Part shown: in pieces, positions 1 to 60,547 of the stretch | How the letters are laid out: the number at the start of each line of letters is the position of its first letter | Position numbering within the stretch: the stretch's first letter is position 1 | Assembly (NCBI GenBank): GCA_016215405.1 | Contig: JACRJQ010000002.1 | Location: 125,597-186,143 of the forward strand | Source of the DNA: Candidatus Tayloriibacteriota bacterium | GTDB lineage: Bacteria; Patescibacteriota; Minisyncoccia; Phycocordibacterales; UBA6065 | Reading direction: 5' to 3' | Length of the DNA: 60,547 nucleotides | Notes under the pieces: model-generated | What the model was told of the DNA's origin: nothing | Database searches by the model: none | What the model saw: the letters and a program-made list of their open reading frames with translations, nothing else | Position numbers and translations under genes: made by a program

Positions 1-705
1 CCTGAGAGGGGCGCCTTTGATGATCTCTAATATCTCGTCGTCCGAATCGGTGATGCGGAATATCTTCTCGTCACCCGGAGTGATGGTCTGGAAATCGTCG
101 CGGAGGGAGTTCGAAAGCGTCTCTACGTGCGACCAGAAATCCTTGCCGACGCAGATTATAGGGACTTTCGGTATCTTACGCGTCTGTATGAGCGTCACAA
201 GCTCGAAGAATTCGTCCATGGTGCCGTATCCGCCCGGGACGAATACGTAGACCTCGGCAGAGAACGACAGCGCGACCTTTCGGATGAAGAAATAATAGAA
301 GCGGATGTTCGCGGTGAGGTATTCGTTCATCTTCTGCTCGTGCGGAAGGATGATGTTCATGCCGATCGATTTTCCGCCGGCCTCGTAAGCGCCCCTGTTA
401 CCGGCCTCCATGATGCCAGGACCTCCGCCCGTGACGACGGCATAACCCGTCTCAGAGACTATCCTTTTCGCGAGGTTTCGGGCCCTCTCATAATAAGGGT
501 GTCCTTCTGTAAAGCGCGCCGAACCGAAGAAAGATACGGAACGCGGGTAGTTCTTTATGAATCTGAACGTCTGGCGGAACTCGTTATTGATAGTCGCCAT
601 CCTTCTGCGCGCCCCTTCCTTGAGCTCTTTATGCGCGAGCTCATGGCTCGTAAGCCTCGAATCTCCCGATGGTGAGCCTTTCTTTTTCCAGATCTTTCCT
701 AGCAT
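1..705 (-). CDS. LOG family (TIGR00730-like) nucleotide-binding protein, 3' end runs off the window
   Basis: Manual minus-strand translation from ATG at 705 is open to base 1 and contains SVSFFGSAR, TGGGPGIMEAGN and PGGYGTMDEFFE, the LOG-family motifs. Absent from the ORF track because there is no stop inside the window. Confidence 0.9.
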   Translation of the reverse strand, partial: MLGKIWKKKGSPSGDSRLTSHELAHKELKEGARRRMATINNEFRQTFRFIKNYPRSVSFFGSARFTEGHPYYERARNLAKRIVSETGYAVVTGGGPGIMEAGNRGAYEAGGKSIGMNIILPHEQKMNEYLTANIRFYYFFIRKVALSFSAEVYVFVPGGYGTMDEFFELVTLIQTRKIPKVPIICVGKDFWSHVETLSNSLRDDFQTITPGDEKIFRITDSDDEILEIIKGAPLR

Positions 706-797
706 GCTGTTTTCTCGTTTGTTGATAAGGGAATGCCGTTTTGCCTCGATAGTATAGTACAATATCGGAGCATTAGCATCAGTTATATCGTGAAATT

Positions 798-1316
798 ATG
801 AGAAAATTCAGCATGCGCGAATGGATCGCGGTGGCGGTAGCGGTCGTCGCGGCGGCATTCATGTTCTTCGGAGACAATGTCTGGAAGATCTTCACGGGAA
901 CCGAGGAGATAGCGAATAACCTCCAGGCGCCCCTTACAAACGCGACGGATAACCAAAGGCAGACGGCAGAATCTATGCAGAATATATCTACTACTCCAGG
1001 GCTCGAGATATACGACCTCCAGCCAGGAACCGGCGCAGAGGCGGTCGCAGGCAAAACGGTCACCGCCCATTACGTAGGCACGCTCGCCGACGGCACGAAA
1101 TTCGATTCGTCGCTCGATCGCGGGGAGCCGTTCTCGTTCACCCTCGGCGCGGGCCAGGTCATCCAGGGATGGGATCTCGGCATACAGGGCATGAAGATAG
1201 GCTCTGTCCGAAGGCTCGTCATCGCTCCGGAGCTCGGCTACGGAGACAGGGCGATCGGACCGATCCCAGCAGGATCGACCCTGGTATTCGAAGTCCAGCT
1301 CCTCGACGTCAAATAG
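798..1316 (+). CDS. FKBP-type peptidyl-prolyl cis-trans isomerase with N-terminal membrane anchor
   Basis: [48 protein letters not shown]; hydrophobic N-terminus. Confidence 0.95.
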
Positions 1317-1334
1317 GCTGCGGACGGTATCGAG

Positions 1335-1360
1335 AAAGCGGCCCTCATGGGCCGCTTTTT
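1335..1360 (+). terminator. Rho-independent terminator after the FKBP gene
   Basis: AAAGCGGCCC-TCAT-GGGCCGCTTT followed by T run. Confidence 0.8.
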
Positions 1361-1361
1361 C

Positions 1362-1389
1362 TTGACGTGGATGATTTTCGTGTTAAAAT
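1362..1389 (+). promoter_or_regulatory. sigma70-type promoter for the 1404 ORF
   Basis: TTGACG-16 nt-TAAAAT, with TG forming an extended -10. Confidence 0.65.
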
Positions 1390-1403
1390 CAAAAACGAAA
1401 CAT

Positions 1404-1835
1404 ATGCAGACCTGTCTTGCTCCAATTGAAACAATCACTATCGGGAAATTCGTCCTCTCTGCGCCGAAAAATCGGCTCGAGCTCGTCTCTTCCCTGTTCG
1501 CTCGCTACCACAAAGCCCTCAATATCGAGCTCGTATCCGGCACTCGAGAGGAGATGGTGAATCTCTCGTGGCCCAGCTACCTGAAGCTTCAAAAAGAGGA
1601 GCCTCGGCTCGTCGCCCTCCTCGAGGCCTTGGGGATACTCTCGGCCGAAGCCGCAGGGAACTTCGAGATCGTCCTTACTCCCCCGGGAGGAAGCAAAAGG
1701 ACGCTCGATGTCTTCCTCGTCGACGGCCGCAAGGGATATTTCACCACATTCCTCTACGCGACCCTCTACGACGTCCATACGACCGGAGGATGCTCGGAGT
1801 TCTTCCAGCACCCTGCTGGCGCGACAGCGAGTTGA
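1404..1835 (+). CDS. hypothetical protein (143 aa)
   Basis: ORF between a predicted promoter and a bidirectional terminator; ATG at 1404 preferred over the longer ORF-track start. No recognised motif. Confidence 0.6.
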   Translation: MQTCLAPIETITIGKFVLSAPKNRLELVSSLFARYHKALNIELVSGTREEMVNLSWPSYLKLQKEEPRLVALLEALGILSAEAAGNFEIVLTPPGGSKRTLDVFLVDGRKGYFTTFLYATLYDVHTTGGCSEFFQHPAGATAS

Positions 1836-1884
1836 ATCCAGAGCCTTTCCAGCGGCGCTCATCAGAGCGCCGCTTGTTTTATAT

Positions 1885-1914
1885 GGAAAAGCCGCGCGTG
1901 AGCGCGGCTTTTCC
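1885..1914. terminator. bidirectional intrinsic terminator between the 1404 ORF and rpoD
   Basis: GGAAAAGCCGCGC-GTGA-GCGCGGCTTTTCC. Confidence 0.8.
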
Positions 1915-1918
1915 CTTC

Positions 1919-3151
1919 CTAGTAGTTCTTGAGCTGGTTTATCTTCTCGTGCTGCCTGATCTTTTCGTGAGCCTTCGCCTCGATCTGGCGGATTCGCTCT
2001 CGGGTGACGCCGAACTCCTTTCCCACCTCCTCGAGGGTATGGGTGATGCCGTCGTTGAGCCCGTGGCGCATCTCGAGGATCTTGCGTTCCTTAGGCGAAA
2101 GGTCGTCAAGGATGCCTTTAACCTGATCCGAGAGGATGCGTCGCGAGGACTCTTGGTCTGGCGAGAGTATCTTGTCGTCCGAAAGGAAGTCGCCGAGCGT
2201 GGATTTTCCGTCGTCGCCGTCGTCCCCCACCGGAGATTCGAGGGAGACCGTGTCCTGGTCGATCTTCTCGATCTGATAGACCTTGTCTACGTCGAGGCCC
2301 ATCTCGGTAGCTATCTCGTCAGGAAGCGGGTCTCGTCCGAGGTCCTGCGAGAGCCTGCGCACCACTTGCTTGTATTTCGCGATCGTCTCTACCATATGTA
2401 CCGGCACGCGGATGGTTCGAGACTGGTCTGCGAGCGCGCGGGTGATCGCCTGGCGGATCCACCACGTCGCGTACGTCGAGAACTTATAGCCTTTCGTCCA
2501 ATCGAACTTGTCGACCGCCTTGAAGAGGCCCAGATTCCCTTCTTGGATGAGGTCGAGCAGGGTGAGGTCGGCGGAGCGTCCTACGTATTTCTTCGCTATG
2601 GATACGACGAGCCTAAGGTTCGCCTTTGCGAGGAGACCCTTCGCCTCTTCGTCGCCTGCTTCGATGCGGCGGGCGAGCTCCTTCTCCATCGCCGCGGAGA
2701 CGAGAGGATACTGCCCGATCTCCTTGAGGTACATCTGGATGGAATCGTACGATGACTCGCTTCCCATCCTGCCGAAGCCGTATTTCTTGCCGCTCTCCTT
2801 TTCTGGAGGCTCGAGGTCGAGCATTCCGCCCGATTCGAGGACGTCTACGCCCGCGCCGGAAAGCTTCTGATACAGCTCGTCGAGGAACATGATATCGTCT
2901 TCGATCGTCGGGAATTCCTTGAGGATCTCATCATAGGTGACGAAGCCCCTCTCCTTTCCCTTAGAGACGAGCCTTTCCGCCTTCTTGGCCGCTTCGCGAG
3001 CCTTGTCCTTGGCTTTCTGGGATACCGGCTTTCCCTTGCTCGAAGCCTTCGTCGCCTTTTTAGACGGCTTTGGGGCCGTCTTGCGCGAAGCCTTCTTATT
3101 TTTCTGGTTCCCCGCCTTTGCGAGGACCTGTTTTGGCTGCTTTTTCGACAT
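1919..3151 (-). CDS. rpoD: primary sigma factor sigma-70 (RpoD/SigA)
   Basis: Region 1.1 (RGFVTYDEI), [56 protein letters not shown]. Confidence 0.98.
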
Positions 3152-3159
3152 GTATCCTA

Positions 3160-4887
3160 TTATAGCCTAGTTATTAACCTCCTTATCTCCTGCTTCCTCG
3201 TAGTGAATGCTTGTATGCTCTTCATGATGCCCTCGACGTCCTCTTTCCCCTTCTCGGCTTTATGGAGCGCCATGGTCGCGTCCTCTAGCCTTTTATTTAG
3301 ATATTCCTCTTCGAGCGTCAGAAGGAGCATCTTGTATTCCTTCTCGATATCCGAATCTCCGTAGGTCACTTCCGCTTCGAGCGTGAGCTCGGCTAGGTCG
3401 TCGGACGAGAGGGTCTCGAATTCCTTCATCCTCGCCTCGCCCACCACCCCTTGAAGCTCCCTCTTCCTGTCGGCCCCTCCTTTCATGTATCGATTCGAGT
3501 AGAGTATCCCTAGAGCTTTCCTTTCGATCGACTCGAGCCGATCGAGCCTCCTCGAAGGCGGCCCCTCGGCCTTACCGAACGAGGATTGCGCGCCGCCCGG
3601 CCTGTTCTTCTTTACGTATTCCTGGAGATCCTTCCATAGCGCGTCCTCGGAGAGCGCGAGCCTGTCCGCTATCTTCTTTATCGCTTGGAAGCGCGGCGTA
3701 TCGTCCGGGATCGCAGCGACATACGGGAAGAGATCCTCCTTGACGGTCTTCGCCACCGCGGCAGGAGACGCGTTCGAATCCTTTATAGCGTCCGCGAGGT
3801 ATTCGATGAAGTCTTTCTTAGATTCGAGGGCTTTCGTCCAGTCTTTCGGATTCGCTTTTATGATATCGGCAGGGTCCTTCCCTCCCTTGATATCTACGAT
3901 CTTCACGTTCATTCCGAGCGCTATCGCGGGAACGATCCTCTTCACAGCCTTCTGCCCCGCCGCATCGGAATCGAACGCGACCACGATATTATCAGAGAGC
4001 CTCGTGAGGAGGCCGAACGCGGAATCGGCGCCTCGGTCTTCGGTGAACGCGGTCCCCGATGCCGCGACGGTGTTCGTAAAGCCTGCCTGATGCGACATGA
4101 CGAGGTCCATTTGGCCTTCGACGAGAATCGAGTAGTCCCGTTTCCTGATATCCGACTTCGCCTTGTCGAGGCCGTAAAGCGTCTTCGACTTGCTGTACAG
4201 GGCGGTCTCGGGACTATTGAGGTATTTGGGCGATTTTCCGTCGTCTACGACGATGCGGCCGGTGAACGCGACCACGCGGCCAGAGGTGTCGGATATCGGG
4301 AACATGATCCGTCCGCGGAATACGTCGTAATAAGGGTCCCCTCCGGGCTTATCGGTCTTCTTTATGAGACCGACTGCTTCGACGTCTGCGTCTCTGTAGC
4401 CTTTCGAGGCGAGATAGGATCGGAGCTGTCGCCAATCGTTCGGCGCATACCCGACCCTGAAGCTCGAGAGAGTGCTTTCAGAGAGACCTCTCCCGAGGGC
4501 GTATGCCTTTGCGTGCTTCTCCTCCTCGATCTTCTGTTCGAAATATTCCGTCGCCTTCTCGAGTATCTCGTAGAGGAGCTCTTTCCTGTTATCGGTCTTC
4601 ACTACCCTGTCGAGGACGACTCCGGCCCTTTCGGCGAGCACCTTGAGGGCGCCCATGAAATCGAGGCCCTCGAACTTCTCGACGAAGGTGAATATGTCGC
4701 CCTTCGCGCCGCAACCGAAGCAGTAGAACGAGCCTCGCTCCGGAGACACGTAGAAAGACGGGGTCTTCTCGTTGTGGAACGGGCATCGCGCCTTATAGTT
4801 CGCTCCTGACTTATCGAGCTTTATATAGGAGGACACGACCGCCGCTACGTCGAGCCTATCCTTTATCTCTTGGACATGGGTGCTCAC
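3160..4887 (-). CDS. dnaG: DNA primase
   Basis: [15 protein letters not shown] zinc finger, [21 protein letters not shown] and FDSDAAG. Confidence 0.97.
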
Positions 4888-4961
4888 TGGGTTTGTTCCC
4901 TAATTACCTACAAGCTTACACCAAAGGCAAAACCTCCGCTTTCAAGCGAAGGCGATCGCCC

Positions 4962-8642
<3,681 letters not shown>

Positions 8643-8667
8643 AGTAGTTTTCTTAAGTTATGGGAGA

Positions 8668-11600
8668 TTACTTCTTCTTGGTAATATCCTTGCCGTCTTT
8701 TCTCAGTTCGACGTCGAGCGCGAGGCCCCTGAGAGAGTTGAGAAGCACGTGGAACGAAGCCGGGATGTTAGGCTGCTGGAGCTTTTCGCCCTTCACTATC
8801 GAGTCGAAAGCCGCAGACCTTCCCTGGATGTCGTCCGACTTTATGGTGAGGATCTCGCGGAGGGTATGAGCGACTCCGTGACCGAGGAGCGCCCAGACTT
8901 CCATTTCTCCGAACCTCTGGCCTCCTCCCTGGGCCTTTCCGCCGAGAGGCTGCTGGGTGATGAGAGAGTACGGACCGATAGATCGCATGTGGATCTTGTC
9001 CTCCACCATGTGATGGAGCTTCAAGATATACATGTAGCCCACCGAGATGTCCTGCTGGAACTTGTCGCCGGTGCGTCCGTCGTAGAGAGGCATCTTACCG
9101 TTCTCTGGAAGGCCCGCCTTCTTGAGCTCTGCCTTTATCTCGACGTCGGTAGCGCCCGCGAACGGAGGCACGATCGCCTGATAGTTGAGGGTGTTAGCCG
9201 CGAGGCCGAGGTGGAGCTCGAGTATCTGTCCGAGGTTCATACGGGATGGGACGCCCAAAGGAGTGAGGATGACGTCGATAGGGGTACCGTCGGCCATGTA
9301 AGGCATATCCTCCTCGGGAAGGATGCGCGAGATGACGCCCTTGTTGCCGTGTCGGCCTGCGAGCTTGTCGCCTACAGAGACCGTTCGCAGCTGGGCCACC
9401 TCGACGTGGATCCTCTTTATGATGCCCGATTCGAGCTTGTCTCCCTTCTCGCGAGAGAAGACCTTGACCGAGATGACGCGGCCTCGCTTGCCTCCTTCCA
9501 TTCGCTTGGAGGTGTCTTTGACGTCACGGGCCTTCTCGCCGAAGATCGACCTGAGGAGCCTCTCTTCAGGAGTGAGCTGGGTCTCGCCCTTTGGCGTGAT
9601 CTTTCCGACGAGGATGTCGCCGGAGCGAACCTCTGCGCCGATGCGGATGATGCCGTCTTCGTCGAGGTTGCGGAGCTTGCCCTCGCCCACGTTAGGGATG
9701 TCGTGAGTGGTGACTTCGGGACCGAGCTTCGTGTCGCGGACGTTTACGACGAATTCCTCGATGTGGATAGAGGTGAACTTCGAGTTCTTTACGACGCGCT
9801 CGGAGAGGATGATTGCGTCTTCGTAGTTAGCGCCGGACCAAGACATGAACGCGACGAGCATGTTCTGTCCGAGAGCGATCTGGCCTCCGTCGGACGACGA
9901 CGCGTCGACGAGGACCTCGCCCTTCTTTACCTTCTGGCCGAGCGATACGACAGGGCGCTGGTGATACGCAGTGAAGCCGTTCGTCCTTTGGAACGAGACG
10001 AGCTTGTATACGGTCTCTTTGCCCTTTCCGTTCTTGAACACGACCTTATTGGCGTCTACGCCCGAGATGGTGCCGTCTTCTGGGGCGAGGACGATGCGGC
10101 CGGAATACTCAGCCGCCTTCGCCTCGATGCCGGTGGCCACGAGCGGAGCCTCAGGGATGATGCACGGGGTCGCCTGCTTTTGCATGTTCGAACCCATGAG
10201 CGCTCGGTTCGCGTCGTCATGGTTGAGGAACGGGATCATGTTCGTCGCGATGGAGAACGCCTGGTTCGTCGAGACGTCGATGAAATCGACTTCGTCGCGA
10301 TGCTTCATCGCAGGGCCGCCGTTCTGACGGATCTCAGCGAACTCGTCGCTTATCTTGCCGTCCCTGTCATACGGGGTAGCGGCGTGGGCGATGCGATAGC
10401 TCTCTTCCTCGAGGGCGTTGAGGTAGACGATCTCCTTGGTGACCTTGCCGTTCTTCACGCGGGCATACGGCGTCTCGATCATGCCGAAATCGTTGAGGCG
10501 AGCGTAGGTGGAAAGGCGGAGGATGAGGCCGATGTTAGGGCCTTCAGGAGTGTGGATCGGGCAAAGGCGTCCGTAGTGGGAAGGATGGACGTCGCGAACT
10601 TCGAAGCCCGCGCGCTCTCGCGTGAGACCGCCTGGGCCGAGGGCCGAGAGGGTACGAAGATGCTCGAGCTCGGTGAGGATGTTCTCCTGCTGCATGAACT
10701 GCGAAAGCTGGTTCGTCGTGAAGAACTCCTTGAGTCGGGCCTGGAGAGGCCTTGGGGATACGAAGGTGAGGGGCTGGGTCGTGTCAGGCTCGATGGTCGA
10801 CATCCTGTCCTGGATGTTTCGCTTCATCTGAGAGAGGCCGACGCGGAGCTTCTGCTGCATGAGCTCGCCTACGTATCGGACGCGGCGCGATCCGAGATGG
10901 TCGATATCGTCTTCGACGGCGTCGAGCTTGTTGTTGAGATGGATGATGTTGCCTATGATCGTTGCGAGATCCTCGGAGTCGATAGTCTTCTTCTCGAGCG
11001 ATTTCTCGTCCATAGGCTTCTGGAAGCGCTTGTTGAAGCGGAAGCGGCCGACGTTCGAGAGGTCGTATCGGTCTTTGTTGAAGAGCCCGTTTATGAACTC
11101 GCGGGCGTTATCCGCCGTAGCGAGGTCGCCGTCGCGGAGCTTCTTGTGGATCTCTATGTAGGCGTCGTTTAGAGTCTTTGCAGGGTCCTTGGCGAGAGAG
11201 GCAGCGATGACTTTTTGAGCGATCTCGTCGCCCTTGAAGGCCGCAAGCATCTCCTCGTCGGTCTTGTAGCCGAGCACGCGCAAAAGCGTCGTCACCATGA
11301 ACTTTCGCTTTCGGTCGATTCGAGCGTAGATGGTGCCGTCGTTATCGGTCTCGATCTCGAGCCATACTCCGCGAGCCGGGATGACCTTGGCGCCGAAGAC
11401 CGTCTTGCCTTTGACCTCGTCGGAGGTGAAGAATACGCCGAAAGAGCGCGCGAGCTGGGGAACGATCACGCGTTCGATTCCGTTTATGATGAACGTTCCG
11501 TGGGACGTCATCAACGGGAAGTCTGCGAGGAAGATCTCCTGCTCCTTCTCCGAATTAAAAGTCTTGTTCTTGAGCTTGATGCGGACCTTGAGGGGCGCTT

Positions 11601-11847
11601 CGTACGAGAGTTTGTTGTCCTTGGCGTAATGCTCGTCGTACTTAGGCTCGGAGAGCTCGAATCCCGTGAACGAGAGCTCGAACTTCTTCTCCGAGTAGTC
11701 CTTGATCGGCGAGAACTCCTGGAAAAGGTCGGCGAGACCCTTCTCCACGAGCCACTTGAACGAATTCGTCTGCGCCTCTACGAGATCCGGGATCTCGGAG
11801 AGAGCCTCCTTCCATCGTCCGAAATACTTCTGTTCTCTTTGTGCCAT
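8668..11847 (-). CDS. rpoB: RNA polymerase beta subunit
   Basis: GDKLAGRHGNKG, HYGRLCPIHTPEGPNIG, GQRFGEMEVWAL; start placed at the ATG of MAQREQKYF. Confidence 0.99.
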   Translation of the reverse strand: MAQREQKYFGRWKEALSEIPDLVEAQTNSFKWLVEKGLADLFQEFSPIKDYSEKKFELSFTGFELSEPKYDEHYAKDNKLSYEAPLKVRIKLKNKTFNSEKEQEIFLADFPLMTSHGTFIINGIERVIVPQLARSFGVFFTSDEVKGKTVFGAKVIPARGVWLEIETDNDGTIYARIDRKRKFMVTTLLRVLGYKTDEEMLAAFKGDEIAQKVIAASLAKDPAKTLNDAYIEIHKKLRDGDLATADNAREFINGLFNKDRYDLSNVGRFRFNKRFQKPMDEKSLEKKTIDSEDLATIIGNIIHLNNKLDAVEDDIDHLGSRRVRYVGELMQQKLRVGLSQMKRNIQDRMSTIEPDTTQPLTFVSPRPLQARLKEFFTTNQLSQFMQQENILTELEHLRTLSALGPGGLTRERAGFEVRDVHPSHYGRLCPIHTPEGPNIGLILRLSTYARLNDFGMIETPYARVKNGKVTKEIVYLNALEEESYRIAHAATPYDRDGKISDEFAEIRQNGGPAMKHRDEVDFIDVSTNQAFSIATNMIPFLNHDDANRALMGSNMQKQATPCIIPEAPLVATGIEAKAAEYSGRIVLAPEDGTISGVDANKVVFKNGKGKETVYKLVSFQRTNGFTAYHQRPVVSLGQKVKKGEVLVDASSSDGGQIALGQNMLVAFMSWSGANYEDAIILSERVVKNSKFTSIHIEEFVVNVRDTKLGPEVTTHDIPNVGEGKLRNLDEDGIIRIGAEVRSGDILVGKITPKGETQLTPEERLLRSIFGEKARDVKDTSKRMEGGKRGRVISVKVFSREKGDKLESGIIKRIHVEVAQLRTVSVGDKLAGRHGNKGVISRILPEEDMPYMADGTPIDVILTPLGVPSRMNLGQILELHLGLAANTLNYQAIVPPFAGATDVEIKAELKKAGLPENGKMPLYDGRTGDKFQQDISVGYMYILKLHHMVEDKIHMRSIGPYSLITQQPLGGKAQGGGQRFGEMEVWALLGHGVAHTLREILTIKSDDIQGRSAAFDSIVKGEKLQQPNIPASFHVLLNSLRGLALDVELRKDGKDITKKK

Positions 11848-12041
11848 GCAGGTTCTTATAAAAACCGGTCTCTCCCCCTCCCTTTGCTGCGCAGACGGCA
11901 AAAACGCAAAAATGCCTTTCAACTGAAGGCACTGGTCGTATTGGCGTAATCTACGAGATCTTTAGCAAGAGGTAAGGTTCGAAAACCCTTATAAATACTT
12001 CGTGTTTCCCCAGTAACACAATCTTGCTCGAAGTGGGGTAG

Positions 12042-12070
12042 ATACTACAGGAACGGCATCGAATCGTCAA
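12042..12070 (-). promoter_or_regulatory. probable rpoBC promoter
   Basis: Minus strand TTGACG (12070-12065)-17 nt-TAGTAT (12047-12042), about 190 nt upstream of the rpoB ATG. Confidence 0.6.
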
Positions 12071-12126
12071 TGTCTATCCGTCCTTCCTACCTCCGGGCCG
12101 GAATCCGAGTCCTCTTCTTTTAGCCG

Positions 12127-12202
12127 GTCCGCATTTTCCTCGCTCGATGACGCATGCGCCCTCGAAGACTCGGGTTTCTTTCTCGCTCGGAAAAATGCGG
12201 AC
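12127..12202. repeat. small inverted-repeat element (GTCCGCATTTT...AAAATGCGGAC), REP/MITE-like, copy 1
   Basis: 11-bp perfect terminal inverted repeat; left end matches the reverse complement of the right end of the 43555-43685 element at 17/18 nt. Confidence 0.6.
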
Positions 12203-12220
12203 TCGGCGGAGGGTTAAGAG

Positions 12221-12269
12221 AAAAAAAAAAGAAAAGAGCCCGGTTCGCGAAGCGAACCGGGCTCTTTTC
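12221..12269 (-). terminator. intrinsic terminator of the 12283 gene
   Basis: 18-bp stem GAAAAGAGCCCGGTTCGC-GAA-GCGAACCGGGCTCTTTTC next to A10 (a U tract on the minus strand). Confidence 0.85.
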
Positions 12270-12282
12270 TTCGCCTTAAGGC

Positions 12283-13110
12283 TTAGAGCGAGAATTCCGA
12301 GCCCACGATCGGGAGACCCTTGAAGGTGTAGATGGTGTTCGACTCGTCGTTCTTCATATGGCCCGTGACCTCTTCGACCACGATATGGAACCTGCCGCGG
12401 TCAGGGAACGGTCCGTTAACCTTAAACGAGAGCTCGTCGGACGCCGCATGCGCGACAAGCTTTGTGGTTATGGAAGCGTTGAGGGAATTCGAATCGGATA
12501 CGAGGTTCTGTTTCGACGACACGCCTATCGTCAGGTCGCCAGATCTCATCTCCTCAGAGACGACCCTCCATGTGACGCTGTCCACATACCAGAGGCCGAG
12601 CGATGCTGCCTCGCCTTTGACAGCCTCGATCGCGAGCAATTCAGTTCCCTGCCTTATGTTCTTAGGTTGAGAGAAGTTAGATGGAAGGTATGGGTAGGTC
12701 GCCGAAAACGACGGTACTTCGACCTTCTTTTGGACGGTCGTCGTGGCAGCAGGCTTTGTGGCAGGAGCTGGAGGGGTCGCTGTCGCTGTTGTAGTCGCCG
12801 CAGCCTTTACGACGGGCTTTGCCTGGACAGGCATGGCGGTTACAGGAGGTTTGGCGGCCGCAGGTAAAGGCTTCGTCGACGGATCGTCGGACTTTACAGG
12901 CGTGGTTGTCGCCCCAGAGAGCGTCGGCGACGAAGTCGCGGTCGAGACAGGCTCTGCCGGAGGAGCGTTTCGTATCTCCTTTTGAGGCTTTCGGAACCAT
13001 GAGAGCGGATTCCACCAAGCCGCGTCAGCCGCCTGAGGCGCCGCGAACGCGGCGACGAGGGCGAAGCCGAACAAGGCCACGACGTGTTTTTTCGTATATT
13101 TTGTCATCAT
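12283..13110 (-). CDS. secreted hypothetical protein with Pro/Ala/Thr-rich linker and beta-rich C-terminal domain
   Basis: Signal peptide (KKHVVALFGFALVAAFAAPQAADA), low-complexity PAT segment, TATAAT 6 nt upstream of the ATG. Confidence 0.75.
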   Translation of the reverse strand: MMTKYTKKHVVALFGFALVAAFAAPQAADAAWWNPLSWFRKPQKEIRNAPPAEPVSTATSSPTLSGATTTPVKSDDPSTKPLPAAAKPPVTAMPVQAKPVVKAAATTTATATPPAPATKPAATTTVQKKVEVPSFSATYPYLPSNFSQPKNIRQGTELLAIEAVKGEAASLGLWYVDSVTWRVVSEEMRSGDLTIGVSSKQNLVSDSNSLNASITTKLVAHAASDELSFKVNGPFPDRGRFHIVVEEVTGHMKNDESNTIYTFKGLPIVGSEFSL

Positions 13111-13157
13111 CCTTTGATTATATCTCGAAAACGGAGAAAAGATGCTACGCTGTTCAC

Positions 13158-13814
13158 ATGTATAAGAAGGCGAGGCTTCACTTTAAAAAGGCTGATCCGA
13201 GACTGTATAAGGCATCCCTCGAATTCGAGATAGCCGATTTGAAGCTCTCTGACGACCTGTTCCGCGACATCGTCTGGACGATCGTCGGCCAGCAGCTCTC
13301 GGGCAAAGCCGCGGACACCATATTCGAAAGATTTCAGAAGCTCTTGCCCGGAGGCAGGGTCGTTCCGGAAGAGATCCTCGAGCTCTCGGATGAGGAGATG
13401 AGGAGCGCTGGCCTATCGGGCGCGAAAGCGAGGGCGATCAGAGACCTATCGGAAAAAACGGCCTCTGGAGAACTCGACCTCCCAGCGCTCGCCTCTCTCT
13501 CGGACCTAGAAGTCGCCGCCCAGCTCGTCAAAGTAAAGGGCATAGGCCCCTGGACCGCGGAGATGATCCTTATGTTCTCCCTCGGAAGGACCGACGTGTT
13601 CTCGCTCGGCGACCTCGTGCTCCGTAAAGAGATCATGAATCTGCACGGCTGGAAGAAGCTCCCCGGCGAAAAAAGGCTTCAGAGCGCCCTCGCCCGCTGG
13701 TCTCCGTACCGTACGTACGCCGCAAGGATACTCTGGAAGATAGCCGATTCGAGGAAGAAGCGAGCCGCTCCGCCAAAGCGCGCGAAAAGCCGAAAAAAGG
13801 CTCGAAAAGCATAA
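13158..13814 (+). CDS. DNA-3-methyladenine glycosylase (AlkA/HhH-GPD family)
   Basis: IVGQQLSGKAA, HhH motif VKGIGPWTAEM, FSLGDLVLR, WSPYRTYAA; true start MYKK at 13158. Confidence 0.92.
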   Translation: MYKKARLHFKKADPRLYKASLEFEIADLKLSDDLFRDIVWTIVGQQLSGKAADTIFERFQKLLPGGRVVPEEILELSDEEMRSAGLSGAKARAIRDLSEKTASGELDLPALASLSDLEVAAQLVKVKGIGPWTAEMILMFSLGRTDVFSLGDLVLRKEIMNLHGWKKLPGEKRLQSALARWSPYRTYAARILWKIADSRKKRAAPPKRAKSRKKARKA

Positions 13815-13860
13815 AAAAGCGCCGCGACGGGCGCGGCGCTCGGCCGATACGGCCGAAAGA

Positions 13861-14172
13861 CTATGCCCTCTCAAGGGACGATGCGAGACGCAGGCTCTCT
13901 ATCGCGCCCTTAAGGGTCATGATCAGGAAGGCGAGCCCCGCAACCAGCGCACATTTTATGACGATATCCGTGTGCGCGAACGCAGCGACGAAGAAGCTCG
14001 TCACCGCTCGGATATCCACCAGGTCTGGCATATTCGCTATCACGTTCCCTACGGAGACGGTCGAGGCGATGATCGCGGTAGCCGCGACAAAGACGACGAA
14101 AGGCGCGGCGATCCTTCTCAAAAGGAAGATCGTCCGCACCTTCTTCATGACCTCGTTTCCAAGTAACGTCAT
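13861..14172 (-). CDS. small two-helix membrane protein, candidate anti-sigma factor
   Basis: Two hydrophobic segments; directly downstream of an ECF sigma gene. Confidence 0.6.
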   Translation of the reverse strand: MTLLGNEVMKKVRTIFLLRRIAAPFVVFVAATAIIASTVSVGNVIANMPDLVDIRAVTSFFVAAFAHTDIVIKCALVAGLAFLIMTLKGAIESLRLASSLERA

Positions 14173-14211
14173 ATCTATATGTTGCCGAGCCCCACGTCAG
14201 GCCCGTAAGTA

Positions 14212-14805
14212 TTAATACGTGTCACCTCCGCTTATCTTTCGCCCTATCTCCTTCATCTGGGCGCGGGCCCTGTGCATCCGAGTCTTTATGGCCCCCTCCG
14301 TGACTCCCTCCGCCTCCGCTATCTCCTTATAATCCTTGCCGTCGATTACGTATAACCGCAATATCCGAGCGAAGGTTTCCGGAAGGCGCGAGAACATCGA
14401 TTCGAGATAGTCCCTATCGAGCTTCTGTTCCCTCTCCGCCCTATCGTCATGCGGCAACACCGCCTCCAGGTCCTCGTCGAGCGCCGAAAAGAAGAGCCTC
14501 TCCCTCTTCATCTTCTTGTACCACATGAAGCAGACGTTCATAAGGACCTTATACGCCCACGACGAGAACCGGGCCCCCTCTACGGGGCGAAATGACCTGC
14601 CGTAAAGATATATCTTCACGAACGTATCCTGGACGATATCCCTGGCCGCCTCGTCGTCGCGCACGATGGACCTCGCTTTGCGTATGAACGCCTCTTCGTA
14701 GCGCTCTACGATGAGCTCGAAGAGATACGGGTGCTTGAAAGACGCGGCAAGGACGTCCTCGTCCCTCTTTTCCCTGAATTCGGCCTTGTGCTCGTGCGGG
14801 TTCAC
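14212..14805 (-). CDS. ECF-type RNA polymerase sigma factor
   Basis: DIVQDTFVKIY, FSSWAYKVLMN (region 2); YKEIAEAEGVTEGAIKTRMHRAR (region 4). Confidence 0.93.
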   Translation of the reverse strand: MNPHEHKAEFREKRDEDVLAASFKHPYLFELIVERYEEAFIRKARSIVRDDEAARDIVQDTFVKIYLYGRSFRPVEGARFSSWAYKVLMNVCFMWYKKMKRERLFFSALDEDLEAVLPHDDRAEREQKLDRDYLESMFSRLPETFARILRLYVIDGKDYKEIAEAEGVTEGAIKTRMHRARAQMKEIGRKISGGDTY

Positions 14806-14831
14806 GCGGTAACTATAACTCGAAAGGGCCC

Positions 14832-15482
14832 TTATGGGTTACTTCTTCCCTGCCTCCACTCGTCTATGAGCCTGTGGTTTCCGGAGAGGAGGACCTTCGG
14901 GACGCGGTACTTCTTCTTCTTGTAGAGGACGACTTCGGGGCGCGTATAGGAGTCAGGCGACGCGATGCGCTCCTCTTCGCGGGAATCGAAGTTCCCGAGG
15001 ACGCCCTCTATCTGTCGCGCCATCGAATCGATCATGATCATCGCCGGGAGCTCGCCTCCGGTAAGGACGAATGGACCGACGGAGATATCCTCCATCCTGA
15101 ACATCTTCTTGACGCGCGCGTCGATGCCCTCGTAGCGGCCACAGACGAATATGACGTGCTTGTACTTTTTCGCCGCCGTTTTGGCATAGGCGGTGTCGAA
15201 CCGCCTCCCTGAAGGAGAGAAGAACACTATCTTGGTCGCCACCTTTCCGCACGCCTTCTTCGCCTTCTCTATCGCCCTGGCGACAGGCAAGGCTTGGATA
15301 ACCATGCCTGGACCCCCGCCGTAGGGCTTTTGGTCCACTCTCGCCCACTTGTCCGTAGCGAAATCCCGAGGATTGTAGATCTTCACCTTTATCTTCCCGT
15401 CTTCGATGGCGCGCTTTAAGATCGACTCCCCTAGATAGGAGTCGAACGCGCCGGGAAACAGGGTAACGATATGAAACGTCAT
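14832..15482 (-). CDS. trmD: tRNA (guanine37-N1)-methyltransferase
   Basis: VDQKPYGGGPGMV, CGRYEGIDAR, SVGPFVLTGGELPA, YTRPE, VLLSGNH. Confidence 0.98.
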   Translation of the reverse strand: MTFHIVTLFPGAFDSYLGESILKRAIEDGKIKVKIYNPRDFATDKWARVDQKPYGGGPGMVIQALPVARAIEKAKKACGKVATKIVFFSPSGRRFDTAYAKTAAKKYKHVIFVCGRYEGIDARVKKMFRMEDISVGPFVLTGGELPAMIMIDSMARQIEGVLGNFDSREEERIASPDSYTRPEVVLYKKKKYRVPKVLLSGNHRLIDEWRQGRSNP

Positions 15483-15548
15483 GATACCTAAAGATTACAG
15501 CTTTTCGGGCGATGAGCAAGAAATCCGCCCGAAGGCGGATTTCTCTGG

Positions 15549-15938
15549 CTAGGCGAGGACGGTCTGCAAACAAGCGATGGAGTCGGGCTTTCCCCACGAA
15601 GCGCAGAACTCTATAAGCTCGTCGGCGAGCGTCCTGTTTATAGGAAGGTCGCGGCGGAGCTCTTCGACCCGCTTCACGTTCCCGTCTCTAAAGCTCGAGA
15701 GGACCGCCTGCTTTATCGCCTCGTCGACTGCGTCTTTAGGCAGCTTGAATCGGGACTCTGTCTCCCGAGCCTTGTATATGAGACCCTTCTTGAGGTAAGC
15801 GATTATGGCCTGACGCACGACTTCGCGGGCCTCGTGCTCCAAGACCTCGTCTGTCGGATCGAGGCGCGACCGCGCCTCATACGCGGCATCCACATCGCCT
15901 TTCGCCAGGGCCTTAGCTATTTCTTTTATCTCTTTCAT
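15549..15938 (-). CDS. hypothetical alpha-helical protein
   Basis: Charged helical ORF between the KH gene and trmD, flanked by hairpins; no RimM similarity apparent. Confidence 0.65.
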   Translation of the reverse strand: MKEIKEIAKALAKGDVDAAYEARSRLDPTDEVLEHEAREVVRQAIIAYLKKGLIYKARETESRFKLPKDAVDEAIKQAVLSSFRDGNVKRVEELRRDLPINRTLADELIEFCASWGKPDSIACLQTVLA

Positions 15939-15990
15939 CTGTTGGGTGAAAAGCAAAACCGCCCCTTCGGGTGGTTTCGCGTGTATGGCT

Positions 15991-16302
15991 TTAGAGATTG
16001 AGGTCGGCCATCGCCTCGTCTACGGTCTTGGATGCTCGCGCTTCCTTCGGAACGCCGCCTAGAGGCTCGGAGATCTTGAGGTTTACCCTAGAATTGTTCT
16101 TCATGCCTACGATGCGCAAGAGGGTCCTGATCGCCTTTGCGGTATTGCCTTCTCGGCCGATGATCTTGCCCATATCGGAGGGATTGACGTCGAGCGTGAG
16201 GAGAACGCCCATCTCGTCTACGGTGCGGTTTATCTTTACGTCGTTCGGATTGTCTACGAGAGACTTAACGAGAAAGTCGAGAAACTTTGCGTCTGCTTCC
16301 AT
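15991..16302 (-). CDS. khpA: KH-domain RNA-binding protein (KhpA/YlqC family)
   Basis: DMGKIIGREGNTAKAIRTLL; canonical position after rpsP. Confidence 0.92.
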   Translation of the reverse strand: MEADAKFLDFLVKSLVDNPNDVKINRTVDEMGVLLTLDVNPSDMGKIIGREGNTAKAIRTLLRIVGMKNNSRVNLKISEPLGGVPKEARASKTVDEAMADLNL

Positions 16303-16408
16303 GATTCTTGTGATTAGCTGAAAATTATCGAGCCCTATGCTCTATACGACATAATACCACCCTCAGGACAAAAGAAAACTGCCCTGTGTGGGCAATTTTC
16401 TCGATATT

Positions 16409-16759
16409 TTAGGCCTTTGGAGCCTCAGGAGCCGGGGCCGCTGCAGGAGCCGCCGCTTCCGCCTTCTTGTCTCCTTCCTTCTTGATAGGCTTCTTCTTAG
16501 GAAGGGCGTTCACCTTCTTGCCTGGGATAACCTTCTTTTCGATGAGCCAGTTATGGACGGTGTCAGAGAGCTTTGCGCCGTGAGACATCCAATGCTTCAC
16601 GCGATCCGCCTTTATCTCCTTTACGTCGTTAACAGGATCATACGAGCCGAGCACCTCAAGGTACTTGCCTGATTTGGTAGAGTTCTTCGAATCCGTGAGG
16701 ACTACTCGGAACGTCGGTACATTTACGCGCCCTACGCGCTGAAGTCGAATCATTAACAT
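16409..16759 (-). CDS. rpsP: 30S ribosomal protein S16
   Basis: MLMIRLQRVG...FRVVLTDS...LEVLGSYDP...GAKLSDTV. Confidence 0.97.
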   Translation of the reverse strand: MLMIRLQRVGRVNVPTFRVVLTDSKNSTKSGKYLEVLGSYDPVNDVKEIKADRVKHWMSHGAKLSDTVHNWLIEKKVIPGKKVNALPKKKPIKKEGDKKAEAAAPAAAPAPEAPKA

Positions 16760-16826
16760 AGACACCGATACTAGCAGAAGTGATAAAAATCGTCAATTTT
16801 AAGCGTATCTGCTATAGTGAACCTCA

Positions 16827-18872
16827 ATGAAAAACAGACCTAAGAACGAGAACAACCCGCGCGAAAAGAGCGGGAGCAGGCCGTCGAAGCGAATAGCCCA
16901 TATCCAGGGGCACAAGGCTTCTGACGCCCACAAGAGCGCGGAAAAGCCCGCGCGCGGCAAGGCCGTCATAGGACAGCTGAGCGTGAACTCCAAAGGAGTC
17001 GGCTTCGTCGAGAACCCAGAGGATAAGAGCGCTGATTTCGAGATCCTTCCGGAGTCGCTCCATACAGCGCTCCATAAGGACGAAGTCGAGATACTCCCCC
17101 TCGGCAGGCAGTCGAGGTTTAACCGTCCGCTCGCGGAAGTGGTCCGCATCATAAAGCGCAGCAAGATGCGCTACGTCGGCGTGCTGGAGTCCGCCGGAAA
17201 GGGATTCGCCCTCGTACCTGACGACAAAAGGCTCTACAAGGACGTCTTCGTCTCCGACGACGCTTCGCAGGGAGCGAAAGCTGGTGACAAGGTATATGTA
17301 GAGATATACGAGTGGGACGAGAAGAAGGGCTATCCTGTCGGCCGCGTCCTCGAGGTGATAGGCCGCCATGGCGAGCACAATGCGGAGATGAGGGCTATCG
17401 TCCTCGAGCGCGGGCTCGCTTACGACTATCCTGTCGACGTCGTCCGCGAGGCCGAAGCTATCGAGAAGAACAAGGCGATCTCGGCAGAAGAGCGCGCGAA
17501 GCGCCGAGACTTCTCCGATGTCCCTACCTTTACGATCGACCCTATCGACGCGAAGGACTTCGACGACGCCATCTCCTTTAAAGAGCTCGGCGGCGGCCGG
17601 TACGAGATAGGCGTCCATATCGCCGACGTATCGCACTACGTGCGGGAGGGCACCGCCCTCGACCGAGAGGCGCGGGAGCGAGGATTCTCCGTCTACCTCG
17701 TCGACAGGACGATCCCCATGCTCCCCGAGGTGCTCTCAAACGACGTCTGCTCGCTCAATCCCCACGAAGAGAAGCTCACGTTCTCGTCGGTCTTCGTCAT
17801 GAACGACCGTGGAGACATCCTCGACCGATGGTTCGGAAAGACCATCATAAAATCCTGGAAAAGATTCACGTACGAGGGCGCTCAGGAGGTGCTCGAGGGA
17901 AAGTCCCAGGAATATAAGAAAGAGCTCCTTAAGCTCAACGAGATAGCGAAGAAGCTGCGGGCCAAGAAAGAGGAAGAAGGCGCCATAGACTTCGAGACCG
18001 ACGAGGTGAAATTCGAGCTAGATTCCACCGGCAAGCCTATCCGCGTCTTCAAGAAGACGAGAAAGGACGCTCACAAGCTCGTCGAGGAGTACATGCTCCT
18101 CTCGAACCGAGAGGTCGCGCATTATATGTGGAGGGCGAGCGAGAAGAAGCAAGGCGCTTTCCTCTACCGCATCCACGACGCTCCCGTCATGGAGAAGATC
18201 GACAACCTCACGGTCCTCGTAAAGGCGCTCGGCTACCATCTGCCCGTCTCGAAAAAGGGCATCGCGGTCAAGGATCTCAAGCATCTCTTCAGGCAGATAG
18301 AGGGTAAGACCGAAGAGGCGCTCATAAAGACTGCGGCCATCCGCTCTATGGCGAAGGCCGTCTATTCTACTCTCAACATCGGCCATTACGGCCTCGCGTT
18401 CGAGTACTATACCCACTTCACCTCCCCTATCCGCCGCTATGCCGACCTCATCGTCCACAGGCTCCTTTACCGAGAGCTCTCGGGAGGCAAGATAGCCGCG
18501 GGAGAGATGTCGAAATACCAAAAGATAGCCGACGACAACTCCGAGAAGGAGGTCCGGGCCGCAGAAGCGGAACGAGCTTCGATCAAATACAAACAGGTCG
18601 AATACATGAGCGATCGCGTGGGACAGGTATTCGAAGGCACCATCACCGGCGTCACAGAATGGGGCATCTATATCGAGGACAAGGAGACGAAGTGCGAGGG
18701 CATGGCGAAGCTCCGCGATATGACGGACGACCGTTATGTGTTCAACGAAAAGGCCTACGCAGTCATAGGCGAGAAGACGGGAAAGAGATACTCCCTCGGA
18801 GACTCCGTCCGCTTCAAGGTGATAGGCGCCGACCTCGAAAAGAGGACCCTCGACTACGCCGTAGCGAGATAA
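16827..18872 (+). CDS. rnr: ribonuclease R
   Basis: TIDPIDAKDFDDA, VHIADVSHYV, HYGLAFEYYTHFTSPIRRYADL, C-terminal S1 domain. Confidence 0.96.
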   Translation: MKNRPKNENNPREKSGSRPSKRIAHIQGHKASDAHKSAEKPARGKAVIGQLSVNSKGVGFVENPEDKSADFEILPESLHTALHKDEVEILPLGRQSRFNRPLAEVVRIIKRSKMRYVGVLESAGKGFALVPDDKRLYKDVFVSDDASQGAKAGDKVYVEIYEWDEKKGYPVGRVLEVIGRHGEHNAEMRAIVLERGLAYDYPVDVVREAEAIEKNKAISAEERAKRRDFSDVPTFTIDPIDAKDFDDAISFKELGGGRYEIGVHIADVSHYVREGTALDREARERGFSVYLVDRTIPMLPEVLSNDVCSLNPHEEKLTFSSVFVMNDRGDILDRWFGKTIIKSWKRFTYEGAQEVLEGKSQEYKKELLKLNEIAKKLRAKKEEEGAIDFETDEVKFELDSTGKPIRVFKKTRKDAHKLVEEYMLLSNREVAHYMWRASEKKQGAFLYRIHDAPVMEKIDNLTVLVKALGYHLPVSKKGIAVKDLKHLFRQIEGKTEEALIKTAAIRSMAKAVYSTLNIGHYGLAFEYYTHFTSPIRRYADLIVHRLLYRELSGGKIAAGEMSKYQKIADDNSEKEVRAAEAERASIKYKQVEYMSDRVGQVFEGTITGVTEWGIYIEDKETKCEGMAKLRDMTDDRYVFNEKAYAVIGEKTGKRYSLGDSVRFKVIGADLEKRTLDYAVAR

Positions 18873-18925
18873 AACGAAAGCCCGCGGCGGATGCGCGGGC
18901 GAATTGCAGAAGGAAGGAGGCTTTT

Positions 18926-19171
18926 TCAGGCGATACGGACGGCATCGCCTATATCGCGGCCAGGAAGGACGATATCGCTATCTTCCATCCGGACGAGCCG
19001 GCCGCTCGTAAGGCAGGCGGCGTTGAAGGTGCTCCCGCTCTGGGAGTCCTTCACGGCCTGGATCCTTATATACGGCGGGGCGTAATCGATGCCGAGACGG
19101 TTCCCCTCTGGGCTCCAGACGAGCTTAAAAGGGGTGCCGAAAACGACTTCGCAGAACGGCTTTTTATTCAT
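18926..19171 (-). CDS. hypothetical protein (81 aa)
   Basis: Only plausible ORF in the gap between two hairpin terminators; no motif. Confidence 0.45.
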   Translation of the reverse strand: MNKKPFCEVVFGTPFKLVWSPEGNRLGIDYAPPYIRIQAVKDSQSGSTFNAACLTSGRLVRMEDSDIVLPGRDIGDAVRIA

Positions 19172-19240
19172 AGAGCGAGGGAGAGGTCGGAGTTGAGGTT
19201 GAAAGCGGGCGTCGAAGCAATGCTATCTCTAAAACGATAA

Positions 19241-19271
19241 AAGTAAAGCCGCCTCATAGGCGGCTTTACTT
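19241..19271. terminator. intrinsic terminator after smc
   Basis: AAGTAAAGCCGCCT-CAT-AGGCGGCTTTACTT. Confidence 0.8.
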
Positions 19272-21524
19272 TTATTTCGCTACCGCGAGAGCCTCGTTGA
19301 AGGCGATGGAAAGGAGCTTAGAGAAGCCTTCCCTGCCCATGGTGACGCCGTAGAGGACGCCGGCTCGCGACATCGTCTCGCGATTGTGGGTGATGACGAT
19401 AAGCTGGGAATGCTTAGAGAGGCTCTCGACCATGTCCCCGTACTTCTTCGAATTCGCTTCGTCGAGGGCTGCGTCGGTCTCGTCGAGGATGATGAAAGGC
19501 GGCGGGTTCACCTGAGAGATGGCGAAGAGGAGCGCGATCGAAGTGAGGGCCCTCTCGCCGCCGGAGAGCATCTCGAGACCCTTTATCTTCTTTCGCGGGA
19601 GATTGACGTGGATGTCTACCCCGACCTCGGTCTCTTCCTCTTCCTCCGCCATCGCTTCGAGGCCCATCTCTTCTATCTCTTCGGGCGAAGGACCCCTCTT
19701 TCTCTTCTTCTCTTTCACGACGGCCAGAGACGCCTCTCCTCCGCCGAACATAAGGGCGAAGAATTCCTTGAACTGCTTGTTTATCTTCGCTATGCCGTCG
19801 GAGAAGAGCGTATCGAGCTTCTCCGAGAGCTCTGCGATGAGCTCCGTGAGGGATGCCGCCGACTTTTCGAGGTCGACGAGCTCGCGCGCCAGGAATTCGT
19901 CCCGCTCGGACGTCTCATTGAACTCTTTCATTACGTCTCCCGCGGAAAGGCCTCCCGAATCCTCGAGCCTGACCTTTATCTTCTCTATGTGCTTTCGCCT
20001 CTCTTCTTGAAGGGACCTCTCCTCGGCCGCGTGCTCTGTCGTGTCCGACTCGTACAGATAGACGTCCCTGCCGATAAGGACCGCGCCCTCCTCGACCTCC
20101 CTTTTGAAATCAACCTTCTCGAGGCGCAGCTTCTCTTCCCGCACCGCCATGACGGAGAGCCTGCCACGGATCTCATTCTCCTCGGCCATTATCCGGAACA
20201 TCGATTTCTCGGCATCGCGAGAGCTATCCTTCTCCTTCTCTATGTCGCCCTGCAGGCTCGCATACGCTGAAGAGAGCTTGGAAAGCTCGGCTTCGGCATC
20301 CTTGGCCCCCTTATCCGCCTCTTCTTTGCGCTCCTTAAGGAGCCGTATCTCCTTTTCGAGCTCTCCCGCCCTGTCCTGAGCTTTGGTGTTCTTGTTCGAT
20401 TCCAAGAAGAGCTTGAGGGATTCTCGGATCTTCGCGAGGGCCGCCTTCACTCCGCCGAGGTCTTTCGCCCCCTCTATGTCGCCCAAAAGCTCTTCGATCC
20501 TTCCGACGAAGCCTTTGACCTTTGAGTATTCGACCGTCACAGCCTCGGTGTTAGCGGTCGCCCTTTCTCGGGCGAGCATCCTTTCGAGAGAGCCTATCTC
20601 GCCCTCGATCCTGCCTATCGTGCGCGTCACCTCGTCGCGCGATTCGCGCGCGGACTTGAGCTTCGCCTCGAGCGACATGAGCTCCGAGGATTTGGCGTCC
20701 TTATGCTTGGACGCCTCGAGGACTTTTTTCGCCTCCGAAAGCTCGTGCTCGAGCCGCGCGAGGTCTCTGCGCGGCCCTGCCGCCTCCTCCGCGAGCGCTT
20801 TTTCGGTCTCGGCCAGATAGAGCGATTCGCGCTTCAGATATTCCCGATAGACGCTCTTTAGCTCCTCTCTGAGGGCGATCGTCTTCTCGACTTTCTCGAC
20901 CTGCTTTTTGAGGAACTTGAGATGCGGAGCGATCTCCTTCCTCAAGGATTCGACCTTCTCCATGTTCTCGCGGGTCTTCTCGAGCTTCCTCTCGCTCTCC
21001 TCTCTCTTGTACTGGAATATCTTGAGGCCGAGCGCGTCCTCGAGCATCTCCCTCCTCTCCCTCGAATTCGAATTGAGTATCCTGTCTGCCTCGCCCTGAG
21101 AGATTATGTGGTGGCCGGAGGAGCCGATGTGGGCCCCCGCGAGAAGCTCGACGATGTCGCGCAGACGAACAGCCGACCCGTTTATGAAATATTCGGAGAG
21201 CGAATCCCTGTGGATCACGCGCTCTATGGCGACCTCGTCGAAATCTATGTTAAGGAGCCTCTTTCGGTTATCGAAGACGAGCTTTACCGCTGCGCGATTC
21301 GCGCGAGGCTGGGATTCGCCGCCATTGAAGATAAGGTCCTCGGTGCGTTTTCCGCGCATCGACTTTATCGACTGCTCTCCGAGGACGAAACGGAACGCCT
21401 CAGCGACGTTCGACTTGCCCGACCCGTTAGGGCCCACGACCGCCGTCACAGGCGCGTTGAATTCGAGATTTGCCTTTTTGGCGAAGGATTTGAAGCCGGA
21501 AAGCTCGAGGGATTTAAGATACAT
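19272..21524 (-). CDS. smc: Smc-family chromosome segregation ATPase, short form (750 aa)
   Basis: MYLKSLELSGFKSFA, Walker A GPNGSGKSN, Q-loop IISQG, LSGGE signature, PFIILDETDAALD, ITHN; coiled coil between the head halves. Confidence 0.9.
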   Translation of the reverse strand: MYLKSLELSGFKSFAKKANLEFNAPVTAVVGPNGSGKSNVAEAFRFVLGEQSIKSMRGKRTEDLIFNGGESQPRANRAAVKLVFDNRKRLLNIDFDEVAIERVIHRDSLSEYFINGSAVRLRDIVELLAGAHIGSSGHHIISQGEADRILNSNSRERREMLEDALGLKIFQYKREESERKLEKTRENMEKVESLRKEIAPHLKFLKKQVEKVEKTIALREELKSVYREYLKRESLYLAETEKALAEEAAGPRRDLARLEHELSEAKKVLEASKHKDAKSSELMSLEAKLKSARESRDEVTRTIGRIEGEIGSLERMLARERATANTEAVTVEYSKVKGFVGRIEELLGDIEGAKDLGGVKAALAKIRESLKLFLESNKNTKAQDRAGELEKEIRLLKERKEEADKGAKDAEAELSKLSSAYASLQGDIEKEKDSSRDAEKSMFRIMAEENEIRGRLSVMAVREEKLRLEKVDFKREVEEGAVLIGRDVYLYESDTTEHAAEERSLQEERRKHIEKIKVRLEDSGGLSAGDVMKEFNETSERDEFLARELVDLEKSAASLTELIAELSEKLDTLFSDGIAKINKQFKEFFALMFGGGEASLAVVKEKKRKRGPSPEEIEEMGLEAMAEEEEETEVGVDIHVNLPRKKIKGLEMLSGGERALTSIALLFAISQVNPPPFIILDETDAALDEANSKKYGDMVESLSKHSQLIVITHNRETMSRAGVLYGVTMGREGFSKLLSIAFNEALAVAK

Positions 21525-21596
21525 GGATATAAGGGATGTCGGAAAAGACCCTCTAAATATAGCATTTTAGGCCTTATTTCGAGAGTGAATAAACTC

Positions 21597-21626
21597 TTGA
21601 CTTTATAGTACAATATATGGTATAAT
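21597..21626 (+). promoter_or_regulatory. strong sigma70 promoter
   Basis: TTGACT-18 nt-TATAAT with TGG extended -10. Confidence 0.75.
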
Positions 21627-21729
21627 TATCAGGAATCGGGAAAGGCACGGGCTTCAGACATTAGGGCGCAAGCTTCCGGGATCTCCCCGAAAGACCAGAT
21701 GCTCCCTCACCCTGCAGCTCATCCTTCCC

Positions 21730-21897
21730 ATGAAAGTCATTCCGTTCATCCTAGCTTTCGTCATCACGCTCCTTGCCCAGATTTTCATCCCACGTCAGCA
21801 CTTGTTGAAAGTCTCGGCGACGCTCGCGGTCATGATCCTCTTGGTGGCCATCGGCATAGTCGCTGGGCGCCGCTATGGCTGGATCAAGTCCCGCTAA
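21730..21897 (+). CDS. 55-aa two-TM small membrane protein (not in ORF track)
   Basis: MKVIPFILAFVITLLAQIFIPRQHLLKVSATLAVMILLVAIGIVAGRRYGWIKSR; lies between a consensus promoter and a terminator. Confidence 0.7.
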   Translation: MKVIPFILAFVITLLAQIFIPRQHLLKVSATLAVMILLVAIGIVAGRRYGWIKSR

Positions 21898-21905
21898 AGA
21901 ACACT

Positions 21906-21940
21906 GGCCGGGATCGCGCTTCGCGCGATCCCGGCCCTTT
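21906..21940. terminator. intrinsic terminator between the small ORF and the first pilin gene
   Basis: GGCCGGGATCGCGC-TTC-GCGCGATCCCGGCC then CTTT. Confidence 0.8.
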
Positions 21941-21955
21941 GCTTTCTATCTTCCA

Positions 21956-22792
21956 TCAGCGCACAGACATCTCGCGACGCGACGCCCCAACGGCGTACAA
22001 AACCCCCACCTCCTCGGCGACGAGCGCCTTCGCGAAGAAATGGATCTCGTCCATCTGCCCGTCGAAAAAGACGTTTGGGCCAGGAAAGTACCCTGTCTCG
22101 TTCCTGTTAAAGGAGAATATTATCCTTCCGAAGCTCTGGGTCGATATATTCGTATCCTGTCCTTCGAGCCTTCCGTTGACATAGAGCGAGCGCTTGCCGT
22201 TCGCCGCGTCGTGGCTTACGGCGATGTGATACCACTTACCTGTCCCGAGGGCGGTGGTCGATGTGATATTCTGCCCCGAGCCGTTGAATATGAAATAGCC
22301 TACCGTGCCGTTGGAGTTGAGATAGATATTGTTGCTATTGCCGTTCCCTCCCGAGATAGGCGGATTGATGGGCGAGTTCGACACGAGGCCTGCGTTCGCG
22401 ATCGCGTCCGGCTTTATCCAGAACGAATACGAATAGCTCTGCGTCTGATCAGTGGGATTGGTCGTCCATACATAGCCGGTCGAACCGTCGAACGAGAGCG
22501 AACACCCGGTCGCTTTTATGCTATCGGCGGTCCACGACGCTCCGCCCACGATTGTTCCGAGATTCGTACCCGCGCGATTACCGGCAGAAGAGCCGGAACA
22601 TTCGTCTAATTCCCAAATGCCCATGGCGTAATCCCCTGCTGCCCTGCCTGCTTGGGCGGCGAACTGCTTTCCCGCAGCGATACGCGCCTTGTCCCGCGCG
22701 GAGTTGAGGGACGAAAGGACCACGCTCGAAAGGAGCGAGATTATGGATACGACCACGAGCAATTCTATGAGGGTGAAGGCTCTTTTATTCAT
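21956..22792 (-). CDS. pilin-like protein (class III signal) with LamG/ConA-like domain, #1
   Basis: MNKRA|FTLIELLVVVSII; WELDECSG...SLSFDGS...YSFWIK...WYHIAVS...LYVNG...DGQMDEIHFF. ORF-track extension upstream of 22792 is spurious. Confidence 0.9.
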   Translation of the reverse strand: MNKRAFTLIELLVVVSIISLLSSVVLSSLNSARDKARIAAGKQFAAQAGRAAGDYAMGIWELDECSGSSAGNRAGTNLGTIVGGASWTADSIKATGCSLSFDGSTGYVWTTNPTDQTQSYSYSFWIKPDAIANAGLVSNSPINPPISGGNGNSNNIYLNSNGTVGYFIFNGSGQNITSTTALGTGKWYHIAVSHDAANGKRSLYVNGRLEGQDTNISTQSFGRIIFSFNRNETGYFPGPNVFFDGQMDEIHFFAKALVAEEVGVLYAVGASRREMSVR

Positions 22793-22800
22793 TACAATAT

Positions 22801-23640
22801 CTATTCGAGGGCAACCCTCGAGCGATGAAGATCGCTCGCGTAGACGTCTCCGATCTCCGACGCGACGAGGGCTTTCGCGTAGACCCGCACATCCTCGATA
22901 TTTCCGCTGAAATAGTTGCCATCCGAACATGTGGAGCTTGGCTCCGCTCCGATACAGAGGGCATTATTCGATGAATACGTGATACTACCGCTCGGCGCCG
23001 CGTTAGCCGCGACTTCCTTACCGTCGAGGTAGAGCTTCATGACCTCGCCGTCATAGGTGACGAGCGCATGGTACCAGCGTCCCACGACGAGGGCGGACGC
23101 CGGATAGGATACCGAATGATATGAGCCGCTTATGTGGATAAGGCCGCACAGGGAATTCAGGGCGCAAGCGCTATTCTCGTTTATCGAGAGCTGGTAGCCG
23201 CCGGTCTGGGTCTTCGAGAGTATCTGCCTGCCTCCTGAGAGGCTCGCGGGCTTGAACCACGCGCTGTAGGTGATAGCCGAGGTCGGAGCGAGAGCCGCCG
23301 AATAAGGGACCTCGATATAATCGTTGGTGCCGTCGAAGAGCACCGACCCGCCGACGTTCCACGGGGTGTCTGCAGACCACGCCGGACTATTGACCAGCGT
23401 GCCGTTATTGCCGCTCCCCGACCTGTCGCGGGCGACAGTACCCGCTCCGTCGTCGAGATCCCACACGCCTACCGCATAATCACCGGCGACCCTGAACGAT
23501 TGCGCCGCGAACGACTTCGCGCCGCCGAGCCGGCCTTTATCCCGCGCGGAGTTGAGGGACGAAAGGACCACGCTCGAAAGGAGCGAGATTATGGATACGA
23601 CCACGAGCAATTCTATGAGGGTGAAACCTCCCTTCTTCAT
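22801..23640 (-). CDS. pilin-like protein with LamG/ConA-like domain, #2
   Basis: MKKGG|FTLIE; WDLDDG...DRSGSGNNGTL...ITYSAWFK...WYHALVTYDG...LYLDG...FSGNIEDVRVY. Confidence 0.92.
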   Translation of the reverse strand: MKKGGFTLIELLVVVSIISLLSSVVLSSLNSARDKGRLGGAKSFAAQSFRVAGDYAVGVWDLDDGAGTVARDRSGSGNNGTLVNSPAWSADTPWNVGGSVLFDGTNDYIEVPYSAALAPTSAITYSAWFKPASLSGGRQILSKTQTGGYQLSINENSACALNSLCGLIHISGSYHSVSYPASALVVGRWYHALVTYDGEVMKLYLDGKEVAANAAPSGSITYSSNNALCIGAEPSSTCSDGNYFSGNIEDVRVYAKALVASEIGDVYASDLHRSRVALE

Positions 23641-23660
23641 ATCTAATGAGTATATCAAAG

Positions 23661-23698
23661 GAAAAAGGCGGCGCGCAGAGAAGCGCGCCGCCTTTTTC
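23661..23698. terminator. intrinsic terminator after rnc
   Basis: GAAAAAGGCGGCGCGC-AGAGAA-GCGCGCCGCCTTTTTC. Confidence 0.8.
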
Positions 23699-23702
23699 CA
23701 AA

Positions 23703-24401
23703 CTAAGACGACCAACCTTTAAGCTCGAGAGCCCGCAAAGCGGCGTTCTGTTCGGCCTCCTGCTTCGACTTGCCCTCTCCTACCGCGATCTGGTCCTTTC
23801 CGATGAGGACTCCGACGGTGAAAGACTTGTCGTGATCGGGGCCCGATTCGCGCACGAGCTTGTATGAAGGAGTGATGCCCGACTTCTCTTGGGCCTTCTC
23901 CTGGAAAAGGGACTTCGCGTCCACCAGATTCCCCCTGGCTATCATCTTGTCCGCGAACACGAGGATGTTGCGCTCGATGAAGGTCTTGGCGGTCTCATAA
24001 TCCTGATCGAGATATATCGCTCCGACCACCGCTTCGAACGTGTTAGCGAGGATGTATTGTCGCGCGCGGCCCGTGTCCTTCGATTCGCCTTTGGACAGGA
24101 GAAGGAAGTCGTTCATAGAGAGGTTCGACGCTACCTCGGCGAGCGTAATCGCGTTCACGAGCGCAGACCGATAGGTGGTAAGCTCCCCTTCCGGCTTGTC
24201 GCCGTACTTCTTGTAGAGGAAGTCTGTGACGACGAGCTCAAGGACCGCGTCGCCGAGGAATTCCAGGCGCTCGTTGTGCTCAAGCCTCGTGTTCTTGTTC
24301 TCGTTTATATAGGAACGGTGGGTGAACGCCTGCTTGAGGAGCCCCTTGTCTTTAAAGGCGACGCTTGCCTTCTCTTCGAACCGGCTAAAATTGATATCCA
24401 T
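23703..24401 (-). CDS. rnc: ribonuclease III
   Basis: HNERLEFLGDAVL signature, LANTFEAVVGAIYLD, C-terminal dsRBD. Confidence 0.98.
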   Translation of the reverse strand: MDINFSRFEEKASVAFKDKGLLKQAFTHRSYINENKNTRLEHNERLEFLGDAVLELVVTDFLYKKYGDKPEGELTTYRSALVNAITLAEVASNLSMNDFLLLSKGESKDTGRARQYILANTFEAVVGAIYLDQDYETAKTFIERNILVFADKMIARGNLVDAKSLFQEKAQEKSGITPSYKLVRESGPDHDKSFTVGVLIGKDQIAVGEGKSKQEAEQNAALRALELKGWSS

Positions 24402-24527
24402 GCTGGGATAATGGGTTAATCCTTAACTTTCAATTATCAACCAATTATTAATTAGAAATCACGAATTAATAACTGAAAATTAATTGCGGTTGATATTACC
24501 TTTTAATGGGAATTCCGCAACCGAGCG

Positions 24528-25427
24528 CTATTTCTTCGGGATGAGCTTTATCGCCTTCGCCATGATCGGCATCATGTCGTCGTAGAAATTAAGCTCTCCT
24601 ATCTCGCCTGCCTTAAACCACTGCGCCTTGTCGAGCCCGCCGGTCTTTTTGAGGGTGAGAGGGCCGTAGGACGTCTCCGCGAGGAAATAGGTCACCTGCT
24701 TCCTGAGCTTTCCCTTTTCGGGATGGGTCGCCACGTATTCGTTCGCCGCGAGCTCTTTGAGGATCTTCACGTCGACGCCGATCTCCTCCTTTATCTTCCT
24801 TATGGTCCCAGCCTTCACGTCTTCGCCGTCTTCGAGGCCGCCCTTCGAGAGCGTCCAGCGGCCGAACACGTCATGCACCAAAGCGAGGTGTATCTCGCCT
24901 TCATGGCGGGAGAACACGACGGCTCCGCCGAGCTTTACGATCGGCATCTTGTCGAACGGCACGTTGAACTTGTCGTCTTTCTTCTTCGACACCGCGTCCT
25001 TTCCCGGCTCTCCGAGCTCCTTGTAGACGGAGCCCAGGACGCCGTTCACGAATTTGCCAGAATTCTCGCCGCCGAACGACTTTGCGAGCTCAATAGCCTC
25101 GTTGATGGCCACTTTCGCGGGCACTTCCTCCCTATCGGCGAACAAAAGCTCGTAGAGGCCGATCCTCAGCACGTTTCGATCGACGACGGAGATCTTGTCG
25201 AGCGGCCAATCAGGGGCCGCCTTGGTGATTATGGTGTCTATCTCCGGACGCTTCTTGACGACGCCAGCGCCGAGCTCTTCCATGAACTTGATATCGGAGT
25301 TTCCTGAGGCGAATTCGGACGCGTTGCGGCCTATGGCATCAGAGAGGATGCCGTCATTGTGGTCGCGGAAGTCCCACTCGAAGAGAGATTGCAGAACGAC
25401 CGAGCGAGCAAGGTGCCTATTTGCCAT
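24528..25427 (-). CDS. nusB: NusB antitermination factor fused to a C-terminal Nudix domain
   Basis: MANRHLARSVVLQSLFEWD...DRNVLRIGLYEL...INEAIELAK...FVNGVLG, followed by WTLSKGGLEDGEDVKAGTIRKIKEEIGV. Confidence 0.92.
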   Translation of the reverse strand: MANRHLARSVVLQSLFEWDFRDHNDGILSDAIGRNASEFASGNSDIKFMEELGAGVVKKRPEIDTIITKAAPDWPLDKISVVDRNVLRIGLYELLFADREEVPAKVAINEAIELAKSFGGENSGKFVNGVLGSVYKELGEPGKDAVSKKKDDKFNVPFDKMPIVKLGGAVVFSRHEGEIHLALVHDVFGRWTLSKGGLEDGEDVKAGTIRKIKEEIGVDVKILKELAANEYVATHPEKGKLRKQVTYFLAETSYGPLTLKKTGGLDKAQWFKAGEIGELNFYDDMMPIMAKAIKLIPKK

Positions 25428-25573
25428 ACAACGTGCTTATATCGTTAAATTGCCTTAGCGTTACGGTATCCATACTACAACTACGTTCGAAAAGCGCAAG
25501 TTCGCCGCCGTGCCGGCGCCTGAGGCTTGTTTGCCTGCACGATAGAAAAAAGCAGCCTCTCGGCTGCTTTTTT

Positions 25574-25798
25574 CTATCGTGCGGTCTGTGCCTCTTTCGC
25601 CTTCTTGGCCTTCTTCTGGGCCCTCTTATCGACGTCGATCGCTACGATGCCTTTATATTTGCCCGTTATCGCCGACGCGCGGTGGCGGAGGTGGACTGTC
25701 CCCGTCTTCGAGTCTACGGTCAAAGCAGGATTCTTGAGCGCGTGATGAGAGCGCCTGTTTCCTGTATGAGACCGCGTGGATCGCATTCGTACTACCAT
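25574..25798 (-). CDS. rpmF: 50S ribosomal protein L32 (cysteine-free form)
   Basis: RMRSTRSHTGNRRSHHAL...HLRHRA...GKYKG. Confidence 0.88.
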   Translation of the reverse strand: MVVRMRSTRSHTGNRRSHHALKNPALTVDSKTGTVHLRHRASAITGKYKGIVAIDVDKRAQKKAKKAKEAQTAR

Positions 25799-25843
25799 AG
25801 GCCATGTACTATAGCAGAAGCCGCAAAAAAGGCAAATCGAGGC

Positions 25844-26659
25844 TTACCTTCCCGCCAAGACCTCTCTGTTTCGGGCTTCTGCAAAGAGCCTTCCTACTTC
25901 AGAAGCGGTAAGTGTCTTCGCGTATACCCTCACTTCGTCGATAAGAGCGTTCGGACTATATGAACCGGCCGGAGACCGAGCGATGTTAAGGGCGCTCGAA
26001 TTGTTCCAACTGTTGCCGCTCGAAGCCGACGTAGAGACGAGCTTGCCGTCGATATAGAGATACCTGGTCCCTCCGCTTACGACTCCGACGAAATGCTTCC
26101 ACACGTTCGTGTCTCCTCCCTGCGCGATATAAGGCGCGTTCTGGGCATTGTACGCGATGAACATAAAGCCGTTGCCGTTGAATCCATAAGACGGAGCCGC
26201 ACCGTTAAGAAGACTATCCCCTTTATGCAAGAAAACCGCGCTCGCCGTGCTTCTCAGGTATATCCACATGGAGACGGTGAAGTTGTCGGCAAGGTCGAGA
26301 GAGGAGGAATCCGGCACGAGGACATAGCCTGCGCCGCTGACGTCGAGAGAGCAGCCTCGACCATACGGGGTATTAGCCGACCATGAATACGTGCCCGTAA
26401 GGGTGCCGATGTTCCCATTACCCGACCTGTCCGCCGCCACAGTGCCGGCGCACTCGTCGAAATCCCAAATCGCGGCCGCAGAGTCGCCCGCAGCGCGATG
26501 GACCCCCGAATCGAACTGCTTCCCTGCCGTCACCCTCGCCTTATCTCTCGCAGAGTTGAGAGACGAAAGGACCACGCTCGAGAGGAGCGAGATTATAGAG
26601 ATCACCACGAGAAGCTCTATGAGCGTGAAAGCCTGCCTGTAGTTCGAACGCTTGTTCAT
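25844..26659 (-). CDS. pilin-like protein with LamG/ConA-like domain, #3
   Basis: MNKRSNYRQA|FTLIE; WDFDECAG...FTVSMWIY...WKHFVGV...LYIDG...IDEVRVY; start overlaps the rnhB stop (ATGA). Confidence 0.92.
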   Translation of the reverse strand: MNKRSNYRQAFTLIELLVVISIISLLSSVVLSSLNSARDKARVTAGKQFDSGVHRAAGDSAAAIWDFDECAGTVAADRSGNGNIGTLTGTYSWSANTPYGRGCSLDVSGAGYVLVPDSSSLDLADNFTVSMWIYLRSTASAVFLHKGDSLLNGAAPSYGFNGNGFMFIAYNAQNAPYIAQGGDTNVWKHFVGVVSGGTRYLYIDGKLVSTSASSGNSWNNSSALNIARSPAGSYSPNALIDEVRVYAKTLTASEVGRLFAEARNREVLAGR

Positions 26660-27252
26660 AGGATCGCGGTTAGAAAGCTCTTTCGATGTAAGGGCGAGAC
26701 GCCCTGCTTTTTGATCGCGAGGTAATGAGCATTCGTGCCGTATCCTTTATGGGCTTCGAATCCGTAATCAGGATAGGATACGGCCTGCTCTTCCATATAC
26801 CTGTCCCGCGTGACCTTGGCCGCGATCGAAGCGGCGGATATCACAGGGACCTTCTCGTCGCCCTTTATTATGGTTTGCTGCGAGGCGAACTCTTTCGGCG
26901 CCCTAAGGGATCCGTCGAGGTATACGTCCGAAAGCTCCGGGTCGAGGCCCAAGGCGCCGAGCGCCTCTGACATGGCCTTCTCTATCGCCTTCGATATCCC
27001 TATGGCGTCTATCTCGAAAGCAGGTACGGACGCACAGGCGAAATCGAGCTTTCCTTGAGCCTTAAGCTCGGTGAGCTTAAGGAACCACGACTCTCTTTTT
27101 TTCTGCGAGAGCTTCTTGGAGTCCCGTATGCCCTCGAAAGACCTGAGATCGAATCCCTCAGGCACCACACAGACGCCGACAGTGACCGGACCGGCCACAG
27201 GCCCGCGACCGACCTCGTCTATCCCTACCGCGCACCTGGAGCTTATGGGCAT
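26656..27252 (-). CDS. rnhB: ribonuclease HII
   Basis: GIDEVGRGPVAGPV, DSKKL, DGS, KGDE, ISAASIAAKVTRD, HKGYGT, HRKSF; true start MPISS at 27252. Confidence 0.96.
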   Translation of the reverse strand: MPISSRCAVGIDEVGRGPVAGPVTVGVCVVPEGFDLRSFEGIRDSKKLSQKKRESWFLKLTELKAQGKLDFACASVPAFEIDAIGISKAIEKAMSEALGALGLDPELSDVYLDGSLRAPKEFASQQTIIKGDEKVPVISAASIAAKVTRDRYMEEQAVSYPDYGFEAHKGYGTNAHYLAIKKQGVSPLHRKSFLTAIL

Positions 27253-27767
27253 GGATTCTTCTTTAAAGGGATCAGAATCTCGAAATCGTCTCCGCCTCCT
27301 GTGGCGCCGTCGGGACCATAGGACATGATGCCGTCTTGGCGGCAATCGTTCGCGCCTCCTTCGCCTTCGTTCTCGTCTATACCGTACGGAGAGCCCCAGG
27401 GGTCTCTGTCCATATTCGTAAGACCGGTGACGACGCCGTTCGTATTGGTCTGCACCGCGTTTCTCACCGCTATCCAATTCGTATAACAGGCGCCGGACGT
27501 CCCCGATACGACGCCGGAACAAGAGCACCTGCTGCAGGTCGTATTGTTCGACCCGCTGCCTGCCGATATCTGGACCAATGTCTTATTCGACTCGCCTTGG
27601 GCCACCGCTACAGCCTTCGCGAATTGAAGCATCTCCTGACGCGCTTTCGATATCCTCGCCTTTGTCCTCGCCGCATTGAGCGAAGCGAGGACCACAGAGG
27701 AAAGGAGCGATATGATCGAGACGACCACGAGGAGCTCTATGAGGGTGAAGGCTCGCTTCTTATTCAT
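27243..27767 (-). CDS. pilin/pseudopilin-like protein, six-Cys GspG-like type, #4
   Basis: MNKKRA|FTLIE; CSRCSC, DPWGSPY, SYGPDG, C-terminal CP. Confidence 0.9.
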   Translation of the reverse strand: MNKKRAFTLIELLVVVSIISLLSSVVLASLNAARTKARISKARQEMLQFAKAVAVAQGESNKTLVQISAGSGSNNTTCSRCSCSGVVSGTSGACYTNWIAVRNAVQTNTNGVVTGLTNMDRDPWGSPYGIDENEGEGGANDCRQDGIMSYGPDGATGGGDDFEILIPLKKNPCP

Positions 27768-27804
27768 ATAGAAAGATTATAGCAAAGCGAACAAGGGCGG
27801 CCTT

Positions 27805-28335
27805 CTAGGGGCATTTTGGCGAAAGAGGGATGGTGATCGGACTCGCGACGTCGTCGCCTCCTCCAGACGCGCCGTCCGGACCGACGGAATATATGGTATC
27901 CGACGCCGTGCAATTCCCTCCCTCGCCCTGATTCTCGTCTACGAGATATGGGCTCCCCCACGGATCTCGAGACATGTTGGCGAGCCCTGTGACGATGCCG
28001 TTCGTATTCGATTGCACCCCGTTGAGCACCGCTACCCAGTTGGTGTAGCAGATCCCGGTGCTTCCTCGCAGGTCTCCCGAGCACGAGGCTACGCACAGGC
28101 TGCAGTTAGGTACCGTGCTCCCGCCGTTCGACGACATGGTCATGAGCAATTTCGATGACTCCCCTTGAGCTATAGCGACCGCCTTTATGAAGGCAGCCAT
28201 ATCCTGTTTCGCCTTTGCTATCCCTGCCTTCGTCCTCGCCGCGTTAAGGGACGCGAGAGCGATACTCGAGAGAAGCGAGATTATAGAGACCACCACCAAA
28301 AGCTCGATAAGGGTAAACCCCTTTCCCCGTTCCAT
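27805..28335 (-). CDS. pilin/pseudopilin-like protein, six-Cys GspG-like type, #5
   Basis: MERGKG|FTLIE; CSLCVASC, DPWGSPY, SVGPDG, PKCP. Confidence 0.9.
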   Translation of the reverse strand: MERGKGFTLIELLVVVSIISLLSSIALASLNAARTKAGIAKAKQDMAAFIKAVAIAQGESSKLLMTMSSNGGSTVPNCSLCVASCSGDLRGSTGICYTNWVAVLNGVQSNTNGIVTGLANMSRDPWGSPYLVDENQGEGGNCTASDTIYSVGPDGASGGGDDVASPITIPLSPKCP

Positions 28336-28371
28336 AGATGCGATTATAGCAAAACGAGCCTGAAAATAAGC

Positions 28372-28887
28372 CTACGGGCATTTCGCCGAAAGCGGGACCT
28401 CCTGCGTGATGTCGTCAGAATCTCCCCATATCCCGTTAGGGCCGACCGATCGCAAGCCATCCCTCGTAGCACACGCGCCGGCGCCACCCTCTCCCTGATT
28501 CTCATCGACAGCGTAAGGGCTTCCCCAAGGGTCGCGTGTAATATTGGTAATCCCTGCGAAGACCCCTCCGGTGTTCGCCTGAACCGTCGTAAGCACGTTT
28601 ACCCACGCTGAATAACAGGTCCCCGTGTCTCCCATGAGATTTGCTCCCGTCCGACAGACGCAGTCGCTGCAAGTCGACCCTGTGATGGACAAGAGCGTCC
28701 TGAAACCCTCGCCTTGAGCGATCGATATAGCCTTCGCGACCTGATACATATCCTGCCTGGCTCTAGACGTCCGGGCCTTCTCCCTCGCCGCATTGAGCGA
28801 AGCGAGGACCACAGAGGAAAGGAGCGATATGATCGAGACGACCACGAGGAGCTCTATCAGAGTGAATGCTTTACGGCGACCCTTCAT
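28372..28887 (-). CDS. pilin/pseudopilin-like protein, six-Cys GspG-like type, #6
   Basis: MKGRRKA|FTLIE; CSDCVC, DPWGSPY, SVGPNG, AKCP. Confidence 0.9.
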   Translation of the reverse strand: MKGRRKAFTLIELLVVVSIISLLSSVVLASLNAAREKARTSRARQDMYQVAKAISIAQGEGFRTLLSITGSTCSDCVCRTGANLMGDTGTCYSAWVNVLTTVQANTGGVFAGITNITRDPWGSPYAVDENQGEGGAGACATRDGLRSVGPNGIWGDSDDITQEVPLSAKCP

Positions 28888-28894
28888 TGAAATC

Positions 28895-29689
28895 TTATTT
28901 AAGCGATACAGTCTTAGTTGCCGGTGATTCGAGGGCGTAGATAGCCTCGATCTCAGAAGCGACGAGGCCCTTTTGGAAAGCGCGAACACTCGTCACCTTG
29001 CCTTGGAAATAATAGCCTCCCCCTTCGTTCTCGAGTCCTATCCAAACCGCACCCGAGCCGCCACCGAAAGAGGCGCTCCCAGCTTCTTTGCCGTCGAGGT
29101 ATATCTTGCCCGTGCCGCCCGAATAGACGTAGGCCATATGGTGCCATTTCCCGTCCCACGCGTTCGTGCCGACCGCGACAGCGGAGTTGTATCCTCCGTC
29201 TTGGACGCCGACGTTGAGGCCTCCACAGTTCTTACCTACGTAAAAATCGGTGCTCGCCCCGCCGAACAAGGCGCGATAGCAATCTCCCGCCCCGCCTTCG
29301 TATTTGTACCAGGCCATTATCGTGAAAGGATTCTGGTTCGATCGGCTCAGAGGAGTCGTCATATATTGCGTCGATCCGTTGAGGTTGATGGAATACCCCG
29401 TTCCCCACGGCGTGTCCGTAGACCAAGAGGGGCTCCCCACGAGCGTGCCTCCATTGCCGTTTCCCGACCTGTCCGCAACAGCCGTTCCCGAACCCTCAGA
29501 GAAATCCCAGAGGCCCAAAGCGAGCTCCCCCGCCACGCGATGGAGCCCTGCTTCAAAGGATCTCGCCGCGCCTATCCGCGCCTTTTCCCTCGCCGCGTTA
29601 AGCTGCGACAAGACCACGCTCGAAAGGAGCGATATGATCGAGACGACCACGAGGAGCTCTATGAGGGTGAATGCTCTTCTATCTTTCAT
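28895..29689 (-). CDS. pilin-like protein with LamG/ConA-like domain, #7
   Basis: MKDRRA|FTLIE; WDFSEGSG...FTIMAWYK...WHHMAYVY...IYLDG. Confidence 0.92.
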   Translation of the reverse strand: MKDRRAFTLIELLVVVSIISLLSSVVLSQLNAAREKARIGAARSFEAGLHRVAGELALGLWDFSEGSGTAVADRSGNGNGGTLVGSPSWSTDTPWGTGYSINLNGSTQYMTTPLSRSNQNPFTIMAWYKYEGGAGDCYRALFGGASTDFYVGKNCGGLNVGVQDGGYNSAVAVGTNAWDGKWHHMAYVYSGGTGKIYLDGKEAGSASFGGGSGAVWIGLENEGGGYYFQGKVTSVRAFQKGLVASEIEAIYALESPATKTVSLK

Positions 29690-30506
29690 AGGCGATGAGC
29701 TTTTGCGAGCCTTTCGTATAGAGCTCTTCTATCTTCGCTATCGAAAGGGCGTCTGAATATACGGAGACCTCGTCTATGAGGCCATTCCAAAGGAGGCCCG
29801 TGCTCCCCGAATAGTGCCTTCCGATGTAGAACTGATTTGTCGACAGAAGGGTCCATGTGATGTTCCCGGAATTGCTTATGAGCCTCCCGTCCTTGTACGC
29901 CATCACCTTGAGCACATTGCCCTGCCTTTGGACTACGCCGAATATCCATTTTCCATCCATATCCGACCCGAGATCGATATAGACCCCTTCGTTCTCCGTG
30001 ACCCCGACCCTCATTATCCCGAATTGGTTGGTATTATTCCTCATAGTCATGATCGCGGTATCGCTCGTGCCGACCGAATTCGAGAATACGGTCCCCCAAG
30101 TCGTCTGAGCGCTCCTCTTGAACCAAGCTGTGATGGTGAAATCGCCTGAGAAGGTGCCCGTAGGGATCGAACCGAGCAGATACGCGTTCGAGCCGTTGAA
30201 AGAGAGAGAAGAGCCCGTGCCAGAGACGGTATCGCTCGACCAAGCCGGCGATCCCTGGAAGGCGCCCGAGCTTCCATTCCTCGAAAGATCGCGAGCGCTC
30301 GTCCCCGAATTGTCGTCGAAATCCCATATGCCCCTCGCGTCTCCGCCGAGAGACCGATTGAACTGCGCCGAAAATCTCAACGCCGCTGCCTTCTGCGCTT
30401 TTGCTCGCGCGGAATTTATCGAGGCGAGCACGATAGACGACAAAAGCGATATGATCGATATCACGACGAGGAGCTCTATCAGTGTGAACGCGCGGCGAGG
30501 GACCAT
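29679..30506 (-). CDS. pilin-like protein with LamG/ConA-like domain, #8
   Basis: MVPRRA|FTLIE; WDFDDNSG...FTITAWFK...WNGLIDEVSVY. Confidence 0.92.
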   Translation of the reverse strand: MVPRRAFTLIELLVVISIISLLSSIVLASINSARAKAQKAAALRFSAQFNRSLGGDARGIWDFDDNSGTSARDLSRNGSSGAFQGSPAWSSDTVSGTGSSLSFNGSNAYLLGSIPTGTFSGDFTITAWFKRSAQTTWGTVFSNSVGTSDTAIMTMRNNTNQFGIMRVGVTENEGVYIDLGSDMDGKWIFGVVQRQGNVLKVMAYKDGRLISNSGNITWTLLSTNQFYIGRHYSGSTGLLWNGLIDEVSVYSDALSIAKIEELYTKGSQKLIAYER

Positions 30507-30649
30507 ATCCCTATTATGCCACAGGGGGCAGGCCTCCATATTTCACAATCCGCGGAGGCTTTTTAAGGCTAGATACTCTCTGCGATATGGCTTATACTGA
30601 TGCCATGTGATCGATCGCAAGGCTCTGCCCTTGGCGTTCCACACCCTCT

Positions 30650-33600
30650 ATGTCTCGCTTCATCCACCTTCACACCCATTCCCACTACTCGCTTTTGGCC
30701 GCTTTGCCGAAGATCGAGGACTTGGTGAAGGCGGCGAAAGCCGACGGCGCCCCCGCGCTCGCGCTTACCGATAACGGAAATCTCTACGGCGCGATCGAGT
30801 TCTATAAGGAGTGCAAGAAAGCGGGCATCAAGCCCATCATCGGCGTCGACTTCTACGTCGCGCCGAGGACGCGCAAAGACAAGCAGTCAGGCATCGATTC
30901 TCGCCGGACGCGGCTCATCCTCCTCGCAAAGGACTATCAGGGATACAAGAACCTCATACAGCTCGTGACGAAAAGCTACCTCGAGGGCTTCTATTACAAG
31001 CCGAGGATAGACCGCGAGCTCATCGAGGCGCATAAAGATGGCCTCATCGCGATAACTTCGGCATTCTCGGGCGACCTCACGCTCGCCCTCCAAGGAAACG
31101 ACATTTCCAAAGCCGCCGAGATCGCAGAGGGGTACAAGAAGATATTCGGGTCCGACTACTACCTCGAGATAACGCACCATCCCGATATCGACGACCACGA
31201 CACCCTCATGGAAAGGACGAAGGCGGTGGCAAAGAAGGCCGGAGTCCCTCTCGTCGCCGGAGGAAACGTCTACTATATAAAGCCTGAAGACAAACAGGCG
31301 CAGCAGACCTTGATGCTCGTGAACTCCTCGGGCGACGATCGCATATCCGACGACGATGTCGCGGACTTCTCATTCATCTCCGATGCTGCCGCTCAAGAGC
31401 GTTTCCGCGACACGCCCGAGGCCATCGCCAACGCGGAGAGGATCGCGAGCGAATGCAACCTGGAGATAGAGCTCGGAAAATGGGTCTTCCCGGACTTCAA
31501 GCTGCCCGCAGGCGAGACTCCCGACTCCGCCCTGCGCAAGGTCGTCTACGAGGGCTTTGCTCGAAGAAAGATCGACCAGACGCCCGAGATCGTCAAGCGC
31601 GTCGAATACGAGCTCGAGGTCATAAAGAACAAGGGATATTCTCCTTACTTCCTCATCGTGGCCGACCTCCTCGCCTACGCGCGATCGCACGGGATCCTCT
31701 CGAACATCAGAGGGTCGGTCTCGGGCTCCATGATCACCTACCTCTCCGGGATAACTAATATCGACCCCCTCGAATACGAGATACCCTTCGAGCGATTCCT
31801 CAATCCCGACAGGCCTTCGGCGCCGGATATCGATATGGATTACGCCGATAATCGCCGCGACGAGATGGTGGATTACGCGCGCTCGAAATACGGCATCGAG
31901 AAAGTAGCCCAGATCGGAACTTTCGGCACCATGGCCGCGCGCGGCTCCGTGCGCGACGTCACCCGCGCCCTGGGATACTCCGTCGAGACGGGCGACAGGC
32001 TCGCCAAGCTCATACCTATGGGCTCTCAGGGCTTTCCTATGACGATCGACAAGGCGCTCGAAGACGTGGCAGAGCTGCGCGAGCTCTATCAAAAGGACGC
32101 CGACACGAAGCGCATCATCAACCTCGCGAAGAAGATCGAAGGGTGTGCCCGCCACATCTCCGTCCATGCCGCAGGCGTCGTCATAGCGCCTACCGAGCTC
32201 ACCGATTTCACCGCGCTCCAGTACGACACCAAGGGTGAGCAGAAAATCATCTCGCAATACGATATGTACTCCATCGAGGAGGCTGGCCTTCTCAAATTCG
32301 ACTTCCTCGGCCTCAAGAACCTCTCGATCCTCGCCGATGTCATCGACCGAATCGAGAAGATCGAGGGAAAGAAGGTCGACCGCGAGAGCGTGCCGATAGA
32401 CGACAAGAAGACGTTCGAGATGCTCGCCCGAGGCGAGACCGAAGGCCTCTTCCAATTGAACGGCGACGGTATGACGAAATACCTCAAGGACCTCAAGCCT
32501 ACGACCATCCACGATATAAACGCGATGGTGGCTCTCTATCGCCCGGGCCCGATCCAGTTCATCCCTCTCTATATCGACCGAAAGCACGGCCGGTCGCCTA
32601 TCGAATACCCTGACCCAGCCCTCGAGCCGATCCTCAAAAAGACCTACGGCGTCCTCGTCTATCAGGATGACCTCCTCATGATCGCTCACAAGATCGCCGG
32701 CTATTCATGGGGAGAGCTCGACAAGTTCCGCAAGGCCGTGGGAAAGAAGATCCCCGAAGAGATGGCCGCGCAGAAGGAGAAGTTCGTGAAAGGCTGCGTC
32801 GAGCACAGCAAATGGGCTCCGAAAAAGGCGAACGAGCTCTGGAAATGGATCGAGCCTTTCGCCGCGTACGGCTTTAACAAGGCCCACTCCGTCTCTTACG
32901 GCCGAGTCGCCTATGAGACCGCGTACTTCAAGGCGAACTACCCCGCGATATACATGTCGGCGGTCCTTACCGCAGATTCGGGCGACGTCGAGAGGATCGG
33001 AGAGTCGATCGCCGAATGCAAACGCATGAACATCCCCGTCCTGCCTCCGTCCGTAAACGAAAGCTTCACGGCGTTCTCCGTCGTGCGAAAGGATGGCGAG
33101 CCCGACAGGATACGCTTCGGACTGACGACGATCAAGAACTTCGGCGAAGGGATCGCCCGCGCCATAATCCACGAGCGAAAAGCGAACGGAAGGTATAAGT
33201 CCCTTTCGGATTTCCTCTCGCGCATTCACGACAGGAACCTCAACAAGAAATCGCTCGAATCCCTCATAAAGGCGGGCGCCCTCGACGAATTCGCAGACCG
33301 CGCGGCCATGTACGGGAATATCGACAGGCTGCTCGAATACAACAAAGAGAAGGCAAAAACAGGCGGAGCTCAAGACTCCCTCTTCGGAGGCATGGGAGCG
33401 GGACACGATGATATCCGGCTCGATACGGTCGCGCCTATCACCAAGGCAGAGATGCTCCTATGGGAAAAGGAGCTCCTCGGCCTCTATATCTCAGGACACC
33501 CTTTGGATAAATACAAATCCGTTCTCGAGAAGCGCCCGGTACAGATTTCGACCGTCAAAGCGAAGGCGCTCAAGGAATTCGAAGAGACTCAAAAGGTCAA

Positions 33601-33850
33601 AGAGGATATGGTCGTCCTCGGCGGCATCATAGAAGAGGTGCGCGTCATCATGACGAAGAAGAACGAGCAGATGGCGTTCGTGCGCATGGCGGACCTTACC
33701 GGATCGATCGAAGCCGTCGTCTTCCCGAGGACGTACTCGAGGTTCAAGTCGATCATCGTACCGGAGAAATGCGTTGCCCTCAAGGCGAAGGTCTCTGAGC
33801 GTAACGGCGAGATATCCCTGGTAGCGGACAACCTCATGGCCCTCCAGTAG
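30650..33850 (+). CDS. dnaE: DNA polymerase III alpha subunit
   Basis: PHP domain HLHTHSHYS/ALTDNGNLYG, RGSVSGS, PDIDMD, KFDFLGL, YGFNKAHS, C-terminal OB fold. Confidence 0.98.
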   Translation: MSRFIHLHTHSHYSLLAALPKIEDLVKAAKADGAPALALTDNGNLYGAIEFYKECKKAGIKPIIGVDFYVAPRTRKDKQSGIDSRRTRLILLAKDYQGYKNLIQLVTKSYLEGFYYKPRIDRELIEAHKDGLIAITSAFSGDLTLALQGNDISKAAEIAEGYKKIFGSDYYLEITHHPDIDDHDTLMERTKAVAKKAGVPLVAGGNVYYIKPEDKQAQQTLMLVNSSGDDRISDDDVADFSFISDAAAQERFRDTPEAIANAERIASECNLEIELGKWVFPDFKLPAGETPDSALRKVVYEGFARRKIDQTPEIVKRVEYELEVIKNKGYSPYFLIVADLLAYARSHGILSNIRGSVSGSMITYLSGITNIDPLEYEIPFERFLNPDRPSAPDIDMDYADNRRDEMVDYARSKYGIEKVAQIGTFGTMAARGSVRDVTRALGYSVETGDRLAKLIPMGSQGFPMTIDKALEDVAELRELYQKDADTKRIINLAKKIEGCARHISVHAAGVVIAPTELTDFTALQYDTKGEQKIISQYDMYSIEEAGLLKFDFLGLKNLSILADVIDRIEKIEGKKVDRESVPIDDKKTFEMLARGETEGLFQLNGDGMTKYLKDLKPTTIHDINAMVALYRPGPIQFIPLYIDRKHGRSPIEYPDPALEPILKKTYGVLVYQDDLLMIAHKIAGYSWGELDKFRKAVGKKIPEEMAAQKEKFVKGCVEHSKWAPKKANELWKWIEPFAAYGFNKAHSVSYGRVAYETAYFKANYPAIYMSAVLTADSGDVERIGESIAECKRMNIPVLPPSVNESFTAFSVVRKDGEPDRIRFGLTTIKNFGEGIARAIIHERKANGRYKSLSDFLSRIHDRNLNKKSLESLIKAGALDEFADRAAMYGNIDRLLEYNKEKAKTGGAQDSLFGGMGAGHDDIRLDTVAPITKAEMLLWEKELLGLYISGHPLDKYKSVLEKRPVQISTVKAKALKEFEETQKVKEDMVVLGGIIEEVRVIMTKKNEQMAFVRMADLTGSIEAVVFPRTYSRFKSIIVPEKCVALKAKVSERNGEISLVADNLMALQ

Positions 33851-33853
33851 CCC

Positions 33854-33882
33854 TTGCTTACTTTCAATCGAACCCTTAGAAT
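33854..33882 (+). promoter_or_regulatory. probable promoter of the thrS leader
   Basis: TTGCTT-17 nt-TAGAAT immediately after the dnaE stop. Confidence 0.6.
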
Positions 33883-33888
33883 CGATCC

Positions 33889-34371
33889 TGGAGAAAAGCG
33901 CACCTGAGTCGCGCGCTGGGCATGTCATAGACCTCTGTCTCCGGCTTGATTGGCTTCTCCAAGTTCTTGACTGAACGAATGCATACGCCTCAGCCATGAC
34001 TCCCGGCAGGAAGCCTCCTGCTTCGCTGGCCGCTGCGTCGGACGGGATTCCGATAGAGGTATTCGCGATCGGTGATAGGCAGAACCGCTCATCGGCCAAC
34101 GGACTAGTTCTTCTGCTCTCGATATCGGGCGCTAAAGAGCCTCCACGTCCCCAGCTTCGTGCACGAAGCTGGGGACCTCTGCTTTTAGGTTTGACCAAAA
34201 GACGAGACAGCGATACCATTAGCGGGTCAGAGATTGCCTGGCCTACCAAGCCAGGGCCAAGCGGACCGTCCCTAATCTGACCAAAAAAGAGACAAAAGCC
34301 AGGTGGAACCGCGATCAAAGATCGCCCTAGCAAACGCATGACGAAGGTCGTGCAATTGCTAGGGCGTTTTT
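33889..34371 (+). promoter_or_regulatory. T-box riboswitch leader (transcriptional) of thrS
   Basis: T-box AGGTGGAACCGCG at 34301-34313; antiterminator AGG-TGGAACC-GCGATC-AAA-GATCGC-CCT; mutually exclusive terminator CGCCCTAGCAA...TTGCTAGGGCG-TTTTT at 34323-34371; upstream of an aminoacyl-tRNA synthetase. 5' boundary and specifier are tentative. Confidence 0.85.
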
Positions 34372-34409
34372 ATGTAGACGAAGATCGATTATCAAGATAG
34401 ATCAAGAAC

Positions 34410-36149
34410 ATGTCATCACTAGAGCAGATTAGGCACTCGTTCGCCCACCTCCTCGCCGCGGCGGTCGGCGAACTCTACCCAGACGCGAAGAACACGATCG
34501 GCCCTGCCGTCGATAACGGCTTTTATTACGACTTCGAATTCCCTGAAGGAAAGGCGCCCTCGGACAAGGATCTCAAGGACATCGAGAAGAGGATGCGCAG
34601 GATACTCCCTTCCTGGAAAGGTTTCGAAAAGGTATCGTCGAGCGCGGCCGAGGCGAAGACGCGCTTCTCTAACAACCCCTACAAGCTCGAGCTCATCGAT
34701 GAGATAGCGAGGAAAGGCGAGGAGATCACTCTCTACAAGTCAGGCGAATTCGTAGACCTCTGTCGCGGCGGACACGCCGATGTCGCGGACATGAAGGCGG
34801 ACGCCTTCAAGCTCTCTCGCGTGGCTGGCGCATATTGGCGCGGAAACGAGAAGAACAAGATGCTCACTCGCATCTACGGCTTTGCTTTCGCATCGAAAGC
34901 GGAATTAGAGGCATACGAGAAGCTCGTAGAAGAGGCAAAGAAACGAGACCATAAGAAGCTAGGCAAGGACCTCGGCCTCTTCGTATTCTCAGAGCTCGTA
35001 GGCGCGGGCCTCCCCCTGTGGACCCCGAAAGGAACCCTCGTGAGGGACATTCTCGACTCGTATGTCTGGGAGCTGCGAAAGTCTAAAGGCTATATGAGAG
35101 TAGCCATTCCTCACATCACGAAAAAGGACCTCTACGAGAAGTCTGGCCACTGGGCCAAATTCAGCGAAGAGCTCTTCAAGATCACGACTCGCGAAGGGCA
35201 TCTGTTCGCCATGAAGCCGATGAATTGCCCTCACCATACGCAGATATTCGACTCCGAGCCGCGAAGCTACCGCGACATGCCCCAGAGATACGCCGAGACG
35301 ACGATGGTGTATCGAGACGAGCAATCTGGCGAGCTCTCGGGCCTCTCCCGCGTCCGATCGATCACCCAAGACGACGCGCACGTCTTTTGCCGAGAGAATC
35401 AGATCGAACAAGAGATGTTCGCGGTCTGGGACATAATCGACACTTTCTACGGCACGTTCGGATTCAAGCTCCGTGTAAGGCTCTCTCGTCACGATCCGGA
35501 TAATTTCGACAAATACATAGGCTCGAAGGAGACGTGGCAGCGGGCGGAATCGCAGATAAAGGCGATCATCGAGAAGCGCGGCGCAAAAGACGTCATCGAT
35601 GGGAAAGGCGAGGCCGCGATGTATGGCCCGAAGATAGACTTCATCGCGACCGACTCCCTCGGCCGCACGCTCCAGGTAGCGACGATCCAGCTCGACTTCA
35701 ATATGCCCGAGAGGTTCGGTCTCGTCTGCACGAACGAGAAGGGCGAAAAGGAAGGCATCGTGATGATCCATGCGGCTATAATGGGATCTATAGAGCGCTT
35801 TACGTCGTCTCTCCTCGAACACGTCGCCGGCAACCTCCCCCTCTGGCTCTCTCCTATCCAAGTGAAGATCGCGCCGGTAAAAGAGTCGAACTTCGAGAGA
35901 GCGGAAGAAGTGGGCGCGATCTTTAAAAAAGCGGGCATCCGGGTCGATGTAGACACCACTCCGGCAGGCTTCGGCAAGAAGGTGCGAGAGGCGAAAGACC
36001 TGAAGATACCCTACACGGTCATCATCGGCGACAAGGACATGGAAAACGGCGTCGTCACCCTCGAATCGAGGGATAAAGGGAAGATCGGTGAGAAGACCGT
36101 CGAAGAGGCGCGCGACCTCCTCGTCGAAGAAGCGACCGCTAAGAGATAG
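34410..36149 (+). CDS. thrS: threonyl-tRNA synthetase (no N-terminal TGS domain)
   Basis: IRHSFAHLLAAAV, DLCRGGH, RDHKKLG, KPMNCPHH, QDDAH, GSIERF, anticodon-binding domain. Confidence 0.98.
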   Translation: MSSLEQIRHSFAHLLAAAVGELYPDAKNTIGPAVDNGFYYDFEFPEGKAPSDKDLKDIEKRMRRILPSWKGFEKVSSSAAEAKTRFSNNPYKLELIDEIARKGEEITLYKSGEFVDLCRGGHADVADMKADAFKLSRVAGAYWRGNEKNKMLTRIYGFAFASKAELEAYEKLVEEAKKRDHKKLGKDLGLFVFSELVGAGLPLWTPKGTLVRDILDSYVWELRKSKGYMRVAIPHITKKDLYEKSGHWAKFSEELFKITTREGHLFAMKPMNCPHHTQIFDSEPRSYRDMPQRYAETTMVYRDEQSGELSGLSRVRSITQDDAHVFCRENQIEQEMFAVWDIIDTFYGTFGFKLRVRLSRHDPDNFDKYIGSKETWQRAESQIKAIIEKRGAKDVIDGKGEAAMYGPKIDFIATDSLGRTLQVATIQLDFNMPERFGLVCTNEKGEKEGIVMIHAAIMGSIERFTSSLLEHVAGNLPLWLSPIQVKIAPVKESNFERAEEVGAIFKKAGIRVDVDTTPAGFGKKVREAKDLKIPYTVIIGDKDMENGVVTLESRDKGKIGEKTVEEARDLLVEEATAKR

Positions 36150-36152
36150 CGC

Positions 36153-36596
36153 ATGCGAAACAAAGGATTCACCCTCATAGAGCTCCTCGTGGTCATATCC
36201 ATAATCGCCCTGCTTTCGTCGGTGGCGCTCTCCTCTCTCAATGCGGCGAGGGCGAAGGGCAGATATGCGACCATAATAAGGCAGATGAAGGAGATCCAGA
36301 CCGCCTCGCACGGGTATTACACGGACACGGGTTCGCACGCCGCCGACACGGGTCCCGGAGGCGCGCCTGCGTTCGTCCCTGCCTACCTGAGGTCCTGGCC
36401 CACGCCTCCGTGCGGCGCGGGCTGGACGTACGATTGGGATAACTGGACGTCGAGTAACGGCTTCGTAGGAGTGCATCTCCATAACACGACCTTGGGAGCG
36501 CAGTATAAGCTTTGCACCGACACTACCTCCGCATGTTCGGCGTCGAGCGTGCAGGACATACTCACCGTGGCCCAGAGGTCGATCACCTGCCAATAG
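36153..36596 (+). CDS. pilin-like protein, short four-Cys type, #9
   Basis: MRNKG|FTLIE; YLRSWPTPPCG; starts 3 nt after the thrS stop. Confidence 0.9.
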   Translation: MRNKGFTLIELLVVISIIALLSSVALSSLNAARAKGRYATIIRQMKEIQTASHGYYTDTGSHAADTGPGGAPAFVPAYLRSWPTPPCGAGWTYDWDNWTSSNGFVGVHLHNTTLGAQYKLCTDTTSACSASSVQDILTVAQRSITCQ

Positions 36597-36651
36597 CTTC
36601 TAACAAAAAGCCGGACAGAGATGCCCGGCTTTCGCTTGGAAGTGCCCATCC

Positions 36652-36900
36652 TCAGAGGGCGCCGATGTCCCATTCATGCCCGGCGAGGACCTGCGCGACT
36701 CGCCCGTTCTCACGGGCTTTCGCGGCGATCTCGTCGAGCCACCTCTCCCAGGCGAGGGCGACTTCATGCCCGTTCATCCCGAGGGTCGATTCGAGGCTCG
36801 CCATCTCCGCAAGGAGCGGAGAGGTCGTCTCGGGACTAGGGCTCCTTTTGAGGGCGCAGGAGAGGAGGGAATGCCGAGACAGCAGGTTGGTTATGTGCAT
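36652..36900 (-). CDS. hypothetical protein (~82 aa)
   Basis: ORF from ATG 36900 (ORF track extends to 36993 through a C8 run); helical C-terminal half. Confidence 0.45.
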   Translation of the reverse strand: MHITNLLSRHSLLSCALKRSPSPETTSPLLAEMASLESTLGMNGHEVALAWERWLDEIAAKARENGRVAQVLAGHEWDIGAL

Positions 36901-37031
36901 AAGGCGGGGGGGGTATGCGGAGTTCCCTGTAACCCTATATTCCCTAGATACATTTGTAAAGGATTCGCCAAAACGCAAAACGACCCCAGACATCTGCCTG
37001 GGGTCGTGACGCGCGCAGCCTTTCGTCTAGG

Positions 37032-39110
37032 CTACACGTCGATCGTCGCTTTGTGTGCATTCGACTGGATGAAGGTCTTCCTCGAAGGGACGTCGGTTCC
37101 CATGAGCATGTCGAAGACCTTATCCGCCTCCTGCGCATCCTCGATATTGACCTTCTTGAGCATGCGCCTCGATGGATCCATCGTCGTCTCCCACAATTCG
37201 TCGGCATTCATCTCACCGAGACCTTTGTATCGCTGCACGTGGACCTTGGCCTGCTTCTTGCCTTTCGCGGCCTCCTCTTCGATCTCTTCCTCGGACGCAT
37301 CGCCCGATACGGTCTCGTCTTCAAGAGGGATCTCCTGCTTGCCGAGGACCTTCGCTTTCTCTTCTTCCGTATAGAAATAGAGGATCTCCTTTCCACGCCT
37401 TACCTTATAGAGCGGAGGCTGGGCGATGTAGATATAGCCGCCATCGATAAGGGGCTTGAAATATCGATAGAGGAGCGTGAGGATGAGCGTCCGTATGTGC
37501 GCGCCGTCGACGTCGGCATCGGTCGCGATGATGATCTTGTGATAGCGGAGCTTGGTTATGTCGAACGTCTCCCCTATCGCCGTTCCCATGGCGACGACGA
37601 GGTTCTTTATCTGCTCCGAAGAGAGCATGCGATCGAGGCGCGCCCTTTCGATATTGAGTATCTTTCCGCGCAAAGGCAGGACGGCTTGAGTCTTTCGATT
37701 CCTGCCGGTCTTCGCCGTGCCTCCTGCAGAGTCTCCCTCCACGATGAATATCTCCGATTCGGAGGCGTCGGACGATTCGCAGTCCGCGAGCTTGCCGGGC
37801 AAGGTCATGCCTTCGAGGGCACCCTTTCGGAGTATCGAATCCTTTGCGGCTTTCGCAGCCTTTCGCGCTTTCATAGCGAGGACCGCTTTGGCGATCATTG
37901 CCTTCGCATCGTCAGGATTCTCTTCGAGGAAGAGCTGGAAAGCCTCTCCGAACACGGTAGCGACCGCGGATTGAGCCTCGACAGAGCCGAGCTTCGCCTT
38001 GGTCTGGCCTTCGAACTGGATCTCTCGGAGCTTTACGGAGATGACCGCGGTAAGGCCTTCGAGGACATCGTCGCCGGTAAAGCTGTCGTCTTCCTTGCTG
38101 TTACCGTTCTTTTTAGCGTAGGTGTTGAGCGTCCTCGTAAGCGCGGTCTTGAAACCGGTGATGTGGGTTCCGCCCTCTGAGTTATATATGTTATTCGCGA
38201 ACGGAAGGATTCGGGAGGAGATGTCGTCCACGTATTGCAGCGCCACCTCGACCGATTCGACCCCATCCGCCTTCTTCTCGACGTAGAAGATATTCTTGTG
38301 CACCGGCTTTTGGATCGAATTAGTGAATTTGACCAAAGAGACGAGCCCGCCCTCGAAATAGAAGGTCTGGGAAGGCAGGTCGAGGTTGAGCTCTCGGAAA
38401 TACATGACTCCGTCGAGGTCGATCTGGCCCTTGTACTCGCGCGCGTCGATGACGGAGATGCGCAAGCCGCGCACGAGATACGCCTGCTGCCTCATATGGG
38501 TCACGAGGCGTTCGAAGCCGAACTTCTGCTGGCCGAATATCGCGGTGTCAGGCTCGAAAGAGACGATCGTTCCGTGCGCCTTGGTCGAACCGATCTTTTT
38601 GACCGCCGCCTTCTTCTTGCCTTGGGAATACTCCTGCATGTAGACGCCGCCGTCCTTGTGAACCTCGACCCTGCACATTATGGAGAGAGCGTTCACCACC
38701 GACGCTCCCACGCCATGGAGGCCGCCGGAGACTTTATATCCCGAATCCTCACCTCCGAACTTGCCGCCAGCATGAAGCACGGTCATGATGGTCTCGAGCG
38801 CGGAGACTTTCGTCTGCTTATGCATGTCGACAGGGATGCCTCGACCGTTATCGACGACCCGCACGATCTCGTTTCCTTTCTCGCCGGGAAGTATGGCTAT
38901 CTCGATATCATTCGCAAAGCCTCCCATGGCCTCGTCTCTCGAGTTATCGAATATCTCGGTCACGAGATGGTGAAAGCCGTCCGGACCCGTGGTGCCGATG
39001 TACATTCCCGGACGCTTCCTTACAGGCTCGAGCCCTTCGAGCACCTGGATAGATTCGGCGCCGTACGATGACTTCTTTTCTGGCTTTTTATCGTCTTTTT
39101 TAGAGGCCAT
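37032..39110 (-). CDS. gyrB: type IIA topoisomerase subunit B (DNA gyrase B)
   Basis: GLEPVRKRPGMYIG, DNGRGIP, SGGLHGVG, IVEGDSAGG, PLRGKILN, TDADVDGAHI, RYKGLGEMN. Confidence 0.95.
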   Translation of the reverse strand: MASKKDDKKPEKKSSYGAESIQVLEGLEPVRKRPGMYIGTTGPDGFHHLVTEIFDNSRDEAMGGFANDIEIAILPGEKGNEIVRVVDNGRGIPVDMHKQTKVSALETIMTVLHAGGKFGGEDSGYKVSGGLHGVGASVVNALSIMCRVEVHKDGGVYMQEYSQGKKKAAVKKIGSTKAHGTIVSFEPDTAIFGQQKFGFERLVTHMRQQAYLVRGLRISVIDAREYKGQIDLDGVMYFRELNLDLPSQTFYFEGGLVSLVKFTNSIQKPVHKNIFYVEKKADGVESVEVALQYVDDISSRILPFANNIYNSEGGTHITGFKTALTRTLNTYAKKNGNSKEDDSFTGDDVLEGLTAVISVKLREIQFEGQTKAKLGSVEAQSAVATVFGEAFQLFLEENPDDAKAMIAKAVLAMKARKAAKAAKDSILRKGALEGMTLPGKLADCESSDASESEIFIVEGDSAGGTAKTGRNRKTQAVLPLRGKILNIERARLDRMLSSEQIKNLVVAMGTAIGETFDITKLRYHKIIIATDADVDGAHIRTLILTLLYRYFKPLIDGGYIYIAQPPLYKVRRGKEILYFYTEEEKAKVLGKQEIPLEDETVSGDASEEEIEEEAAKGKKQAKVHVQRYKGLGEMNADELWETTMDPSRRMLKKVNIEDAQEADKVFDMLMGTDVPSRKTFIQSNAHKATIDV

Positions 39111-39249
39111 ATAATCTCGAGAAATAAAGAAACAAAGCCATGCTTTGTTAGAGAAAGTATAGCATTTTAGGCTAGTTTTCGCTCTATTGACAGCGCATAA
39201 AAATGAAGCCCTATAAGCCTAAAATCGCCGCTGCAAGGCCGATAGAACC

Positions 39250-39278
39250 TTGACGGATTCCTATTTTTTATATACAGT
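39250..39278 (+). promoter_or_regulatory. sigma70-type promoter for the 39293 ORF
   Basis: TTGACG-17 nt-TACAGT. Confidence 0.6.
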
Positions 39279-39292
39279 CTGGACGGTGCACC

Positions 39293-39646
39293 ATGATCCC
39301 GAAAAACTCCCTCCCGGCCGTTAAGGCCCTGTTCTTAAAACACGCGGTGGCATCGAAATTCGGCGCGGCGGCCCCTCGGACCGAATCCGAAGAAGAGCTC
39401 AAGGCAAGGATCAAAAAGTTCTACAGGACCTACGATCCCACGGACGTCGACGAGATCTACTCTCAGACCTCCAGCTTCGCGGCCGAGGTGGTCCCGATGG
39501 CGGCAGGGCTTATCGCCCAAGGCCATGACCCCGAGGCCGTCATGCCTCGGATACGGCGGCTCCTCGTGAGCGCGCTAGGAGATATCCCGCAAGCCGACAA
39601 GATCGTCTGCGGCCTGTATTTCTTCGCAGATCGCCACGCCAATTGA
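39293..39646 (+). CDS. hypothetical protein (117 aa)
   Basis: Protein-like composition; own predicted promoter; hairpin downstream. Confidence 0.6.
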   Translation: MIPKNSLPAVKALFLKHAVASKFGAAAPRTESEEELKARIKKFYRTYDPTDVDEIYSQTSSFAAEVVPMAAGLIAQGHDPEAVMPRIRRLLVSALGDIPQADKIVCGLYFFADRHAN

Positions 39647-39697
39647 TGCCGATGACCGCATGCTTGCAGGCGCGACCCCCGGGTCGCGCCTTTTTGT

Positions 39698-41635
39698 TTA
39701 TCTCACCTGCCAGCCTTGGGCCTTTGCGGACTCGCACGCCTGCTTCACGAAGCCGTTCGCCTCTTCGTCGGAGAGCGTCTTCTCTTTCGATTGGAAGACC
39801 ATGCGGTAGGCATACGACACCTTTCCGTCTTTCTCGAACCTATCGAAAAGATTAGGTCCTTTGACGAGAAGGCTGCCGGCTGCGGCCTGAAGCGCGCCCG
39901 CCAAGACGCGAGACACATCCTCTTCCTTCGTCTGCGACGGGGCGAAAAGGGCGATATCGCGGACGATGAAGGGATAAGGCGAGAAAGGCTCGTATCTTTT
40001 ATCCTTTGGAAGCGCGGCGAAAGCGAGACTCTCTAGCTTTCCCGACTGGGGGAGAAGGGCTAAGACAGCGTCGAAATCGAATTCCGCGAGAGCGCCCCAC
40101 GTACCGGTCTCGACCTCTGCCTTAAGAGGGGTCCCTATCGCCTTTTCGAGGTTCGCGACAGCTTCCAGCAAAACGCTCTCGGACGTGACCCCTTTTCTCT
40201 TCTTCGCCAAAGAGACCCCGAGGCAAAGAGAGGTCCTTTCTCCGGTCTTGGGAAAGATCTTCCCTATCTCGAATATCTTTATGGCCTCGAGGCCTAAAAG
40301 TTCGGCATTCCTCGAATTGGCGAGGAGCGACTCCTGGAGCTTGGGAGCGATCCGCTCTCGGAGGGCCGCCTTGTCGGAAGCGAGAGGGTACGCGATCTCA
40401 AAAGCGCCTTTCGGAACCAAGGTGTAGAGGAGAGTCTCCGAGAACCCCATGTCGACAAGCTCGTTCTTCGCCTTCTCAGACCAATAGAAGCCTTTATCTA
40501 CGGGAGGGAGGGGCGTCTCAGGAAGCTCTTTCGACGCCAAGTCCTCATATCCATAGAGCCTTCCGACCTCGTCGGCGATGTCTTCTGGGATATGTATATC
40601 GAGCCTTTCGAGAGGCGGCGTCACGTGGATGAGCCCAACATCTCTCGTCACCCTCATATCGAGCCTTTCGAGGAGGGCGACGATGTCGTCATCGGCGATA
40701 TCCGCTCCTATCGTCTTGCGGATATAGAGAGGAGCGACGGAGATCGTCCGCTCTTTTGCAGGATGCGGATACACGTCTGTCGCCGGGCCAGCCTTAGACT
40801 CAGGAGAGACGTCCCAGACGAGCTTAGTGACTCGATCGAGCGCTTCATACGCGAGCGCCGGGGTTATCTCGTTCTCGAACCTCTTCGACGAATCGTTCCT
40901 CAGATCGAGCCTTGTCGACATCCTACGGACGGTCGCGGGATCGAAGTTCGCCGATTCGATGACGATGTTCCTGGTCTCTTTCGTGACTTCGGCCCTCTTC
41001 CCTCCCTTCACACCGGCGATAGCTAGAGGCCCTATGCCATCGGCGATGACGAGGTCGGACGCCTTAAGCTCGACCTCGCGGCCATCGAGAAGCGCTATCT
41101 TCTCCCCTTCCTTGGCGAGGCGCACGCGAATGTCTCCCGCGATCTTATCGGCGTCGAATGCGTGCAAAGGCTGCCCGATGTCGAACATGACGAAATTCGT
41201 CGCGTCGACGACGGAGTTTATCGACCTCGCGCCTATCGCCTCGAGCCTTTGCCGTATCTCTATAGGGGAATCCCCTACCTTTACTCCCTCTATCCTGCGT
41301 GCCATATAGCGGCGACAGAAGCGCGCGTCGTCGACGAGGACCTTTACGGCGGCCACCTCCGGCGCAAGAGGAGCGTCCCTTCGCACCTTCCTCTCGACAT
41401 GAAGGCCGATGATCGCGCCCGCCTCTCGGGCGAGCCCCCGATGAGAAAGGGCGTAATGCGCCCTGTCAGGAAGCACTTTGACGTCGAGGATCGTATCCCT
41501 TCCCGTCTCTTCCATGCCTTCGACCTCGAACCCGTGCGTGCTCAAAGAGTCCGCCAGCCTCTCGGCTTTCGGCAGCCCCCTTTTGAGGAGGCCTGTCTTG
41601 AAATATGAATTGAGCCAGTTATATGAGAATCTCAT
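39698..41635 (-). CDS. pheT: phenylalanyl-tRNA synthetase beta subunit (lacks the B2 OB domain)
   Basis: MRFSYNWL, PDRAHYALSHRGLARE, QPLHAFDADK, SKRFE, EDIADEVGRLYGY, C-terminal FDX-ACB (PFIVRDIA...KVSYAYRMVFQ). Confidence 0.96.
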   Translation of the reverse strand: MRFSYNWLNSYFKTGLLKRGLPKAERLADSLSTHGFEVEGMEETGRDTILDVKVLPDRAHYALSHRGLAREAGAIIGLHVERKVRRDAPLAPEVAAVKVLVDDARFCRRYMARRIEGVKVGDSPIEIRQRLEAIGARSINSVVDATNFVMFDIGQPLHAFDADKIAGDIRVRLAKEGEKIALLDGREVELKASDLVIADGIGPLAIAGVKGGKRAEVTKETRNIVIESANFDPATVRRMSTRLDLRNDSSKRFENEITPALAYEALDRVTKLVWDVSPESKAGPATDVYPHPAKERTISVAPLYIRKTIGADIADDDIVALLERLDMRVTRDVGLIHVTPPLERLDIHIPEDIADEVGRLYGYEDLASKELPETPLPPVDKGFYWSEKAKNELVDMGFSETLLYTLVPKGAFEIAYPLASDKAALRERIAPKLQESLLANSRNAELLGLEAIKIFEIGKIFPKTGERTSLCLGVSLAKKRKGVTSESVLLEAVANLEKAIGTPLKAEVETGTWGALAEFDFDAVLALLPQSGKLESLAFAALPKDKRYEPFSPYPFIVRDIALFAPSQTKEEDVSRVLAGALQAAAGSLLVKGPNLFDRFEKDGKVSYAYRMVFQSKEKTLSDEEANGFVKQACESAKAQGWQVR

Positions 41636-41928
41636 TGCCTTATCTCTATCACGCTCGTCATCGCTTCGGGACCCTCGCTTCGATACGCCTTCCATCTCTC
41701 TGCATGAGCAAGGGCGAGAGCCTCCTTGCTCGCCTGGACCTCCCTCGCCTCGTCCTGCCATTTCGCTATCGCGACGAAGTGATCCGGCTCGATATGGTAG
41801 AGCGACGCCTCGAGAAGGCCGTACCTCTCTCGGTTCGCCTCAGAAAGCTGCCACCAGTCCTTGCAGAATTCCTTCTGGAGGCTTTCGGACGGTATCTTCC
41901 ACCTCTGTATGTACGCTACGCTCGACAT
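41632..41928 (-). CDS. ABM-like (dimeric alpha+beta barrel) small protein
   Basis: YIQRWKI...EFCKDW...ASLYH...FVAIAKWQD pattern; fills the pheS-pheT gap with a 1-nt gap and a 4-nt overlap. Confidence 0.6.
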   Translation of the reverse strand: MSSVAYIQRWKIPSESLQKEFCKDWWQLSEANRERYGLLEASLYHIEPDHFVAIAKWQDEAREVQASKEALALAHAERWKAYRSEGPEAMTSVIEIRQ

Positions 41929-41929
41929 A

Positions 41930-42646
41930 TCAGAATTGATTTATGAGCCTGAGGTCTCCCGAATAGAGGTGCCTGATATCGTCTATGCCGTATCGCAAAA
42001 GAACGAAACGGTCTACGCCGCCGCCGAACGCGAAGCCTTTCCAGACCTTCGGATCGAGGCCTGCGGACTTTATGACCTCTGGGTGTACGATGCCCGCTCC
42101 TAGCATCTCGAGCCACCTGTCTTTCCACCATACGTCGACCTCGACGCCCGGCTCGACGAAGCCGAAATAGCTGGAGCGGAACCTGATCCTCGCGTCGGGC
42201 CCGAGAAATTCCCCAAAGAACCTCTCGAGGGTGCCCTTGAGCTCGGCCATCGACACCTCCTTGTTCACATAGAGGCCCTCGATCTGATAGAACTGCGCCT
42301 CGTGTGTCGCGTCGGTCGCCTCGTTCCTATACACCTTCCCTGGAACGATTATCTTTACAGGTTTCGGATCTGCCTTCATAGCCTCCATGAATCTCACCTG
42401 CACGGGAGAAGTGTGGGTGCGCAGGACCCTCTTTTCCTCGCCTGGCTTCGTCTTTATCCAGAACGTATCCTGCATATCGCGAGCGGGATGGTCGGCAGGG
42501 ATATTGAGCGCGTCGAAATTATAGAATTCCGTCTCGAGCTCAGGGCCTTGCGCTACAGAGAACCCCATCTTGTCGAATATCGCCGACATCTCACGGATGA
42601 CGGACGTTACGGGGTGAAGGTGGCCTCTTTTATTCGCTTCTGACAT
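41930..42646 (-). CDS. pheS: phenylalanyl-tRNA synthetase alpha subunit (catalytic core only)
   Basis: GHLHP, NFDALNIPADHPARDMQDTF, LRTHTSPVQ, FYQIEG, FGFVEP, GFAFGGGVDR. Confidence 0.97.
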   Translation of the reverse strand: MSEANKRGHLHPVTSVIREMSAIFDKMGFSVAQGPELETEFYNFDALNIPADHPARDMQDTFWIKTKPGEEKRVLRTHTSPVQVRFMEAMKADPKPVKIIVPGKVYRNEATDATHEAQFYQIEGLYVNKEVSMAELKGTLERFFGEFLGPDARIRFRSSYFGFVEPGVEVDVWWKDRWLEMLGAGIVHPEVIKSAGLDPKVWKGFAFGGGVDRFVLLRYGIDDIRHLYSGDLRLINQF

Positions 42647-42718
42647 TAGGCTTAAAATATAGCAAAAAAGGCCGGTTTTATAAAGAAAAGCCGCCGGACA
42701 GAGTCCGGCGGCTTTTCT

Positions 42719-43456
42719 TTATTTCTTTGAAAATCCCTCGAATGCCTTGAGGAGCTCCATCGGGAGCGTGAATACCACGGTATTCGACTGGTCGGACGAG
42801 ATGTCGTTCATCGCCTGGAGGGTTCGTAGATGGAGGGCTCCCGGCGCCTCGGAGAGCGTCCTCGCGGCCTTCGCCATGTTCTGCGATGCGGCGAGCTCGC
42901 CTTCGGAGGTGATGATGACCGCCCTCTTCTCGCGCTCCGCCTCTGCCTGCTTAGCGATAGTCCTCTCCATATCTGGAGGCAAGGACACGTCTTTAAGCTC
43001 GACATTAGAGACCTTGAGCCCCCAGGCGTTCGATTCGGTCGCGATGACCTCCCTGATGCGGTTCGCGATCGCCTCGCGGCCGGAAAGAAGGTCGTCGAGC
43101 GTCGTCTCTCCGACGATATTCCTCATCGTAGTCTGAGCATACTGAGATATCGCGTGCATGAAATCCTCGACTTCCAAGATAGACTTCTCGGCCGATTCGA
43201 CCTTGTAATAGAGGACCGCGTTCACCTTGACCGATATGTTGTCTCGGGTGATCGCGTTCTGATCCGGGACGTCGACCGCTTTCACGCGCATGTCCACCTT
43301 GCGGTACGACTGGAATACGGGGACGACGACCCTCCAGCCCGGCTCCATTATCTTGGTGAAGCGGCCCATGGTGAATTTAAGGCCTCGCTCGTATTGATTC
43401 ACCTGCCTAAGGCTTATGAGGACGAGAACGACCACGGCTATGATGATGTATTGCAT
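42719..43456 (-). CDS. SPFH/band 7 (stomatin-like) membrane protein
   Basis: N-terminal TM, VDVPDQNAITRDNISVKVNAV, AQTTMRNIVG, AKQAEAEREKRA. Confidence 0.93.
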   Translation of the reverse strand: MQYIIIAVVVLVLISLRQVNQYERGLKFTMGRFTKIMEPGWRVVVPVFQSYRKVDMRVKAVDVPDQNAITRDNISVKVNAVLYYKVESAEKSILEVEDFMHAISQYAQTTMRNIVGETTLDDLLSGREAIANRIREVIATESNAWGLKVSNVELKDVSLPPDMERTIAKQAEAEREKRAVIITSEGELAASQNMAKAARTLSEAPGALHLRTLQAMNDISSDQSNTVVFTLPMELLKAFEGFSKK

Positions 43457-43554
43457 GTGATTTTCGCTAGTAACTTGTAAGTAAGTATAGCAAACGAAAG
43501 CCGGCGAACGAGATTAATACCGCCTCTAAGCTTTTTCTCCTAACACCCCGTCAG

Positions 43555-43685
43555 GTCCGCACCCCTTACGGGAACCGTCCGCTCATTGTCCGCCCAGGGC
43601 GGATCAATGAGTCTTGCGGTTCGGCCCCAAAAACCTCACCTCCTCGCGAAAGGCACTTGCGCCCCGCAGCGAAGAAAATGCGGAC
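43555..43685. repeat. GTCCGCA...TGCGGAC-bounded structured element, copy 2
   Basis: Terminal inverted repeat plus nested hairpins (CTCATTG/CAATGAG, TCCGCCC/GGGCGGA, AACCG/CGGTT); right end homologous to the 12127 element. Confidence 0.55.
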
Positions 43686-43722
43686 TGGCTAATATAGAAG
43701 ACTTGGCCAGAAAGATAATCTG

Positions 43723-43795
43723 AGCCACCTCCCAGGCTTGAACTGGGGACCTACTGTTTACAAAACAGTTGCTCTACCAACTGAGCTAAGGTGGC
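43723..43795 (-). tRNA. tRNA-Thr(TGT)
   Basis: GCCACCTTAGCTCAGTTGGTAGAGCAACTGTTTTGTAAACAGTAGGTCCCCAGTTCAAGCCTGGGAGGTGGCT; CCA not encoded. Confidence 0.96.
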
Positions 43796-43867
43796 GGATT
43801 CGACAGATAACTTATATCAGATAACAGGCAGGGAGACAAAGAAAAAAGACCGGTCTACCGGTCTCTC

Positions 43868-44260
43868 TTAGAGGCCCTCTGTGATTTGCTTCTCTCCTTT
43901 CCCTTCTTTGATCTTCTTGAGATAGAAAGAAGCAGCGCCTGATCGGGACAGGTCCTCGGTCTTCTTCGACGCCTTCTCTACGATACGATTCAAGAGGTCG
44001 TGTGCCTCGCGAAAGCCCTTTATGAAAAGCCTCACCACGAAGACGAATCCGCGGTTGGCGATGAGCACCGCGTTCTTAAGCGTGATCCTCGATATCATCT
44101 GCGAGGCAGAGCCCTTTATGGACGAGAGCATCGGGTCCGCTTTGGCAGAGAGGTCGCGCAGAGGCGTCTTGAGGCCCCTCGACCTCTCGAGATAGCCAGA
44201 AGCGAGCATGCCCGCCATGCCCGCGCCCGAAACTATCATGAGCCAGAGCTCGAGGGTCAT
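43868..44260 (-). CDS. hypothetical membrane-anchored protein
   Basis: N-terminal hydrophobic helix; co-oriented right after tsf. Confidence 0.65.
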   Translation of the reverse strand: MTLELWLMIVSGAGMAGMLASGYLERSRGLKTPLRDLSAKADPMLSSIKGSASQMISRITLKNAVLIANRGFVFVVRLFIKGFREAHDLLNRIVEKASKKTEDLSRSGAASFYLKKIKEGKGEKQITEGL

Positions 44261-44271
44261 ATGTCGCGAGA

Positions 44272-44850
44272 TTATGCGCCGTAGCGGGTGAAGCGTACGA
44301 TCTCTATCTTCTCTCCGAATTTCTGGACGGCCGCGCTCACGAGACCGGCGATAGTGACCTCAGGATTCTTTATGAAAGGCTGCTCCATGAGGACACGCTC
44401 GGAGAAATACGCCTTGAGCTTCCCTTCGAGGATCTTCGCCTTCATCTCCTCCGGCTTACCCTCTACCTCCGCTGCGAAAACGGACTCGGCGGTCTTCTTG
44501 TCTGACTCGGTGATGCTCTCCATCTTCACGAACTCAGGCTTCGTCGCGGCGATGTGCATAGCGATATCTCGCGCGAGCTCCTTGAACTCAGGGTTCTTTG
44601 CTACGAAATCAGTCTCGCACGCGAGCTCGACCATGACTCCCACCACTCCTGTCGAGTGGATATAGGCCGCTATCTGGGTAGCGTTGAGGGTCCTGTCCCC
44701 CTTCTTGGCGGCCGCCTCGGCGCCCTTCTTCTTGAGGATGACGAGAGCCTTGTCCTTGTCGCCTCCGGCCTCTTCGAGGGCCTTCTTGCACTGCATTACT
44801 GATACGCCGGTAGCGTCTCGGAGCTCTTTGATGAGATCGGTGGTGACCAT
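44272..44850 (-). CDS. tsf: elongation factor Ts (short form)
   Basis: IKELRDATGVSVMQCKKAL, ELACETDFVAKN, QPFIKN, IVRFTRY. Confidence 0.97.
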   Translation of the reverse strand: MVTTDLIKELRDATGVSVMQCKKALEEAGGDKDKALVILKKKGAEAAAKKGDRTLNATQIAAYIHSTGVVGVMVELACETDFVAKNPEFKELARDIAMHIAATKPEFVKMESITESDKKTAESVFAAEVEGKPEEMKAKILEGKLKAYFSERVLMEQPFIKNPEVTIAGLVSAAVQKFGEKIEIVRFTRYGA

Positions 44851-44911
44851 AATATGACTTTATTCTATTAAGACGGCAAAAGCCGCGATATGCGGCTATT
44901 CTATCACGAAA

Positions 44912-45628
44912 CTACTTCTTCGCCTCAGGCTTCGCGACCTTGCCTTCGGCATAGGCGCGCGCCAATTCGTCGAGGAAGAACGTCGCGGAAGCCGCGGAAG
45001 AATCGTTGGCAGGGATAGCGAAATTCACGAGAGACAGGTCGCAGTCGGACGAGGCGATAGCCACTACAGGGACGCCGGTCTGGCGAGCCTCCTCTACGGC
45101 GATGAACTCCTTCTTAGGGTCTACGACGATGAGAACGCCCGGCTTCTCGCGCATCGATACGACGCCGCCGAACATGAGCTCGAGCTTTGCGATCTCTCGG
45201 TCGATGAGGAGCCTCTCCTTCTTGGTGTATTTCGCGAGGTCTCCCTTCTCCTTCTCCTTGAGGCGGTTCTCGTACTTCTCTATGCGCTTTCGGATCTGGA
45301 CGAAGTTCGTAAGGGTGCCGCCGATCCATCGTCCGGCGACCATTGGCTGGCCTGCCTTGTTCGCGGCAGCCTTTACCGCTTCGATGACCTCGCTCTTGCC
45401 TCCGACGAAGAGAGCTTGCTTGCCGGATGCGGCGACCGAGGCAACGAACGCCTTGGCCTTCTCGAGCTCCTCATGCGTCTTTTCGAGGTCGAAGATCTCG
45501 ATGTTGTTCTTTACGCCGAATACGAAGCCTTTGGTGGAAGGGTGTCGGCGCGACTTCAGGAGGCCGAAATGGGCCCCTACCTTGAACATCGCCTCTATGA
45601 TGGAATCCTTGTTTTTTGCGGTTGGCAT
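44912..45628 (-). CDS. rpsB: 30S ribosomal protein S2
   Basis: GAHFG, IFDLEKT, RWIGGTLTNF, AIPANDDS. Confidence 0.97.
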   Translation of the reverse strand: MPTAKNKDSIIEAMFKVGAHFGLLKSRRHPSTKGFVFGVKNNIEIFDLEKTHEELEKAKAFVASVAASGKQALFVGGKSEVIEAVKAAANKAGQPMVAGRWIGGTLTNFVQIRKRIEKYENRLKEKEKGDLAKYTKKERLLIDREIAKLELMFGGVVSMREKPGVLIVVDPKKEFIAVEEARQTGVPVVAIASSDCDLSLVNFAIPANDSSAASATFFLDELARAYAEGKVAKPEAKK

Positions 45629-45706
45629 TGTGCTTTTAATCCCTGTGGGGTGTTTTTAAAACGTTTCGAAAGTCTAACAGATAGGCCGTCAAAAGGCAAG
45701 AATGGC

Positions 45707-46690
45707 CTATTCGTCGTCGTCCGCGCCTCCTTCGGCCACCTCTCCCTTCCAGTTCGCCAAAGTATCGATGATATCGCCTATCTTCTCGCCTGAAAGGATA
45801 GTCTCTATATTGTGCCAATTCTCGCGGATCCTGTGGTCCGTGATGCGGTCTTGGGGGAAATTATAGGTGCGTATCTTCTCGGAGCGGTTTCCAGTGCCGA
45901 GCTGCCCCTTCTTGTTCGCGGCGAACTTCGCGGCCTCTTCGCTGTCCTTCTTCTCCTGGAGCATCGCGGTGAGCATCATCATCGCCTTCTCGCGGTTCTT
46001 CAGCTGGCTGCGCTCTGCCGTGACGCGGACAGCGAGGCCCGTCGGCTTGTGGAAAAGGCGCACGGCGGTCTCGACCTTGTTGACGTTCTGCCCCCCCTTG
46101 CCGCCCGCGCGCGAGAATTCGAGCTCGATATCGGCTGGATTTATCTCGACGTTGGTATGCTTTCGTATAGGCAGTATGGCGATAGAGACGGTCGAGGTAT
46201 GGACGCGACCCATTTTCTCGGTCGCGGGCACGCGCTGTACGCGGTGGACGCCCGTTTCATAGCGGAGCTTCTTGTACACCTCGCGGCCGTGGATCTCCAT
46301 GGACACTTCCTTATATCCCCCGACGTCCGCTTTAGACTCATCGAGGTACGATACCTGCCAGCCCTGGCTCTGAGCATACATTCGATACATGGTGGCGAGC
46401 TCCTCCGCGAAAAGAGCCGCCTCGTCGCCTCCCGCTCCGGCACGGATCTCCATGATGAGCTCGTTCGGGAACTCCTCCTCTGCTTTATCGGCAGCCTCTA
46501 TCGCCTCGACCTGCTTCTCGATGTCTTTCTTCTGGGCGGCGATATTCTCGAGGTCCGCCTGACCGAGCTCGGCCATCGATGCGTCGGATTGCATGAGCGC
46601 CTTCAAATCAGACTCTTCTTTCTCGAGCTTCTCATACATCTCCGCGAGGTAAGATGTCTTGTGATTCTTCTTGTATTTCGCTATATCCAT
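45707..46690 (-). CDS. prfA: peptide chain release factor 1
   Basis: GGQ motif, RF1-specific PAT in [28 protein letters not shown]. Confidence 0.96.
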
Positions 46691-46769
46691 TGGTTCTAGA
46701 GTATCGCCTTTGCCTCAAAGAGAAAAGCATAGCCCGGACGGACTATGCTTTCCCTTTAGACCACCTTCG

Positions 46770-47024
46770 CTACGCCTTCTTCTTCGCCTGGCGAGCCTTG
46801 AACTTCTCGACACGGCCTGCGGTGTCGATGACGGTCTCGTTGCCCGTATAGAACGGATGCGAAGCCGACGAGATCTCGATCTGATAGAGAGGGTATTCCT
46901 TTCCGTCCTCCCACTTGTCGGTCTCCTTGGTCGCGACGGTCGAATTTATGAGGAATCGAGCCTTCGACGAGTTGTCGCGGAAGATTACCAAGCGGTAGTT
47001 CTTTGGGTGAAGTTCCTTTTTCAT
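46770..47024 (-). CDS. rpmE2: 50S ribosomal protein L31 type B (zinc-free)
   Basis: MKKELHP...VIFRD...[12 protein letters not shown]...GRVEKF. Confidence 0.95.
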
Positions 47025-47063
47025 GAGATTGACACTATATCCGAAAGGGCTTAAAAATGCAAC

Positions 47064-47858
47064 CTAGTAGCCGTTCGCCAGCTTTTCGAACCTCGGCTTC
47101 TCCTGAGCGTAGATCTCCTCGATATCGCTCGCGACGAGCGTCTTGCCGAATATATGGACGCTGTCCATCCGGCCTTGCCACCTCTCGCCGTCCCCGGCGC
47201 TATGGGCCCCGATGCGCAGAAAATCCCAATCCATGGCGTCCGCGCAGACTCCGCCGGTGCCCACCTGGACGCCGTTTAGATAGTACTTGAATCCGATCGA
47301 AGAATCGTAGGTCGCGGCGACATGGACCCACTGATTCGAAGGGAAGGAGTTAGACGCGGTCGACCCGCACGGCCAGAAGCCCAAGGAGTTGTTGGGATAG
47401 ATATAGAGCGCGTCGTCGGAGGCGACGTTCGTCTGGACGATCGCCCTATAGCCGCTGTTTGCCTTCGTGTCATAGACCCACGCGCTCATAGTCCACGCCG
47501 ACTGGTCGCGCGCCGTATACGATGTGTCCACGAAATCGTCCACTCCGTCGAAGAGCGCGGCGCAGCCGGACCCGAACGGGACGGCCGCAGACCACATAGA
47601 CGCATTCGAAAGCGTTCCCGTATAGCCGTTATTCGACCTGTCTGCGACCGAAGTCCCGGCACATTCGTCGAAATCCCAATACGCTATCGCGAGCTCGCCT
47701 GCGACCCTGTCGGCCTGCGCTGCGAAAGACCTCGCCGATCCCTGACGCGCCTTGTCGCGCGCCGAATTGAGGCTCGCGAGGACTATCGACGACAAAAGAG
47801 AGATTATCGATACGACGACGAGGAGCTCTATGAGGGTGAAAGCGCTTTTTCTCTTCAT
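47064..47858 (-). CDS. pilin-like protein with LamG/ConA-like domain, #10
   Basis: MKRKSA|FTLIE; WDFDECAG...WTMSAWVY...WVHVAATYD...YYLNG...WQGRMDSVHIF. Confidence 0.92.
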   Translation of the reverse strand: MKRKSAFTLIELLVVVSIISLLSSIVLASLNSARDKARQGSARSFAAQADRVAGELAIAYWDFDECAGTSVADRSNNGYTGTLSNASMWSAAVPFGSGCAALFDGVDDFVDTSYTARDQSAWTMSAWVYDTKANSGYRAIVQTNVASDDALYIYPNNSLGFWPCGSTASNSFPSNQWVHVAATYDSSIGFKYYLNGVQVGTGGVCADAMDWDFLRIGAHSAGDGERWQGRMDSVHIFGKTLVASDIEEIYAQEKPRFEKLANGY

Positions 47859-47874
47859 CGTTAATATGTCCCCA

Positions 47875-49278
47875 TTACCTTCCCAAGATAGGGTCGATCA
47901 TTTCCTCTTGGACCTTCGTCACCCACTTCATGACGCTGGTTCCGTAGGTATTGCCCGCCGTAGACGACGCGCACTTCCTTCCGGAATAGTATTGGCAGGC
48001 CGCGTTCTTCTCGGCCGAATAGGTCTGAAGGCCCGCTCCGAGATCGCCGAGATAGTACGAAGCGGCCATTATGGCGTGCTCCGGATTCCAGGGATTGGTC
48101 TCTTCGACTGAGATGCCGAGACCCTTCGCTATCCTCTTCTGATAGAGCTGCCACGTCGAGGGTATGAACTGCGCAGGGCCCATCGCCCCTCCCCAGCCGA
48201 ACGGCTTGCCTCCGCTGTATGCCGTTATCCAGCAAGAGACGCGGGTGTTGGTCCAGTCGAAGCCGAGATTTCCTACGATGTCCATGAATACAGGGAGGTC
48301 TCTGGTCGGGTTCATGACGCGGATCCTCGCCGCTCCCGTCGAGGCGCTCACTCCCTCGCCCGTGGAGCGATCGCGGACGAAGCATTGGCCCACGTTCTTG
48401 CCGAAGCTCGAGTCGGAAGAATCGTAGCTCGACTCCTGCATGAGGATCCCCAGGACGAACGCCGGGCGGACGCCGGTGACCTTGCCGGCCTTCACCGCGT
48501 AGTCGTAGGCGTTGCCGAAAGGTATCCCTTCGCCATCCTGGAATTTGAAGAGGCGGGCCCTGATCTGAGCCACTTTCTGCTTTTGGTCCGTGAGGATCTT
48601 CTGCGCGACGTTATACTCGCTCGTCTTGAGGGCGAGTATGGCGTTCTTCTCGGTCTTCTTGCGCTCGATAAGCCGTTTCTCCGCTTCGATAGCCTGCTTC
48701 GCGTCGAATTCCCTGTCTTTGCGGTCTTCGAGCTCTTCCTTCTCTGATTGAACCTCGTCCTTCTGGCTCCTTACCTCGTCGAGGAGCGCGGTGAGCTCTT
48801 TGTTGAGGGAGACGTATTGGTCGGCTTGAGTGTAGAAATCCGAGAACGTGCCGCCGCTAAGCATTATCTCAGGGAGCGAGACGGAGTCCTTCACGTTCAC
48901 CTTCTGTATGACGCTGCGTATCGAGCCCGTATTCCTGTCTATCTTGCCTTCGAGAGCCGAGACCACCTTGGTCTTCGCCCCGATGTCGCTTGAGAGCCTA
49001 TTGATGATGGTGTTCTGGAGCTTTATCTTCTGCTCGGCGACCCGTATCTCGGCGTTTATCTTATCGATAGCCGCCTGCGCTTCGTCCTTCTCGCTCTTCT
49101 TCGCCTGGCTGTCGGCGACGGAGCGCGCATAGTCCTCGCATTGTCTTTTCGCCTCCTGGTCCGCCTGAGCCTGAGCGCTCGAACAGAAGGCGGCGATAGG
49201 GTCCGTCGCGGCGAAAGAGGGCGACGGGAAAAGCAGATACCCGAGGATGAGAGCGGAGATGATGGCGTTTCGATGCAT
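47875..49278 (-). CDS. secreted coiled-coil protein with C-terminal lytic transglycosylase (lysozyme-like) domain
   Basis: Signal peptide, long PcsB/CwlO-like coiled coil, GILMQES catalytic Glu, GAMGPAQFIPSTW; start at 49278 preferred because the ATG at 49290 overlaps the -10 box. Confidence 0.85.
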   Translation of the reverse strand: MHRNAIISALILGYLLFPSPSFAATDPIAAFCSSAQAQADQEAKRQCEDYARSVADSQAKKSEKDEAQAAIDKINAEIRVAEQKIKLQNTIINRLSSDIGAKTKVVSALEGKIDRNTGSIRSVIQKVNVKDSVSLPEIMLSGGTFSDFYTQADQYVSLNKELTALLDEVRSQKDEVQSEKEELEDRKDREFDAKQAIEAEKRLIERKKTEKNAILALKTSEYNVAQKILTDQKQKVAQIRARLFKFQDGEGIPFGNAYDYAVKAGKVTGVRPAFVLGILMQESSYDSSDSSFGKNVGQCFVRDRSTGEGVSASTGAARIRVMNPTRDLPVFMDIVGNLGFDWTNTRVSCWITAYSGGKPFGWGGAMGPAQFIPSTWQLYQKRIAKGLGISVEETNPWNPEHAIMAASYYLGDLGAGLQTYSAEKNAACQYYSGRKCASSTAGNTYGTSVMKWVTKVQEEMIDPILGR

Positions 49279-49324
49279 GGAGGCATCCATTATAGCAAAA
49301 ACCGGCCTTCGCCGGTTATTTGCC

Positions 49325-49999
49325 TTATTTCTTGGCTTCTTTCGCTGGAGCCTCTCCTTCTGCGCCCGCTTCGCCCTCCTTCGCTTCCTTACCCTTCTTC
49401 TCGACTTCGATAGCCGAGAGGTCGATAGGAGCTGTCGGCTCTTCCTCTTCCGCCTTTGGCTCTGCGACCGACGCGACGATATCGTCGCCCTTCGTCGCGA
49501 GCTCTACTCCGTGAGGGAGCTTGATCTCGGACGCTTTGATCGAAGACTTGAAATCGACGAGAGTTGAGATGTCGACTTCGATCTTGTGAGGAAGGTCCTT
49601 AGGAAGCGCTTCGACCTCGATCTCGTGAAGCACCTTGATGAGGGTTCCTCCGAGCTCTTTGATCGCTGGCGCCACGCCTGCGAATTCGAGAGGGACGTCG
49701 ACTTTGATCTTCTTGCCCTTCTCGAAGACGTAGAAATCGGCGTGAAGGGGCTTGCCGGTGACCGGGTGAAGCACCATCTCATGGATGAGCGACTCGACAT
49801 CGACTCCTTCGCCCTGGAGGATGACCACGGTAGATTCGCCGGCGGACTTGTACGCCTTCACGAAGTCGTTATAGACGACAGAGATAGGGGTCGAAGCCTC
49901 CTTCTTGCCGTAATAGACCGCAGGGATCTTTCCCGCCTTGCGGATCGCGTCGACGTCGGCGTTGACGTCTCTTTTCTCTACTTTGAGGGTGATTGCCAT
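49325..49999 (-). CDS. rplY: 50S ribosomal protein L25/Ctc
   Basis: GKIPAVYYG, HPVTGKPLHADFY, VPLEFAGVAPA, LPKDLPHKIEVDIS. Confidence 0.96.
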   Translation of the reverse strand: MAITLKVEKRDVNADVDAIRKAGKIPAVYYGKKEASTPISVVYNDFVKAYKSAGESTVVILQGEGVDVESLIHEMVLHPVTGKPLHADFYVFEKGKKIKVDVPLEFAGVAPAIKELGGTLIKVLHEIEVEALPKDLPHKIEVDISTLVDFKSSIKASEIKLPHGVELATKGDDIVASVAEPKAEEEEPTAPIDLSAIEVEKKGKEAKEGEAGAEGEAPAKEAKK

Positions 50000-50063
50000 C
50001 CCGGTTAAGGTTAATTTTTAGCTAGGTAATCCCGCGTTCTTTCGCAGGACACATAGGTTTCCA

Positions 50064-50091
50064 AGTATATACAAAAGGCGGTAAAAGTCAA
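50064..50091 (-). promoter_or_regulatory. probable rplY promoter
   Basis: Minus strand TTGACT-16 nt-TATACT. Confidence 0.6.
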
Positions 50092-50127
50092 AACGATTAG
50101 GAAAAAGCGCCCTTTCGGGCGTTTTTC

Positions 50128-50310
50128 CTAGCTGAGAAAGAAGAAAAGGGAGAGGGCGAAGAAGACGACCGCGGCTATTATCTGGAGCTTGTTGGCGCCT
50201 TCTTCGTTCTTCGCGAGGCCCTTTTTCATGAGCCATGCGGCGAGCTTCGGCGTCGCCGATCCGCCGAAATTCCTCGGGGCGAATTTATTCTCTTCGAATT
50301 CTACTGGCAT
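50128..50310 (-). CDS. small single-TM hypothetical protein (60 aa)
   Basis: C-terminal hydrophobic helix; hairpin downstream. Confidence 0.65.
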   Translation of the reverse strand: MPVEFEENKFAPRNFGGSATPKLAAWLMKKGLAKNEEGANKLQIIAAVVFFALSLFFFLS

Positions 50311-50365
50311 GGTTTTATGGCTAGATTAAAAGACAGGACCGACATAACCTGCTTTCGCGATTATA

Positions 50366-52003
50366 TCATGACCTCACGAGCCGCGACATCATATATTCCT
50401 TGGTGCCCCCCACCTTCTTTCCCGGATTGAAGATATTGGCGGGGTCGAATATATCCTTAGTCCTCCTAAAAAGCTCCACGATCTCCGGACCGTACATCTT
50501 TTCGAGATACGGGGTCCTCACGATGCCGTCATTGTGCTCTGCGGTTATCGATCCTTTATACGACACGACGAGGTCGTATATCTTGTCCGATACCTCGGCG
50601 ATGGCCCTGGCGTTCGAAGGGTCCGTCATATCCATAAGGGGGATGATATGGAAGTTCCCGTTTCCGGCATGGCCCGCGATGGTGTACCAGAGCTTGTAGT
50701 CGTCGAGTATCTTTCGCATCTTCGGCAGGAATTCCGGCATCGATTCGGGCCGCACGACTACGTCATCTACGAATGGCGCTGTACGCCTTCCGGTCACGTG
50801 CTTTCGAAGGAGGTTGAAGCTCTCGCGGCGGATGATCCAGTACTTCTCCGAGTCGGCCTCGCTCTTGGCGCGGCGCATCTTGAACCCGTATGGCCGGATC
50901 TTCTCTTCGAGCTTCCCTATCGTCGAATCTATCTCCGCCTCGTCGTCGCCGGAGAACTCGACGAGAAGGACGAGCTTCGGCATCCCGCCGGTAAGAGCCA
51001 TCCATGCCTCGGGCAAGAATCTCGCGGCGAGGCGCATGAAGTTCCACGGCTTCATGTTCTTCATCATGTCCGGCATGAACTTCACCGCGAGGTCCATGGT
51101 CGAGTCGTCGTAGGATTCGAGGCTCTCGGGACCGAACGGCAAGATATCGTTCACGATGTCGCCGAGCCTGTCGAGGGTAGGCATAAAGACGACGAAGAGC
51201 TTGGAGAGCTTCTTTACCGGGACAAGGCGCACCGTTATCTCGGTCACGATGCCGAACGTGCCCTGCGAGCCGACGATGAGCTTGCAGAGATCGAAGGTCT
51301 TGCCGTCCCAGACGTTCCAGAGATAGTAGCCGGCGGAATTCTTCGAGACCCTCGGCTTAGCCGCCTGTATCTTATCCTCGTTCTTTATGATGAGGTCGTA
51401 GAGCGAGCGATACATCTCCCCCTCGACGTTCCTTTGCGCCATCTTTCCCTCGAGCTCCGGCTTCGAGAGAGGCCTCACCGCGTACTCGTTGCCGTCGCGG
51501 AGCACGATCTTCAAGGAGCGCACGTAATTCTCCATCTTTCCGTATTTGAGCGTCTTTTCGCCTGCGCAGTTGTTCCCCACCATGCCGCCGAGCGCGTTAA
51601 GGTTCTTAGAAGCGGTATAGCACGGGAGTATAGCGCCCTTCTTGAGGGTCTCGACCTCGAAGTCGCGATAGAACGTCCCCGGCAAGACCGTCGCTTCGGT
51701 TTCGGAAAGAGAGAGTACGCCGTGCATATACCTCGTCGTGTCGAGGATTATGGACTCGCCTACGGCGGCTCCCGACATGTCCGTCCCTGCCGCCCGCGCG
51801 GTTATAGAGAGAGACGGATCGTTCTTCTTGTTCTCAGAGACCCATTTGACCACCGCCTTTATGTCCTGGGCGTCCTTCGGGAAGACCACGATCTTAGGCA
51901 TGACCTCGAAGAGGCTCGCGTCGCGGCTGAATTTCTTGAGGACTTCAGGGGAATCGTCCGTATCTCCGCCGATGAGCGCCTTTATCTCTTGTGCTAGGTT
52001 CAT
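50366..52003 (-). CDS. FAD-binding oxidoreductase (GlcD/Dld-type FAD-linked oxidase family)
   Basis: ARAAGTDMSG, GGMVGNNCAG, GSQGTFGIVTE, GHAGNGNFH, ITAEHNDG, FNPGK. Confidence 0.92.
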   Translation of the reverse strand: MNLAQEIKALIGGDTDDSPEVLKKFSRDASLFEVMPKIVVFPKDAQDIKAVVKWVSENKKNDPSLSITARAAGTDMSGAAVGESIILDTTRYMHGVLSLSETEATVLPGTFYRDFEVETLKKGAILPCYTASKNLNALGGMVGNNCAGEKTLKYGKMENYVRSLKIVLRDGNEYAVRPLSKPELEGKMAQRNVEGEMYRSLYDLIIKNEDKIQAAKPRVSKNSAGYYLWNVWDGKTFDLCKLIVGSQGTFGIVTEITVRLVPVKKLSKLFVVFMPTLDRLGDIVNDILPFGPESLESYDDSTMDLAVKFMPDMMKNMKPWNFMRLAARFLPEAWMALTGGMPKLVLLVEFSGDDEAEIDSTIGKLEEKIRPYGFKMRRAKSEADSEKYWIIRRESFNLLRKHVTGRRTAPFVDDVVVRPESMPEFLPKMRKILDDYKLWYTIAGHAGNGNFHIIPLMDMTDPSNARAIAEVSDKIYDLVVSYKGSITAEHNDGIVRTPYLEKMYGPEIVELFRRTKDIFDPANIFNPGKKVGGTKEYMMSRLVRS

Positions 52004-52173
52004 GCCCGCAATTATATCAGAGAGACATACGTAAACTATTCGACCCCGCTATTCGTAAGGAACAATAAGGGCGAGCTCCTGCGAGGGCGGCCCCGGCCTC
52101 TTCCGGGCATCTCGGCACGAACAGAGGATCCAAGGTACCGGCCGAGGCGAGCGTTACGACGATCATTACAACA

Positions 52174-53046
52174 TTGATGAACACCACTATGAGAAAACGA
52201 AAATTATGGAAGGCGGCGGCCGGAATTTTGGGGATGGCGTTCGCCTTCGCTCTCGGATCGGGATCCGCAGAGGCTCAGACCGACAGCCAGTATGGGAGCA
52301 GCAGGATGAACCTAGGCTCCGGCGGCGCGGCTGACGCATCTACATCAGACGGGTCGACGTCCGCCGGCACGGCCTCGGGAGAGACCCAAGGAGCGGCTAG
52401 CGCGGCGGCAGACGTTACAGGGACGGCTTCTCCTAGAAGCGGCGGGCCGGCATTCGCTCCGGGCGCAGCCGATATCATGCTCCTCTCCTCTGCCGACCTT
52501 GCTGTCGGAATGACGGGAGGCGAAGTAGCGACCCTTCAAGGGTTCTTAGCCGAGCTCGGATTCCTGGACCTCACCGGCATAGGCGGGCCGACCGGCTATT
52601 ATGGGCCGATGACCCGTGACGCGGTGGCCCGCTACCAGTCCGCCATCGGCGTGCCGGCGACCGGATACTTCGGTCCGATGACGAGAAGCGCCATGGCCAT
52701 GCATTTCGTCAGGAATGATTGGATGGGCGACGTTTCCGGCGGCGCAGAAGGGTCAGGCATAGGCGGAGGCGAGAGCTCCGACCTCGTCGCCGGAAGCGCG
52801 GATGCCGGCACCGGCGGACCGGACATGGAGATGACCGGAGTATTCTCCGCGACGAATCCAGGCGCCTGGTTTAACGGCGTCTGGTATCCGAACGCGGTCG
52901 ATATGAGCGTGAGAGCGCCAGCGAGCGCGGCGAGCGCCTCTGGCCCATCGGGTACGACGACCAATGCCGGCGCTTCGGCTACGGACGATGACGGAACAGA
53001 CGATGCGACAGGAACCACCAGCGCGGACGACAGGATGGGACCATAA
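52174..53046 (+). CDS. secreted peptidoglycan-binding-domain protein with low-complexity flanks
   Basis: Signal peptide; LAVGMTGGEVATLQGFL...TGYYGPMTRDAVARYQ...ATGYFGPMTR. Confidence 0.85.
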   Translation: MMNTTMRKRKLWKAAAGILGMAFAFALGSGSAEAQTDSQYGSSRMNLGSGGAADASTSDGSTSAGTASGETQGAASAAADVTGTASPRSGGPAFAPGAADIMLLSSADLAVGMTGGEVATLQGFLAELGFLDLTGIGGPTGYYGPMTRDAVARYQSAIGVPATGYFGPMTRSAMAMHFVRNDWMGDVSGGAEGSGIGGGESSDLVAGSADAGTGGPDMEMTGVFSATNPGAWFNGVWYPNAVDMSVRAPASAASASGPSGTTTNAGASATDDDGTDDATGTTSADDRMGP

Positions 53047-53054
53047 CGACGGAT

Positions 53055-53085
53055 AGAAAAGGCCGCGCTTCGCGCGGCCTTTTCT
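53055..53085. terminator. bidirectional intrinsic terminator
   Basis: AGAAAAGGCCGCGC-TTC-GCGCGGCCTTTTCT between convergent genes. Confidence 0.8.
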
Positions 53086-53128
53086 TGCCCCCTTTACCGA
53101 GGTTTCGCCTCGTTACGGCGGGAGAGGA

Positions 53129-54019
53129 TTAGAGCTTATTGAAAATCATAAGCTTCTCCTCCACGACCTTCTGTATCGCCTCCACCACAGGCTTCTCGAG
53201 CTTATACGGAGCGACCTCTCCCGGGCTGTTCCTTAGGGTCGCTTCGAGCGCGTTCTTGTATGCGACACGGAGCTCCGTATTCACATGGATGATAGCGACG
53301 CCGGCGTCTATGGCAGCCTTGAAGTCCTCTGCGGAATTCCCCGATCCCCCATGGAGGACAAGGGGTATCTTCACCGCATCCGAGATGTCTTTTATGCGCT
53401 TTATATTAAGCGCAGGATCCACGCCTCCTTTGAGCATGCCGTGGATATTGCCTACCGCTGGCGCGAGCATGTCGACGCCGGTCTCTTTCACGAACCGGAG
53501 CGCCTCTTCGGGCTTCGTGAGGAACTCTTCCCCTATCCTTACGCCCTCCGGTATGCCCTCGAGCACCTTCGAAGATTTTCCGATGAAGCCTATCTCGGCC
53601 TCGACGAGGATGTTCTTGTCTTTCGCCTTGGCGTATCGCACGCATTTTTTGGTGAGGGCGACGTTATCCTCGAACGAGCGCTCGGTCCCGTCGAAGATGA
53701 CCGAGTCGTAGCCCGCGTCCACGACTTCCTTTACCCTCTCGAAGGAATAGGTATGGTCCGCGTTAAGGAACACAGGGGCGCCTTCCGCCTTCACGGAATC
53801 GACGAGCGACCTGACCTGCGCCACTCCTACGAAATCCCTCTCCCCTTCAGAGACCCCGATGATGACCGGCACGCCGATCTTTTTCGACGCGTTGACGACT
53901 GCCCAGAATCCGTCGATGTTGGAGATATTGAAATGCCCGATCGCCACCTTTCTCTTGAGAGCGTCGGATACATGCCATTTGAGGCTCTTCGGGCCCGACT
54001 TTCTGAAAAAATTGAACAT
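53129..54019 (-). CDS. fba: class II fructose-bisphosphate aldolase family protein
   Basis: GHFNISN, NADH (HxDH-equivalent site), SVIFDG, EAEIG, AVGNIHG, LVLHGGSG, VNTELR. Confidence 0.9.
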   Translation of the reverse strand: MFNFFRKSGPKSLKWHVSDALKRKVAIGHFNISNIDGFWAVVNASKKIGVPVIIGVSEGERDFVGVAQVRSLVDSVKAEGAPVFLNADHTYSFERVKEVVDAGYDSVIFDGTERSFEDNVALTKKCVRYAKAKDKNILVEAEIGFIGKSSKVLEGIPEGVRIGEEFLTKPEEALRFVKETGVDMLAPAVGNIHGMLKGGVDPALNIKRIKDISDAVKIPLVLHGGSGNSAEDFKAAIDAGVAIIHVNTELRVAYKNALEATLRNSPGEVAPYKLEKPVVEAIQKVVEEKLMIFNKL

Positions 54020-54057
54020 GAGGATATGTTACCATTGTTTTTTGCTAAAATATCCCT

Positions 54058-55053
54058 ATGTTCTCAAAACAAATAGACTTTCTCGCCATCGGGGATATCG
54101 TGACCGACGCGTTCATAAAATTAAAAGACGCCCACGTCACCGACTGCATAGACCACCGCGCGCGAGAGCTCTGCGTGAAATTCGCCGACAAGATACCGTT
54201 CGAGTCGGTCGACGTCATCGCGGCCGTAGGCAATAGCGCGAACGCCGCCGTATCGGCTTCGAGGCTCGGGCTCTCTTCCGCCCTCGTTTCGGACCTGGGA
54301 AACGACATCTACGGAAAGGAATGCCTCGATTCGCTCAAGAGGGACAAGGTGGGGTCTAAATACGTCACGGCGCACAAAGGGATGCCGACGAACTATCATT
54401 ACGTCCTCTGGTACGACTCGGAAAGGACGATACTCGTAAAGCATCAGGACTACCCTCGAAAGCTCCCTCGATTCCCTGAGCCCAAGTGGATATACCTCTC
54501 TTCCCTCGGCGGAAATTCGGAAGGCTACCACGCCGAGATAGCCGGATACCTCGAGAAGCACCCCGGCGTGAAGCTCGCCTTCCAGCCGGGTACGTTCCAG
54601 ATGTCTCTCGGCGTCGAAAAGCTCAAAGCGATCTACGCGAGAGCGGACGTCTTCTTCTGCAACAAGGAAGAGGCCCAGAGGATACTCAAGACCGAGGAAT
54701 CGGATCCGAAGAGGCTCATGGAGATGGTCCGAGGCTTGGGACCGAAGATCGTCGTCGTCACCGACGGCCCGAACGGCGCCTACGCCTACGACGGCGCGGA
54801 TGCGTTCTTCATGCCCGTCTATCCCGACCCGAAGCCAGCCTACGAGAGGACGGGCGCTGGCGACGCGTTCGCCTCGACCTTCACGGTCGCTCTCGCGCTG
54901 GGAAAGAGCCTCGATGAGGCTCTCAGATGGGCGCCTATAAACTCGGCCTCCGTCGTTCAAGATGTGGGCGCGCAGCGAGGCCTCCTCTCGAAAGAGAAGC
55001 TCGCGGAGTGGCTCGCCAAGGCTCCCGCCGATTACAAGCCGAAGAAGATCTAG
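54058..55053 (+). CDS. PfkB/ribokinase-family carbohydrate kinase
   Basis: GNSANAAVSASRLG, FCNKEEA, VVTDGPNG, ERTGAGDAFAS. Confidence 0.95.
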   Translation: MFSKQIDFLAIGDIVTDAFIKLKDAHVTDCIDHRARELCVKFADKIPFESVDVIAAVGNSANAAVSASRLGLSSALVSDLGNDIYGKECLDSLKRDKVGSKYVTAHKGMPTNYHYVLWYDSERTILVKHQDYPRKLPRFPEPKWIYLSSLGGNSEGYHAEIAGYLEKHPGVKLAFQPGTFQMSLGVEKLKAIYARADVFFCNKEEAQRILKTEESDPKRLMEMVRGLGPKIVVVTDGPNGAYAYDGADAFFMPVYPDPKPAYERTGAGDAFASTFTVALALGKSLDEALRWAPINSASVVQDVGAQRGLLSKEKLAEWLAKAPADYKPKKI

Positions 55054-55073
55054 CCCGTAGTTAAGCCGCCCCT

Positions 55074-55146
55074 AACACCTCAACCGGTTGAGGTGTTTAG
55101 AACGGCTCAAGAAAGCACCGATTCGCTTGGCGAATCGGTGCTTTCT
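55074..55146. repeat. perfect 24-bp palindrome plus 17-bp-stem terminator hairpin
   Basis: AACACCTCAACC|GGTTGAGGTGTT (55074-55097); AGAAAGCACCGATTCGC-TTG-GCGAATCGGTGCTTTCT (55110-55146). Confidence 0.75.
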
Positions 55147-55226
55147 CTCCCCTTAATGTCCGCGGACCAGCTCTCCTCTGAGCGAGGCCTGCCTCTCGGG
55201 TATCCCGAGAAAGCAGGAGAGCGAAA

Positions 55227-55892
55227 CTATTCTACCTGATCGCTTATGAGAAACGCCTCTTTGAGCTCTCGAAGGGCCGAAGCAGGGCTTTCGCTTACGT
55301 CCTGCCCTTCCCGCCTGAGACCGGCGACCGCCTCCTTTTTCGATTCTCCGAACACGAACGCGTACGCCGCATCCATCTTTCGTATCGCTTTGAGGGTGAG
55401 GGTGATCCGCGTATACCGCGACGCCTCGTATGCTTCGACGAGCCTCTCGGAGCCTACGGCTACCGAGCCTGGCAATACTCCGGCGATATGGCTGTCGGCG
55501 CCTATGCCGAACTGGCCGATAACGATATCGGAATCTTTGCAGAGCCGCTTATATTCGCTCTCGTATCTCTCGACGGTCTCTTCGAGCGAGAGCCCGCAAA
55601 GGACAGGGGTTCCTCGGACGACCGAGAGATCGAATCCCGCCTCGGAGAGCTGTCTCCAGTTCGAATCTTCATGGCCCGGCTCGCCGTACCTCTCGTCGCC
55701 GAGGACGACCGAGAGGTTCGCGAGCTCTTTCGGAGTCTTCTCGCGCAGGATGGCGAAAGCCGCCGCGGCGAGCGCTATGTTAGAGCCTCCCGGAAGGGCC
55801 CAGAGGACCTTTTTCCCGTGGATGAGCTCGAAGACGAGCCTATCCGCCAGAGTACGGACGGCGAGCTCCCTATTGCCGCGTATGAATTCCAT
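55227..55892 (-). CDS. 6-phosphogluconolactonase-like protein (NagB/Pgl fold)
   Basis: LPGGSN, LGDERYGEPGHEDSNW, GIGADSHIAG, RITLT, GESKKEAV. Confidence 0.85.
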   Translation of the reverse strand: MEFIRGNRELAVRTLADRLVFELIHGKKVLWALPGGSNIALAAAAFAILREKTPKELANLSVVLGDERYGEPGHEDSNWRQLSEAGFDLSVVRGTPVLCGLSLEETVERYESEYKRLCKDSDIVIGQFGIGADSHIAGVLPGSVAVGSERLVEAYEASRYTRITLTLKAIRKMDAAYAFVFGESKKEAVAGLRREGQDVSESPASALRELKEAFLISDQVE

Positions 55893-55896
55893 AGTT

Positions 55897-56466
55897 TTAT
55901 CTGAGATTCTTCTGAAACGGCGACCAAAGGCGCCTGTCTATCACATAGAAGAGATAGAGTATGAGGATGCCGAAGACCCATCCCGCGAGGACTTGAGAAG
56001 GATAGTGGACCCCTAGATATATACGAGACAGCCCTACGAGAAGTATGAGAGCGATGCTTCCCCACATAAGGACGCGGCTCTTCGGATGCCTATGGGCCAC
56101 CCAGCCGAGGACGACCATAGACATGAGCGCGTGACCCGAAGGAAGGGCGAACCCGTCGTCGTTGTCATAGGCGATGACTGCCGAATCGATCACGTACGGC
56201 CTCTCTATATGGAAATAATATTTTGCGGACAGAAGGATCGCGAAGGAGACGGCCGCGATGACTAGGATCTCGAGCGCGACGCGCCACTTGTCGATAAGGA
56301 GGAGGGCGACGAAGAATGCAGCCACCATGATCGGATAAGAGCCCACGCCGTGAGAGAGGAACTTGGCGACCGATAGCCAGGAAGGGCCTATCGATTGCAC
56401 GAGGCTTAAAAGCTCGACGTCGAAGGCGTAAGAATATGAGAGGAATGCGTGGTAGACGGCTTGCAT
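55897..56466 (-). CDS. PAP2-family membrane phosphatase
   Basis: KYYFHIERP, PSGHA, SRIYLGVHYPSQV. Confidence 0.93.
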   Translation of the reverse strand: MQAVYHAFLSYSYAFDVELLSLVQSIGPSWLSVAKFLSHGVGSYPIMVAAFFVALLLIDKWRVALEILVIAAVSFAILLSAKYYFHIERPYVIDSAVIAYDNDDGFALPSGHALMSMVVLGWVAHRHPKSRVLMWGSIALILLVGLSRIYLGVHYPSQVLAGWVFGILILYLFYVIDRRLWSPFQKNLR

Positions 56467-57026
56467 TAGATCGGTTTTATAAAAGTCTTTTGGATATCCG
56501 CCCGGCGCAAGAGCTCGGCTTGGAGATTCGAAGCGAGCCCTTTATCTATCGCCTCTATGATGCATCCGGACTCGTTCCTCGATGTCGAAGGGTTGTCCGT
56601 CGCCGCAGTGGTCACGACGAGCTTCGAAACGCCGAGTATCCTCTGCTCGAGCGTCCTCTCTATGTCCACGTTGTGTATCTGCCGATACGGGATGGCGATC
56701 TCGACCGTCGTGAATACGCCGTGCCTCATCTTGAACGCGTCTTCCGCCAGGCAGAACGTCCTATTCTTGTGTATGAGCCGCGTCGATATTACGGCGAAAA
56801 GGCCTGTGAGGAAGAAAAGGGTCCAGCACCCGAGGCCGAAGAGGGCGACGGTCTTCCTCATCTCGACGGGAACGACCGAGAGATTGCGGGCGAAAGACAA
56901 AAGAACGGCGAGGACGAGGAATCCCATAGCGATAGAGAGCCTCTCGTAGAGAAAGAGCCAGAACGCCCTCTTTCCCATATTGAGATATACGCCCTGGGGA
57001 AGGTTGTAATACGCTCCTTCTGACAT
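56466..57026 (-). CDS. bacterial PH (bPH_2) domain membrane protein
   Basis: Two TM helices, then HGVFTT...IPYRQIHNVDIERTLEQRILGVSKL; ATG 57026 lies 7 nt downstream of TATACT. Confidence 0.85.
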   Translation of the reverse strand: MSEGAYYNLPQGVYLNMGKRAFWLFLYERLSIAMGFLVLAVLLSFARNLSVVPVEMRKTVALFGLGCWTLFFLTGLFAVISTRLIHKNRTFCLAEDAFKMRHGVFTTVEIAIPYRQIHNVDIERTLEQRILGVSKLVVTTAATDNPSTSRNESGCIIEAIDKGLASNLQAELLRRADIQKTFIKPI

Positions 57027-57074
57027 AGGAGGAAGTATACCCTGCGCCAAAGGCTTTATCCAAGCCGCTCGAAG

Positions 57075-57557
57075 CTACGGCGCCCCGACTTCTTCTACGT
57101 CCTGCCGGAGGATGATATCGCCCTCGCCGAACTCGAATTCGGCTTTGCGGATGAGCTTTCCCGAGATCACCTTGGGGAGCCAATAGACGTCATCCGGCCA
57201 CATCTCCTTATAGGGTATCTCTCCCGTCTTAAACCATCTGGGTGCCATCTCCTCGCTCTCGACCGGCTCTCCCTCCCATGAAAAGCAGAGATACGCGTGG
57301 ACGACCTGGTCCCATTCCGGCTTGTTCGCGAACGTGAAATGGAGCTCGGCGACCTTCGATATCGATTTAGGCCTCACCCCGATCTCCTCTTCGGTCTCGC
57401 GCAGGGCCGCCGCCTCTACCGTCTCGCCCTCGTTCGCTTTTCCTCCCGCCCCGTTCCATCTGCCCGCGCCGAATCCGCGCTTTTTCATAGCGAGGCATAT
57501 CTCGCCGACCTTCCCATCCTCGCTCTTCACTAGAAACAAAAGAGTCGAATTCCTCAT
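57075..57557 (-). CDS. Nudix hydrolase, MutT/MTH1-like 8-oxo-dGTP diphosphatase
   Basis: KKRGFGAGRWNGAGGK, intact Nudix box ETVEAAALRETEEEIGV, EMWPDD. Confidence 0.92.
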   Translation of the reverse strand: MRNSTLLFLVKSEDGKVGEICLAMKKRGFGAGRWNGAGGKANEGETVEAAALRETEEEIGVRPKSISKVAELHFTFANKPEWDQVVHAYLCFSWEGEPVESEEMAPRWFKTGEIPYKEMWPDDVYWLPKVISGKLIRKAEFEFGEGDIILRQDVEEVGAP

Positions 57558-57612
57558 AGAGAGATTATAGCAAAAAGCCCAGGCGAGGCCCGGGCCTTGG
57601 CGAAGGACTTCC

Positions 57613-58137
57613 CTATCGAGAGAGCGCCTTGAAAGCGAATTTCTCTCCTTCCGGCCCCCTGATGGTGAGGACGTCTCCTTCGACGTAGAACGACGCTCCT
57701 GCGCTAAGCATGGATCCGAAGCTCGCTTCCATGGACATGAGGCCCGCGGGAGCGCCGCAGAACATCTTCGTGGACGCGAGGTCTGACCTTATGACGCCGT
57801 CCAACAGGACGAACGTTCCTGACATTTGATTGCAGAACTTGGCGCTTAGGGACGCTCCGCTAAACGAGAGCGTGTAATCCTCTCCTTCTGCCATAGGAGA
57901 GTTCTTATATGAAGCGAGCTTGAACGTCACGCCGTCTATCTCTACCGGCGGGACATACGGTCCCCAGGTCTCGACGGACACGAGGTCGACCTCCTTTATA
58001 GCCTCGTCTACGGGACGCTCTCCCTTAGAAGCCGGTTTCCCTGAACTCGAAGACATAAGGACGATAAGGAGGATGACGACGACTGCCGCCGCCGCGTAAA
58101 TTATGTTTCTTTCGGTAAAAATGTCTTTAGGGTTCAT
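57613..58137 (-). CDS. META-domain membrane-anchored protein
   Basis: N-terminal TM; FCNQMSG...LASTKMFC (paired Cys)...LTI. Confidence 0.8.
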   Translation of the reverse strand: MNPKDIFTERNIIYAAAAVVVILLIVLMSSSSGKPASKGERPVDEAIKEVDLVSVETWGPYVPPVEIDGVTFKLASYKNSPMAEGEDYTLSFSGASLSAKFCNQMSGTFVLLDGVIRSDLASTKMFCGAPAGLMSMEASFGSMLSAGASFYVEGDVLTIRGPEGEKFAFKALSR

Positions 58138-58186
58138 GCGCGTATGCGAAATTTCGTAATACGGACATTATACAAACATCGAAGCG

Positions 58187-58804
58187 TTATGGCACTGGGG
58201 CTTTAAAGGCGGTTCCTTTATAGGAAAACGCCAAAGGCCTTCCCTTGCGAGGAGACTTTTCGAGCTCGACTCTGCCGAATCCCGCTCCGCGCACCAACGC
58301 CTCGATGTCTCGGTCGAGGTTGCAGCCTCCGGCGCACCTCTTCCAGAGCGGATTAAGCGCTGCCTGGACGAGAGCGACGCGCCGGCTCGACGACTTTCCG
58401 TGCTCGATGAAAAGGAATCTCCCGCCGGGCTTTAGCACCCTGAGGACCTCGGAGAGCGCGGAAGCGACGCCTGGGATGGTGCAAAGGGTCCATGTGGACA
58501 GGACCGTATCGACCGAAGAGTCAGGAAGAGGGACGCTCTCCGCTCCGGAAGCGATGCGCTCGACCGGGATCTCTGACGCTCCTATCCTCTCTTCGGCTAT
58601 GCCGTAAAGGGAGTCCGACGGTTCGAGCGCGTAGATCTTTTCGACGCCGCTATAAAATGGGACGTTCCTGCCGGAGCCGAAGCCGATCTCTAGGACGACC
58701 CCCTTCGCCTCCGAGACTATCGATGCGCGCTCTCGGTCCATGAATGACATCGAGAGGTCGAGGAGTCGCGCGAAAAGGCCTTTTTTGTTTCCGTTCACGG
58801 ACAT
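58187..58804 (-). CDS. class I SAM-dependent methyltransferase
   Basis: VLEIGFGSG, DSSVDTVLSTWTLCTI, VLKPGGRFLFIEHG. Confidence 0.93.
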   Translation of the reverse strand: MSVNGNKKGLFARLLDLSMSFMDRERASIVSEAKGVVLEIGFGSGRNVPFYSGVEKIYALEPSDSLYGIAEERIGASEIPVERIASGAESVPLPDSSVDTVLSTWTLCTIPGVASALSEVLRVLKPGGRFLFIEHGKSSSRRVALVQAALNPLWKRCAGGCNLDRDIEALVRGAGFGRVELEKSPRKGRPLAFSYKGTAFKAPVP

Positions 58805-58811
58805 GGCGGGA

Positions 58812-58997
58812 TTAGTCTCGAATCCAGCGCGCCGCCGCGATCAACGCGAGGATGACGCCCACGACGACGAACCATGTAGCGTAAGGAAGGATAGCCTCCG
58901 ACCAATAAGAGCCGGCAGCAGCGCCTATCGCGAGAACCGAGAGCTTTATAAGGCCCATATCCCCCCAGCCCATCTCTTTGCTTTTGAATATTCTCAT
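58812..58997 (-). CDS. small two-TM hypothetical protein (61 aa)
   Basis: Hydrophobic helices; TATAAT 6 nt upstream of the ATG. Confidence 0.7.
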   Translation of the reverse strand: MRIFKSKEMGWGDMGLIKLSVLAIGAAAGSYWSEAILPYATWFVVVGVILALIAAARWIRD

Positions 58998-59019
58998 ACG
59001 GCTATTATAGCCTGTCGAT

Positions 59020-59184
59020 GGAGGCGGAGAGAGTTTCGGTCCCTACAGGACCAGTACCCCGATTGGCGCGAGTACGCGACTCAATCGGGCTTCGAATCTC
59101 TCACGCAGGCGTACCACGCCTGCTCGCCTCCGCAAATCAAAATCGCCTTTCGGCGATTGATTTGCGGAGGCGGAGAGATTCGAA
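59020..59184. repeat. inverted and direct copies of the tRNA-Ser 3' end
   Basis: 59091-59102 and 59125-59138 are exact reverse complements of 59173-59184 and 59159-59172; 59020-59032 GGAGGCGGAGAGA repeats 59166-59178. Confidence 0.8.
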
Positions 59185-59251
59185 CTCTCGATACCCTTGC
59201 GGATATACGACCTTTCCAGGGTCGCGCACTAGACCACTATGCGACGCCTCC
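59165..59251 (-). tRNA. tRNA-Ser(GGA)
   Basis: GGAGGCG acceptor stem, CGACC-CTGGAAA-GGTCG anticodon arm, long variable arm, GTTCGAATC T loop, G discriminator; CCA not encoded. Confidence 0.96.
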
Positions 59252-59346
59252 GTGAGACTTAATTTATACTCGATTATGCGATTTTCTCCAAATGCTTTTC
59301 CCAGCGCGCGAGTAACTTTCTCCCTGGTTCGGGTATTATATGCAGC

Positions 59347-59658
59347 ATGACCAAAAAACCCATCTATAACGCCCTGCTCGCCGCGGGGTACATATCGCTC
59401 ATCGTCTTGGGCGGAAACCTCGTAGCCTTGATCGACATACCGACCGAGGATAATCTGTTCGCTCCGATGGGAATGCTCGCCCTTCTCGTCCTCTCAGCCG
59501 CAACGATGGCGTATCTATTCTTCTATCAGCCGGTCATGCTCCTTATCGAAGGCAAGAAAGAAGAGGCGGCGAAGCTCCTCCTGAAGACCATCAGCGCGTT
59601 CGCGGTCATCACCGCCATCTTCCTCGCCCTCGCGCTCTTCGTATTCCCGTTCGTCTAG
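59347..59658 (+). CDS. three-TM hypothetical membrane protein
   Basis: Three hydrophobic segments; TATTAT 7 nt upstream of the ATG; hairpin downstream. Confidence 0.75.
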   Translation: MTKKPIYNALLAAGYISLIVLGGNLVALIDIPTEDNLFAPMGMLALLVLSAATMAYLFFYQPVMLLIEGKKEEAAKLLLKTISAFAVITAIFLALALFVFPFV

Positions 59659-59716
59659 CAAAAATCGCCCTAGAAGGCGATTTGAGGATTCGTCTGACAC
59701 CTGTTTCCCCTAGAGG

Positions 59717-60547
59717 CTACCATCGCCCCGAGGAGCCTCCGCCGCCTGACATCCCACCGCCGAATCCGCCAAAGCCCCCGCCGGATCCTCTGCCGCCTCC
59801 CAATCCTCCGAACCATACGCCGCCGTGGCGTCCTCCTCCGGGAGGGCGCTTGCCCCCGAATTTCTTGGAGAGGAGGTAGTCGAGAACGAGACCGACGAGG
59901 GCGAGTATGGCTGCTGGCACGACGGACGCGAACATGACGAATCCCAGGACGAAGCCCAATACCCCTCCGAGCCACCAGGATTTGCTGTAGATAATGACAG
60001 GAATGAGGTTAAGGACGAGGACGAGCGCGATACCGAAGAAAGACGAGAGGTCGGGTCCTCCGCGAGACATCCTGGATTCGACGAATCCCAGAGCCTCTGG
60101 ATCGTTCTTCACGAGGCCTATTATCTGGTCGGCAGCCTTGTCCACCCCCGCGAAATAGTCGCCGGCCCTAAATTCTGGGACGATGATCTCGTCTATTATG
60201 AGGAATGAGGCCACGTCGGTCACCACAGGCTCGAGCCCGTAGCCCACCTCGATCCTCACCTCCCTTTCGTTCGGCGCGACGAGAAGGAGAAGGCCGTTGT
60301 CCTCCTTCTCCTTGCCTATACCCCATTCCTCGAAGAGCTTGACCGCATAGCTCTCGATCGTCTCATCATCGAGCGAAGGCACGGTGACGACGGATATCTC
60401 CGCGCCCGATTCCTTCTCGAAGCTATCGAGCTTCGACTCGAGAGAGCTCCTCTGCGCCTCTTCGAAGATGCCGGCGAAGTCGTTCACGAACCCCGAAGGC
60501 TTTCCCGGAGAGACGTATGCCGAAGCGGCGCTCGCTTAAGCGAGCGC
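59717..60547 (-). CDS. TPM-domain (YgcG-like) membrane protein, 5' end at/over the window edge
   Basis: VNDFAGIF, EISVVTVPSL, WGIGKEKEDNGLLLLVA, RIEVGYGLE, Gly-rich tail GGFGGFGGGMSGGGGSSGRW; signal-peptide remnant ASAASA upstream. Confidence 0.9.

Follow-up and report, generated by a model that had tools for sequence, protein, structure and literature searches.

Start-adjacent extended −10 promoters and probable leaderless mRNAs in a Parcubacteria genome without a Shine-Dalgarno system

In a window of 60,547 nucleotides (contig JACRJQ010000002.1, positions 125,597 to 186,143), a TAnnnT hexamer was repeatedly found 6 to 9 nt before the start codon, in genes ranging from rpoD to pilins. The start-adjacent −10 pattern was confirmed as real and genome-wide. 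We consider it likely, with a probability of roughly 0.8, that these hexamers are the −10 elements of RpoD extended −10 promoters, which would give leaderless or near-leaderless mRNAs in a host free of Shine-Dalgarno (SD) signals.

Results

The genome is 836 kb in size and comes from an uncultured organism of the Parcubacteria/Paceibacteria (CPR). The gene at 3160–4887, presumed to be dnaG on account of its N-terminal sequence and location beside rpoD, encodes 575 aa; its closest matches (63–76% identity) are titled mostly Parcubacteria, Paceibacterota, or Patescibacteria, and several are titled "uncultured Candidatus Saccharibacteria" or plain "bacterium". Our own calls gave a set of 722 genes (79% coding), and because this gene caller was crude, all percentages are approximate. 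The spacer was defined as the number of nucleotides between the end of TAnnnT and the start codon, and internal in-frame and out-of-frame ATGs served as controls.

At spacer 6, TAnnnT preceded 16.0% of the first starts of the 722 genes, compared with 0.4% of ATGs that are internal and in frame and 0.7% of those out of frame, and the longer pattern TGnTAnnnT preceded 6.5% of first starts compared with 0.03% of internal ATGs. TAnnnT peaked at spacers 6 (16%), 7 (6.5%), and 9 (6.4%) over a background of 0.4–2%; the flanking spacers 4, 5, and 8 stood at 3%, near the background of upstream regions, and the main peak was one nucleotide wide. Spacer 6 was the sharp modal class, with 98–114 of about 210–245 cases. 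When promoter-type genes were defined by a position weight matrix (PWM) score of >6 bits at spacers 5–9, they made up 30% of genes and 36% of operon heads, whereas every other 5-nt bin of the same upstream regions out to 44 nt reached this score in 1.5–7%. The pattern noted in the preliminary description of the window extends to the entire 836-kb genome.

The signal was also present when gene calls were left out. The genome contains 578 TGnTAnnnT sites, and an ATG lay 6–9 nt past 128 of them (56, 33, 23, and 16 at spacers 6, 7, 8, and 9, respectively), compared with ~7 per position at other distances, and the control pattern TGnGCnnnC showed a flat ATG distribution genome-wide. Of the 56 ATGs lying 6 nt past TGnTAnnnT, 52 opened an ORF of ≥60 codons. 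Because bare TAnnnT (13,159 sites in the genome) is a loose criterion, any single weak instance could be due to chance, but the ensemble could not.

Within the window, all 19 of the −10 instances listed in the preliminary description were found at their spacings, together with one further instance before a pheS-like gene, and Pfam confirmed the gene names given there. The TGn extension was present in 13 of these 20 instances (chance ~1/16). TAnnnT occurred at any of spacers 6–9 before ~1.8% of internal in-frame ATGs, which predicts ~1 instance by chance among the ~58 genes of the window, compared with the ~20 observed.

On the minus strand, TATAAT (3159–3164) lies 7 nt before the ATG of rpoD (1919–3151), whose sigma-70 regions were identified by Pfam; the TAA stop codon of the presumed dnaG falls inside this box. 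A second TATAAT (13117–13122; PWM score 12.6 bits) lies 6 nt before the ATG of a gene for a 275-aa protein (12283–13110), and TATAGT (14812–14817) lies 6 nt before the GTG of an ECF sigma factor gene (14212–14805; Pfam). The ribosomal protein genes rpsP (16409–16759), rpmF (L32, 25574–25798), and rpmE2 (L31, 46770–47024), all identified by Pfam, are preceded by TGc-TAGTAT (16768–16773, 8 nt before the ATG), TGc-TATAGT (25808–25813, 9 nt), and TATAGT (47034–47039, 9 nt), respectively. Four pilin genes assigned by Pfam follow the same pattern: 22801–23640 (TGa-TATACT, 23649–23654, 8 nt before the ATG), 27243–27767 (TGc-TATAAT, 27776–27781, 8 nt), 27805–28335 (TGc-TATAAT, 28343–28348, 7 nt), and 29679–30506 (TGg-CATAAT, 30513–30518, 6 nt). 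The remaining minus-strand boxes precede the ATGs of the pheS-like gene (41930–42646; TGc-TATATT, 42656–42661, 9 nt), an FAD-linked oxidase gene (50366–52003; TGa-TATAAT, 52011–52016, 7 nt), a bPH_2 gene (56466–57026; TATACT, 57034–57039, 7 nt), and a NUDIX (MutT-like) gene (57075–57557; TGc-TATAAT, 57564–57569, 6 nt), all with Pfam matches, and of a 61-aa gene (58812–58997; TATAAT, 59004–59009, 6 nt). A terminator-like hairpin is located at 57575–57591, and its T-tail continues directly into the TGn of the NUDIX promoter.

On the plus strand, TGc-TACGCT (13146–13151) lies 6 nt before the ATG of an HhH-GPD (alkA-like) gene (13158–13814; Pfam), the rnr gene (RNase R, 16827–18872; Pfam), whose promoter is divergent to that of rpsP, has TGc-TATAGT (16813–16818) 8 nt ahead of its ATG, and TATTAT (59334–59339) lies 7 nt before the ATG of a 103-aa gene (59347–59658). 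The most compact arrangement is the divergent fba/pfkB intergenic region of 38 bp (54020–54057), which holds two complete back-to-back extended −10 promoters: TGg-TAACAT (54026–54031, minus strand) 6 nt before the fba ATG at 54019, and TGc-TAAAAT (54046–54051, plus strand) 6 nt before the pfkB ATG at 54058 (both genes by Pfam). Separate −35 elements or leaders do not fit into this gap.

The start codons chosen by the motif agreed with protein family N-termini. At the motif-chosen starts, residue 1 of L31 corresponds to profile position 1 and residue 6 of L32 to position 6; in pilins the N_methyl register is 1 = 1, 4 = 4, and 5 = 5 (residues 1–27 matching positions 1–27 in the product of 27243–27767), and in the NUDIX protein it is 10 = 10, so that L31, L32, four pilins, and the NUDIX protein are all in register with residue 1 of the chosen start. 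For the pilin gene 22801–23640, the motif-chosen start yields the prepilin leader MKKGGFTLIELLVV, whereas the longest ORF adds 25 aa. The suggestion that the motif corrects starts in the ORF track was therefore borne out by canonical prepilin leaders (MKKGGFTLIELLVV and similar) in Pfam register, and on this evidence the motif-chosen start codons are the real ones. The longest ORF of the gene 47875–49290 begins at an ATG within the −10 box, and the ATG at 49278, 10 nt downstream of the box, is its likely start.

The composition of the motif was that of a promoter. In the logo of 115 sites picked by TAnnnT alone, T at −15 reached 58% and G at −14 62% (background 22% and 28%), giving an extended −10 consensus, TGnTAtaaT, with a weak −35 (a faint TTG) in the same sites. 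The TG one base 5′ of the hexamer and the dispensable −35 of extended −10 sigma-70 promoters are thus both present. Lacking −35 boxes, most of these promoters escaped a generic −35/−10 scanner, which reported 13 sites compared with 6.8 expected. The same motif was found upstream of ~20 of the 46 tRNA genes, which are untranslated, and it was rare (9%) at same-strand gaps of ≤10 nt compared with 31–39% elsewhere. The RpoD of this genome has Pfam sigma-70 regions 1.1–4 and two motifs, one of them RVPVHMVET, that were compared with E. coli regions 2.4 and 3.0. All sequence-level tests that were run support the reading of the hexamers as sigma-70 extended −10 promoters abutting true start codons.

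A −10 hexamer typically occupies −12 to −7 relative to the transcription start; therefore, spacer 6 would place the start site at the A of the ATG, and spacers 7–9 would leave leaders of 0–3 nt. A pyrimidine at −1, which fits a Y−1/R+1 start site, was found in 87% of leaderless-type genes and 72% of others, a difference that is weak evidence. Spacers 8–9, about a quarter of cases, exceed the usual distance from −10 box to start site if the A of the ATG is the start; in the spacer-9 class, a further Y/R pair at −4/−3 suggests 3-nt leaders.

Inspection of the 16S rRNA gave the predicted outcome, as CCUCC was absent from its 3′ end. The single full-length 16S rRNA in the genome has a tail that ends GGAUUAUUUCAAGU instead of GGAUCACCUCCUUA; the 3′ end reads GGATTATTTCAAGT and contains no CCUCCU motif (...GCTGCTCGTGGATTATTTCAAGT). 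SD 4-mers at −17 to −4 were depleted upstream of genes (8.5% of genes compared with 16% inside genes), whereas the E. coli control gave 70% and 3%, respectively. The host has no SD system. Its upstream regions are generally A/T-enriched and G-poor. The uL1 profile PF00687 had no match in this genome, which is rated 100% complete, whereas 14 of 14 control genomes matched.

Leaderless initiation had been proposed as a possible dominant mode; "dominant" is better read as ~30% of all genes, ~36% of those heading operons, and ~55–65% of recognizable promoters. Among strict-consensus promoters, 37 of 67 that could be assigned were start-adjacent, and ~45% of those assignable to a gene lay 10–150 nt upstream. 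From these positions, leadered mRNAs appear to exist as well, and the other genes are read as leadered or translationally coupled. In 43 cases, leaderless-type genes followed a same-strand gene by ≤40 nt, and in 23 of these the promoter overlapped the 3′ end of the upstream ORF. A mixture estimate of the leaderless fraction (58–79% with coding-region controls) was discarded because upstream regions are more AT-rich than the coding-region null, and it was replaced by the local-bin control.

Discussion

In the reading that we favor, the housekeeping sigma-70 factor (RpoD) would use TGnTAtaaT with little or no −35, and RNA polymerase would start at the A of the ATG for spacer 6, and probably for spacer 7, and 1–3 nt before the ATG for spacers 8–9. 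The transcripts would be leaderless, or nearly so, because the −10 boxes are placed for initiation at or 1–3 nt before the ATG. Since the 16S rRNA is without CCUCC and the genes are without SD motifs, about one gene in three would have a 5′-terminal AUG as its main gene-specific signal for translation initiation, and leaderless initiation of the 70S/IF2 type, as elsewhere in bacteria, would most likely read it. The other genes may be served by coupling or reinitiation, being packed 0–40 nt behind the preceding gene or overlapping it, or they may have G-poor, A/C-rich leaders.

The explanation that competes best is that the promoters are real but a downstream start codon or a shifted transcription start produces ordinary short leaders. 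Spacers of 8–10 do occur, as in the gene 47875–49290 (ATG at 49278, 10 nt from the box), and the Y/R pair at −4/−3 in the spacer-9 class points the same way. Nevertheless, we regard this as unlikely in view of the sharp mode at spacer 6, the long ORFs opened by the spacer-6 ATG in 52 of 56 cases, and the coincidence of motif-chosen ATGs with family N-termini; in mycobacterial work, moreover, leaders of 0–3 nt are reportedly counted as leaderless. That the motif is a replacement SD, with the altered 16S tail (3′-...CUUUAUUAGG-5′) pairing with AUAAU-like sites 6–9 nt before the AUG of leadered mRNAs, is very improbable, even though the tail holds AUUAU, complementary to the AUAAU of TATAAT, and the spacing equals that of classical SD sites. 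Duplexes of the real tail with −22 to −2 averaged −3.2 to −3.9 kcal/mol compared with −3.5 to −4.8 for five shuffled tails, and were no better in any gene class. The TG at −15/−14, which emerged unconditioned, has no complement in the tail, and the motif precedes tRNA genes and is depleted before operon-internal genes, where a ribosome-binding site would be most needed. Furthermore, class-mates with very different tails, some with an intact CCUCC, share the spacer-6 TAnnnT peak.

An artefact of AT-rich upstream composition, upstream stop codons, or miscalled starts was the least probable of the alternatives and was refuted by the positional controls. Upstream regions are indeed A/T-enriched and G-poor overall, and the preceding gene's stop codon falls within some boxes, that of rpoD among them. 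However, composition would not produce a peak one nucleotide wide next to spacers 4, 5, and 8 at 3%, nor a signal that appears without gene calls, nor 30% in one bin against 1.5–7% in the others; the TG extension is likewise not explained by AT-richness.

The start-adjacent extended −10 promoters extend to relatives of the host. A −10 box at spacer 6–9 precedes rpoD in most of the closest relatives, and in both genomes of the same order the anti-SD is absent and the start-adjacent pattern is present. The anti-SD is also missing in 16 of 26 class-mates, among which the leaderless signature was enriched 1.4–14-fold without and 1–5.7-fold with an anti-SD; given these ranges, there is no clear link between the signature and anti-SD loss. 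Two class-mates that bear an anti-SD had the TAnnnT peak at spacer 6 and showed no use of SD motifs. The ratio of AGGAG-N4–9-ATG to its reversed pattern, a poor control for strand composition, was ~2 in nearly all class-mates regardless of anti-SD and ~1 in the host order. Tentatively, and with less than even confidence, we propose that SD-independent initiation and start-adjacent promoters could be ancestral to the class Paceibacteria, that the anti-SD later decayed neutrally in about half of it, and that the promoter doubles as the only gene-specific translation-initiation signal. Given the 43 closely packed leaderless-type genes, 23 of them with promoters overlapping the upstream ORF, part of the transcription of apparent operons would then proceed one gene at a time, yielding leaderless mRNAs.

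These observations offer a coherent account of start-codon choice in a large uncultured radiation without an anti-SD, in which the mRNAs of about a third of genes would begin with the AUG itself and the remaining genes would depend on G-poor leaders or on lying close behind the gene before them. SD-assuming gene callers will misplace starts in such genomes, for which the −10 box serves as a better guide, as the pilin leader peptides and ribosomal protein N-termini in the window show directly. Should transcriptomes or cultures appear, the Paceibacteria would lend themselves naturally to testing SD-free translation in bacteria.

Start-adjacent −10 boxes are themselves a known gene organization, group C of GeneMarkS-2, in which a TAnnnT box lies at a fixed 6–8 nt from the start codon in 25–50% of operons (2018, PMC6028130; Zheng et al. 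2011, PMC3160421; Zhong et al. 2025, PMC12340547). The host resembles group C in its start-adjacent box (~6–8 nt before starts), strong preference for ATG, weak −35, and share of operon-first genes (36% of heads, within ~25–50%). In group C, however, the other genes use SD sites and the 16S rRNA keeps its anti-SD, whereas the host is without both (SD 8.5% compared with 16% inside genes), and its TGn extension is prominent, unlike in group C. Parcubacteria are not named in the GeneMarkS-2 paper, and in the searched literature, which excluded most subscription journals, nothing joined "leaderless" with Parcubacteria and there were only incidental mentions with Patescibacteria or CPR. Like the host, Bacteroidetes (GeneMarkS-2 group B) have genes without SD and A-rich, G-poor upstream regions; unlike it, they keep the anti-SD and leadered mRNAs and have a non-SD motif upstream of all genes, operon-internal genes included, whereas the localized motif of the host is a promoter depleted at that position. 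For Parcubacteria, anti-SD loss was described in 2022 in a subgroup whose 16S 3′ end lacks CCUCCU and in which uL1 is missing (Tsurumaki, Saito, Tomita, Kanai 2022, RNA 28:1041; PMC9297842). The host matches this subgroup in its 16S rRNA without CCUCCU, missing uL1, and tiny CPR-type genome; that paper reports the rRNA and uL1 losses only, the words "leaderless" and "promoter" being absent from it, and what the present analysis adds to it is the start-adjacent promoters.

A -10 Box Adjoins Many Start Codons Throughout the Genome

The preliminary description listed 19 genes in the window with a TAnnnT hexamer, often extended to TGnTAnnnT, so close to the start codon that the mRNA would begin at or near that codon (leaderless-type genes). 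The spacer, counted from the final T of the hexamer to the start codon, was remeasured at each named gene, and all 19 boxes proved correct. Three of them were less obvious: rpmF at spacer 9 (TGcTATAGT; 25574-25798, minus strand), the alkA-like HhH-GPD gene at spacer 6 (13158-13814, plus strand), and the ECF sigma gene, which starts with GTG, also at spacer 6 (14212-14805, minus strand). Pfam likewise bore out the gene names (sigma-70, HhH-GPD, ECF sigma, S16, RNase R, L32, L31, FAD oxidase, class II aldolase, PfkB, bPH_2, NUDIX, and four N_methyl pilins). With a pheS-like gene added here, 13 of the 20 window boxes carry the TGn extension. The PheS-like protein (41930-42646, minus strand) has only 238 aa, Pfam tRNA-synt_2d spanning residues 4-238, and appears to lack the N-terminal part of typical bacterial PheS alpha chains.

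The start-adjacent pattern is real, genome-wide, and well explained. In the whole genome (836 kb, 8 contigs, 56% GC, rated 100% complete; the window is positions 125597-186143 of contig C6), 722 genes were called with our own simple finder (3-periodic Markov model, greedy non-overlap). When ORFs were aligned on their first start codons, TAnnnT showed a sharp peak at spacer 6 (16.0%). Spacers 7 (6.5%), 9 (6.4%), and 12 (4%) gave lesser peaks, the background being 1-3%, and spacer-6 frequencies at internal in-frame and out-of-frame ATGs were 0.4% and 0.7%. TGnTAnnnT preceded 6.5% of first starts versus 0.03% of control ATGs. In a test free of gene calls, the 578 genomic TGnTAnnnT sites were followed by ATG at spacers 6, 7, 8, and 9 in 56, 33, 23, and 16 cases, compared with about 7 elsewhere; 111 of these 128 ATGs began an ORF of 60 codons or more, and the control pattern TGnGCnnnC gave a flat ATG distribution.

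A 12-column PWM (TGn plus hexamer; cut-off >6 bits, spacers 5-9) was matched before about 30% of genes versus 1.4-2% of internal controls, with 7-11, 98-114, 51-56, 26-30, and 28-33 genes at spacers 5, 6, 7, 8, and 9, respectively, and 90% of the positive starts were ATG. Every other 5-nt bin of the upstream regions, out to 44 nt, contained matches in 1.5-7%. Among 98 sites of the strict form TGnTA[TC]A[AC]T, 37 were start-adjacent and 30 were intergenic, 10-150 nt upstream of a gene, the rest lying elsewhere. This split and the PWM counts point to leaderless-type promoters as the largest promoter class, roughly 55-65% of recognisable promoters. Promoters for leadered mRNAs also occur; 42719-43456 and 57613-58137 are two genes preceded by one.

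The proposal that the motif corrects ORF-track starts was upheld by homology evidence independent of the motif. At motif-chosen starts, the Pfam registers agreed for L31 (residue 1 = profile 1), L32 (6 = 6), NUDIX (10 = 10), and the N_methyl pilins (1-27 = 1-27, 4-27 = 4-27, and 5-27 = 5-27). The chosen pilin starts yield canonical short prepilin leaders; the longest ORF of the pilin at 22801-23640 has 25 extra residues. At the gene 47875-49290, the ATG of the longest ORF falls within the -10 box, and the ATG at 49278, which lies 10 nt past the box and leads into a signal peptide, is likely the real start.

The Motif Is a Promoter Element

The 115 spacer-6 cases, chosen for TAnnnT alone, aligned as TGnTAtaaT, with T at -15 in 58% and G at -14 in 62% (background 22% and 28%) and only a faint TTG as -35 signal. 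TGnTAtaaT also occurred within 80 nt upstream of about 20 of the 46 tRNA genes, indicating that it is a signal for transcription, not translation. The motif preceded 36% of divergently oriented genes. Where the same-strand gap exceeded 10 nt the share was 31-39%, compared with just 9% for genes overlapping or at most 10 nt behind the previous gene. All sigma-70 regions were present in RpoD (Pfam), which carries RVPVHMVET and a second, 15-residue motif; we take the 15-residue motif and RVPVHMVET to correspond to the E. coli sigma-70 recognition segments for -10 and extended -10.

The divergent genes fba and pfkB are separated by 38 bp (54020-54057). In this gap, two complete extended -10 promoters stand back to back, each 6 nt from its ATG, leaving room for neither -35 boxes nor leaders; the would-be -35 region of each overlaps the other's -10 box or start codon. 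At 49276-49317 and 57564-57591 (minus strand), T-tails of terminator-like hairpins pass without a break into the TGn of the promoter that follows (GGCCGGTTTTTGCTATAAT; GGGCTTTTTGCTATAAT); terminator and promoter thus have bases in common.

In the set of 46 tRNA genes, 11 had their best extended -10 match only 7-11 nt upstream of the mature 5' end, although some weaker matches may be chance; examples are tRNA-Arg (C4:175437; C8:17558-17632) and tRNA-Gly (C5:170146). These 11 precursors would have leaders of 0-4 nt. RNase P RNA is present nonetheless (C8:8751-9067).

The Shine-Dalgarno (SD) System Is Absent

The single full-length 16S copy (C5:45218-46721) has an intact helix 45. A check of its 3' end, as the preliminary description had proposed, revealed that the tail after helix 45 reads GGATTATTTCAAGT, without an anti-SD (CCUCC), at the position where E. 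coli has GGATCACCTCCTTA. Upstream of genes, GGAG, GAGG, and AGGA each reached at most 1% per position, and G was depleted from -13 to -1. An SD 4-mer was found at -17 to -4 of 8.5% of genes versus 16% inside genes; the same measure gave 70% versus 3% in E. coli (70 annotated genes). An SD-like CAGGAGAGACCC was seen upstream of two genes outside the window (C4:32936-33688 and C6:24543-25595), and 5-mers of this kind were not enriched genome-wide (25 genes versus 48 in the internal control). No match to uL1 (PF00687) was found in the whole genome. The locus C8:57569-58567 encodes a bS1-like protein (375 aa, three S1 domains), and bS21 gave only a weak match of 22 bits (84-aa ORF, C8:53074-53220).

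Comparison with Relatives

The 575-aa protein of 3160-4887 is presumably DnaG, given its N-terminal sequence and the adjacent rpoD gene. Its closest matches were mostly titled Parcubacteria, Paceibacterota, or Patescibacteria, several were titled 'uncultured Candidatus Saccharibacteria', and farther ones included Taylorbacteria and Zambryskibacteria; judged by these matches, the host is therefore a CPR bacterium of class Paceibacteria.

Among 26 Paceibacteria genomes with a readable 16S end (class-mates), ATCACCTCCTTTCT was kept in 9 and absent in 16, including both genomes of the same order, giving 17 anti-SD-less genomes with this one. TGnTAnnnT-N6-ATG exceeded its reversed control in most class-mates (56 versus 6 in this genome; 66 versus 8 in one same-order genome), and across the 26 the excess showed no clear dependence on anti-SD status. 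In about 200 kb and 160 kb of sequence from two class-mates with intact CCUCC in the 16S, the TAnnnT spacer-6 peak was present at 12-16% of the ORFs that were 200 aa or longer, and SD motifs were not enriched before these ORFs. When the longest-ORF rule was applied likewise to E. coli, the SD values were 47-56% versus 3%. As a lead from two genomes, this suggests that SD independence may be older than anti-SD loss. In the closest relatives, the -10 box of rpoD lies 6-9 nt from the ATG in most and 15-18 nt in a few.

These comparisons bear on another explanation, in which the new 16S tail pairs with the -10-like box as a replacement SD. The tail does hold AUUAU, able to pair with AUAAU of the box, but in duplex energies with upstream regions the real tail was no better than shuffled tails, and the spacer-6 peak was also present in class-mates with unrelated tails or intact CCUCC. 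Together with the TG extension, the occurrence of the motif before tRNA genes, and its depletion before operon-internal genes, these results led us to reject the pairing explanation.

Transcription and Translation of the Two Gene Classes

Promoters adjoin the true start codons, and SD and anti-SD are both absent. In the textbook sigma-70 geometry, the -10 hexamer occupies -12 to -7. By this geometry, transcription would begin at the A of ATG at spacer 6 (and probably 7), and 1-3 nt upstream of ATG at spacers 8-9. At spacers 6-7, 86-87% of genes have a pyrimidine at -1, which is weak evidence for the start site because 72% of other genes also have one; in the spacer-9 class, a second Y/R pair lies at -4/-3. 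Leaderless-type mRNAs would presumably be translated by the leaderless route of other bacteria.

Of the non-leaderless genes, 205 overlap the gene before them on the same strand or lie within 40 nt of it, an arrangement that fits coupling or reinitiation. The remainder have G-poor leaders. In non-leaderless genes, A/C-only hexamers were enriched at -20 to -1 (22%) relative to more distal upstream positions (8%) and ORF interiors (5%); such tracts just upstream of starts without an adjacent promoter (AACCA, ACCAC, AACAC, and TAACC) may serve as a signal of unstructured leaders or as a CA-type enhancer.

Comparison with Known Systems

Loss of anti-SD and uL1 has already been published for a Parcubacteria subgroup (Tsurumaki et al. 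2022; PMC9297842), and this genome shares both losses. Among the searchable papers, none was found that joins Parcubacteria with leaderless genes. Start-adjacent -10 boxes are already known (see also PMC3160421, PMC12340547). They define 'group C' of GeneMarkS-2, in which 25-50% of operons in Actinobacteria and Deinococcus-Thermus have a Pribnow box at a distance of 6-8 nt from the start (PMC6028130). This genome resembles group C in both box position and frequency. However, the other genes of group C use SD sites, whereas those of this genome do not, and the interest of the pattern lies in this coincidence of leaderless-type genes with complete absence of the SD system.

Follow-up and report, generated by a model that had tools for sequence, protein, structure and literature searches.

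A large, dispersed family of LamG-headed type IV pilins in a Candidatus Tayloriibacteriota genome, with candidate gene conversion of pilin stems

The window analyzed here is a 60,547-nt stretch of a Candidatus Tayloriibacteriota genome (GCA_016215405.1, JACRJQ010000002.1:125597-186143), in which translation and a six-frame motif scan identified exactly ten ORFs with a class III (prepilin) signal; a looser motif, applied over the window, recovered no gene beyond the ten. The leaders comprise 5-10 residues, are basic (K/R), and carry G (about four of the ten genes) or A (about six) at position -1 (MNKRA, MKKGG, MNKRSNYRQA, MNKKRA, MERGKG, MKGRRKA, MKDRRA, MVPRRA, MRNKG, and MKRKSA); they are followed in all ten genes by FTLIELLVV(V/I)SII(S/A)LLSS. 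The cut-offs of N_methyl (PF07963; Pfam) and TIGR02532 (NCBIfam) are exceeded by all ten, which bears out the preliminary description of ten genes with a basic leader ending in G/A ahead of this motif. Laminin_G_3 (PF13385) was matched by six genes (21956, 22801, 25844, 28895, 29679, and 47064), with E-values of 2e-17 to 4e-30 and scores of 64-105 bits against the Pfam gathering cut-off of 27.6. Four of the listed ORFs run too far upstream, their real starts being 22792, 23640, 28887, and 30506. The genes, named by their lower coordinate, are:

21956..22792, minus strand: LamG-headed type IV pilin, leader MNKRA then FTLIELL (N_methyl 28.7 bits, Laminin_G_3 E 3.9e-23)
22801..23640, minus strand: LamG-headed type IV pilin, leader MKKGG then F, structure modelled (Laminin_G_3 E 4.3e-30)
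25844..26659, minus strand: LamG-headed type IV pilin (Laminin_G_3 E 1.2e-26); start overlaps the rnhB stop (ATGA)
27243..27767, minus strand: six-Cys small pilin (N_methyl), family conserved Parcubacteria-wide
27805..28335, minus strand: six-Cys small pilin, paralogue (N_methyl, Cys count)
28372..28887, minus strand: six-Cys small pilin, paralogue (N_methyl, Cys count)
28895..29689, minus strand: LamG-headed type IV pilin (Laminin_G_3 E 1.6e-21); start overlaps the end of gene 29679 by 11 nt
29679..30506, minus strand: Cys-free LamG-headed type IV pilin, representing the only conserved orthologue group (Laminin_G_3 E 2.3e-17)
36153..36596, plus strand: four-Cys small pilin (N_methyl only); starts 4 nt past the thrS stop
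47064..47858, minus strand: LamG-headed type IV pilin (Laminin_G_3 E 5.1e-21)

None of the ten genes adjoins assembly genes, and several lie within housekeeping operons (rnhB, thrS): the RNase HII gene (rnhB) ends at 26656, inside the start of gene 25844, and the ThrRS gene (thrS) lies upstream of gene 36153. A gene for an SLT-domain protein adjoins gene 47064. Gene 22801 is preceded by an extended -10-like element (TGATATACT) 8 nt before the ATG, with a 17-bp terminator hairpin upstream. An extended -10 (TGCTATAAT) is located 8 nt (gene 27243) and 7 nt (gene 27805) before the ATG of two six-Cys genes, a placement consistent with these genes encoding abundant subunits. The ten genes fall into three or four protein families with many members (1306, 3132, and 1107 database relatives), and, given these large families, the observation of the ten is evidently far above chance. 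Residues F1, T2, L3, and E5 are invariant over an alignment of 64 family members.

An AF2 model of gene 22801 (pLDDT 90.6, pTM 0.80) comprises a continuous α1 helix (residues 8-53) and a β-sandwich (residues 56-254), in which about 14 strands with pLDDT values above 90 form a two-sheet jelly roll; confidence is lowest in helix residues 41-50 (pLDDT 71). The LamG domain starts about three residues past α1 in the model, with no classical pilin β-sheet between, and in a PDB profile search the alignment to 4qvs, a solved LamG domain, begins at query residue 65. The pilin head itself appears to consist of LamG, in a "lollipop" design. The protein combines the N-terminal IPR012902 motif (N_methyl) with an extra non-pilus domain (PF13385), as expected for a modular pilin, and the AF2 model contains no complete globular pilin module (α1 plus β-sheet) ahead of a grafted module. 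Foldseek returned 490 PDB matches at E<=1e-3, and every one examined is a LamG/lectin-like jelly roll, in line with the proposal that the heads fold as LamG. Lectin-like or carbohydrate-binding matches include AbnA domain 4 (5hon), 4qvs, pentraxins, neurexin LNS, and a sialidase CBM, and the best solved relatives by sequence include an S-layer-domain protein and an arabinanase carbohydrate-binding domain. The mature LamG pilin is about 260 aa (about 27-30 kDa), of which the head accounts for ~200 residues; the near-invariant residues (Gly, Trp, Asp, and Tyr) belong to the fold frame, and no sugar-binding-site residues could be assigned in the heads. LamG_3 domains can also bind proteins or be purely structural. 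Sub-threshold matches (Pfam, Foldseek) to the clostridial neurotoxin receptor-binding jelly-roll subdomain reflect a shared fold only, and no toxin kinship is claimed; membership of TafC was rejected (40.8 bits; cut-off 410), the match covering only the shared LamG-type region.

Genes 27243, 27805, and 28372 each encode six Cys in the mature protein. Gene 27243 has 3132 relatives at 45-79% identity, and its AF2 model (pLDDT 91) shows α1 plus a small α/β head, for which Foldseek with the full model gave no significant match. The partition into six LamG, three six-Cys, and one four-Cys head was upheld by Pfam and Cys counts, but the label "GspG-like" given to the six-Cys heads was weakly supported. 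In Pfam, T2SSG (cut-off 21) is matched by two of the three at only 16.7-18.1 bits and not at all by the third; the NCBIfam GspG score of 40.5 (cut-off 88.85) comes from the N-terminus only (residues 5-55); and the C-terminal GspG matches in the PDB profile search have E-values of 0.04-0.37. A DPWGSPY-type motif is the sole GspG resemblance, and assignment as GspG/T2SSG major pseudopilins was rejected because all family scores are below cut-off. The four-Cys gene 36153 has 1107 relatives, the best at 88% identity and named as Paceibacterota.

Profile searches with T2SSE, T2SSF, and Peptidase_A24 gave no match inside the window, as the preliminary description had it for the pilus ATPase, platform, and prepilin peptidase; these genes are found elsewhere in the genome. 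They comprise four PilB-like ATPases and one PilT (T2SSE), three PilC-like platforms (T2SSF), and a sole A24 prepilin peptidase gene (C4:90318-91121; Peptidase_A24 match C4:90471-90791). The main cluster, pilB-pilT-pilC-pilA-pilD, lies at C4:85-97 kb and its pilin is 148 aa, and surplus PilB/PilC sets occur without adjoining pilins. The repertoire of ten, correct for the window, understates the genome, which in 0.84 Mb and roughly 834 ORFs holds 32 pilin-like genes (about 4% of genes), 17 of them LamG-headed. Over α1-N residues 1-30, identity is 0.88 between LamG pilins, 0.85 between LamG and six-Cys pilins, 0.85 between LamG and four-Cys pilins, and 0.78 between LamG pilins and C4_91583; pilins of other systems have an α1-N identity of 0.5 or less. 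The genome also encodes Sec-signal multi-LamG proteins, the modules of which are very similar to the pilin heads.

Same-genus genomes carry 0-13 LamG domains, the range across the genus as a whole being 0-26, and in the sampled genomes of 120 other genera of the same order there are 0-3 LamG pilins. The SMC-rnc-nusB-rnhB-dnaE backbone is kept in close relatives, and the same slots hold different pilins or none, so that the ten genes are not invariant orthologues. Both LamG and six-Cys pilins are missing from many close relatives, indicating that they are dispensable accessories rather than core pilus parts. The heads are extremely divergent (21-50% identical; median tip branch 0.94), and the LamG tree is poorly resolved (support is under 80% at 21 of 34 inner forks). 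A clade of gene 29679 with copies from genomes G004 and G014 has support of 100, with tip branches of 0.15-0.29; the G004 copy is 57% identical to gene 29679 and occupies another slot. A recent duplication burst was rejected, because the heads are only 21-50% identical, the G000 copies are not monophyletic, and several have closer orthologues elsewhere. By these comparisons, the family probably evolves by birth and death, with the same chromosomal slots variably occupied in relatives.

Some neighbouring copies have exact tracts of 50-92 nt in common, confined to the α1-N coding segment, although their heads are 31-50% identical. These include:

22692..22777, minus strand: 86-nt tract identical to 23540-23625, in the α1-N codons of the neighbouring LamG pilins 21956/22801
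27666..27740, minus strand: 75-nt tract identical to 28783-28857 (six-Cys genes 27243 and 28372)
27700-27749, minus strand: tract overlapping 27666..27740, identical to 29622-29671 in LamG gene 28895

For the pair 21956/22801, nucleotide identity is 0.98 in the stem and 0.47 in the rest of the gene, and the heads have 31% amino-acid identity. Exact α1-N tracts alongside divergent heads indicate short-tract gene conversion, and we interpret 22692..22777 as such a tract; what appears to be new here is gene conversion of α1-N stems between neighbours. The regions upstream of tract-sharing genes are unrelated. "Swappable heads" had been suggested for these genes; the sequences instead point to conversion of the constant stem in certain adjacent copies, whose heads are old and divergent and whose upstream regions are unrelated. 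Recent duplication was rejected as the source of N-terminal conservation everywhere, because identical residues share a codon in only 53% of cases over all pairs and exact tracts are limited to particular neighbours. Exact run lengths do not differ significantly overall between near and far pairs (Mann-Whitney p=0.20), and conversion would therefore be episodic, not general. Diversification of the DGR type was also rejected: RVT_1/reverse transcriptase has no match in the genome, and the window contains no template/variable repeats of at least 35 nt, the pilin genes sharing only conserved 5' segments. Phase variation by simple repeats was likewise rejected, as there are no simple-sequence or relevant tandem repeats in or before the pilin genes.

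Taken together, the ten genes are part of a 32-gene family in which the LamG heads are, somewhat probably, candidate binding modules displayed on type IV filaments. We infer that the single A24 prepilin peptidase would cut the short basic leader after G/A(-1), that the Glu5-bearing hydrophobic α1-N would retain the LamG pilin in the membrane, and that a PilB/PilC machine, one of the three or four in the genome, would feed it into a type IV filament. There, LamG pilins may co-polymerise with small pilins of nearly the same α1-N (six-Cys, four-Cys, and the 148-aa pilin of the main cluster), with the LamG heads exposed at the filament tip or sparsely along the filament. The heads might bind ligands on host cells or other surfaces in a lectin-like manner, and many divergent paralogues might provide many specificities. 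Counting against this reading are the distance of the ten genes from assembly loci, the lack of a classical pilin β-sheet between α1 and LamG in the model, the protein-binding or purely structural roles of some LamG_3 domains, and the absence of both pilin types from many close relatives. Short-tract conversion, keeping α1-N identical in some neighbours, would preserve co-assembly. We consider a more far-reaching version unlikely: that the LamG pilins form a recombining recognition repertoire, comparable to sets of phage receptor-binding proteins or to pilin antigenic variation, with α1-N as both assembly adaptor and homology anchor and the set carried deciding hosts or surfaces. If true, heads could be gained by duplication, lost by deletion, or transferred among chromosomal slots under different regulation.

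The genes are dispersed, partly inside housekeeping operons and outside pilus loci, and PilB/PilC sets are in surplus with no pilins adjoining; both would also fit a display in which the class III signal serves as an anchor to the membrane or a short pseudopilus, and LamG captures polysaccharides or nutrients rather than acting as a host adhesin on a long pilus. In Sulfolobus, the bindosome includes sugar-binding proteins with class III signals, and CPR bacteria rely on scavenging, a dependence that would suit such capture; the Sec-signal multi-LamG proteins with very similar modules, and the S-layer-domain and arabinanase relatives, point the same way. We rate this reading as rather unlikely, since the invariant Glu5, the extreme α1-N conservation, and the homogenisation of neighbours argue for selection on filament packing beyond anchoring; moreover, transporter genes do not adjoin, and the match to BasC is negligible (19 bits against a cut-off of 260) and falls on a six-Cys pilin. 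A further possibility, that the heads are ConA-fold glycoside hydrolases or similar on a pilin anchor, attacking host cell walls, appears extremely improbable: glucanases do belong to the ConA-like superfamily, and an SLT-domain protein is encoded beside gene 47064, but Laminin_G_3 is a non-catalytic family, no glycoside-hydrolase family was matched, the relatives with solved structures have binding or structural roles, and the near-invariant fold-frame residues make up no catalytic motif.

Each LamG pilin might instead build the bulk of a filament, the cell switching among them to escape phage or host defence or to change fibre properties. In favour of this, every copy is complete, beginning with a start codon and retaining Glu5, promoter-like -10 elements precede several of them, the copies recombine, and the heads are extremely divergent; large type IVb pilins are only somewhat shorter than the ~260 aa of the mature protein. 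Such use as alternative major subunits is nevertheless distinctly improbable, as no switching device was found (neither reverse transcriptase/DGR nor simple-sequence tracts), the only repeats of at least 35 nt among the genes are the conserved 5' segments, and the small pilins, which have strong promoters and the same α1-N, would be more conventional major subunits.

Recognition of partner cells and attachment to them is a central problem in the biology of ultrasmall CPR/Patescibacteria, and, to our knowledge, host-attachment experiments in CPR have so far been conducted almost only in Saccharibacteria. Under the favoured reading of pilus-displayed binding modules, a tangible set of candidate attachment tools is available for the Paceibacteria-type group, which is much larger. 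The set comprises 17 small, well-folding lectin-like heads that share one kind of pilin stem, together with putative major pilins and the sole peptidase. At ~200 residues, each head is a soluble domain amenable to expression and screening, and close relatives without LamG pilins offer a natural contrast through which repertoire might be tied to ecology. Judging by the conversion tracts, the family is actively recombining, and this bears on surface diversity in minimal genomes without retroelements.

Comparable gene families are known in other bacteria. Planctomycetota, Verrucomicrobiota, and Lentisphaerota have expanded prepilin-type families (DUF1559/H-X9-DG) that are likewise large and dispersed, with an FTLIELLVV-type class III signal, but their heads are not LamG_3 and their genomes are much larger; a scan of genome contigs with the FTLIELLVV pattern returned, among the matches listed, mainly such PVC-type prepilin genes. 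In Neisseria pilE/pilS, promoterless, 5'-truncated silent cassettes give variable sequence to one expression locus. Many pilin paralogues, a constant 5'/variable 3' structure, and non-reciprocal recombination between copies are features in common, whereas here no copy is a partial gene, conversion affects the constant α1-N, and upstream regions differ. The S. sanguinis PilC is a modular minor type IV pilin (52.8 kDa) with a short pilin moiety, an Ig-like module, and a ConA-like lectin module; it is encoded by a single gene in the pil locus, glycan binding was shown, and its tip location was modelled (PMC9934059). It resembles the LamG pilins in its class III signal, α1, ConA-superfamily β-sandwich, type IV machinery, and cell without an outer membrane, but here LamG directly follows α1, the mature protein is about 27-30 kDa, and 17 paralogues are dispersed outside pilus loci. 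PilC is absent among the listed sequence-profile matches, and thus the lectin modules would be related only at the superfamily level. [quoted passage not shown] That study is a catalogue of architectures, without structure, copy number, expansion, slot turnover, or recombination (PMC8179133). In TM7x (Nanosynbacter lyticus), the minor pilin PilX1 has a β-jelly-roll domain resembling L-type lectins, and host binding is sensitive to sugars and host cell-wall glycans (PMC11623550). PilX1 and the LamG pilins are both CPR type IV pilins with a lectin-like jelly roll, likened here by their descriptions; PilX1 differs in being one gene in the T4P locus of a member of class Saccharimonadia, with a lollipop pilin domain and a C-terminal add-on. 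The earlier reading of pilus-displayed lectin adhesins agrees with these precedents (PMC9934059, PMC8179133, PMC11623550). The design of a lectin-headed pilus adhesin is itself already known (S. sanguinis PilC; Raynaud et al., 2021; TM7x PilX1), and the present repertoire is therefore best read as an unusually large version of it.

All ten pilin-like ORFs of the window (named here by window position) are real as the preliminary description had them. Nine are minus-strand genes and 36153 is a plus-strand gene, and each encodes the claimed basic leader ending in G or A, with a length of 5–10 residues. The mature N-terminus that follows reads FTLIELLVV(V/I)SII(S/A)LLSS(V/I)(V/A)L(A/S)(S/Q)(L/I)N(S/A)AR.K, and all ten proteins pass the Pfam model N_methyl (PF07963). 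Four ORFs carried spurious upstream extensions, with sensible starts at 22792, 23640, 28887, and 30506; strict and loose motif scans detected no further pilin genes in the window. LamG heads (the domain after the α1 helix) were likewise borne out in six proteins (21956, 22801, 25844, 28895, 29679, and 47064; Laminin_G_3, PF13385, E 2e-17 to 4e-30), as were six cysteines each in 27243, 27805, and 28372, and four in 36153. The six-Cys heads do resemble GspG, as had been proposed, but they fall below family cut-offs: two of the three match T2SSG in Pfam (16.7–18.1 bits against a cut-off of 21) and the third has no match, NCBIfam GspG scores 40.5 against a cut-off of 88.85 and via the N-terminus only, and a PDB profile search matches the GspG head at E 0.04–0.37. 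The AlphaFold2 model of a six-Cys pilin is confident (pLDDT 91) and comprises α1 plus a small α/β head; Foldseek returned no significant match for the full model.

For the LamG type, the 22801 protein was modeled with AlphaFold2 from a 64-sequence alignment (pLDDT 90.6, pTM 0.80). The model contains a single long helix (residues 8–53), followed after three residues by a β-sandwich of roughly 14 strands (56–254) and a short C-terminal helix. Because a separate pilin β-sheet is absent from the model, the LamG domain itself is predicted to serve as the pilin head. Foldseek and PDB profile searches matched LamG/lectin-type jelly rolls, including an S-layer-domain protein (4qvs, E 2e-25), carbohydrate-binding domain 4 of the arabinanase AbnA (5hon), pentraxins, neurexin LNS domains, a sialidase CBM, and jelly-roll subdomains of several receptor-binding domains; these matches hold at fold level only.

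The source assembly (836,153 bp in eight contigs, G+C 56%) is rated 100% complete, and the window corresponds to C6:125597-186143 (C2 to C8 denote its contigs). As previously described, the window encodes no assembly machinery; this is encoded elsewhere in the genome.

Pilus assembly genes of the source genome
C2:14655, C4:95144, C4:193861, and C5:127877: PilB-like ATPases (n = 4)
C4:93835: PilT-like ATPase (n = 1)
C4:92.4-93.4 kb, C4:171 kb, and C2:16 kb: PilC-like platform proteins (n = 3)
C4:90471: Peptidase_A24 (n = 1)

A classical cluster at C4:85-97 kb contains pilB, a response regulator, pilT, pilC, two small pilins, pilD, and four minor pilins. Two of the PilB-like ATPases (C4:193861-195057 and C5:127877-129037) and one PilC-like platform protein (C4:170923-171903) lie far from all pilin genes, so that the four ATPases outnumber the two recognizable pilus loci.

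Genome-wide, 32 of roughly 834 ORFs (a total from a simple greedy caller) are pilin-like (3.8%), accounting for 21.3 kb (2.6%) of the DNA; 17 of these are LamG pilins, spanning 14.1 kb. The source genome holds 26 LamG_3 domains vs. 0–13 in the 18 same-genus genomes among 30 relatives, eight of the 18 having none (the genus is GTDB-style and broad in this group). In an order-wide census using a full-length LamG-pilin profile against 120 other genera, each represented by a single genome, 16 full-length LamG pilins were found in the source genome at E ≤ 1e-35 vs. 0–3 per genome elsewhere. A total of 1306 relatives of the LamG pilin were detected; both Pfam domains occur in almost every one of the 120 listed, with LamG alone in a few, and the closest non-self relative among the matches listed is 63% identical. 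The six-Cys family has 3132 relatives in Parcubacteria lineages (45–79% identity among the matches listed) and is likewise patchy in its presence, and the four-Cys family has 1107; named relatives of the window pilins belong to Candidatus Paceibacterota or Parcubacteria. Large Sec-signal proteins at C2:1991-6609 and C6:9979-11781 carry three to four tandem LamG_3 modules, which score 127–177 bits against the LamG-pilin profile and likewise open with W-x-F-D-E; the C2 pair shares a 21-kb contig with the second PilB/PilC/pseudopilin set. LamG modules may be shared between pilin and non-pilin contexts.

The pilin genes occupy slots in a conserved backbone. The local order is SMC, two LamG pilins, rnc, nusB-NUDIX, one LamG pilin, rnhB, three six-Cys and two LamG pilins, then dnaE; the four-Cys gene 36153 lies after thrS, and 47064, the last of the LamG genes, after an SLT-domain gene. 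The SMC-rnc-nusB-rnhB-dnaE backbone is kept in six relatives (DnaE 76–87% identical), of which three (G008, G003, and G006) lack pilin genes in all slots, G005 carries a pair in the rnhB/dnaE slot, and G012 has one LamG gene in the SMC/rnc slot. The SMC/rnc slot of G004 holds an orthologue (57% identity) of 29679, which in the window sits in rnhB/dnaE. Within this backbone, window 24528-25427 (minus strand) encodes a fusion of NusB (E 6e-35, residues 7–136) with a NUDIX hydrolase domain at the C-terminus (E 8e-13, 175–282), which six relatives retain at 77–85% identity. A tree of 37 head domains is star-like (median tip length 0.94, strong support at four of 34 inner branches); the 17 copies of the source genome are non-monophyletic, and a few have clear orthologues elsewhere. 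Branches are short in one conserved group that lacks Cys (29679 type). Given the differing slot occupancy and this tree, the ten genes are not invariant and orthologous in close relatives, and the LamG pilins look like an old multigene family evolving via birth, death, and relocation. One of the 17 LamG pilins (C8_129224) is apparently truncated. An in-frame TAG breaks the LamG pilin gene at C8:129212-129940, and another breaks a six-Cys pilin gene in the rnhB/dnaE slot of G012 (C6:33718-34236); both genes seem to be in decay, which fits turnover by birth and death.

When all FTLIELLVV-type genes are compared pairwise (276 pairs), median identity over the 90 nt that open the mature coding region is 74%, and codons match at only 53% of identical stem residues; the stem (the conserved N-terminal segment of α1) is thus generally conserved at the protein rather than the DNA level. 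Several pairs of neighboring genes share exact tracts.

Exact tracts shared between pilin genes
C8_99528 and C8_100390 (outside the window): 92 nt
22692-22777 = 23540-23625: 86 nt, 21956 and 22801
27666-27740 = 28783-28857: 75 nt, 27243 and 28372
27700-27749 = 29622-29671: 50 nt, 27243 (six-Cys) and 28895 (LamG)

In the two longest, identity runs from exactly the Phe+1 codon to near codon 30, and leaders and upstream DNA are unrelated. Outside the tract, five neighbor pairs show 42–55% nucleotide identity and a codon identity of 0.38–0.49 at conserved residues; under site-specific identity frequencies, an identical run of 86–92 bases has a probability of 4e-14 to 4e-15 per pair. Runs of at least 41 nt occur in seven of 19 pairs within 3 kb, and the maximum among 257 distant pairs is 41 nt; overall, run lengths of near and far pairs do not differ significantly (rank test, p = 0.20). 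Adjacent pilins in G004 and G018 share weaker tracts (50 and 42 nt), and the longest tract between genomes is 29 nt. We read the exact tracts as products of episodic, short-tract gene conversion, which patches the constant segment and is not a demonstrated swap of heads.

Extended -10-like elements lie 6–8 nt 5' of the ATG in 27243 and 27805 (TGCTATAAT), 22801 (TGATATACT), and 29679 (GCATAAT), with no Shine-Dalgarno visible, which suggests short-leader or leaderless transcripts. A generic promoter scan showed no enrichment over shuffles, so these elements serve as a lead only. An upstream element of ~35 nt is common to window 27768-27802, 23641-23675, and 57556-57590, with an extended -10-like box (TGnTATAAT) 7–8 nt before the ATG and no Shine-Dalgarno, again suggesting that mRNAs of this genome are leaderless or have very short leaders. 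At gene junctions, 25844 overlaps the rnhB stop, 36153 begins 4 nt past thrS, and 28895 overlaps 29679. Just upstream of 22801, a 17-bp G+C-rich hairpin followed by a T-run (23660-23699) looks like an intrinsic terminator between two transcription units.

Over residues 1–30, identity is 0.88 among LamG pilins, 0.85 between LamG and six-Cys/four-Cys pilins, 0.78 to the first pilin of the main cluster, and ≤0.5 to pilins of other systems. The invariant Glu5 and near-identical α1-N argue, at the level of sequence, for proteins built for mutual packing in one filament type. In such a filament the small pilins, apparently strongly promoted, would form the bulk subunits, and the LamG pilins would be displayed binding modules, following the modular-pilin principle; that the LamG pilins are instead alternative major subunits seems quite improbable. 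Another reading, bindosome-like display for the capture of nutrients, we regard as unlikely, and enzymatic heads are very improbable indeed. The modular-pilin principle has support within CPR from TM7x, in which binding is influenced by minor pilins of lectin-like type and by glycans of the host cell wall (PMC11623550).

CPR are known to be enriched in type IV pili and in pilin families (PMC6744442), and it was the S. sanguinis proteins PilB and PilC that established the modular-pilin principle (PMC8179133, PMC9934059). N_methyl plus PF13385 is among the most frequent modular-pilin architectures, with several of the representatives shown coming from CPR (PMC8179133); a full-text literature search found no paper on LamG-pilin expansions in CPR. 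New here are the scale of the family, whose 17 copies in 0.84 Mb mark the extreme for the genomes sampled in the order, the dispersed, slot-wise turnover of pilin genes, the putative conversion tracts between them, and the LamG domain as the predicted pilin head.

Follow-up and report, generated by a model that had tools for sequence, protein, structure and literature searches.

The stems of type IV pilin-like genes in Candidatus Tayloriibacteriota bacterium very probably evolve in concert, through homology-dependent gene conversion limited to the stem domain. Judged from the nucleotide sequences, this appears to be a clear case of ordinary short-tract gene conversion, and not of a programmed head-swapping device. 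The stretch of DNA analyzed here (60,547 nucleotides, hereafter the window) carries ten of these genes.

A pilin gene cluster with a common stem

The genome is a MAG of an ultra-small bacterium from the Paceibacterota (CPR), consisting of 8 contigs (836 kb, estimated 100% complete). It contains 31 prepilin-like genes in all, 24 of which have near-identical FTLIELLVV stems. Eight type IV pilin-like genes form a cluster on the minus strand of the window; all are complete and each has its own start. Each pilin copy possesses a start codon, a leader and a stem, and all are in frame. The eight stems are direct repeats within 8 kb and carry two kinds of heads, five LamG (lectin-like) and three small and Cys-rich.

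Pilin #1 (21956..22792) has the leader MNKR-A, the stem and a LamG (ConA-like) head (N_methyl 28.3 bits, Laminin_G_3 E = 3.9e-23); its start was set at the ATG closest to the cleavage motif. Pilin #2 (22801..23640), with the leader MKKG-G, the stem and a LamG head, lies downstream of RNase III, from which a strong terminator hairpin (23660-23699) separates it. LamG heads were also found in pilin #3 (25844..26659), located between rpmF (L32) and RNase HII, in pilin #7 (28895..29689), the stem of which looks mosaic, and in pilin #8 (29679..30506), which overlaps the start of #7 by 11 nt; the stems of #3 and #8 are without recent conversion. The Cys-rich heads belong to pilins #4 (27243..27767), #5 (27805..28335; stem intact, and diverged from its neighbours' stems) and #6 (28372..28887). 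Pilin #4 is weakly T2SSG/GspG-like (N_methyl 32.9 bits, T2SSG below cut-off), and in a comparison with PDB sequences it matched type IV pilins and GspG (E = 3e-5 to 3e-3). Outside the cluster lie pilin #9 (47064..47858, minus strand), which has a LamG head and the cluster's Val10 stem variant, and pilin #10 (36153..36596), the sole plus-strand pilin of the window, which has a small head and a stem whose starred sister, C4_140611, is on another contig.

All ten window pilins were recognized by the N_methyl profile (PF07963; 28-35 bits, cut-off 21.2). The prepilin motif was read directly from the sequences (basic leader, G or A at -1, F at +1, E at +5 and a hydrophobic helix of ~20 residues), the -1 residue being Ala rather than Gly in six of the eight cluster genes. 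Mature codons 1 to ~30, covering the transmembrane and filament-core (N-terminal) part of helix alpha1, specify nearly the same residues in all 24 family members of the genome. At the DNA level they form a family-wide island of ~90 nt, with 70-95% nucleotide identity per codon, in otherwise unrelated DNA. A Peptidase_A24 (prepilin peptidase) gene is located at C4:90471-90791 and is adjoined by T2SSF, two T2SSE ATPases and PilM, indicating that the cognate machinery is present.

Exact blocks within the stem island

Four blocks, all on the minus strand, are repeated exactly between cluster stems. An 86-nt block at 22692..22777 (#1, mature codons 1-29) recurs at 23540..23625 (#2), and a 75-nt block at 27666..27740 (#4) recurs at 28783..28857 (#6), skipping the intervening gene #5. 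A 50-nt block joins the Cys-type #4 (27700..27749) to the LamG-type #7 (29622..29671), and 21 nt are common to #7 (29612..29632) and #1 (22718..22738). The first-pass annotation had reported these four matches, and each proved to be exact and maximal, with not one extra base matching on either side. All of them sit inside the first ~30 mature codons.

Such blocks might be produced without any recombination, by purifying selection on the protein together with codon preference, or by selection acting directly on the bases of the mRNA or DNA (for translation start, membrane targeting or a binding site). The stem protein is almost invariant, nucleotide identity across the family is already 0.7-0.95 per codon, and the median pS is lower in stems (0.59) than in heads (0.71). 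Codons were resampled from the family's own position- and residue-specific pools (2000 simulations, 276 pairs, 24 pilins). In the simulations, the longest match was at most 60 nt (95th percentile 47 nt), and 75 nt was reached in none of the 2000. The longest match observed was 92 nt, in a pair on another contig, followed by 86, 75, 50 and 50 nt. Nine pairs shared at least 40 nt, against 0.27 expected under this null, which is a conservative one.

The chance that all codons are identical given identical residues was also calculated analytically for each pair and corrected by a factor of 276. It was 10^-8.25 for the #1/#2 block (10^-5.8 after correction), 10^-7.05 for the #4/#6 block (10^-4.6) and 10^-3.9 for the #4/#7 block (0.037). 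Residue conservation and codon preference thus cannot produce the 86- and 75-nt blocks, and the 50-nt block, borderline alone, is nevertheless part of a clear excess. The 21-nt block of #7 and #1 (10^-1.9) is ordinary and uninformative; several such pairs are expected, and the very same block occurs in four paralogues. The proposal that the blocks are a footprint of homogenization consequently stands for the three longer ones, which exceed chance, and falls for the shortest.

Other observations also contradict an origin without recombination. Between the stems of typical paralogues, 20-35 of 96 positions are still different, near-identity is limited to certain pairs and tied to proximity, and orthologous stems of sister species are not conserved at synonymous sites. 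This explanation is extremely unlikely, and largely refuted already.

Stem codons of four neighbour pairs had a pS of 0.04-0.16, while their heads, like those across all 276 pairs, were at ~0.70. In the pairs with exact blocks, the heads had an amino-acid identity of 33-52% and a pS of 0.70-0.75, i.e. their synonymous sites are saturated. These values bear out the earlier statements that the downstream heads are diverged and that the constant segment was homogenized recently, synonymous sites included. For #1 and #2, the same codon was used at 28 of 31 identical residues in the stem and at 30 of 73 in the head (family background 0.42). Homogenization across head classes was likewise upheld, since the Cys-rich #4 and the LamG-type #7 have heads without significant BLASTP similarity and stems that share 50 nt.

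The partners are mostly adjacent tandem genes, as they would be after a simple recent whole-gene tandem duplication followed by very fast head divergence under diversifying selection, and AU tests leave #1 and #2, and a pair of pilins on contig C8, as possible sisters on the head tree. Low synonymous divergence is confined to the stems, however, so that simple recent duplication is not favoured, and positive selection on residues cannot cause the saturation of synonymous sites seen in the heads. Moreover, #2 and #6 have heads that resemble orthologues from other species more closely than they do the heads of their stem partners, the head folds of #4 and #7 are unrelated, and so is the upstream DNA. 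On these grounds simple tandem duplication was rejected for #1/#2, #4/#6 and #4/#7, and overall its probability is close to nil.

Third-position identity in converted pairs was 0.87-1.0 over codons 1-30 and dropped to the background of 0.2-0.5 from codon 31 (for #1/#2, 0.93 and then at most 0.40). On the other side, the leader, the -1 codon and the 60 nt upstream were unrelated between partners (identity 0.20-0.35). Every tract runs from the F+1 codon to near codon 30 without entering leader, promoter or head, and its limits match those of the homology island seen across the family. Such an internal patch, with unrelated flanks, is the signature of non-crossover conversion, and not of crossovers carrying promoters or heads. 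The idea that the stem acts as a hub reassorting heads and promoters was not borne out by these boundaries.

As the genome is a MAG in 8 contigs, the identity might have been created in silico, by the use of paralogue reads in error correction or by the collapse of strain mixtures. Against such an assembly or polishing artefact, the blocks (50-92 nt) do not attain the length of usual reads or of the largest assembly k-mers, and are thus anchored by unique flanks; their boundaries fall on a biological landmark, the F+1 codon, and agree with those of the homology island. All genes are in frame, no contig end falls in a stem, and the same pattern was found in two independently assembled genomes of the genus, G004 and G018. 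An artefact is accordingly very unlikely.

Stem and head histories across the genus

Discordance between stem and head phylogenies was evident. The head tree gives #2, #3 and #8 starred orthologues from other species. Between orthologous stems, 22-33 of 96 nt are different, compared to 2-16 of 96 between neighbouring paralogous ones. The head of #3, for example, has G018_L033_263 as its starred sister, and the two stems differ at 22 of 96 nt. The stem tree groups by genome, with 17 label changes compared to 31.5 in shuffles (0 of 200 shuffles were as low), to which genome-specific codon habits could contribute. A clade of #2 and G004_L026, supported by the head tree (99/94), was rejected by the stem data (AU p = 0.012). 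The Cys-type trio is discordant as well: the head of #4 is closest to that of #5 (63%) and the head of #6 to its orthologues in G009 and G021 (68%), whereas the stems pair #4 with #6 (7 nt different, compared to 26 nt for #4/#5 and 28 nt for #5/#6). The head data do not significantly reject sisterhood of #1 and #2 (AU p = 0.144) or of the C8 pair (p = 0.47), so that the case for these rests on divergence depth and not on topology.

In a dot alignment, the 5' part of the #7 stem matches #4 and #6 and its 3' part matches C8_99528 and C8_100390. The stem thus looks like a mosaic of a #4-like 5' and a C8-pilin-like 3' part; the max-chi2 breakpoint lies between nt 38 and 53 (p = 0.03, with parents picked post hoc). 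The PHI test gave p = 0.0008 at w = 5, 0.16 at w = 10 and 0.41 at w = 15, and is confounded by linked serine-codon changes. The derived Val10 stem variant was found in seven of the ten window pilins and one of the 14 elsewhere (Fisher p = 0.002), having spread across head classes within the window.

Long matches depended strongly on distance. Of the 19 pairs separated by less than 3 kb, 7 shared a match of at least 40 nt, compared to 2 of the 257 others (Fisher p = 7e-8). Pooled over the genus, such matches occurred in 23% of neighbour pairs, 0.9% of distant pairs in the same genome and 0% of pairs from different genomes. The pattern recurs in independent genomes of the genus, with one 50-nt block and one pair showing only 8 differences in G004, and one 42-nt block in G018. 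Most neighbour pairs are not homogenized (median 24 differences vs 26), indicating that conversion events are sporadic.

Along the conserved backbone SMC-rnc-nusB-rpmF-rnhB-dnaE, the pilin content varies from 0 to 8 genes across species of the genus, and the orthologues of the #8 head in G004 and G014 (100/100) occupy the SMC/RNase III slot instead. In the course of evolution, heads have thus changed genomic slots and have passed from one protein architecture to another, and nothing was found that links these moves to the stem block.

Both features would suit programmed or semi-programmed variation, in which crossovers at a stem hub give heads new promoters and leaders, or remove and duplicate them, and heads are switched at the population level. 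Crossovers between the eight closely spaced direct-repeat stems would give chimeras, deletions and duplications, the stem is common to different head classes, and the heads are common to secreted multi-LamG proteins. The identity tracts are, however, all internal with unrelated DNA on both sides, and a crossover from one slot to another would remove rnc, nusB, rpmF or rnhB. No silent 5'-truncated cassettes were found among the pilin copies, and no G4 motif on either strand of positions 20001-32000. No serine recombinase (PF00239) was matched in the genome, and the single match to a tyrosine recombinase (PF00589) genome-wide was on contig C5, with none locally, in a search that covered these two families. 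Inverted stem repeats were absent from the cluster, the inverted repeats in 20000-33000 being unrelated to the stems, in agreement with the first-pass annotation, which had seen neither a site-specific recombinase nor inverted sites. Programmed variation is quite unlikely on this evidence.

Proposed mechanism and comparison with known systems

In the proposed mechanism of gene conversion, the ~90-nt stem island would be copied non-reciprocally from gene to gene now and then, mostly between partners separated by less than 3 kb. The copying would probably proceed by RecA-mediated gene conversion in the course of repair, or by a switch of template in replication. RecA is encoded at C5:87546-88325 (455.7 bits), and MutS domain V was not found in this genome estimated to be complete, an absence that may ease conversion. 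The tract could not exceed the island because homology gives out at the leader and, at the far end, near codon 30. The polymerization stem would thereby evolve in concert, while heads diverge freely and, like leaders and promoters, keep separate ancient histories. A possible benefit is that all heads stay compatible with a single PilB/PilC/PilD machine. We infer the enzymology, the role of absent mismatch repair and any such benefit.

Homogenization of the stems is a known kind of process, i.e. concerted evolution by gene conversion, which in bacterial paralogues has been described for tufA/tufB and for the flagellin 'fla' filament genes of Alteromonadales (survey PMC6053082). As in those cases, paralogues are closer than orthologues, synonymous sites included, the products are subunits of multi-protein assemblies or filaments, and ordinary homologous recombination would be at work. 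Unlike them, only a domain-coding island of ~90 nt is converted here, with the remainder saturated or non-homologous, and about two dozen members are involved in sporadic events, mostly between neighbours.

In Neisseria, silent 5'-truncated pilS copies donate variable head sequence to the one expressed gene, pilE, with the help of a G4 (PMC4023411, PMC2187963). RecA-type non-reciprocal transfer between pilin copies of the same genome is a feature in common, but the logic is opposite, as here the copies are complete, the constant stem is the part that is copied, and the heads are untouched. The R64 shufflon (Rci) and the Piv-mediated pilin inversion of Moraxella depend on a dedicated site-specific recombinase and inverted sites. 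They too combine a constant pilin N-terminus with alternative C-terminal parts, whereas in the present cluster the repeats are direct and each gene has its own stem. The likeness to pilE/pilS or shufflons that had been suggested for the cluster could not be maintained, since their defining features (silent cassettes, head transfer, G4, recombinase and inverted sites) were not found in the searches described above.

The best functional parallel is the archaeon Haloferax, which has several pilins with different outer parts and a common hydrophobic stem. According to a review, each of its six pilins is able to form a pilus, and assembly depends on the stem; unlike here, the heads are not LamG, and the review describes no nucleotide homogenization or gene conversion. 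In the CPR bacterium Saccharibacteria TM7x, type IV pilins with lectin-like domains are implicated in host binding (PMC11623550). Its minor pilins have large accessory domains, and its 12 pilins, in four loci, have diverged N-termini with low conservation reported; stem homogenization is not described in that study.

Stem conversion, for which the data provide clean internal controls, would show in what way the many pilins of a minimal CPR genome remain matched to one assembly machine. Trees will be misled if pilin N-termini are included, as will orthology calls, and short exact repeats like these can be mistaken for mobile or programmed elements. It is also possible, if doubtful, that the genes form a modular display system, in which gene conversion would keep the stem 'handle' uniform in some two dozen genes that share one pilus machine, LamG heads would be exchanged between stems, slots and secreted multi-LamG proteins, and occasional stem crossovers would add or remove heads. 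Such crossovers would explain the presence of 0-8 pilins in the same housekeeping backbone of sister species. If this were true and ongoing within populations, it would amount to recombinase-free variation of the host-binding repertoire of an episymbiont.

The head of pilin #2, the single member modelled, was confidently predicted by AlphaFold2 (pLDDT 92.6) as part of a structure in which a long helix, spanning query residues 9-56, precedes a beta-sandwich and a C-terminal helix, i.e. a predicted 'lollipop' fold of a long alpha1 and a globular head. A Foldseek search with it matched lectin-like jelly-roll folds only (12-18% identity). The nearest homologue of #2 among 5.8 billion proteins was 63% identical, with no strain-level relative in that collection. 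The lectin-like heads probably bind host surfaces. It was also observed that pilin heads and domains of secreted multi-LamG proteins are pairwise sisters, which points to head modularity.

Prepilin genes in the SMC-DnaE backbone

The genome under study (G000; 836 kb in eight contigs, completeness estimate 100%), which related records assign to Candidatus Paceibacterota/Parcubacteria (CPR), encodes 31 prepilin-like N-termini, 24 of which have FTLIELLVV(V/I)SIISLLSS in common, and ten of these 24 pilins fall within the window (C6:125597-186143). Eight complete prepilin-like genes interrupt a housekeeping backbone that runs on the minus strand from SMC (19272-21524) to DnaE (30650-33850) and includes RNase III, a NusB-Nudix fusion, L32 and RNase HII. 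All eight, likewise on the minus strand, passed Pfam N_methyl. Five carry a Laminin_G_3 (LamG) outer domain, or head (E = 1e-17 to 1e-30), namely #1 (21956-22792), #2 (22801-23640), #3 (25844-26659), #7 (28895-29689) and #8 (29679-30506), and three carry a small Cys-rich head that weakly resembles T2SSG/pilins, namely #4 (27243-27767), #5 (27805-28335) and #6 (28372-28887).

One cluster of pilus machinery was found, on contig C4 (PilD, PilC, a PilT-like ATPase, PilB and PilM). A small pilin at C4:92014, outside the window, adjoins pilC and pilD and is probably the major pilin. Its stem (the first ~30 mature codons) deviates in residues (VVIAIIGILSS) and differs from every other stem at 27-39 of 99 nt, and therefore lies outside the homogenised set.

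In several pilin genes, -10-like elements (TGnTATAAT- or TATACT-like) were seen ~7-12 nt 5' of the ATG, as at about 27775-27785 before #4 and 23645-23660 before #2; a consensus scan upstream of these genes gave no -35 match. The sequence suggests that several pilin transcripts are leaderless or have a very short leader. RNase III and #2 are separated by a strong terminator hairpin on the minus strand (23660-23699). The stop region of #8 overlaps the start of #7 by 11 nt (29679-29689), only 7-37 nt separate the genes from #4 to #7, and the five genes #4-#8, with their differing stems, may form one transcription unit.

Exact stem matches and their limits

The first-pass annotation had reported exact DNA matches between pilin stems, of 86 nt (#1/#2), 75 nt (#4/#6), 50 nt (#4/#7) and 21 nt (#7/#1). 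Every one of the four was found to be exact and maximal. Ordinary pairs of the family show 20-35 differences per 96 stem positions; for such pairs the median length of the longest match in register is 14 nt. A conservative null, in which each codon was drawn from the family's pool for the same position and residue (276 pairs, 2000 runs), put the 95th percentile of the longest match at 47 nt, and no run went beyond 60 nt. The longest matches observed were 92 nt (C8_99528/C8_100390, a pair outside the window), 86, 75, 50 and 50 nt, and nine pairs reached 40 nt, against 0.27 expected. The per-pair probabilities were 10^-8.25, 10^-7.05 and 10^-3.9 for the three longer matches of the annotation, which thus go beyond chance, and together with the null they exclude selection or codon bias alone. 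The 21-nt block (10^-1.9) is uninformative, since #2 and C5_43748 carry it too.

The identity between partners is sharply bounded. Measured in 15-codon windows, third-position identity stays at 0.87-1.0 across mature codons 1-30 and drops to 0.2-0.5 immediately from codon 31. The leader peptide, start and promoter region, covered by the 60 nt upstream, are unrelated (20-35% identical). Each tract is therefore a patch inside the gene, no longer than ~90 nt. Its limits coincide with those of the sole stretch of DNA similarity across the entire family: mean identity per codon across the family is 0.7-0.95 to about codon 32 and about 0.4 beyond, with 0.34 upstream. An assembly or polishing artefact is an unlikely source of the identical blocks, because these are shorter than reads and have biological boundaries, the pattern recurs in other MAGs, and no contig was found to break at a stem.

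Codon -1 of the prepilin cleavage site sits immediately beyond the conversion tracts (Ala in #1, Gly in #2). Ala replaces the usual Gly there in six of the eight cluster pilins (22778-22780, 26630-26632, 27750-27752, 28867-28869, 29672-29674 and 30489-30491) and in 11 of 24 genome-wide.

An AlphaFold2 model of #2 (pLDDT 92.6) has an N-terminal helix of 48 residues, then a jelly-roll sandwich and a helix at the C-terminus, and the conversion patch corresponds to the N-terminal half of alpha1. In type IV pili this part of alpha1 anchors the subunit in the membrane until assembly and then forms the core of the filament.

Histories of stems and heads

In four neighbour pairs stem pS was 0.04-0.16, whereas head pS was about 0.70 (saturation) in the same pairs and in all others, so that divergence is not equally low in the two parts, in keeping with the annotation's view of a recently homogenised stem ahead of diverged heads. 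The contrast does not depend on alignment quality, since it holds at identical residues alone: identical codons were used at 28/31 such residues in the stem and 30/73 in the head of #1/#2, and at 27/32 and 25/63, respectively, in #4/#6.

The backbone is common to 21 genomes of the same genus (RNase III identity 78-91%). In the head tree, #2 groups with G004_L026, a gene of another genome (99/94), #8 with genes of G004 and G014 (100/100), and #3 with a gene of G018 (100/100); #6 shares 68% head identity with its G009 orthologue but 52% with #4. The head splits are therefore older than speciation. Stems differ at 22-33 positions per 96 nt between orthologues but at only 2-16 between neighbouring paralogues, and the stem tree groups by genome: it has 17 label changes, compared with 31.5 when shuffled, and none of the 200 shuffles was as low; #1+#2, #4+#6, the C8 pair and two G004 pairs are starred in it. 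The saturated head pS, the head tree and the comparison of #6 with the Cys-type heads exclude recent whole-gene duplication. Among 5.8 billion proteins, none is closer to #2 than a homologue with 63% identity, and a near-identical strain is absent there.

The discordance between stem and head expected by the annotation was borne out in part. The stem data reject #2+G004_L026 (AU p = 0.012), and in the Cys-type trio the heads pair #4 with #5 (63%) whereas the stems pair #4 with #6 (7 differences) and leave #5 distant (26-28). On the head tree, however, AU tests rejected neither #1+#2 (p = 0.144) nor C8_99528+C8_100390 (p = 0.47) as a clade, and for these two pairs topological discordance is therefore not claimed from head data alone. 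The 50 nt common to #4 and #7 join genes whose heads have no significant similarity. The #7 stem itself looks mosaic, being #4-like to about nt 53 and C8-pair-like beyond (p = 0.03, post hoc). A PHI test within the 96-nt stem was significant at w = 5 only, and switches between serine codons that involve several bases confound it. A Val10 variant occurs in 7/10 window pilins, in both head classes, versus 1/14 elsewhere (p = 0.002).

Long matches are concentrated among neighbours: of the 19 pairs <3 kb apart, 7 reached at least 40 nt, compared with 2 of the remaining 257 (p = 7e-8). With the genomes of the genus pooled, the share was 23% for neighbour pairs and 0.9% for distant pairs within one genome, and there was none among the 1277 different-genome pairs. 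Most neighbour pairs are not homogenised, and the events are therefore sporadic. The correlation with distance over all same-contig pairs is weak (Spearman 0.20, p = 0.07; medians barely differ), the proximity effect residing in the tail of long matches. Independent genomes gave the same picture: G004 has a block of 50 nt as well as a pair with 8 differences that spans head classes, and G018 has a block of 42 nt. Of the 76 within-locus pilin pairs in a sample of mixed phyla, which did not include the window's own genus, a single one, from a Planctomycetaceae locus, shared 36 nt or more of exact stem sequence, so the phenomenon is not general to pilin clusters.

Mechanism and head mobility

The best reading of these results is homology-dependent, non-crossover gene conversion (or template switching), by which the stem would be copied from gene to gene. 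Conversion would start in the sole island of homology and stay confined there, favoured by gene proximity and perhaps by a lack of mismatch repair. RecA is encoded in G000, and MutS domain V (PF00488) was not found in this genome, estimated to be 100% complete; without mismatch repair, the barrier to recombination between stems of 75-90% identity would be lower. The enzymology is inferred, as is any selective benefit, which might lie in keeping many heads compatible with one machine. In Haloferax, the H-domain shared by PilA1-6 provides such compatibility (PMC4371748).

As the annotation had stated, no site-specific recombinase or inverted sites are visible at the cluster. Genome and repeat searches found no serine recombinase in G000, one tyrosine recombinase on a different contig, and no stem-related inverted repeats at 20000-33000, which excludes site-specific recombination. 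A G4-dependent mechanism was excluded as well, no G4 motif being found on either strand of 20001-32000. There are no truncated silent pilin copies among the cluster genes. Since the defining features of pilE/pilS, shufflon and invertase systems were thus looked for and not found, the cluster belongs to none of these types. Stem homogenisation is instead a probable case of a known process, the concerted evolution of paralogues, here in a CPR pilin family. It resembles the classical cases (tuf, flagellin; PMC6053082) in its working, but is limited to one domain-coding island within a large pilin family. No description of it was found in two papers on CPR pili (PMC13278184, PMC11623550).

The annotation had further suggested that the stem could act as a recombination hub that reassorts heads and promoters. 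A comparison of 19272-33850 with loci L013-L024 of related genomes indicates that heads have moved during evolution: the backbone's three intergenic slots hold from 0 pilins (e.g. in the closest relative, G003) to 8 (G000), depending on the species, and in G004 and G014 the #8 orthologue occupies the SMC/RNase III slot. However, nothing ties these moves to the stem block, and the tracts carry neither promoter nor head. The hub was therefore not upheld and is retained as a minority possibility beside conversion of the stem.

With the #2 model, Foldseek retrieved generic lectin-like jelly rolls only (12-18% identity). The best PDB folds for the head were the lectin-like jelly-roll subdomain of a clostridial neurotoxin receptor-binding domain and an arabinanase carbohydrate-binding domain (12-18% identity); Pfam Toxin_R_bind_N was under the cut-off, and no toxin domains are present. 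As modelled, the head resembles carbohydrate and receptor binders at the level of fold class only.

Outside the window, three secreted proteins with a Sec-type signal have three LamG domains each (C6:9688-11775, C2:4528-6606 and C2:1985-4537). The domains of the C6 protein are 100/100 sisters of pilin heads (d1 of C8_128397, d2 of #7, d3 of #2/G004_L026), and in the head tree a C2 d3 domain goes with C6_31005. Secreted domains and their sister heads are 47-57% identical, ~31% being typical among pilin heads, and head modules thus appear to be common to pilins and multi-head secreted proteins.

Follow-up and report, generated by a model that had tools for sequence, protein, structure and literature searches.

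We found that thrS, the gene for threonine-tRNA ligase (ThrRS), of a CPR genome is preceded by a leader that, judged from its sequence and conservation, is very probably a genuine tRNA-Thr-sensing, terminator-type T-box with its specifier codon, ACC, in the terminal loop of a short hairpin. The window analyzed here is a 60,547-nt stretch of DNA in which dnaE (positions 30650 to 33850) is separated by 559 intergenic nt from an open reading frame at 34410 to 36149; the leader, its promoter, and this reading frame are all on the plus strand. The frame encodes a 579-aa protein with the Pfam domains tRNA-synt_2b, HGTP_anticodon, and tRNA_SAD, and its match to NCBIfam TIGR00418 (626 bits; cutoff, 384) identifies it as thrS, the regulated gene, in agreement with a first-pass annotation of this DNA that had proposed a T-box controlling thrS. 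The assignment to the CPR made at that stage also held, with a genome of 836 kb (8 contigs, 100% complete) whose nearest ThrRS relatives are in Paceibacterota/Parcubacteria MAGs. The dnaE-thrS synteny is kept among relatives, and the leader lies directly 5' of thrS in every case.

We compared 20 thrS leaders, from the window, 17 other genomes of the same genus, a second genus of the same family, and a second family. All 20 follow a common plan, in which a P1 5' strand of the form (N)CAGA-GA-UUG is succeeded by a 6-bp hairpin with a 7-nt loop, a variable arm, a P1 3' strand CCUAAUCUG(N), a purine-rich linker, the T-box, a terminator, and thrS. In the window, the decoding domain (34225 to 34282) is a P1-closed junction that holds the 6-bp hairpin. 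The P1 5' strand, GGUCAGA-GA-UUG (34225 to 34236), consists of a lower helix, a 2-nt GA bulge, and UUG, and alignment and covariation pair it with the 3' strand UAAUCUGACC at 34273 to 34282, which includes the conserved motif CCUAAUCUG. The upper P1 pairs (U-A, U-A, and G.U) and the GA bulge are kept in sequence, and this conservation suggests a tertiary role. The UAA/GAN-type reading of the GA-UUG/CUAA internal loop was not adopted, as C replaces the U of UAA in 3 of the 20 leaders. Within the junction, the specifier hairpin P2 (34237 to 34255) has the 6-bp stem CCUGGC/GCCAGG and the 7-nt loop CUACCAA (34243 to 34249); all six pairs of this stem show compensatory changes, and about 98% of cells are paired. 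The 17 nt that separate P2 from the P1 3' strand (34256 to 34272) comprise the rest of the junction and a variable arm, P3, placed by alignment, with a mini-hairpin GGA-CCG-UCC at 34263 to 34271. This region is left unaligned by Rfam, and the P3 arm differs in sequence and in length (9 to about 45 nt) from one relative to the next.

The P2 loop contains the Thr codon ACC (34245 to 34247), followed by a purine, A34248; invariance and complementarity to the anticodon mark ACC as the specifier. Both the codon and the purine after it are found in 20 of 20 leaders, the loop being CUACCAA in 14, CUACCGA in 2, CCACCAA in 2, CCACCGA in 1, and CUACCAC in 1, and the same ACC loop is also found in distant CPR thrS leaders. 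A second ACC, in the P3 mini-hairpin (34265 to 34267), is not conserved and was therefore rejected as a specifier. The layout of the P2 loop is like that of an anticodon loop (pyrimidine, U, three bases, purine, A); loop position 2, the equivalent of U33, is C in 3 of the 20 leaders, so the U-turn is not strictly conserved. An anticodon-arm-like hairpin (6-bp stem, 7-nt loop) before thrS could also be an operator through which ThrRS regulates its own synthesis, as in Escherichia coli thrS, where translation is controlled by binding of the synthetase to a mimic of the anticodon arm in the thrS leader. Since the P2 loop holds the codon ACC and not a Thr anticodon (GGU, CGU, or UGU), it is without G35 and U36, the anticodon bases that ThrRS reads, and we rejected the operator on this ground. 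The hairpin is also remote from the ribosome-binding site, 160 nt before the start codon, and the leader has a full T-box bulge matched to U73, plus a terminator, all of which makes such an operator exceedingly improbable.

The 5' boundary of the leader is marked by two features. A 13-bp terminator-like hairpin (34147 to 34176), found by terminator scan and folding and followed by CUCUGCUUUU (the whole feature spanning 34147 to 34186), probably terminates the upstream dnaE transcript; in several relatives, similar terminators of the upstream gene lie directly before the thrS promoter. It is followed by a sigma-70-like promoter, TTGACC-N17-TACCAT (34191 to 34219), detected by sequence scan and by its recurrence in relatives: in 13 of the 20 related leaders a −10 hexamer ends 8 to 10 nt before P1, and in 7 of those 13 the promoter hexamers are identical. 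This conserved promoter places the transcription start most likely at about 34225 to 34228, the first bases of P1.

These features bear on an alternative layout, that of a canonical class I T-box, for which the first-pass annotation had drawn a tentative Stem I at 34006 to 34116 with an AGAGG bulge, a distal loop GGUGAUAG, and, as the specifier in an internal loop, either ACU (34101 to 34107) or an ACC near 34074. AG-rich and GGUG-containing strings are present in this segment, and some T-box leaders are long, as this one would have to be to join Stem I to the antiterminator across about 190 nt. However, the Rfam T-box model aligned nothing at 34006 to 34116, even with permissive filters over the 591 nt scanned. 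Moreover, blastn of 34006 to 34116 gave 0 matches in the thrS loci of 19 relatives, whereas 34220 to 34375, the true leader, matched all 19. The terminator-like hairpin and the conserved promoter stand between the segment and the riboswitch, and a conserved, covarying ACC hairpin is found downstream of both. On these computational grounds the canonical layout is refuted, and we give it next to no chance. The first-pass annotation was thus right that the specifier is a Thr codon and mistaken about which one and where: neither ACU nor the upstream ACC serves, and the specifier is the terminal-loop ACC of P2.

Downstream of P1, the leader continues with a purine-rich single-stranded linker, AAAAAAGAGACAAAA (34283 to 34297). 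By alignment, it corresponds to the purines that flank Stem III in the RRRxG-Stem III-AA motif of T-boxes (described in PMC7583486), with the Stem III hairpin itself absent here. The hairpin is absent from 16 of the 20 leaders, which have 2 to 4 nt in its place, and the purine flanks are kept without it (AAGAGAC-AAAAGCC). In leaders L023, L010, L012, and L027, a hairpin is inserted exactly at the linker site (AAGAGAC-hairpin-UAAAAGCC).

The antiterminator (34298 to 34331) is formed by helix A1 (GCCAGG/CCUAGC), the bulge UGGAACC (34304 to 34310), and helix A2 (GCGAUC-AAA-GAUCGC, 34311 to 34325), and both an Rfam match and covariation point to it. The first-pass annotation had recognized it from its AGG/CCU and GCGAUC/GAUCGC helices around UGGAACC, and it is the only part of the leader that Rfam aligns: the T-box model RF00230 matches locally at 34301 to 34328 (model positions 188 to 215; E value, 0.037), covering the bulge and A1/A2 only, with a score of 19.6 bits against a gathering cutoff of 93. 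All 20 leaders share the bulge UGGAACC, and the A1 pair 34301/34328 covaries, from A-U to C-G or G-C. The A2 pair adjoining the bulge is G-C in all 20, in contrast to the G.U of class I T-boxes, a wobble that has been described as a steric sensor of the aminoacyl group (PMC7583486).

Folding and RNAalifold place an intrinsic terminator at 34323 to 34371, composed of an 11-bp plus 7-bp hairpin (34323 to 34366) and a U5 run (34367 to 34371). Its 5' strand, CGCCCUAGC, is shared with the 3' strands of A2 and A1, so the long terminator overlaps the antiterminator (at 34323 to 34331), as had been noted at first pass. In the window, the terminator has a predicted energy of −35.7 kcal/mol, compared to −9.5 kcal/mol for the antiterminator alone; across the 20 leaders, the corresponding ranges are −27 to −47 and −5.5 to −13 kcal/mol, and a U run follows each terminator. 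These energetics are default-OFF, with a ligand needed to hold the leader in the ON state. The terminator was predicted by RNAalifold from 17 leaders with compensatory changes at 12 of its 19 pairs. Position 34328 of the shared strand (U, G, or C) changes together with 34301, to which it pairs in A1, and also with the base opposite it in the terminator, a pattern that marks selection for two alternative helices. From the end of the terminator to the thrS start codon there are 38 nt, and no ribosome-binding site is involved; control is therefore at transcription.

We analyzed covariation over 23 pairs in a MAFFT alignment of the 20 leaders. In this alignment, 93.4% of cells pair, compared to 25 to 46% when the partners are slid, double changes occur at 12 of the 23 pairs, and 0 of 500 shuffles reach any observed measure. 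With 28 sequences, including distant CPR leaders, in an alignment that was fitted to the model and so is biased towards structure, the number of pairs with double changes rises to 16 of 23, and the lower four P1 pairs all have compensatory changes. The z-score of the leader fold is −4.35, and the minimum-energy fold recovers P1 and P2. The pairing of P1, P2, A1, A2, and the terminator is shown by covariation. This pattern of change also bears on whether the leader might be a decayed relic, a constitutive terminator or attenuator from which tRNA sensing has been lost. A very reduced architecture, G-C in place of G.U at the base of A2, and the streamlined genome of a host-dependent organism would all fit decay. 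We nonetheless consider a relic very unlikely, since the bulge, the specifier, and both alternative helices, with their compensatory changes, are under strong purifying selection in at least 28 genomes from several families, and since a constitutive terminator of −36 kcal/mol before an essential single-copy gene would be harmful.

The specifier and the bulge both match the tRNA-Thr of this genome. There are four tRNA-Thr genes, with anticodons GGU, CGU (two copies), and UGU, and all four have U as the discriminator. GGU, found in the gene at G000:C4:77972-78045, is the Watson-Crick partner of ACC, and U73-C-C-A is complementary to the UGGA of the bulge. In the mechanism that these matches suggest, transcription would start at about 34226, as the conserved promoter indicates, and the first 58 nt, as covariation shows, fold into the P1-closed three-way junction, with P2 showing ACC-A in its CUACCAA loop. 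The GGU anticodon of tRNA-Thr would then pair with ACC in a loop-loop contact, and, when the tRNA is uncharged, its 3' end, U73-C-C-A, would pair with UGGA and stabilize the weak antiterminator (34298 to 34331), allowing RNA polymerase to read through into thrS. With charged tRNA-Thr, by homology to other T-boxes, the antiterminator would be left unstabilized and the stronger terminator would form, stopping transcription 38 nt before thrS. The net effect would be that ThrRS synthesis rises as uncharged tRNA-Thr accumulates. The first-pass annotation had the organism monitoring threonine supply; the idea survives in a narrower form, in that what the leader would sense, to set ThrRS expression, is the charging state of tRNA-Thr.

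The only other T-box in the genome lies 5' of aspS (identified with NCBIfam), at G000:C6:49262-49417. Rfam aligns it end to end with 42 bits, with 73 Stem I positions replaced by 3 nt. Like the thrS leader, it has a short hairpin with a codon in the loop (GUAACG), a discriminator-matched bulge, and a terminator with a U run. Its bulge is UGGC, and both tRNAs that it could sense, tRNA-Asn and tRNA-Asp, have G73; the variable bulge base therefore tracks the tRNA discriminator in both T-boxes of the genome. Unlike the thrS leader, it has a K-turn (GAUGA...GAG) immediately below its hairpin, as well as Stem III and a region resembling Stem II; the thrS leader has the P1 junction in place of these.

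With Rfam release 15 at gathering thresholds, the whole window yielded two tRNAs and no T-box. A permissive scan, which covered 33840 to 34430 alone, gave the local antiterminator match described above, together with matches to NsiR1 and ZNFX1-AS1_2 that we dismissed as chance hits reflecting the shape of the terminator. A search with the Rfam T-box covariance model, put forward as a check at first pass, thus recovered the antiterminator core and gave no hit at the gathering score. The identification as a T-box stands despite this, because it is supported by a lineage-specific model, by covariation, and by the match to the tRNA discriminator. The lineage model, R1, is a covariance model of 117 positions built from the 20 leaders; it scores 104 bits in the window and 79 to 103 bits in the 17 other genomes of the genus; seeds match by construction, and the E values of R1 are rough throughout. 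Nonseed matches in other genera and families (G023, G027, L063, L115, and L034) score 58 to 77 bits, and the named MAGs among such matches are labeled Paceibacterota, Komeilibacteria, and Saccharibacteria; the design recurs across the CPR.

In a sample of 401 Patescibacteria genomes, R1 found matches at an E value of ≤0.001 in 34 genomes with stricter filters. Sub-threshold RF00230 matches at the same E value were present in 126 of the 401 (31%), and 8 (2%) had a match above the gathering score. Weaker R1 matches precede other aaRS-like genes, with UGGC and UGGU as bulge letters; therefore, reduced T-boxes are common in the phylum. Of the CPR thrS loci, 74 had enough sequence 5' of the gene to be compared; 13 of the 74 carry GGUGGAACC, and 6 of these 13 have a strict ACC-loop hairpin upstream, compared to a background of 0.01 per 220 nt elsewhere in CPR thrS loci. 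T-box regulation is under-counted in the CPR, because the Rfam cutoff finds 2% of genomes where sub-threshold matches are found in 31% and because TBDB restricted its short-Stem-I model to Actinobacteria and to class I hits in which Stem I is truncated. In a literature search that covered few subscription journals, so that a prior description is possible, we found no paper on T-boxes in CPR, Patescibacteria, or Parcubacteria and none describing a terminal-loop specifier on a terminator-type thrS leader.

The thrS leader shares the T-box core, yet it fails several defining features of both described sub-classes. Like class I T-boxes (RF00230; e.g., Bacillus subtilis thrS, tyrS, and glyQS), it has a UGGN-ACC bulge between A1 and A2 with N complementary to the discriminator, a specifier made up of a codon plus a purine that matches the regulated aaRS gene, and an intrinsic terminator that ends in a U run and cannot coexist with the antiterminator, the energetics being default-OFF. 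In class I T-boxes, however, the specifier is in an internal loop with an S-turn, while that of the thrS leader is in a terminal loop. The long Stem I with its AG bulge and distal loop, whose interdigitated T-loops form the tRNA elbow platform, is absent from the thrS leader; there is no room for a distal Stem I domain because the 6-bp P2 is closed by the 7-nt specifier loop. Sequence inspection of the thrS leader recognized no Stem II, S-turn, or IIA/B pseudoknot. A K-turn (GA motif), which class I T-boxes have at the base of Stem I, is also absent from P1, and a K-turn reading of P1 was rejected on sequence because the nonbulged strand (...AAUCU-GACC) is without the G-A step before the lower helix. 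A distant CPR thrS leader, L128, has the K-turn type (AAUGA-UACAG-CUACCAA-CUGU-GAGC). Two observations count on the other side of the T-box comparison, namely the Rfam score far below the gathering cutoff and the G-C pair of A2 where the review has G.U.

The other sub-class, the ultrashort (US) Stem I ileS T-boxes, was reportedly described by Sherwood et al. in 2015. US T-boxes are described as translational, with a sequestered Shine-Dalgarno sequence, exclusively ileS/tRNA-Ile, and Actinobacterial; they depend on a K-turn and also on a Stem II S-turn purine string and a IIA/B pseudoknot, the latter two serving to brace the codon-anticodon helix (PMC7583486; bioRxiv 10.1101/2023.02.28.530422). 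The US class is also the one described class that has its Specifier in a terminal loop (bioRxiv 10.1101/2023.02.28.530422). The translational ileS T-box of Actinobacteria is the closest described kind, in that the thrS leader shares with it a very short Stem I, a terminal-loop Specifier, the lack of an elbow platform, and anticodon plus NCCA contacts. Unlike US T-boxes as these sources present them, the thrS leader is terminator coupled, Thr specific, and from the CPR, and its hairpin sits in a P1-closed junction with no K-turn and no identifiable Stem II or pseudoknot.

Anticodon-anticodon complexes between tRNAs with complementary anticodons are said to have been studied by Eisinger and by Grosjean and Crothers, and they reportedly involve two 7-nt loops, three-base pairing, and stacking of a 3' purine, as in the contact proposed here. 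These complexes offer a rationale for a stable 3-bp contact without a platform, with the differences that they are tRNA-tRNA complexes with no regulatory role and that the U-turn of the T-box loop is only putative. One could speculate that the P2 loop takes up an anticodon-like U-turn in a loop-loop helix with the tRNA anticodon. The invariant GA-UUG/CUAA internal loop of P1, beside P2, is a candidate to preorganize or buttress the codon-anticodon helix, again as a speculation.

We see the chances as evenly balanced that the CPR have a structurally distinct class of terminator-coupled T-box that works with only two RNA-RNA contacts. In such a class, Stem I, Stem II, and IIAB would be replaced by a junction of about 58 nt that carries the codon on an anticodon-arm mimic, and tRNA-Thr would be recognized by a codon-anticodon loop-loop helix plus an NCCA-bulge helix, with Stem III also gone here; the invariant GA-UUG/CUAA loop would substitute for the Stem II purine string.

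Published T-box requirements point to another possibility. Transcriptional T-boxes generally need the elbow-binding platform of a long Stem I for rapid capture of tRNA, tRNA is hardly bound by truncated Stem I elements when Stem II is missing, and an antiterminator without Stem III shows no appreciable tRNA binding; Stem III has been called indispensable (PMC7583486). Because of these requirements, a leader without a platform, Stem II, or Stem III may need an extra contact or a protein. The T-box core and terminator would then be functional with the ACC junction insufficient alone, either because an additional protein (e.g., one that is L7Ae-like) or a tertiary or pseudoknot contact is needed or because the junction has another role and specificity comes mostly from the NCCA contact. 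The invariant GA-UUG/CUAA motif of the thrS leaders has no assigned role, nor does a GCG that is semi-conserved in their junction, and this would fit such a partner, as would the dependence of short Stem I elements on Stem II and of discriminator binding on Stem III (PMC7583486). On the other hand, ACC is invariant and Thr specific across deep divergence while the stem that carries it covaries freely, the loop presents a codon and then a purine as in all T-boxes, and the ultrashort ileS class also decodes from a terminal loop. Taking both versions together, we regard an insufficient junction as unlikely.

If these readings are correct, an 836-kb genome would keep tRNA-charging feedback on both ThrRS and AspRS. 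The thrS leader, which has no elbow platform, no recognizable Stem II of the kind that partners a short Stem I, and no Stem III, has been conserved in many CPR genomes, where it shows compensatory changes, and it is coupled to a strong terminator. It thereby offers a natural minimal scaffold for probing the requirements of cotranscriptional tRNA sensing and a compact part for engineering. If the CPR leaders do form a class that works with two contacts, then the requirements for an elbow platform and for Stem III in transcriptional T-boxes would not be general, and the sensing unit, which spans about 107 nt (P1 to A1), would come near to being the smallest T-box sensing unit in nature.

The thrS gene (34410-36149) encodes a short form of ThrRS, 579 amino acids long, in which Pfam identified the SAD, catalytic, and anticodon-binding domains and found no N-terminal TGS domain. 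The open reading frame directly 3' of thrS (36153-36596) begins with a prokaryotic N-terminal methylation motif of the type IV pilin-like kind. On the other side, about 300 nt (33851-34146) separate the dnaE stop codon from a terminator-like hairpin at 34147. Neither a convincing open reading frame nor an Rfam match was found in this interval, and weak similarity was seen in only one relative (locus L020; 72% across a 95-nt stretch that ends at the hairpin). Among the relatives, the length of the dnaE-thrS spacer ranges from about 30 to 780 nt.

A tRNA-Thr(UGU) gene with discriminator U lies on the minus strand at 43722-43795, 9 kb downstream of thrS, and its product is not the Watson-Crick partner of the ACC specifier. 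The gene for tRNA-Thr(GGU) is on a different contig (C4:77972-78045), where it adjoins a tRNA-Thr(CGU) gene.

The pair of antiterminator helix A2 next to the T-box bulge (34311/34325) is G-C, within CGCCC, in all 20 leaders (the window and 19 relatives). The canonical G·U, within CGUCC, is present at this position in several more distant CPR leaders; a review (PMC7583486) describes this wobble as the main feature by which the aminoacyl group is sensed sterically.

In a phylum-wide sample, many Patescibacteria have short T-box-like leaders with terminators before several aminoacyl-tRNA synthetase-like genes (loci L117-L143). The bulges of these leaders are UGGA, UGGC, or UGGU, and the genes behind them have ThrRS-, AspRS-, and class I-like N termini; a histidine-phosphatase-like open reading frame is also preceded by such a leader. 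Matches to the Rfam T-box model RF00230 at an E value of ≤0.001 were obtained in 126 of 401 Patescibacteria genomes, with only 8 passing its gathering score.

The source genome contains a second T-box outside the window, on the minus strand (G000:C6:49262-49417; L001:1501-1656), with a bulge of UGGC, a terminator, and a short hairpin with a K-turn immediately beneath it. The hairpin loop, GUAACG, contains the Asn codon AAC and lacks an Asp codon. The gene 3' of this leader is a bacterial-type aspS, whose 465-amino-acid product apparently lacks the insertion domain. GatB is encoded in the genome as well. Apart from AspRS itself, LysRS is the sole member of that family present, and AsnRS is therefore absent. 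The aspS leader probably senses tRNA-Asn and thereby controls a nondiscriminating AspRS.
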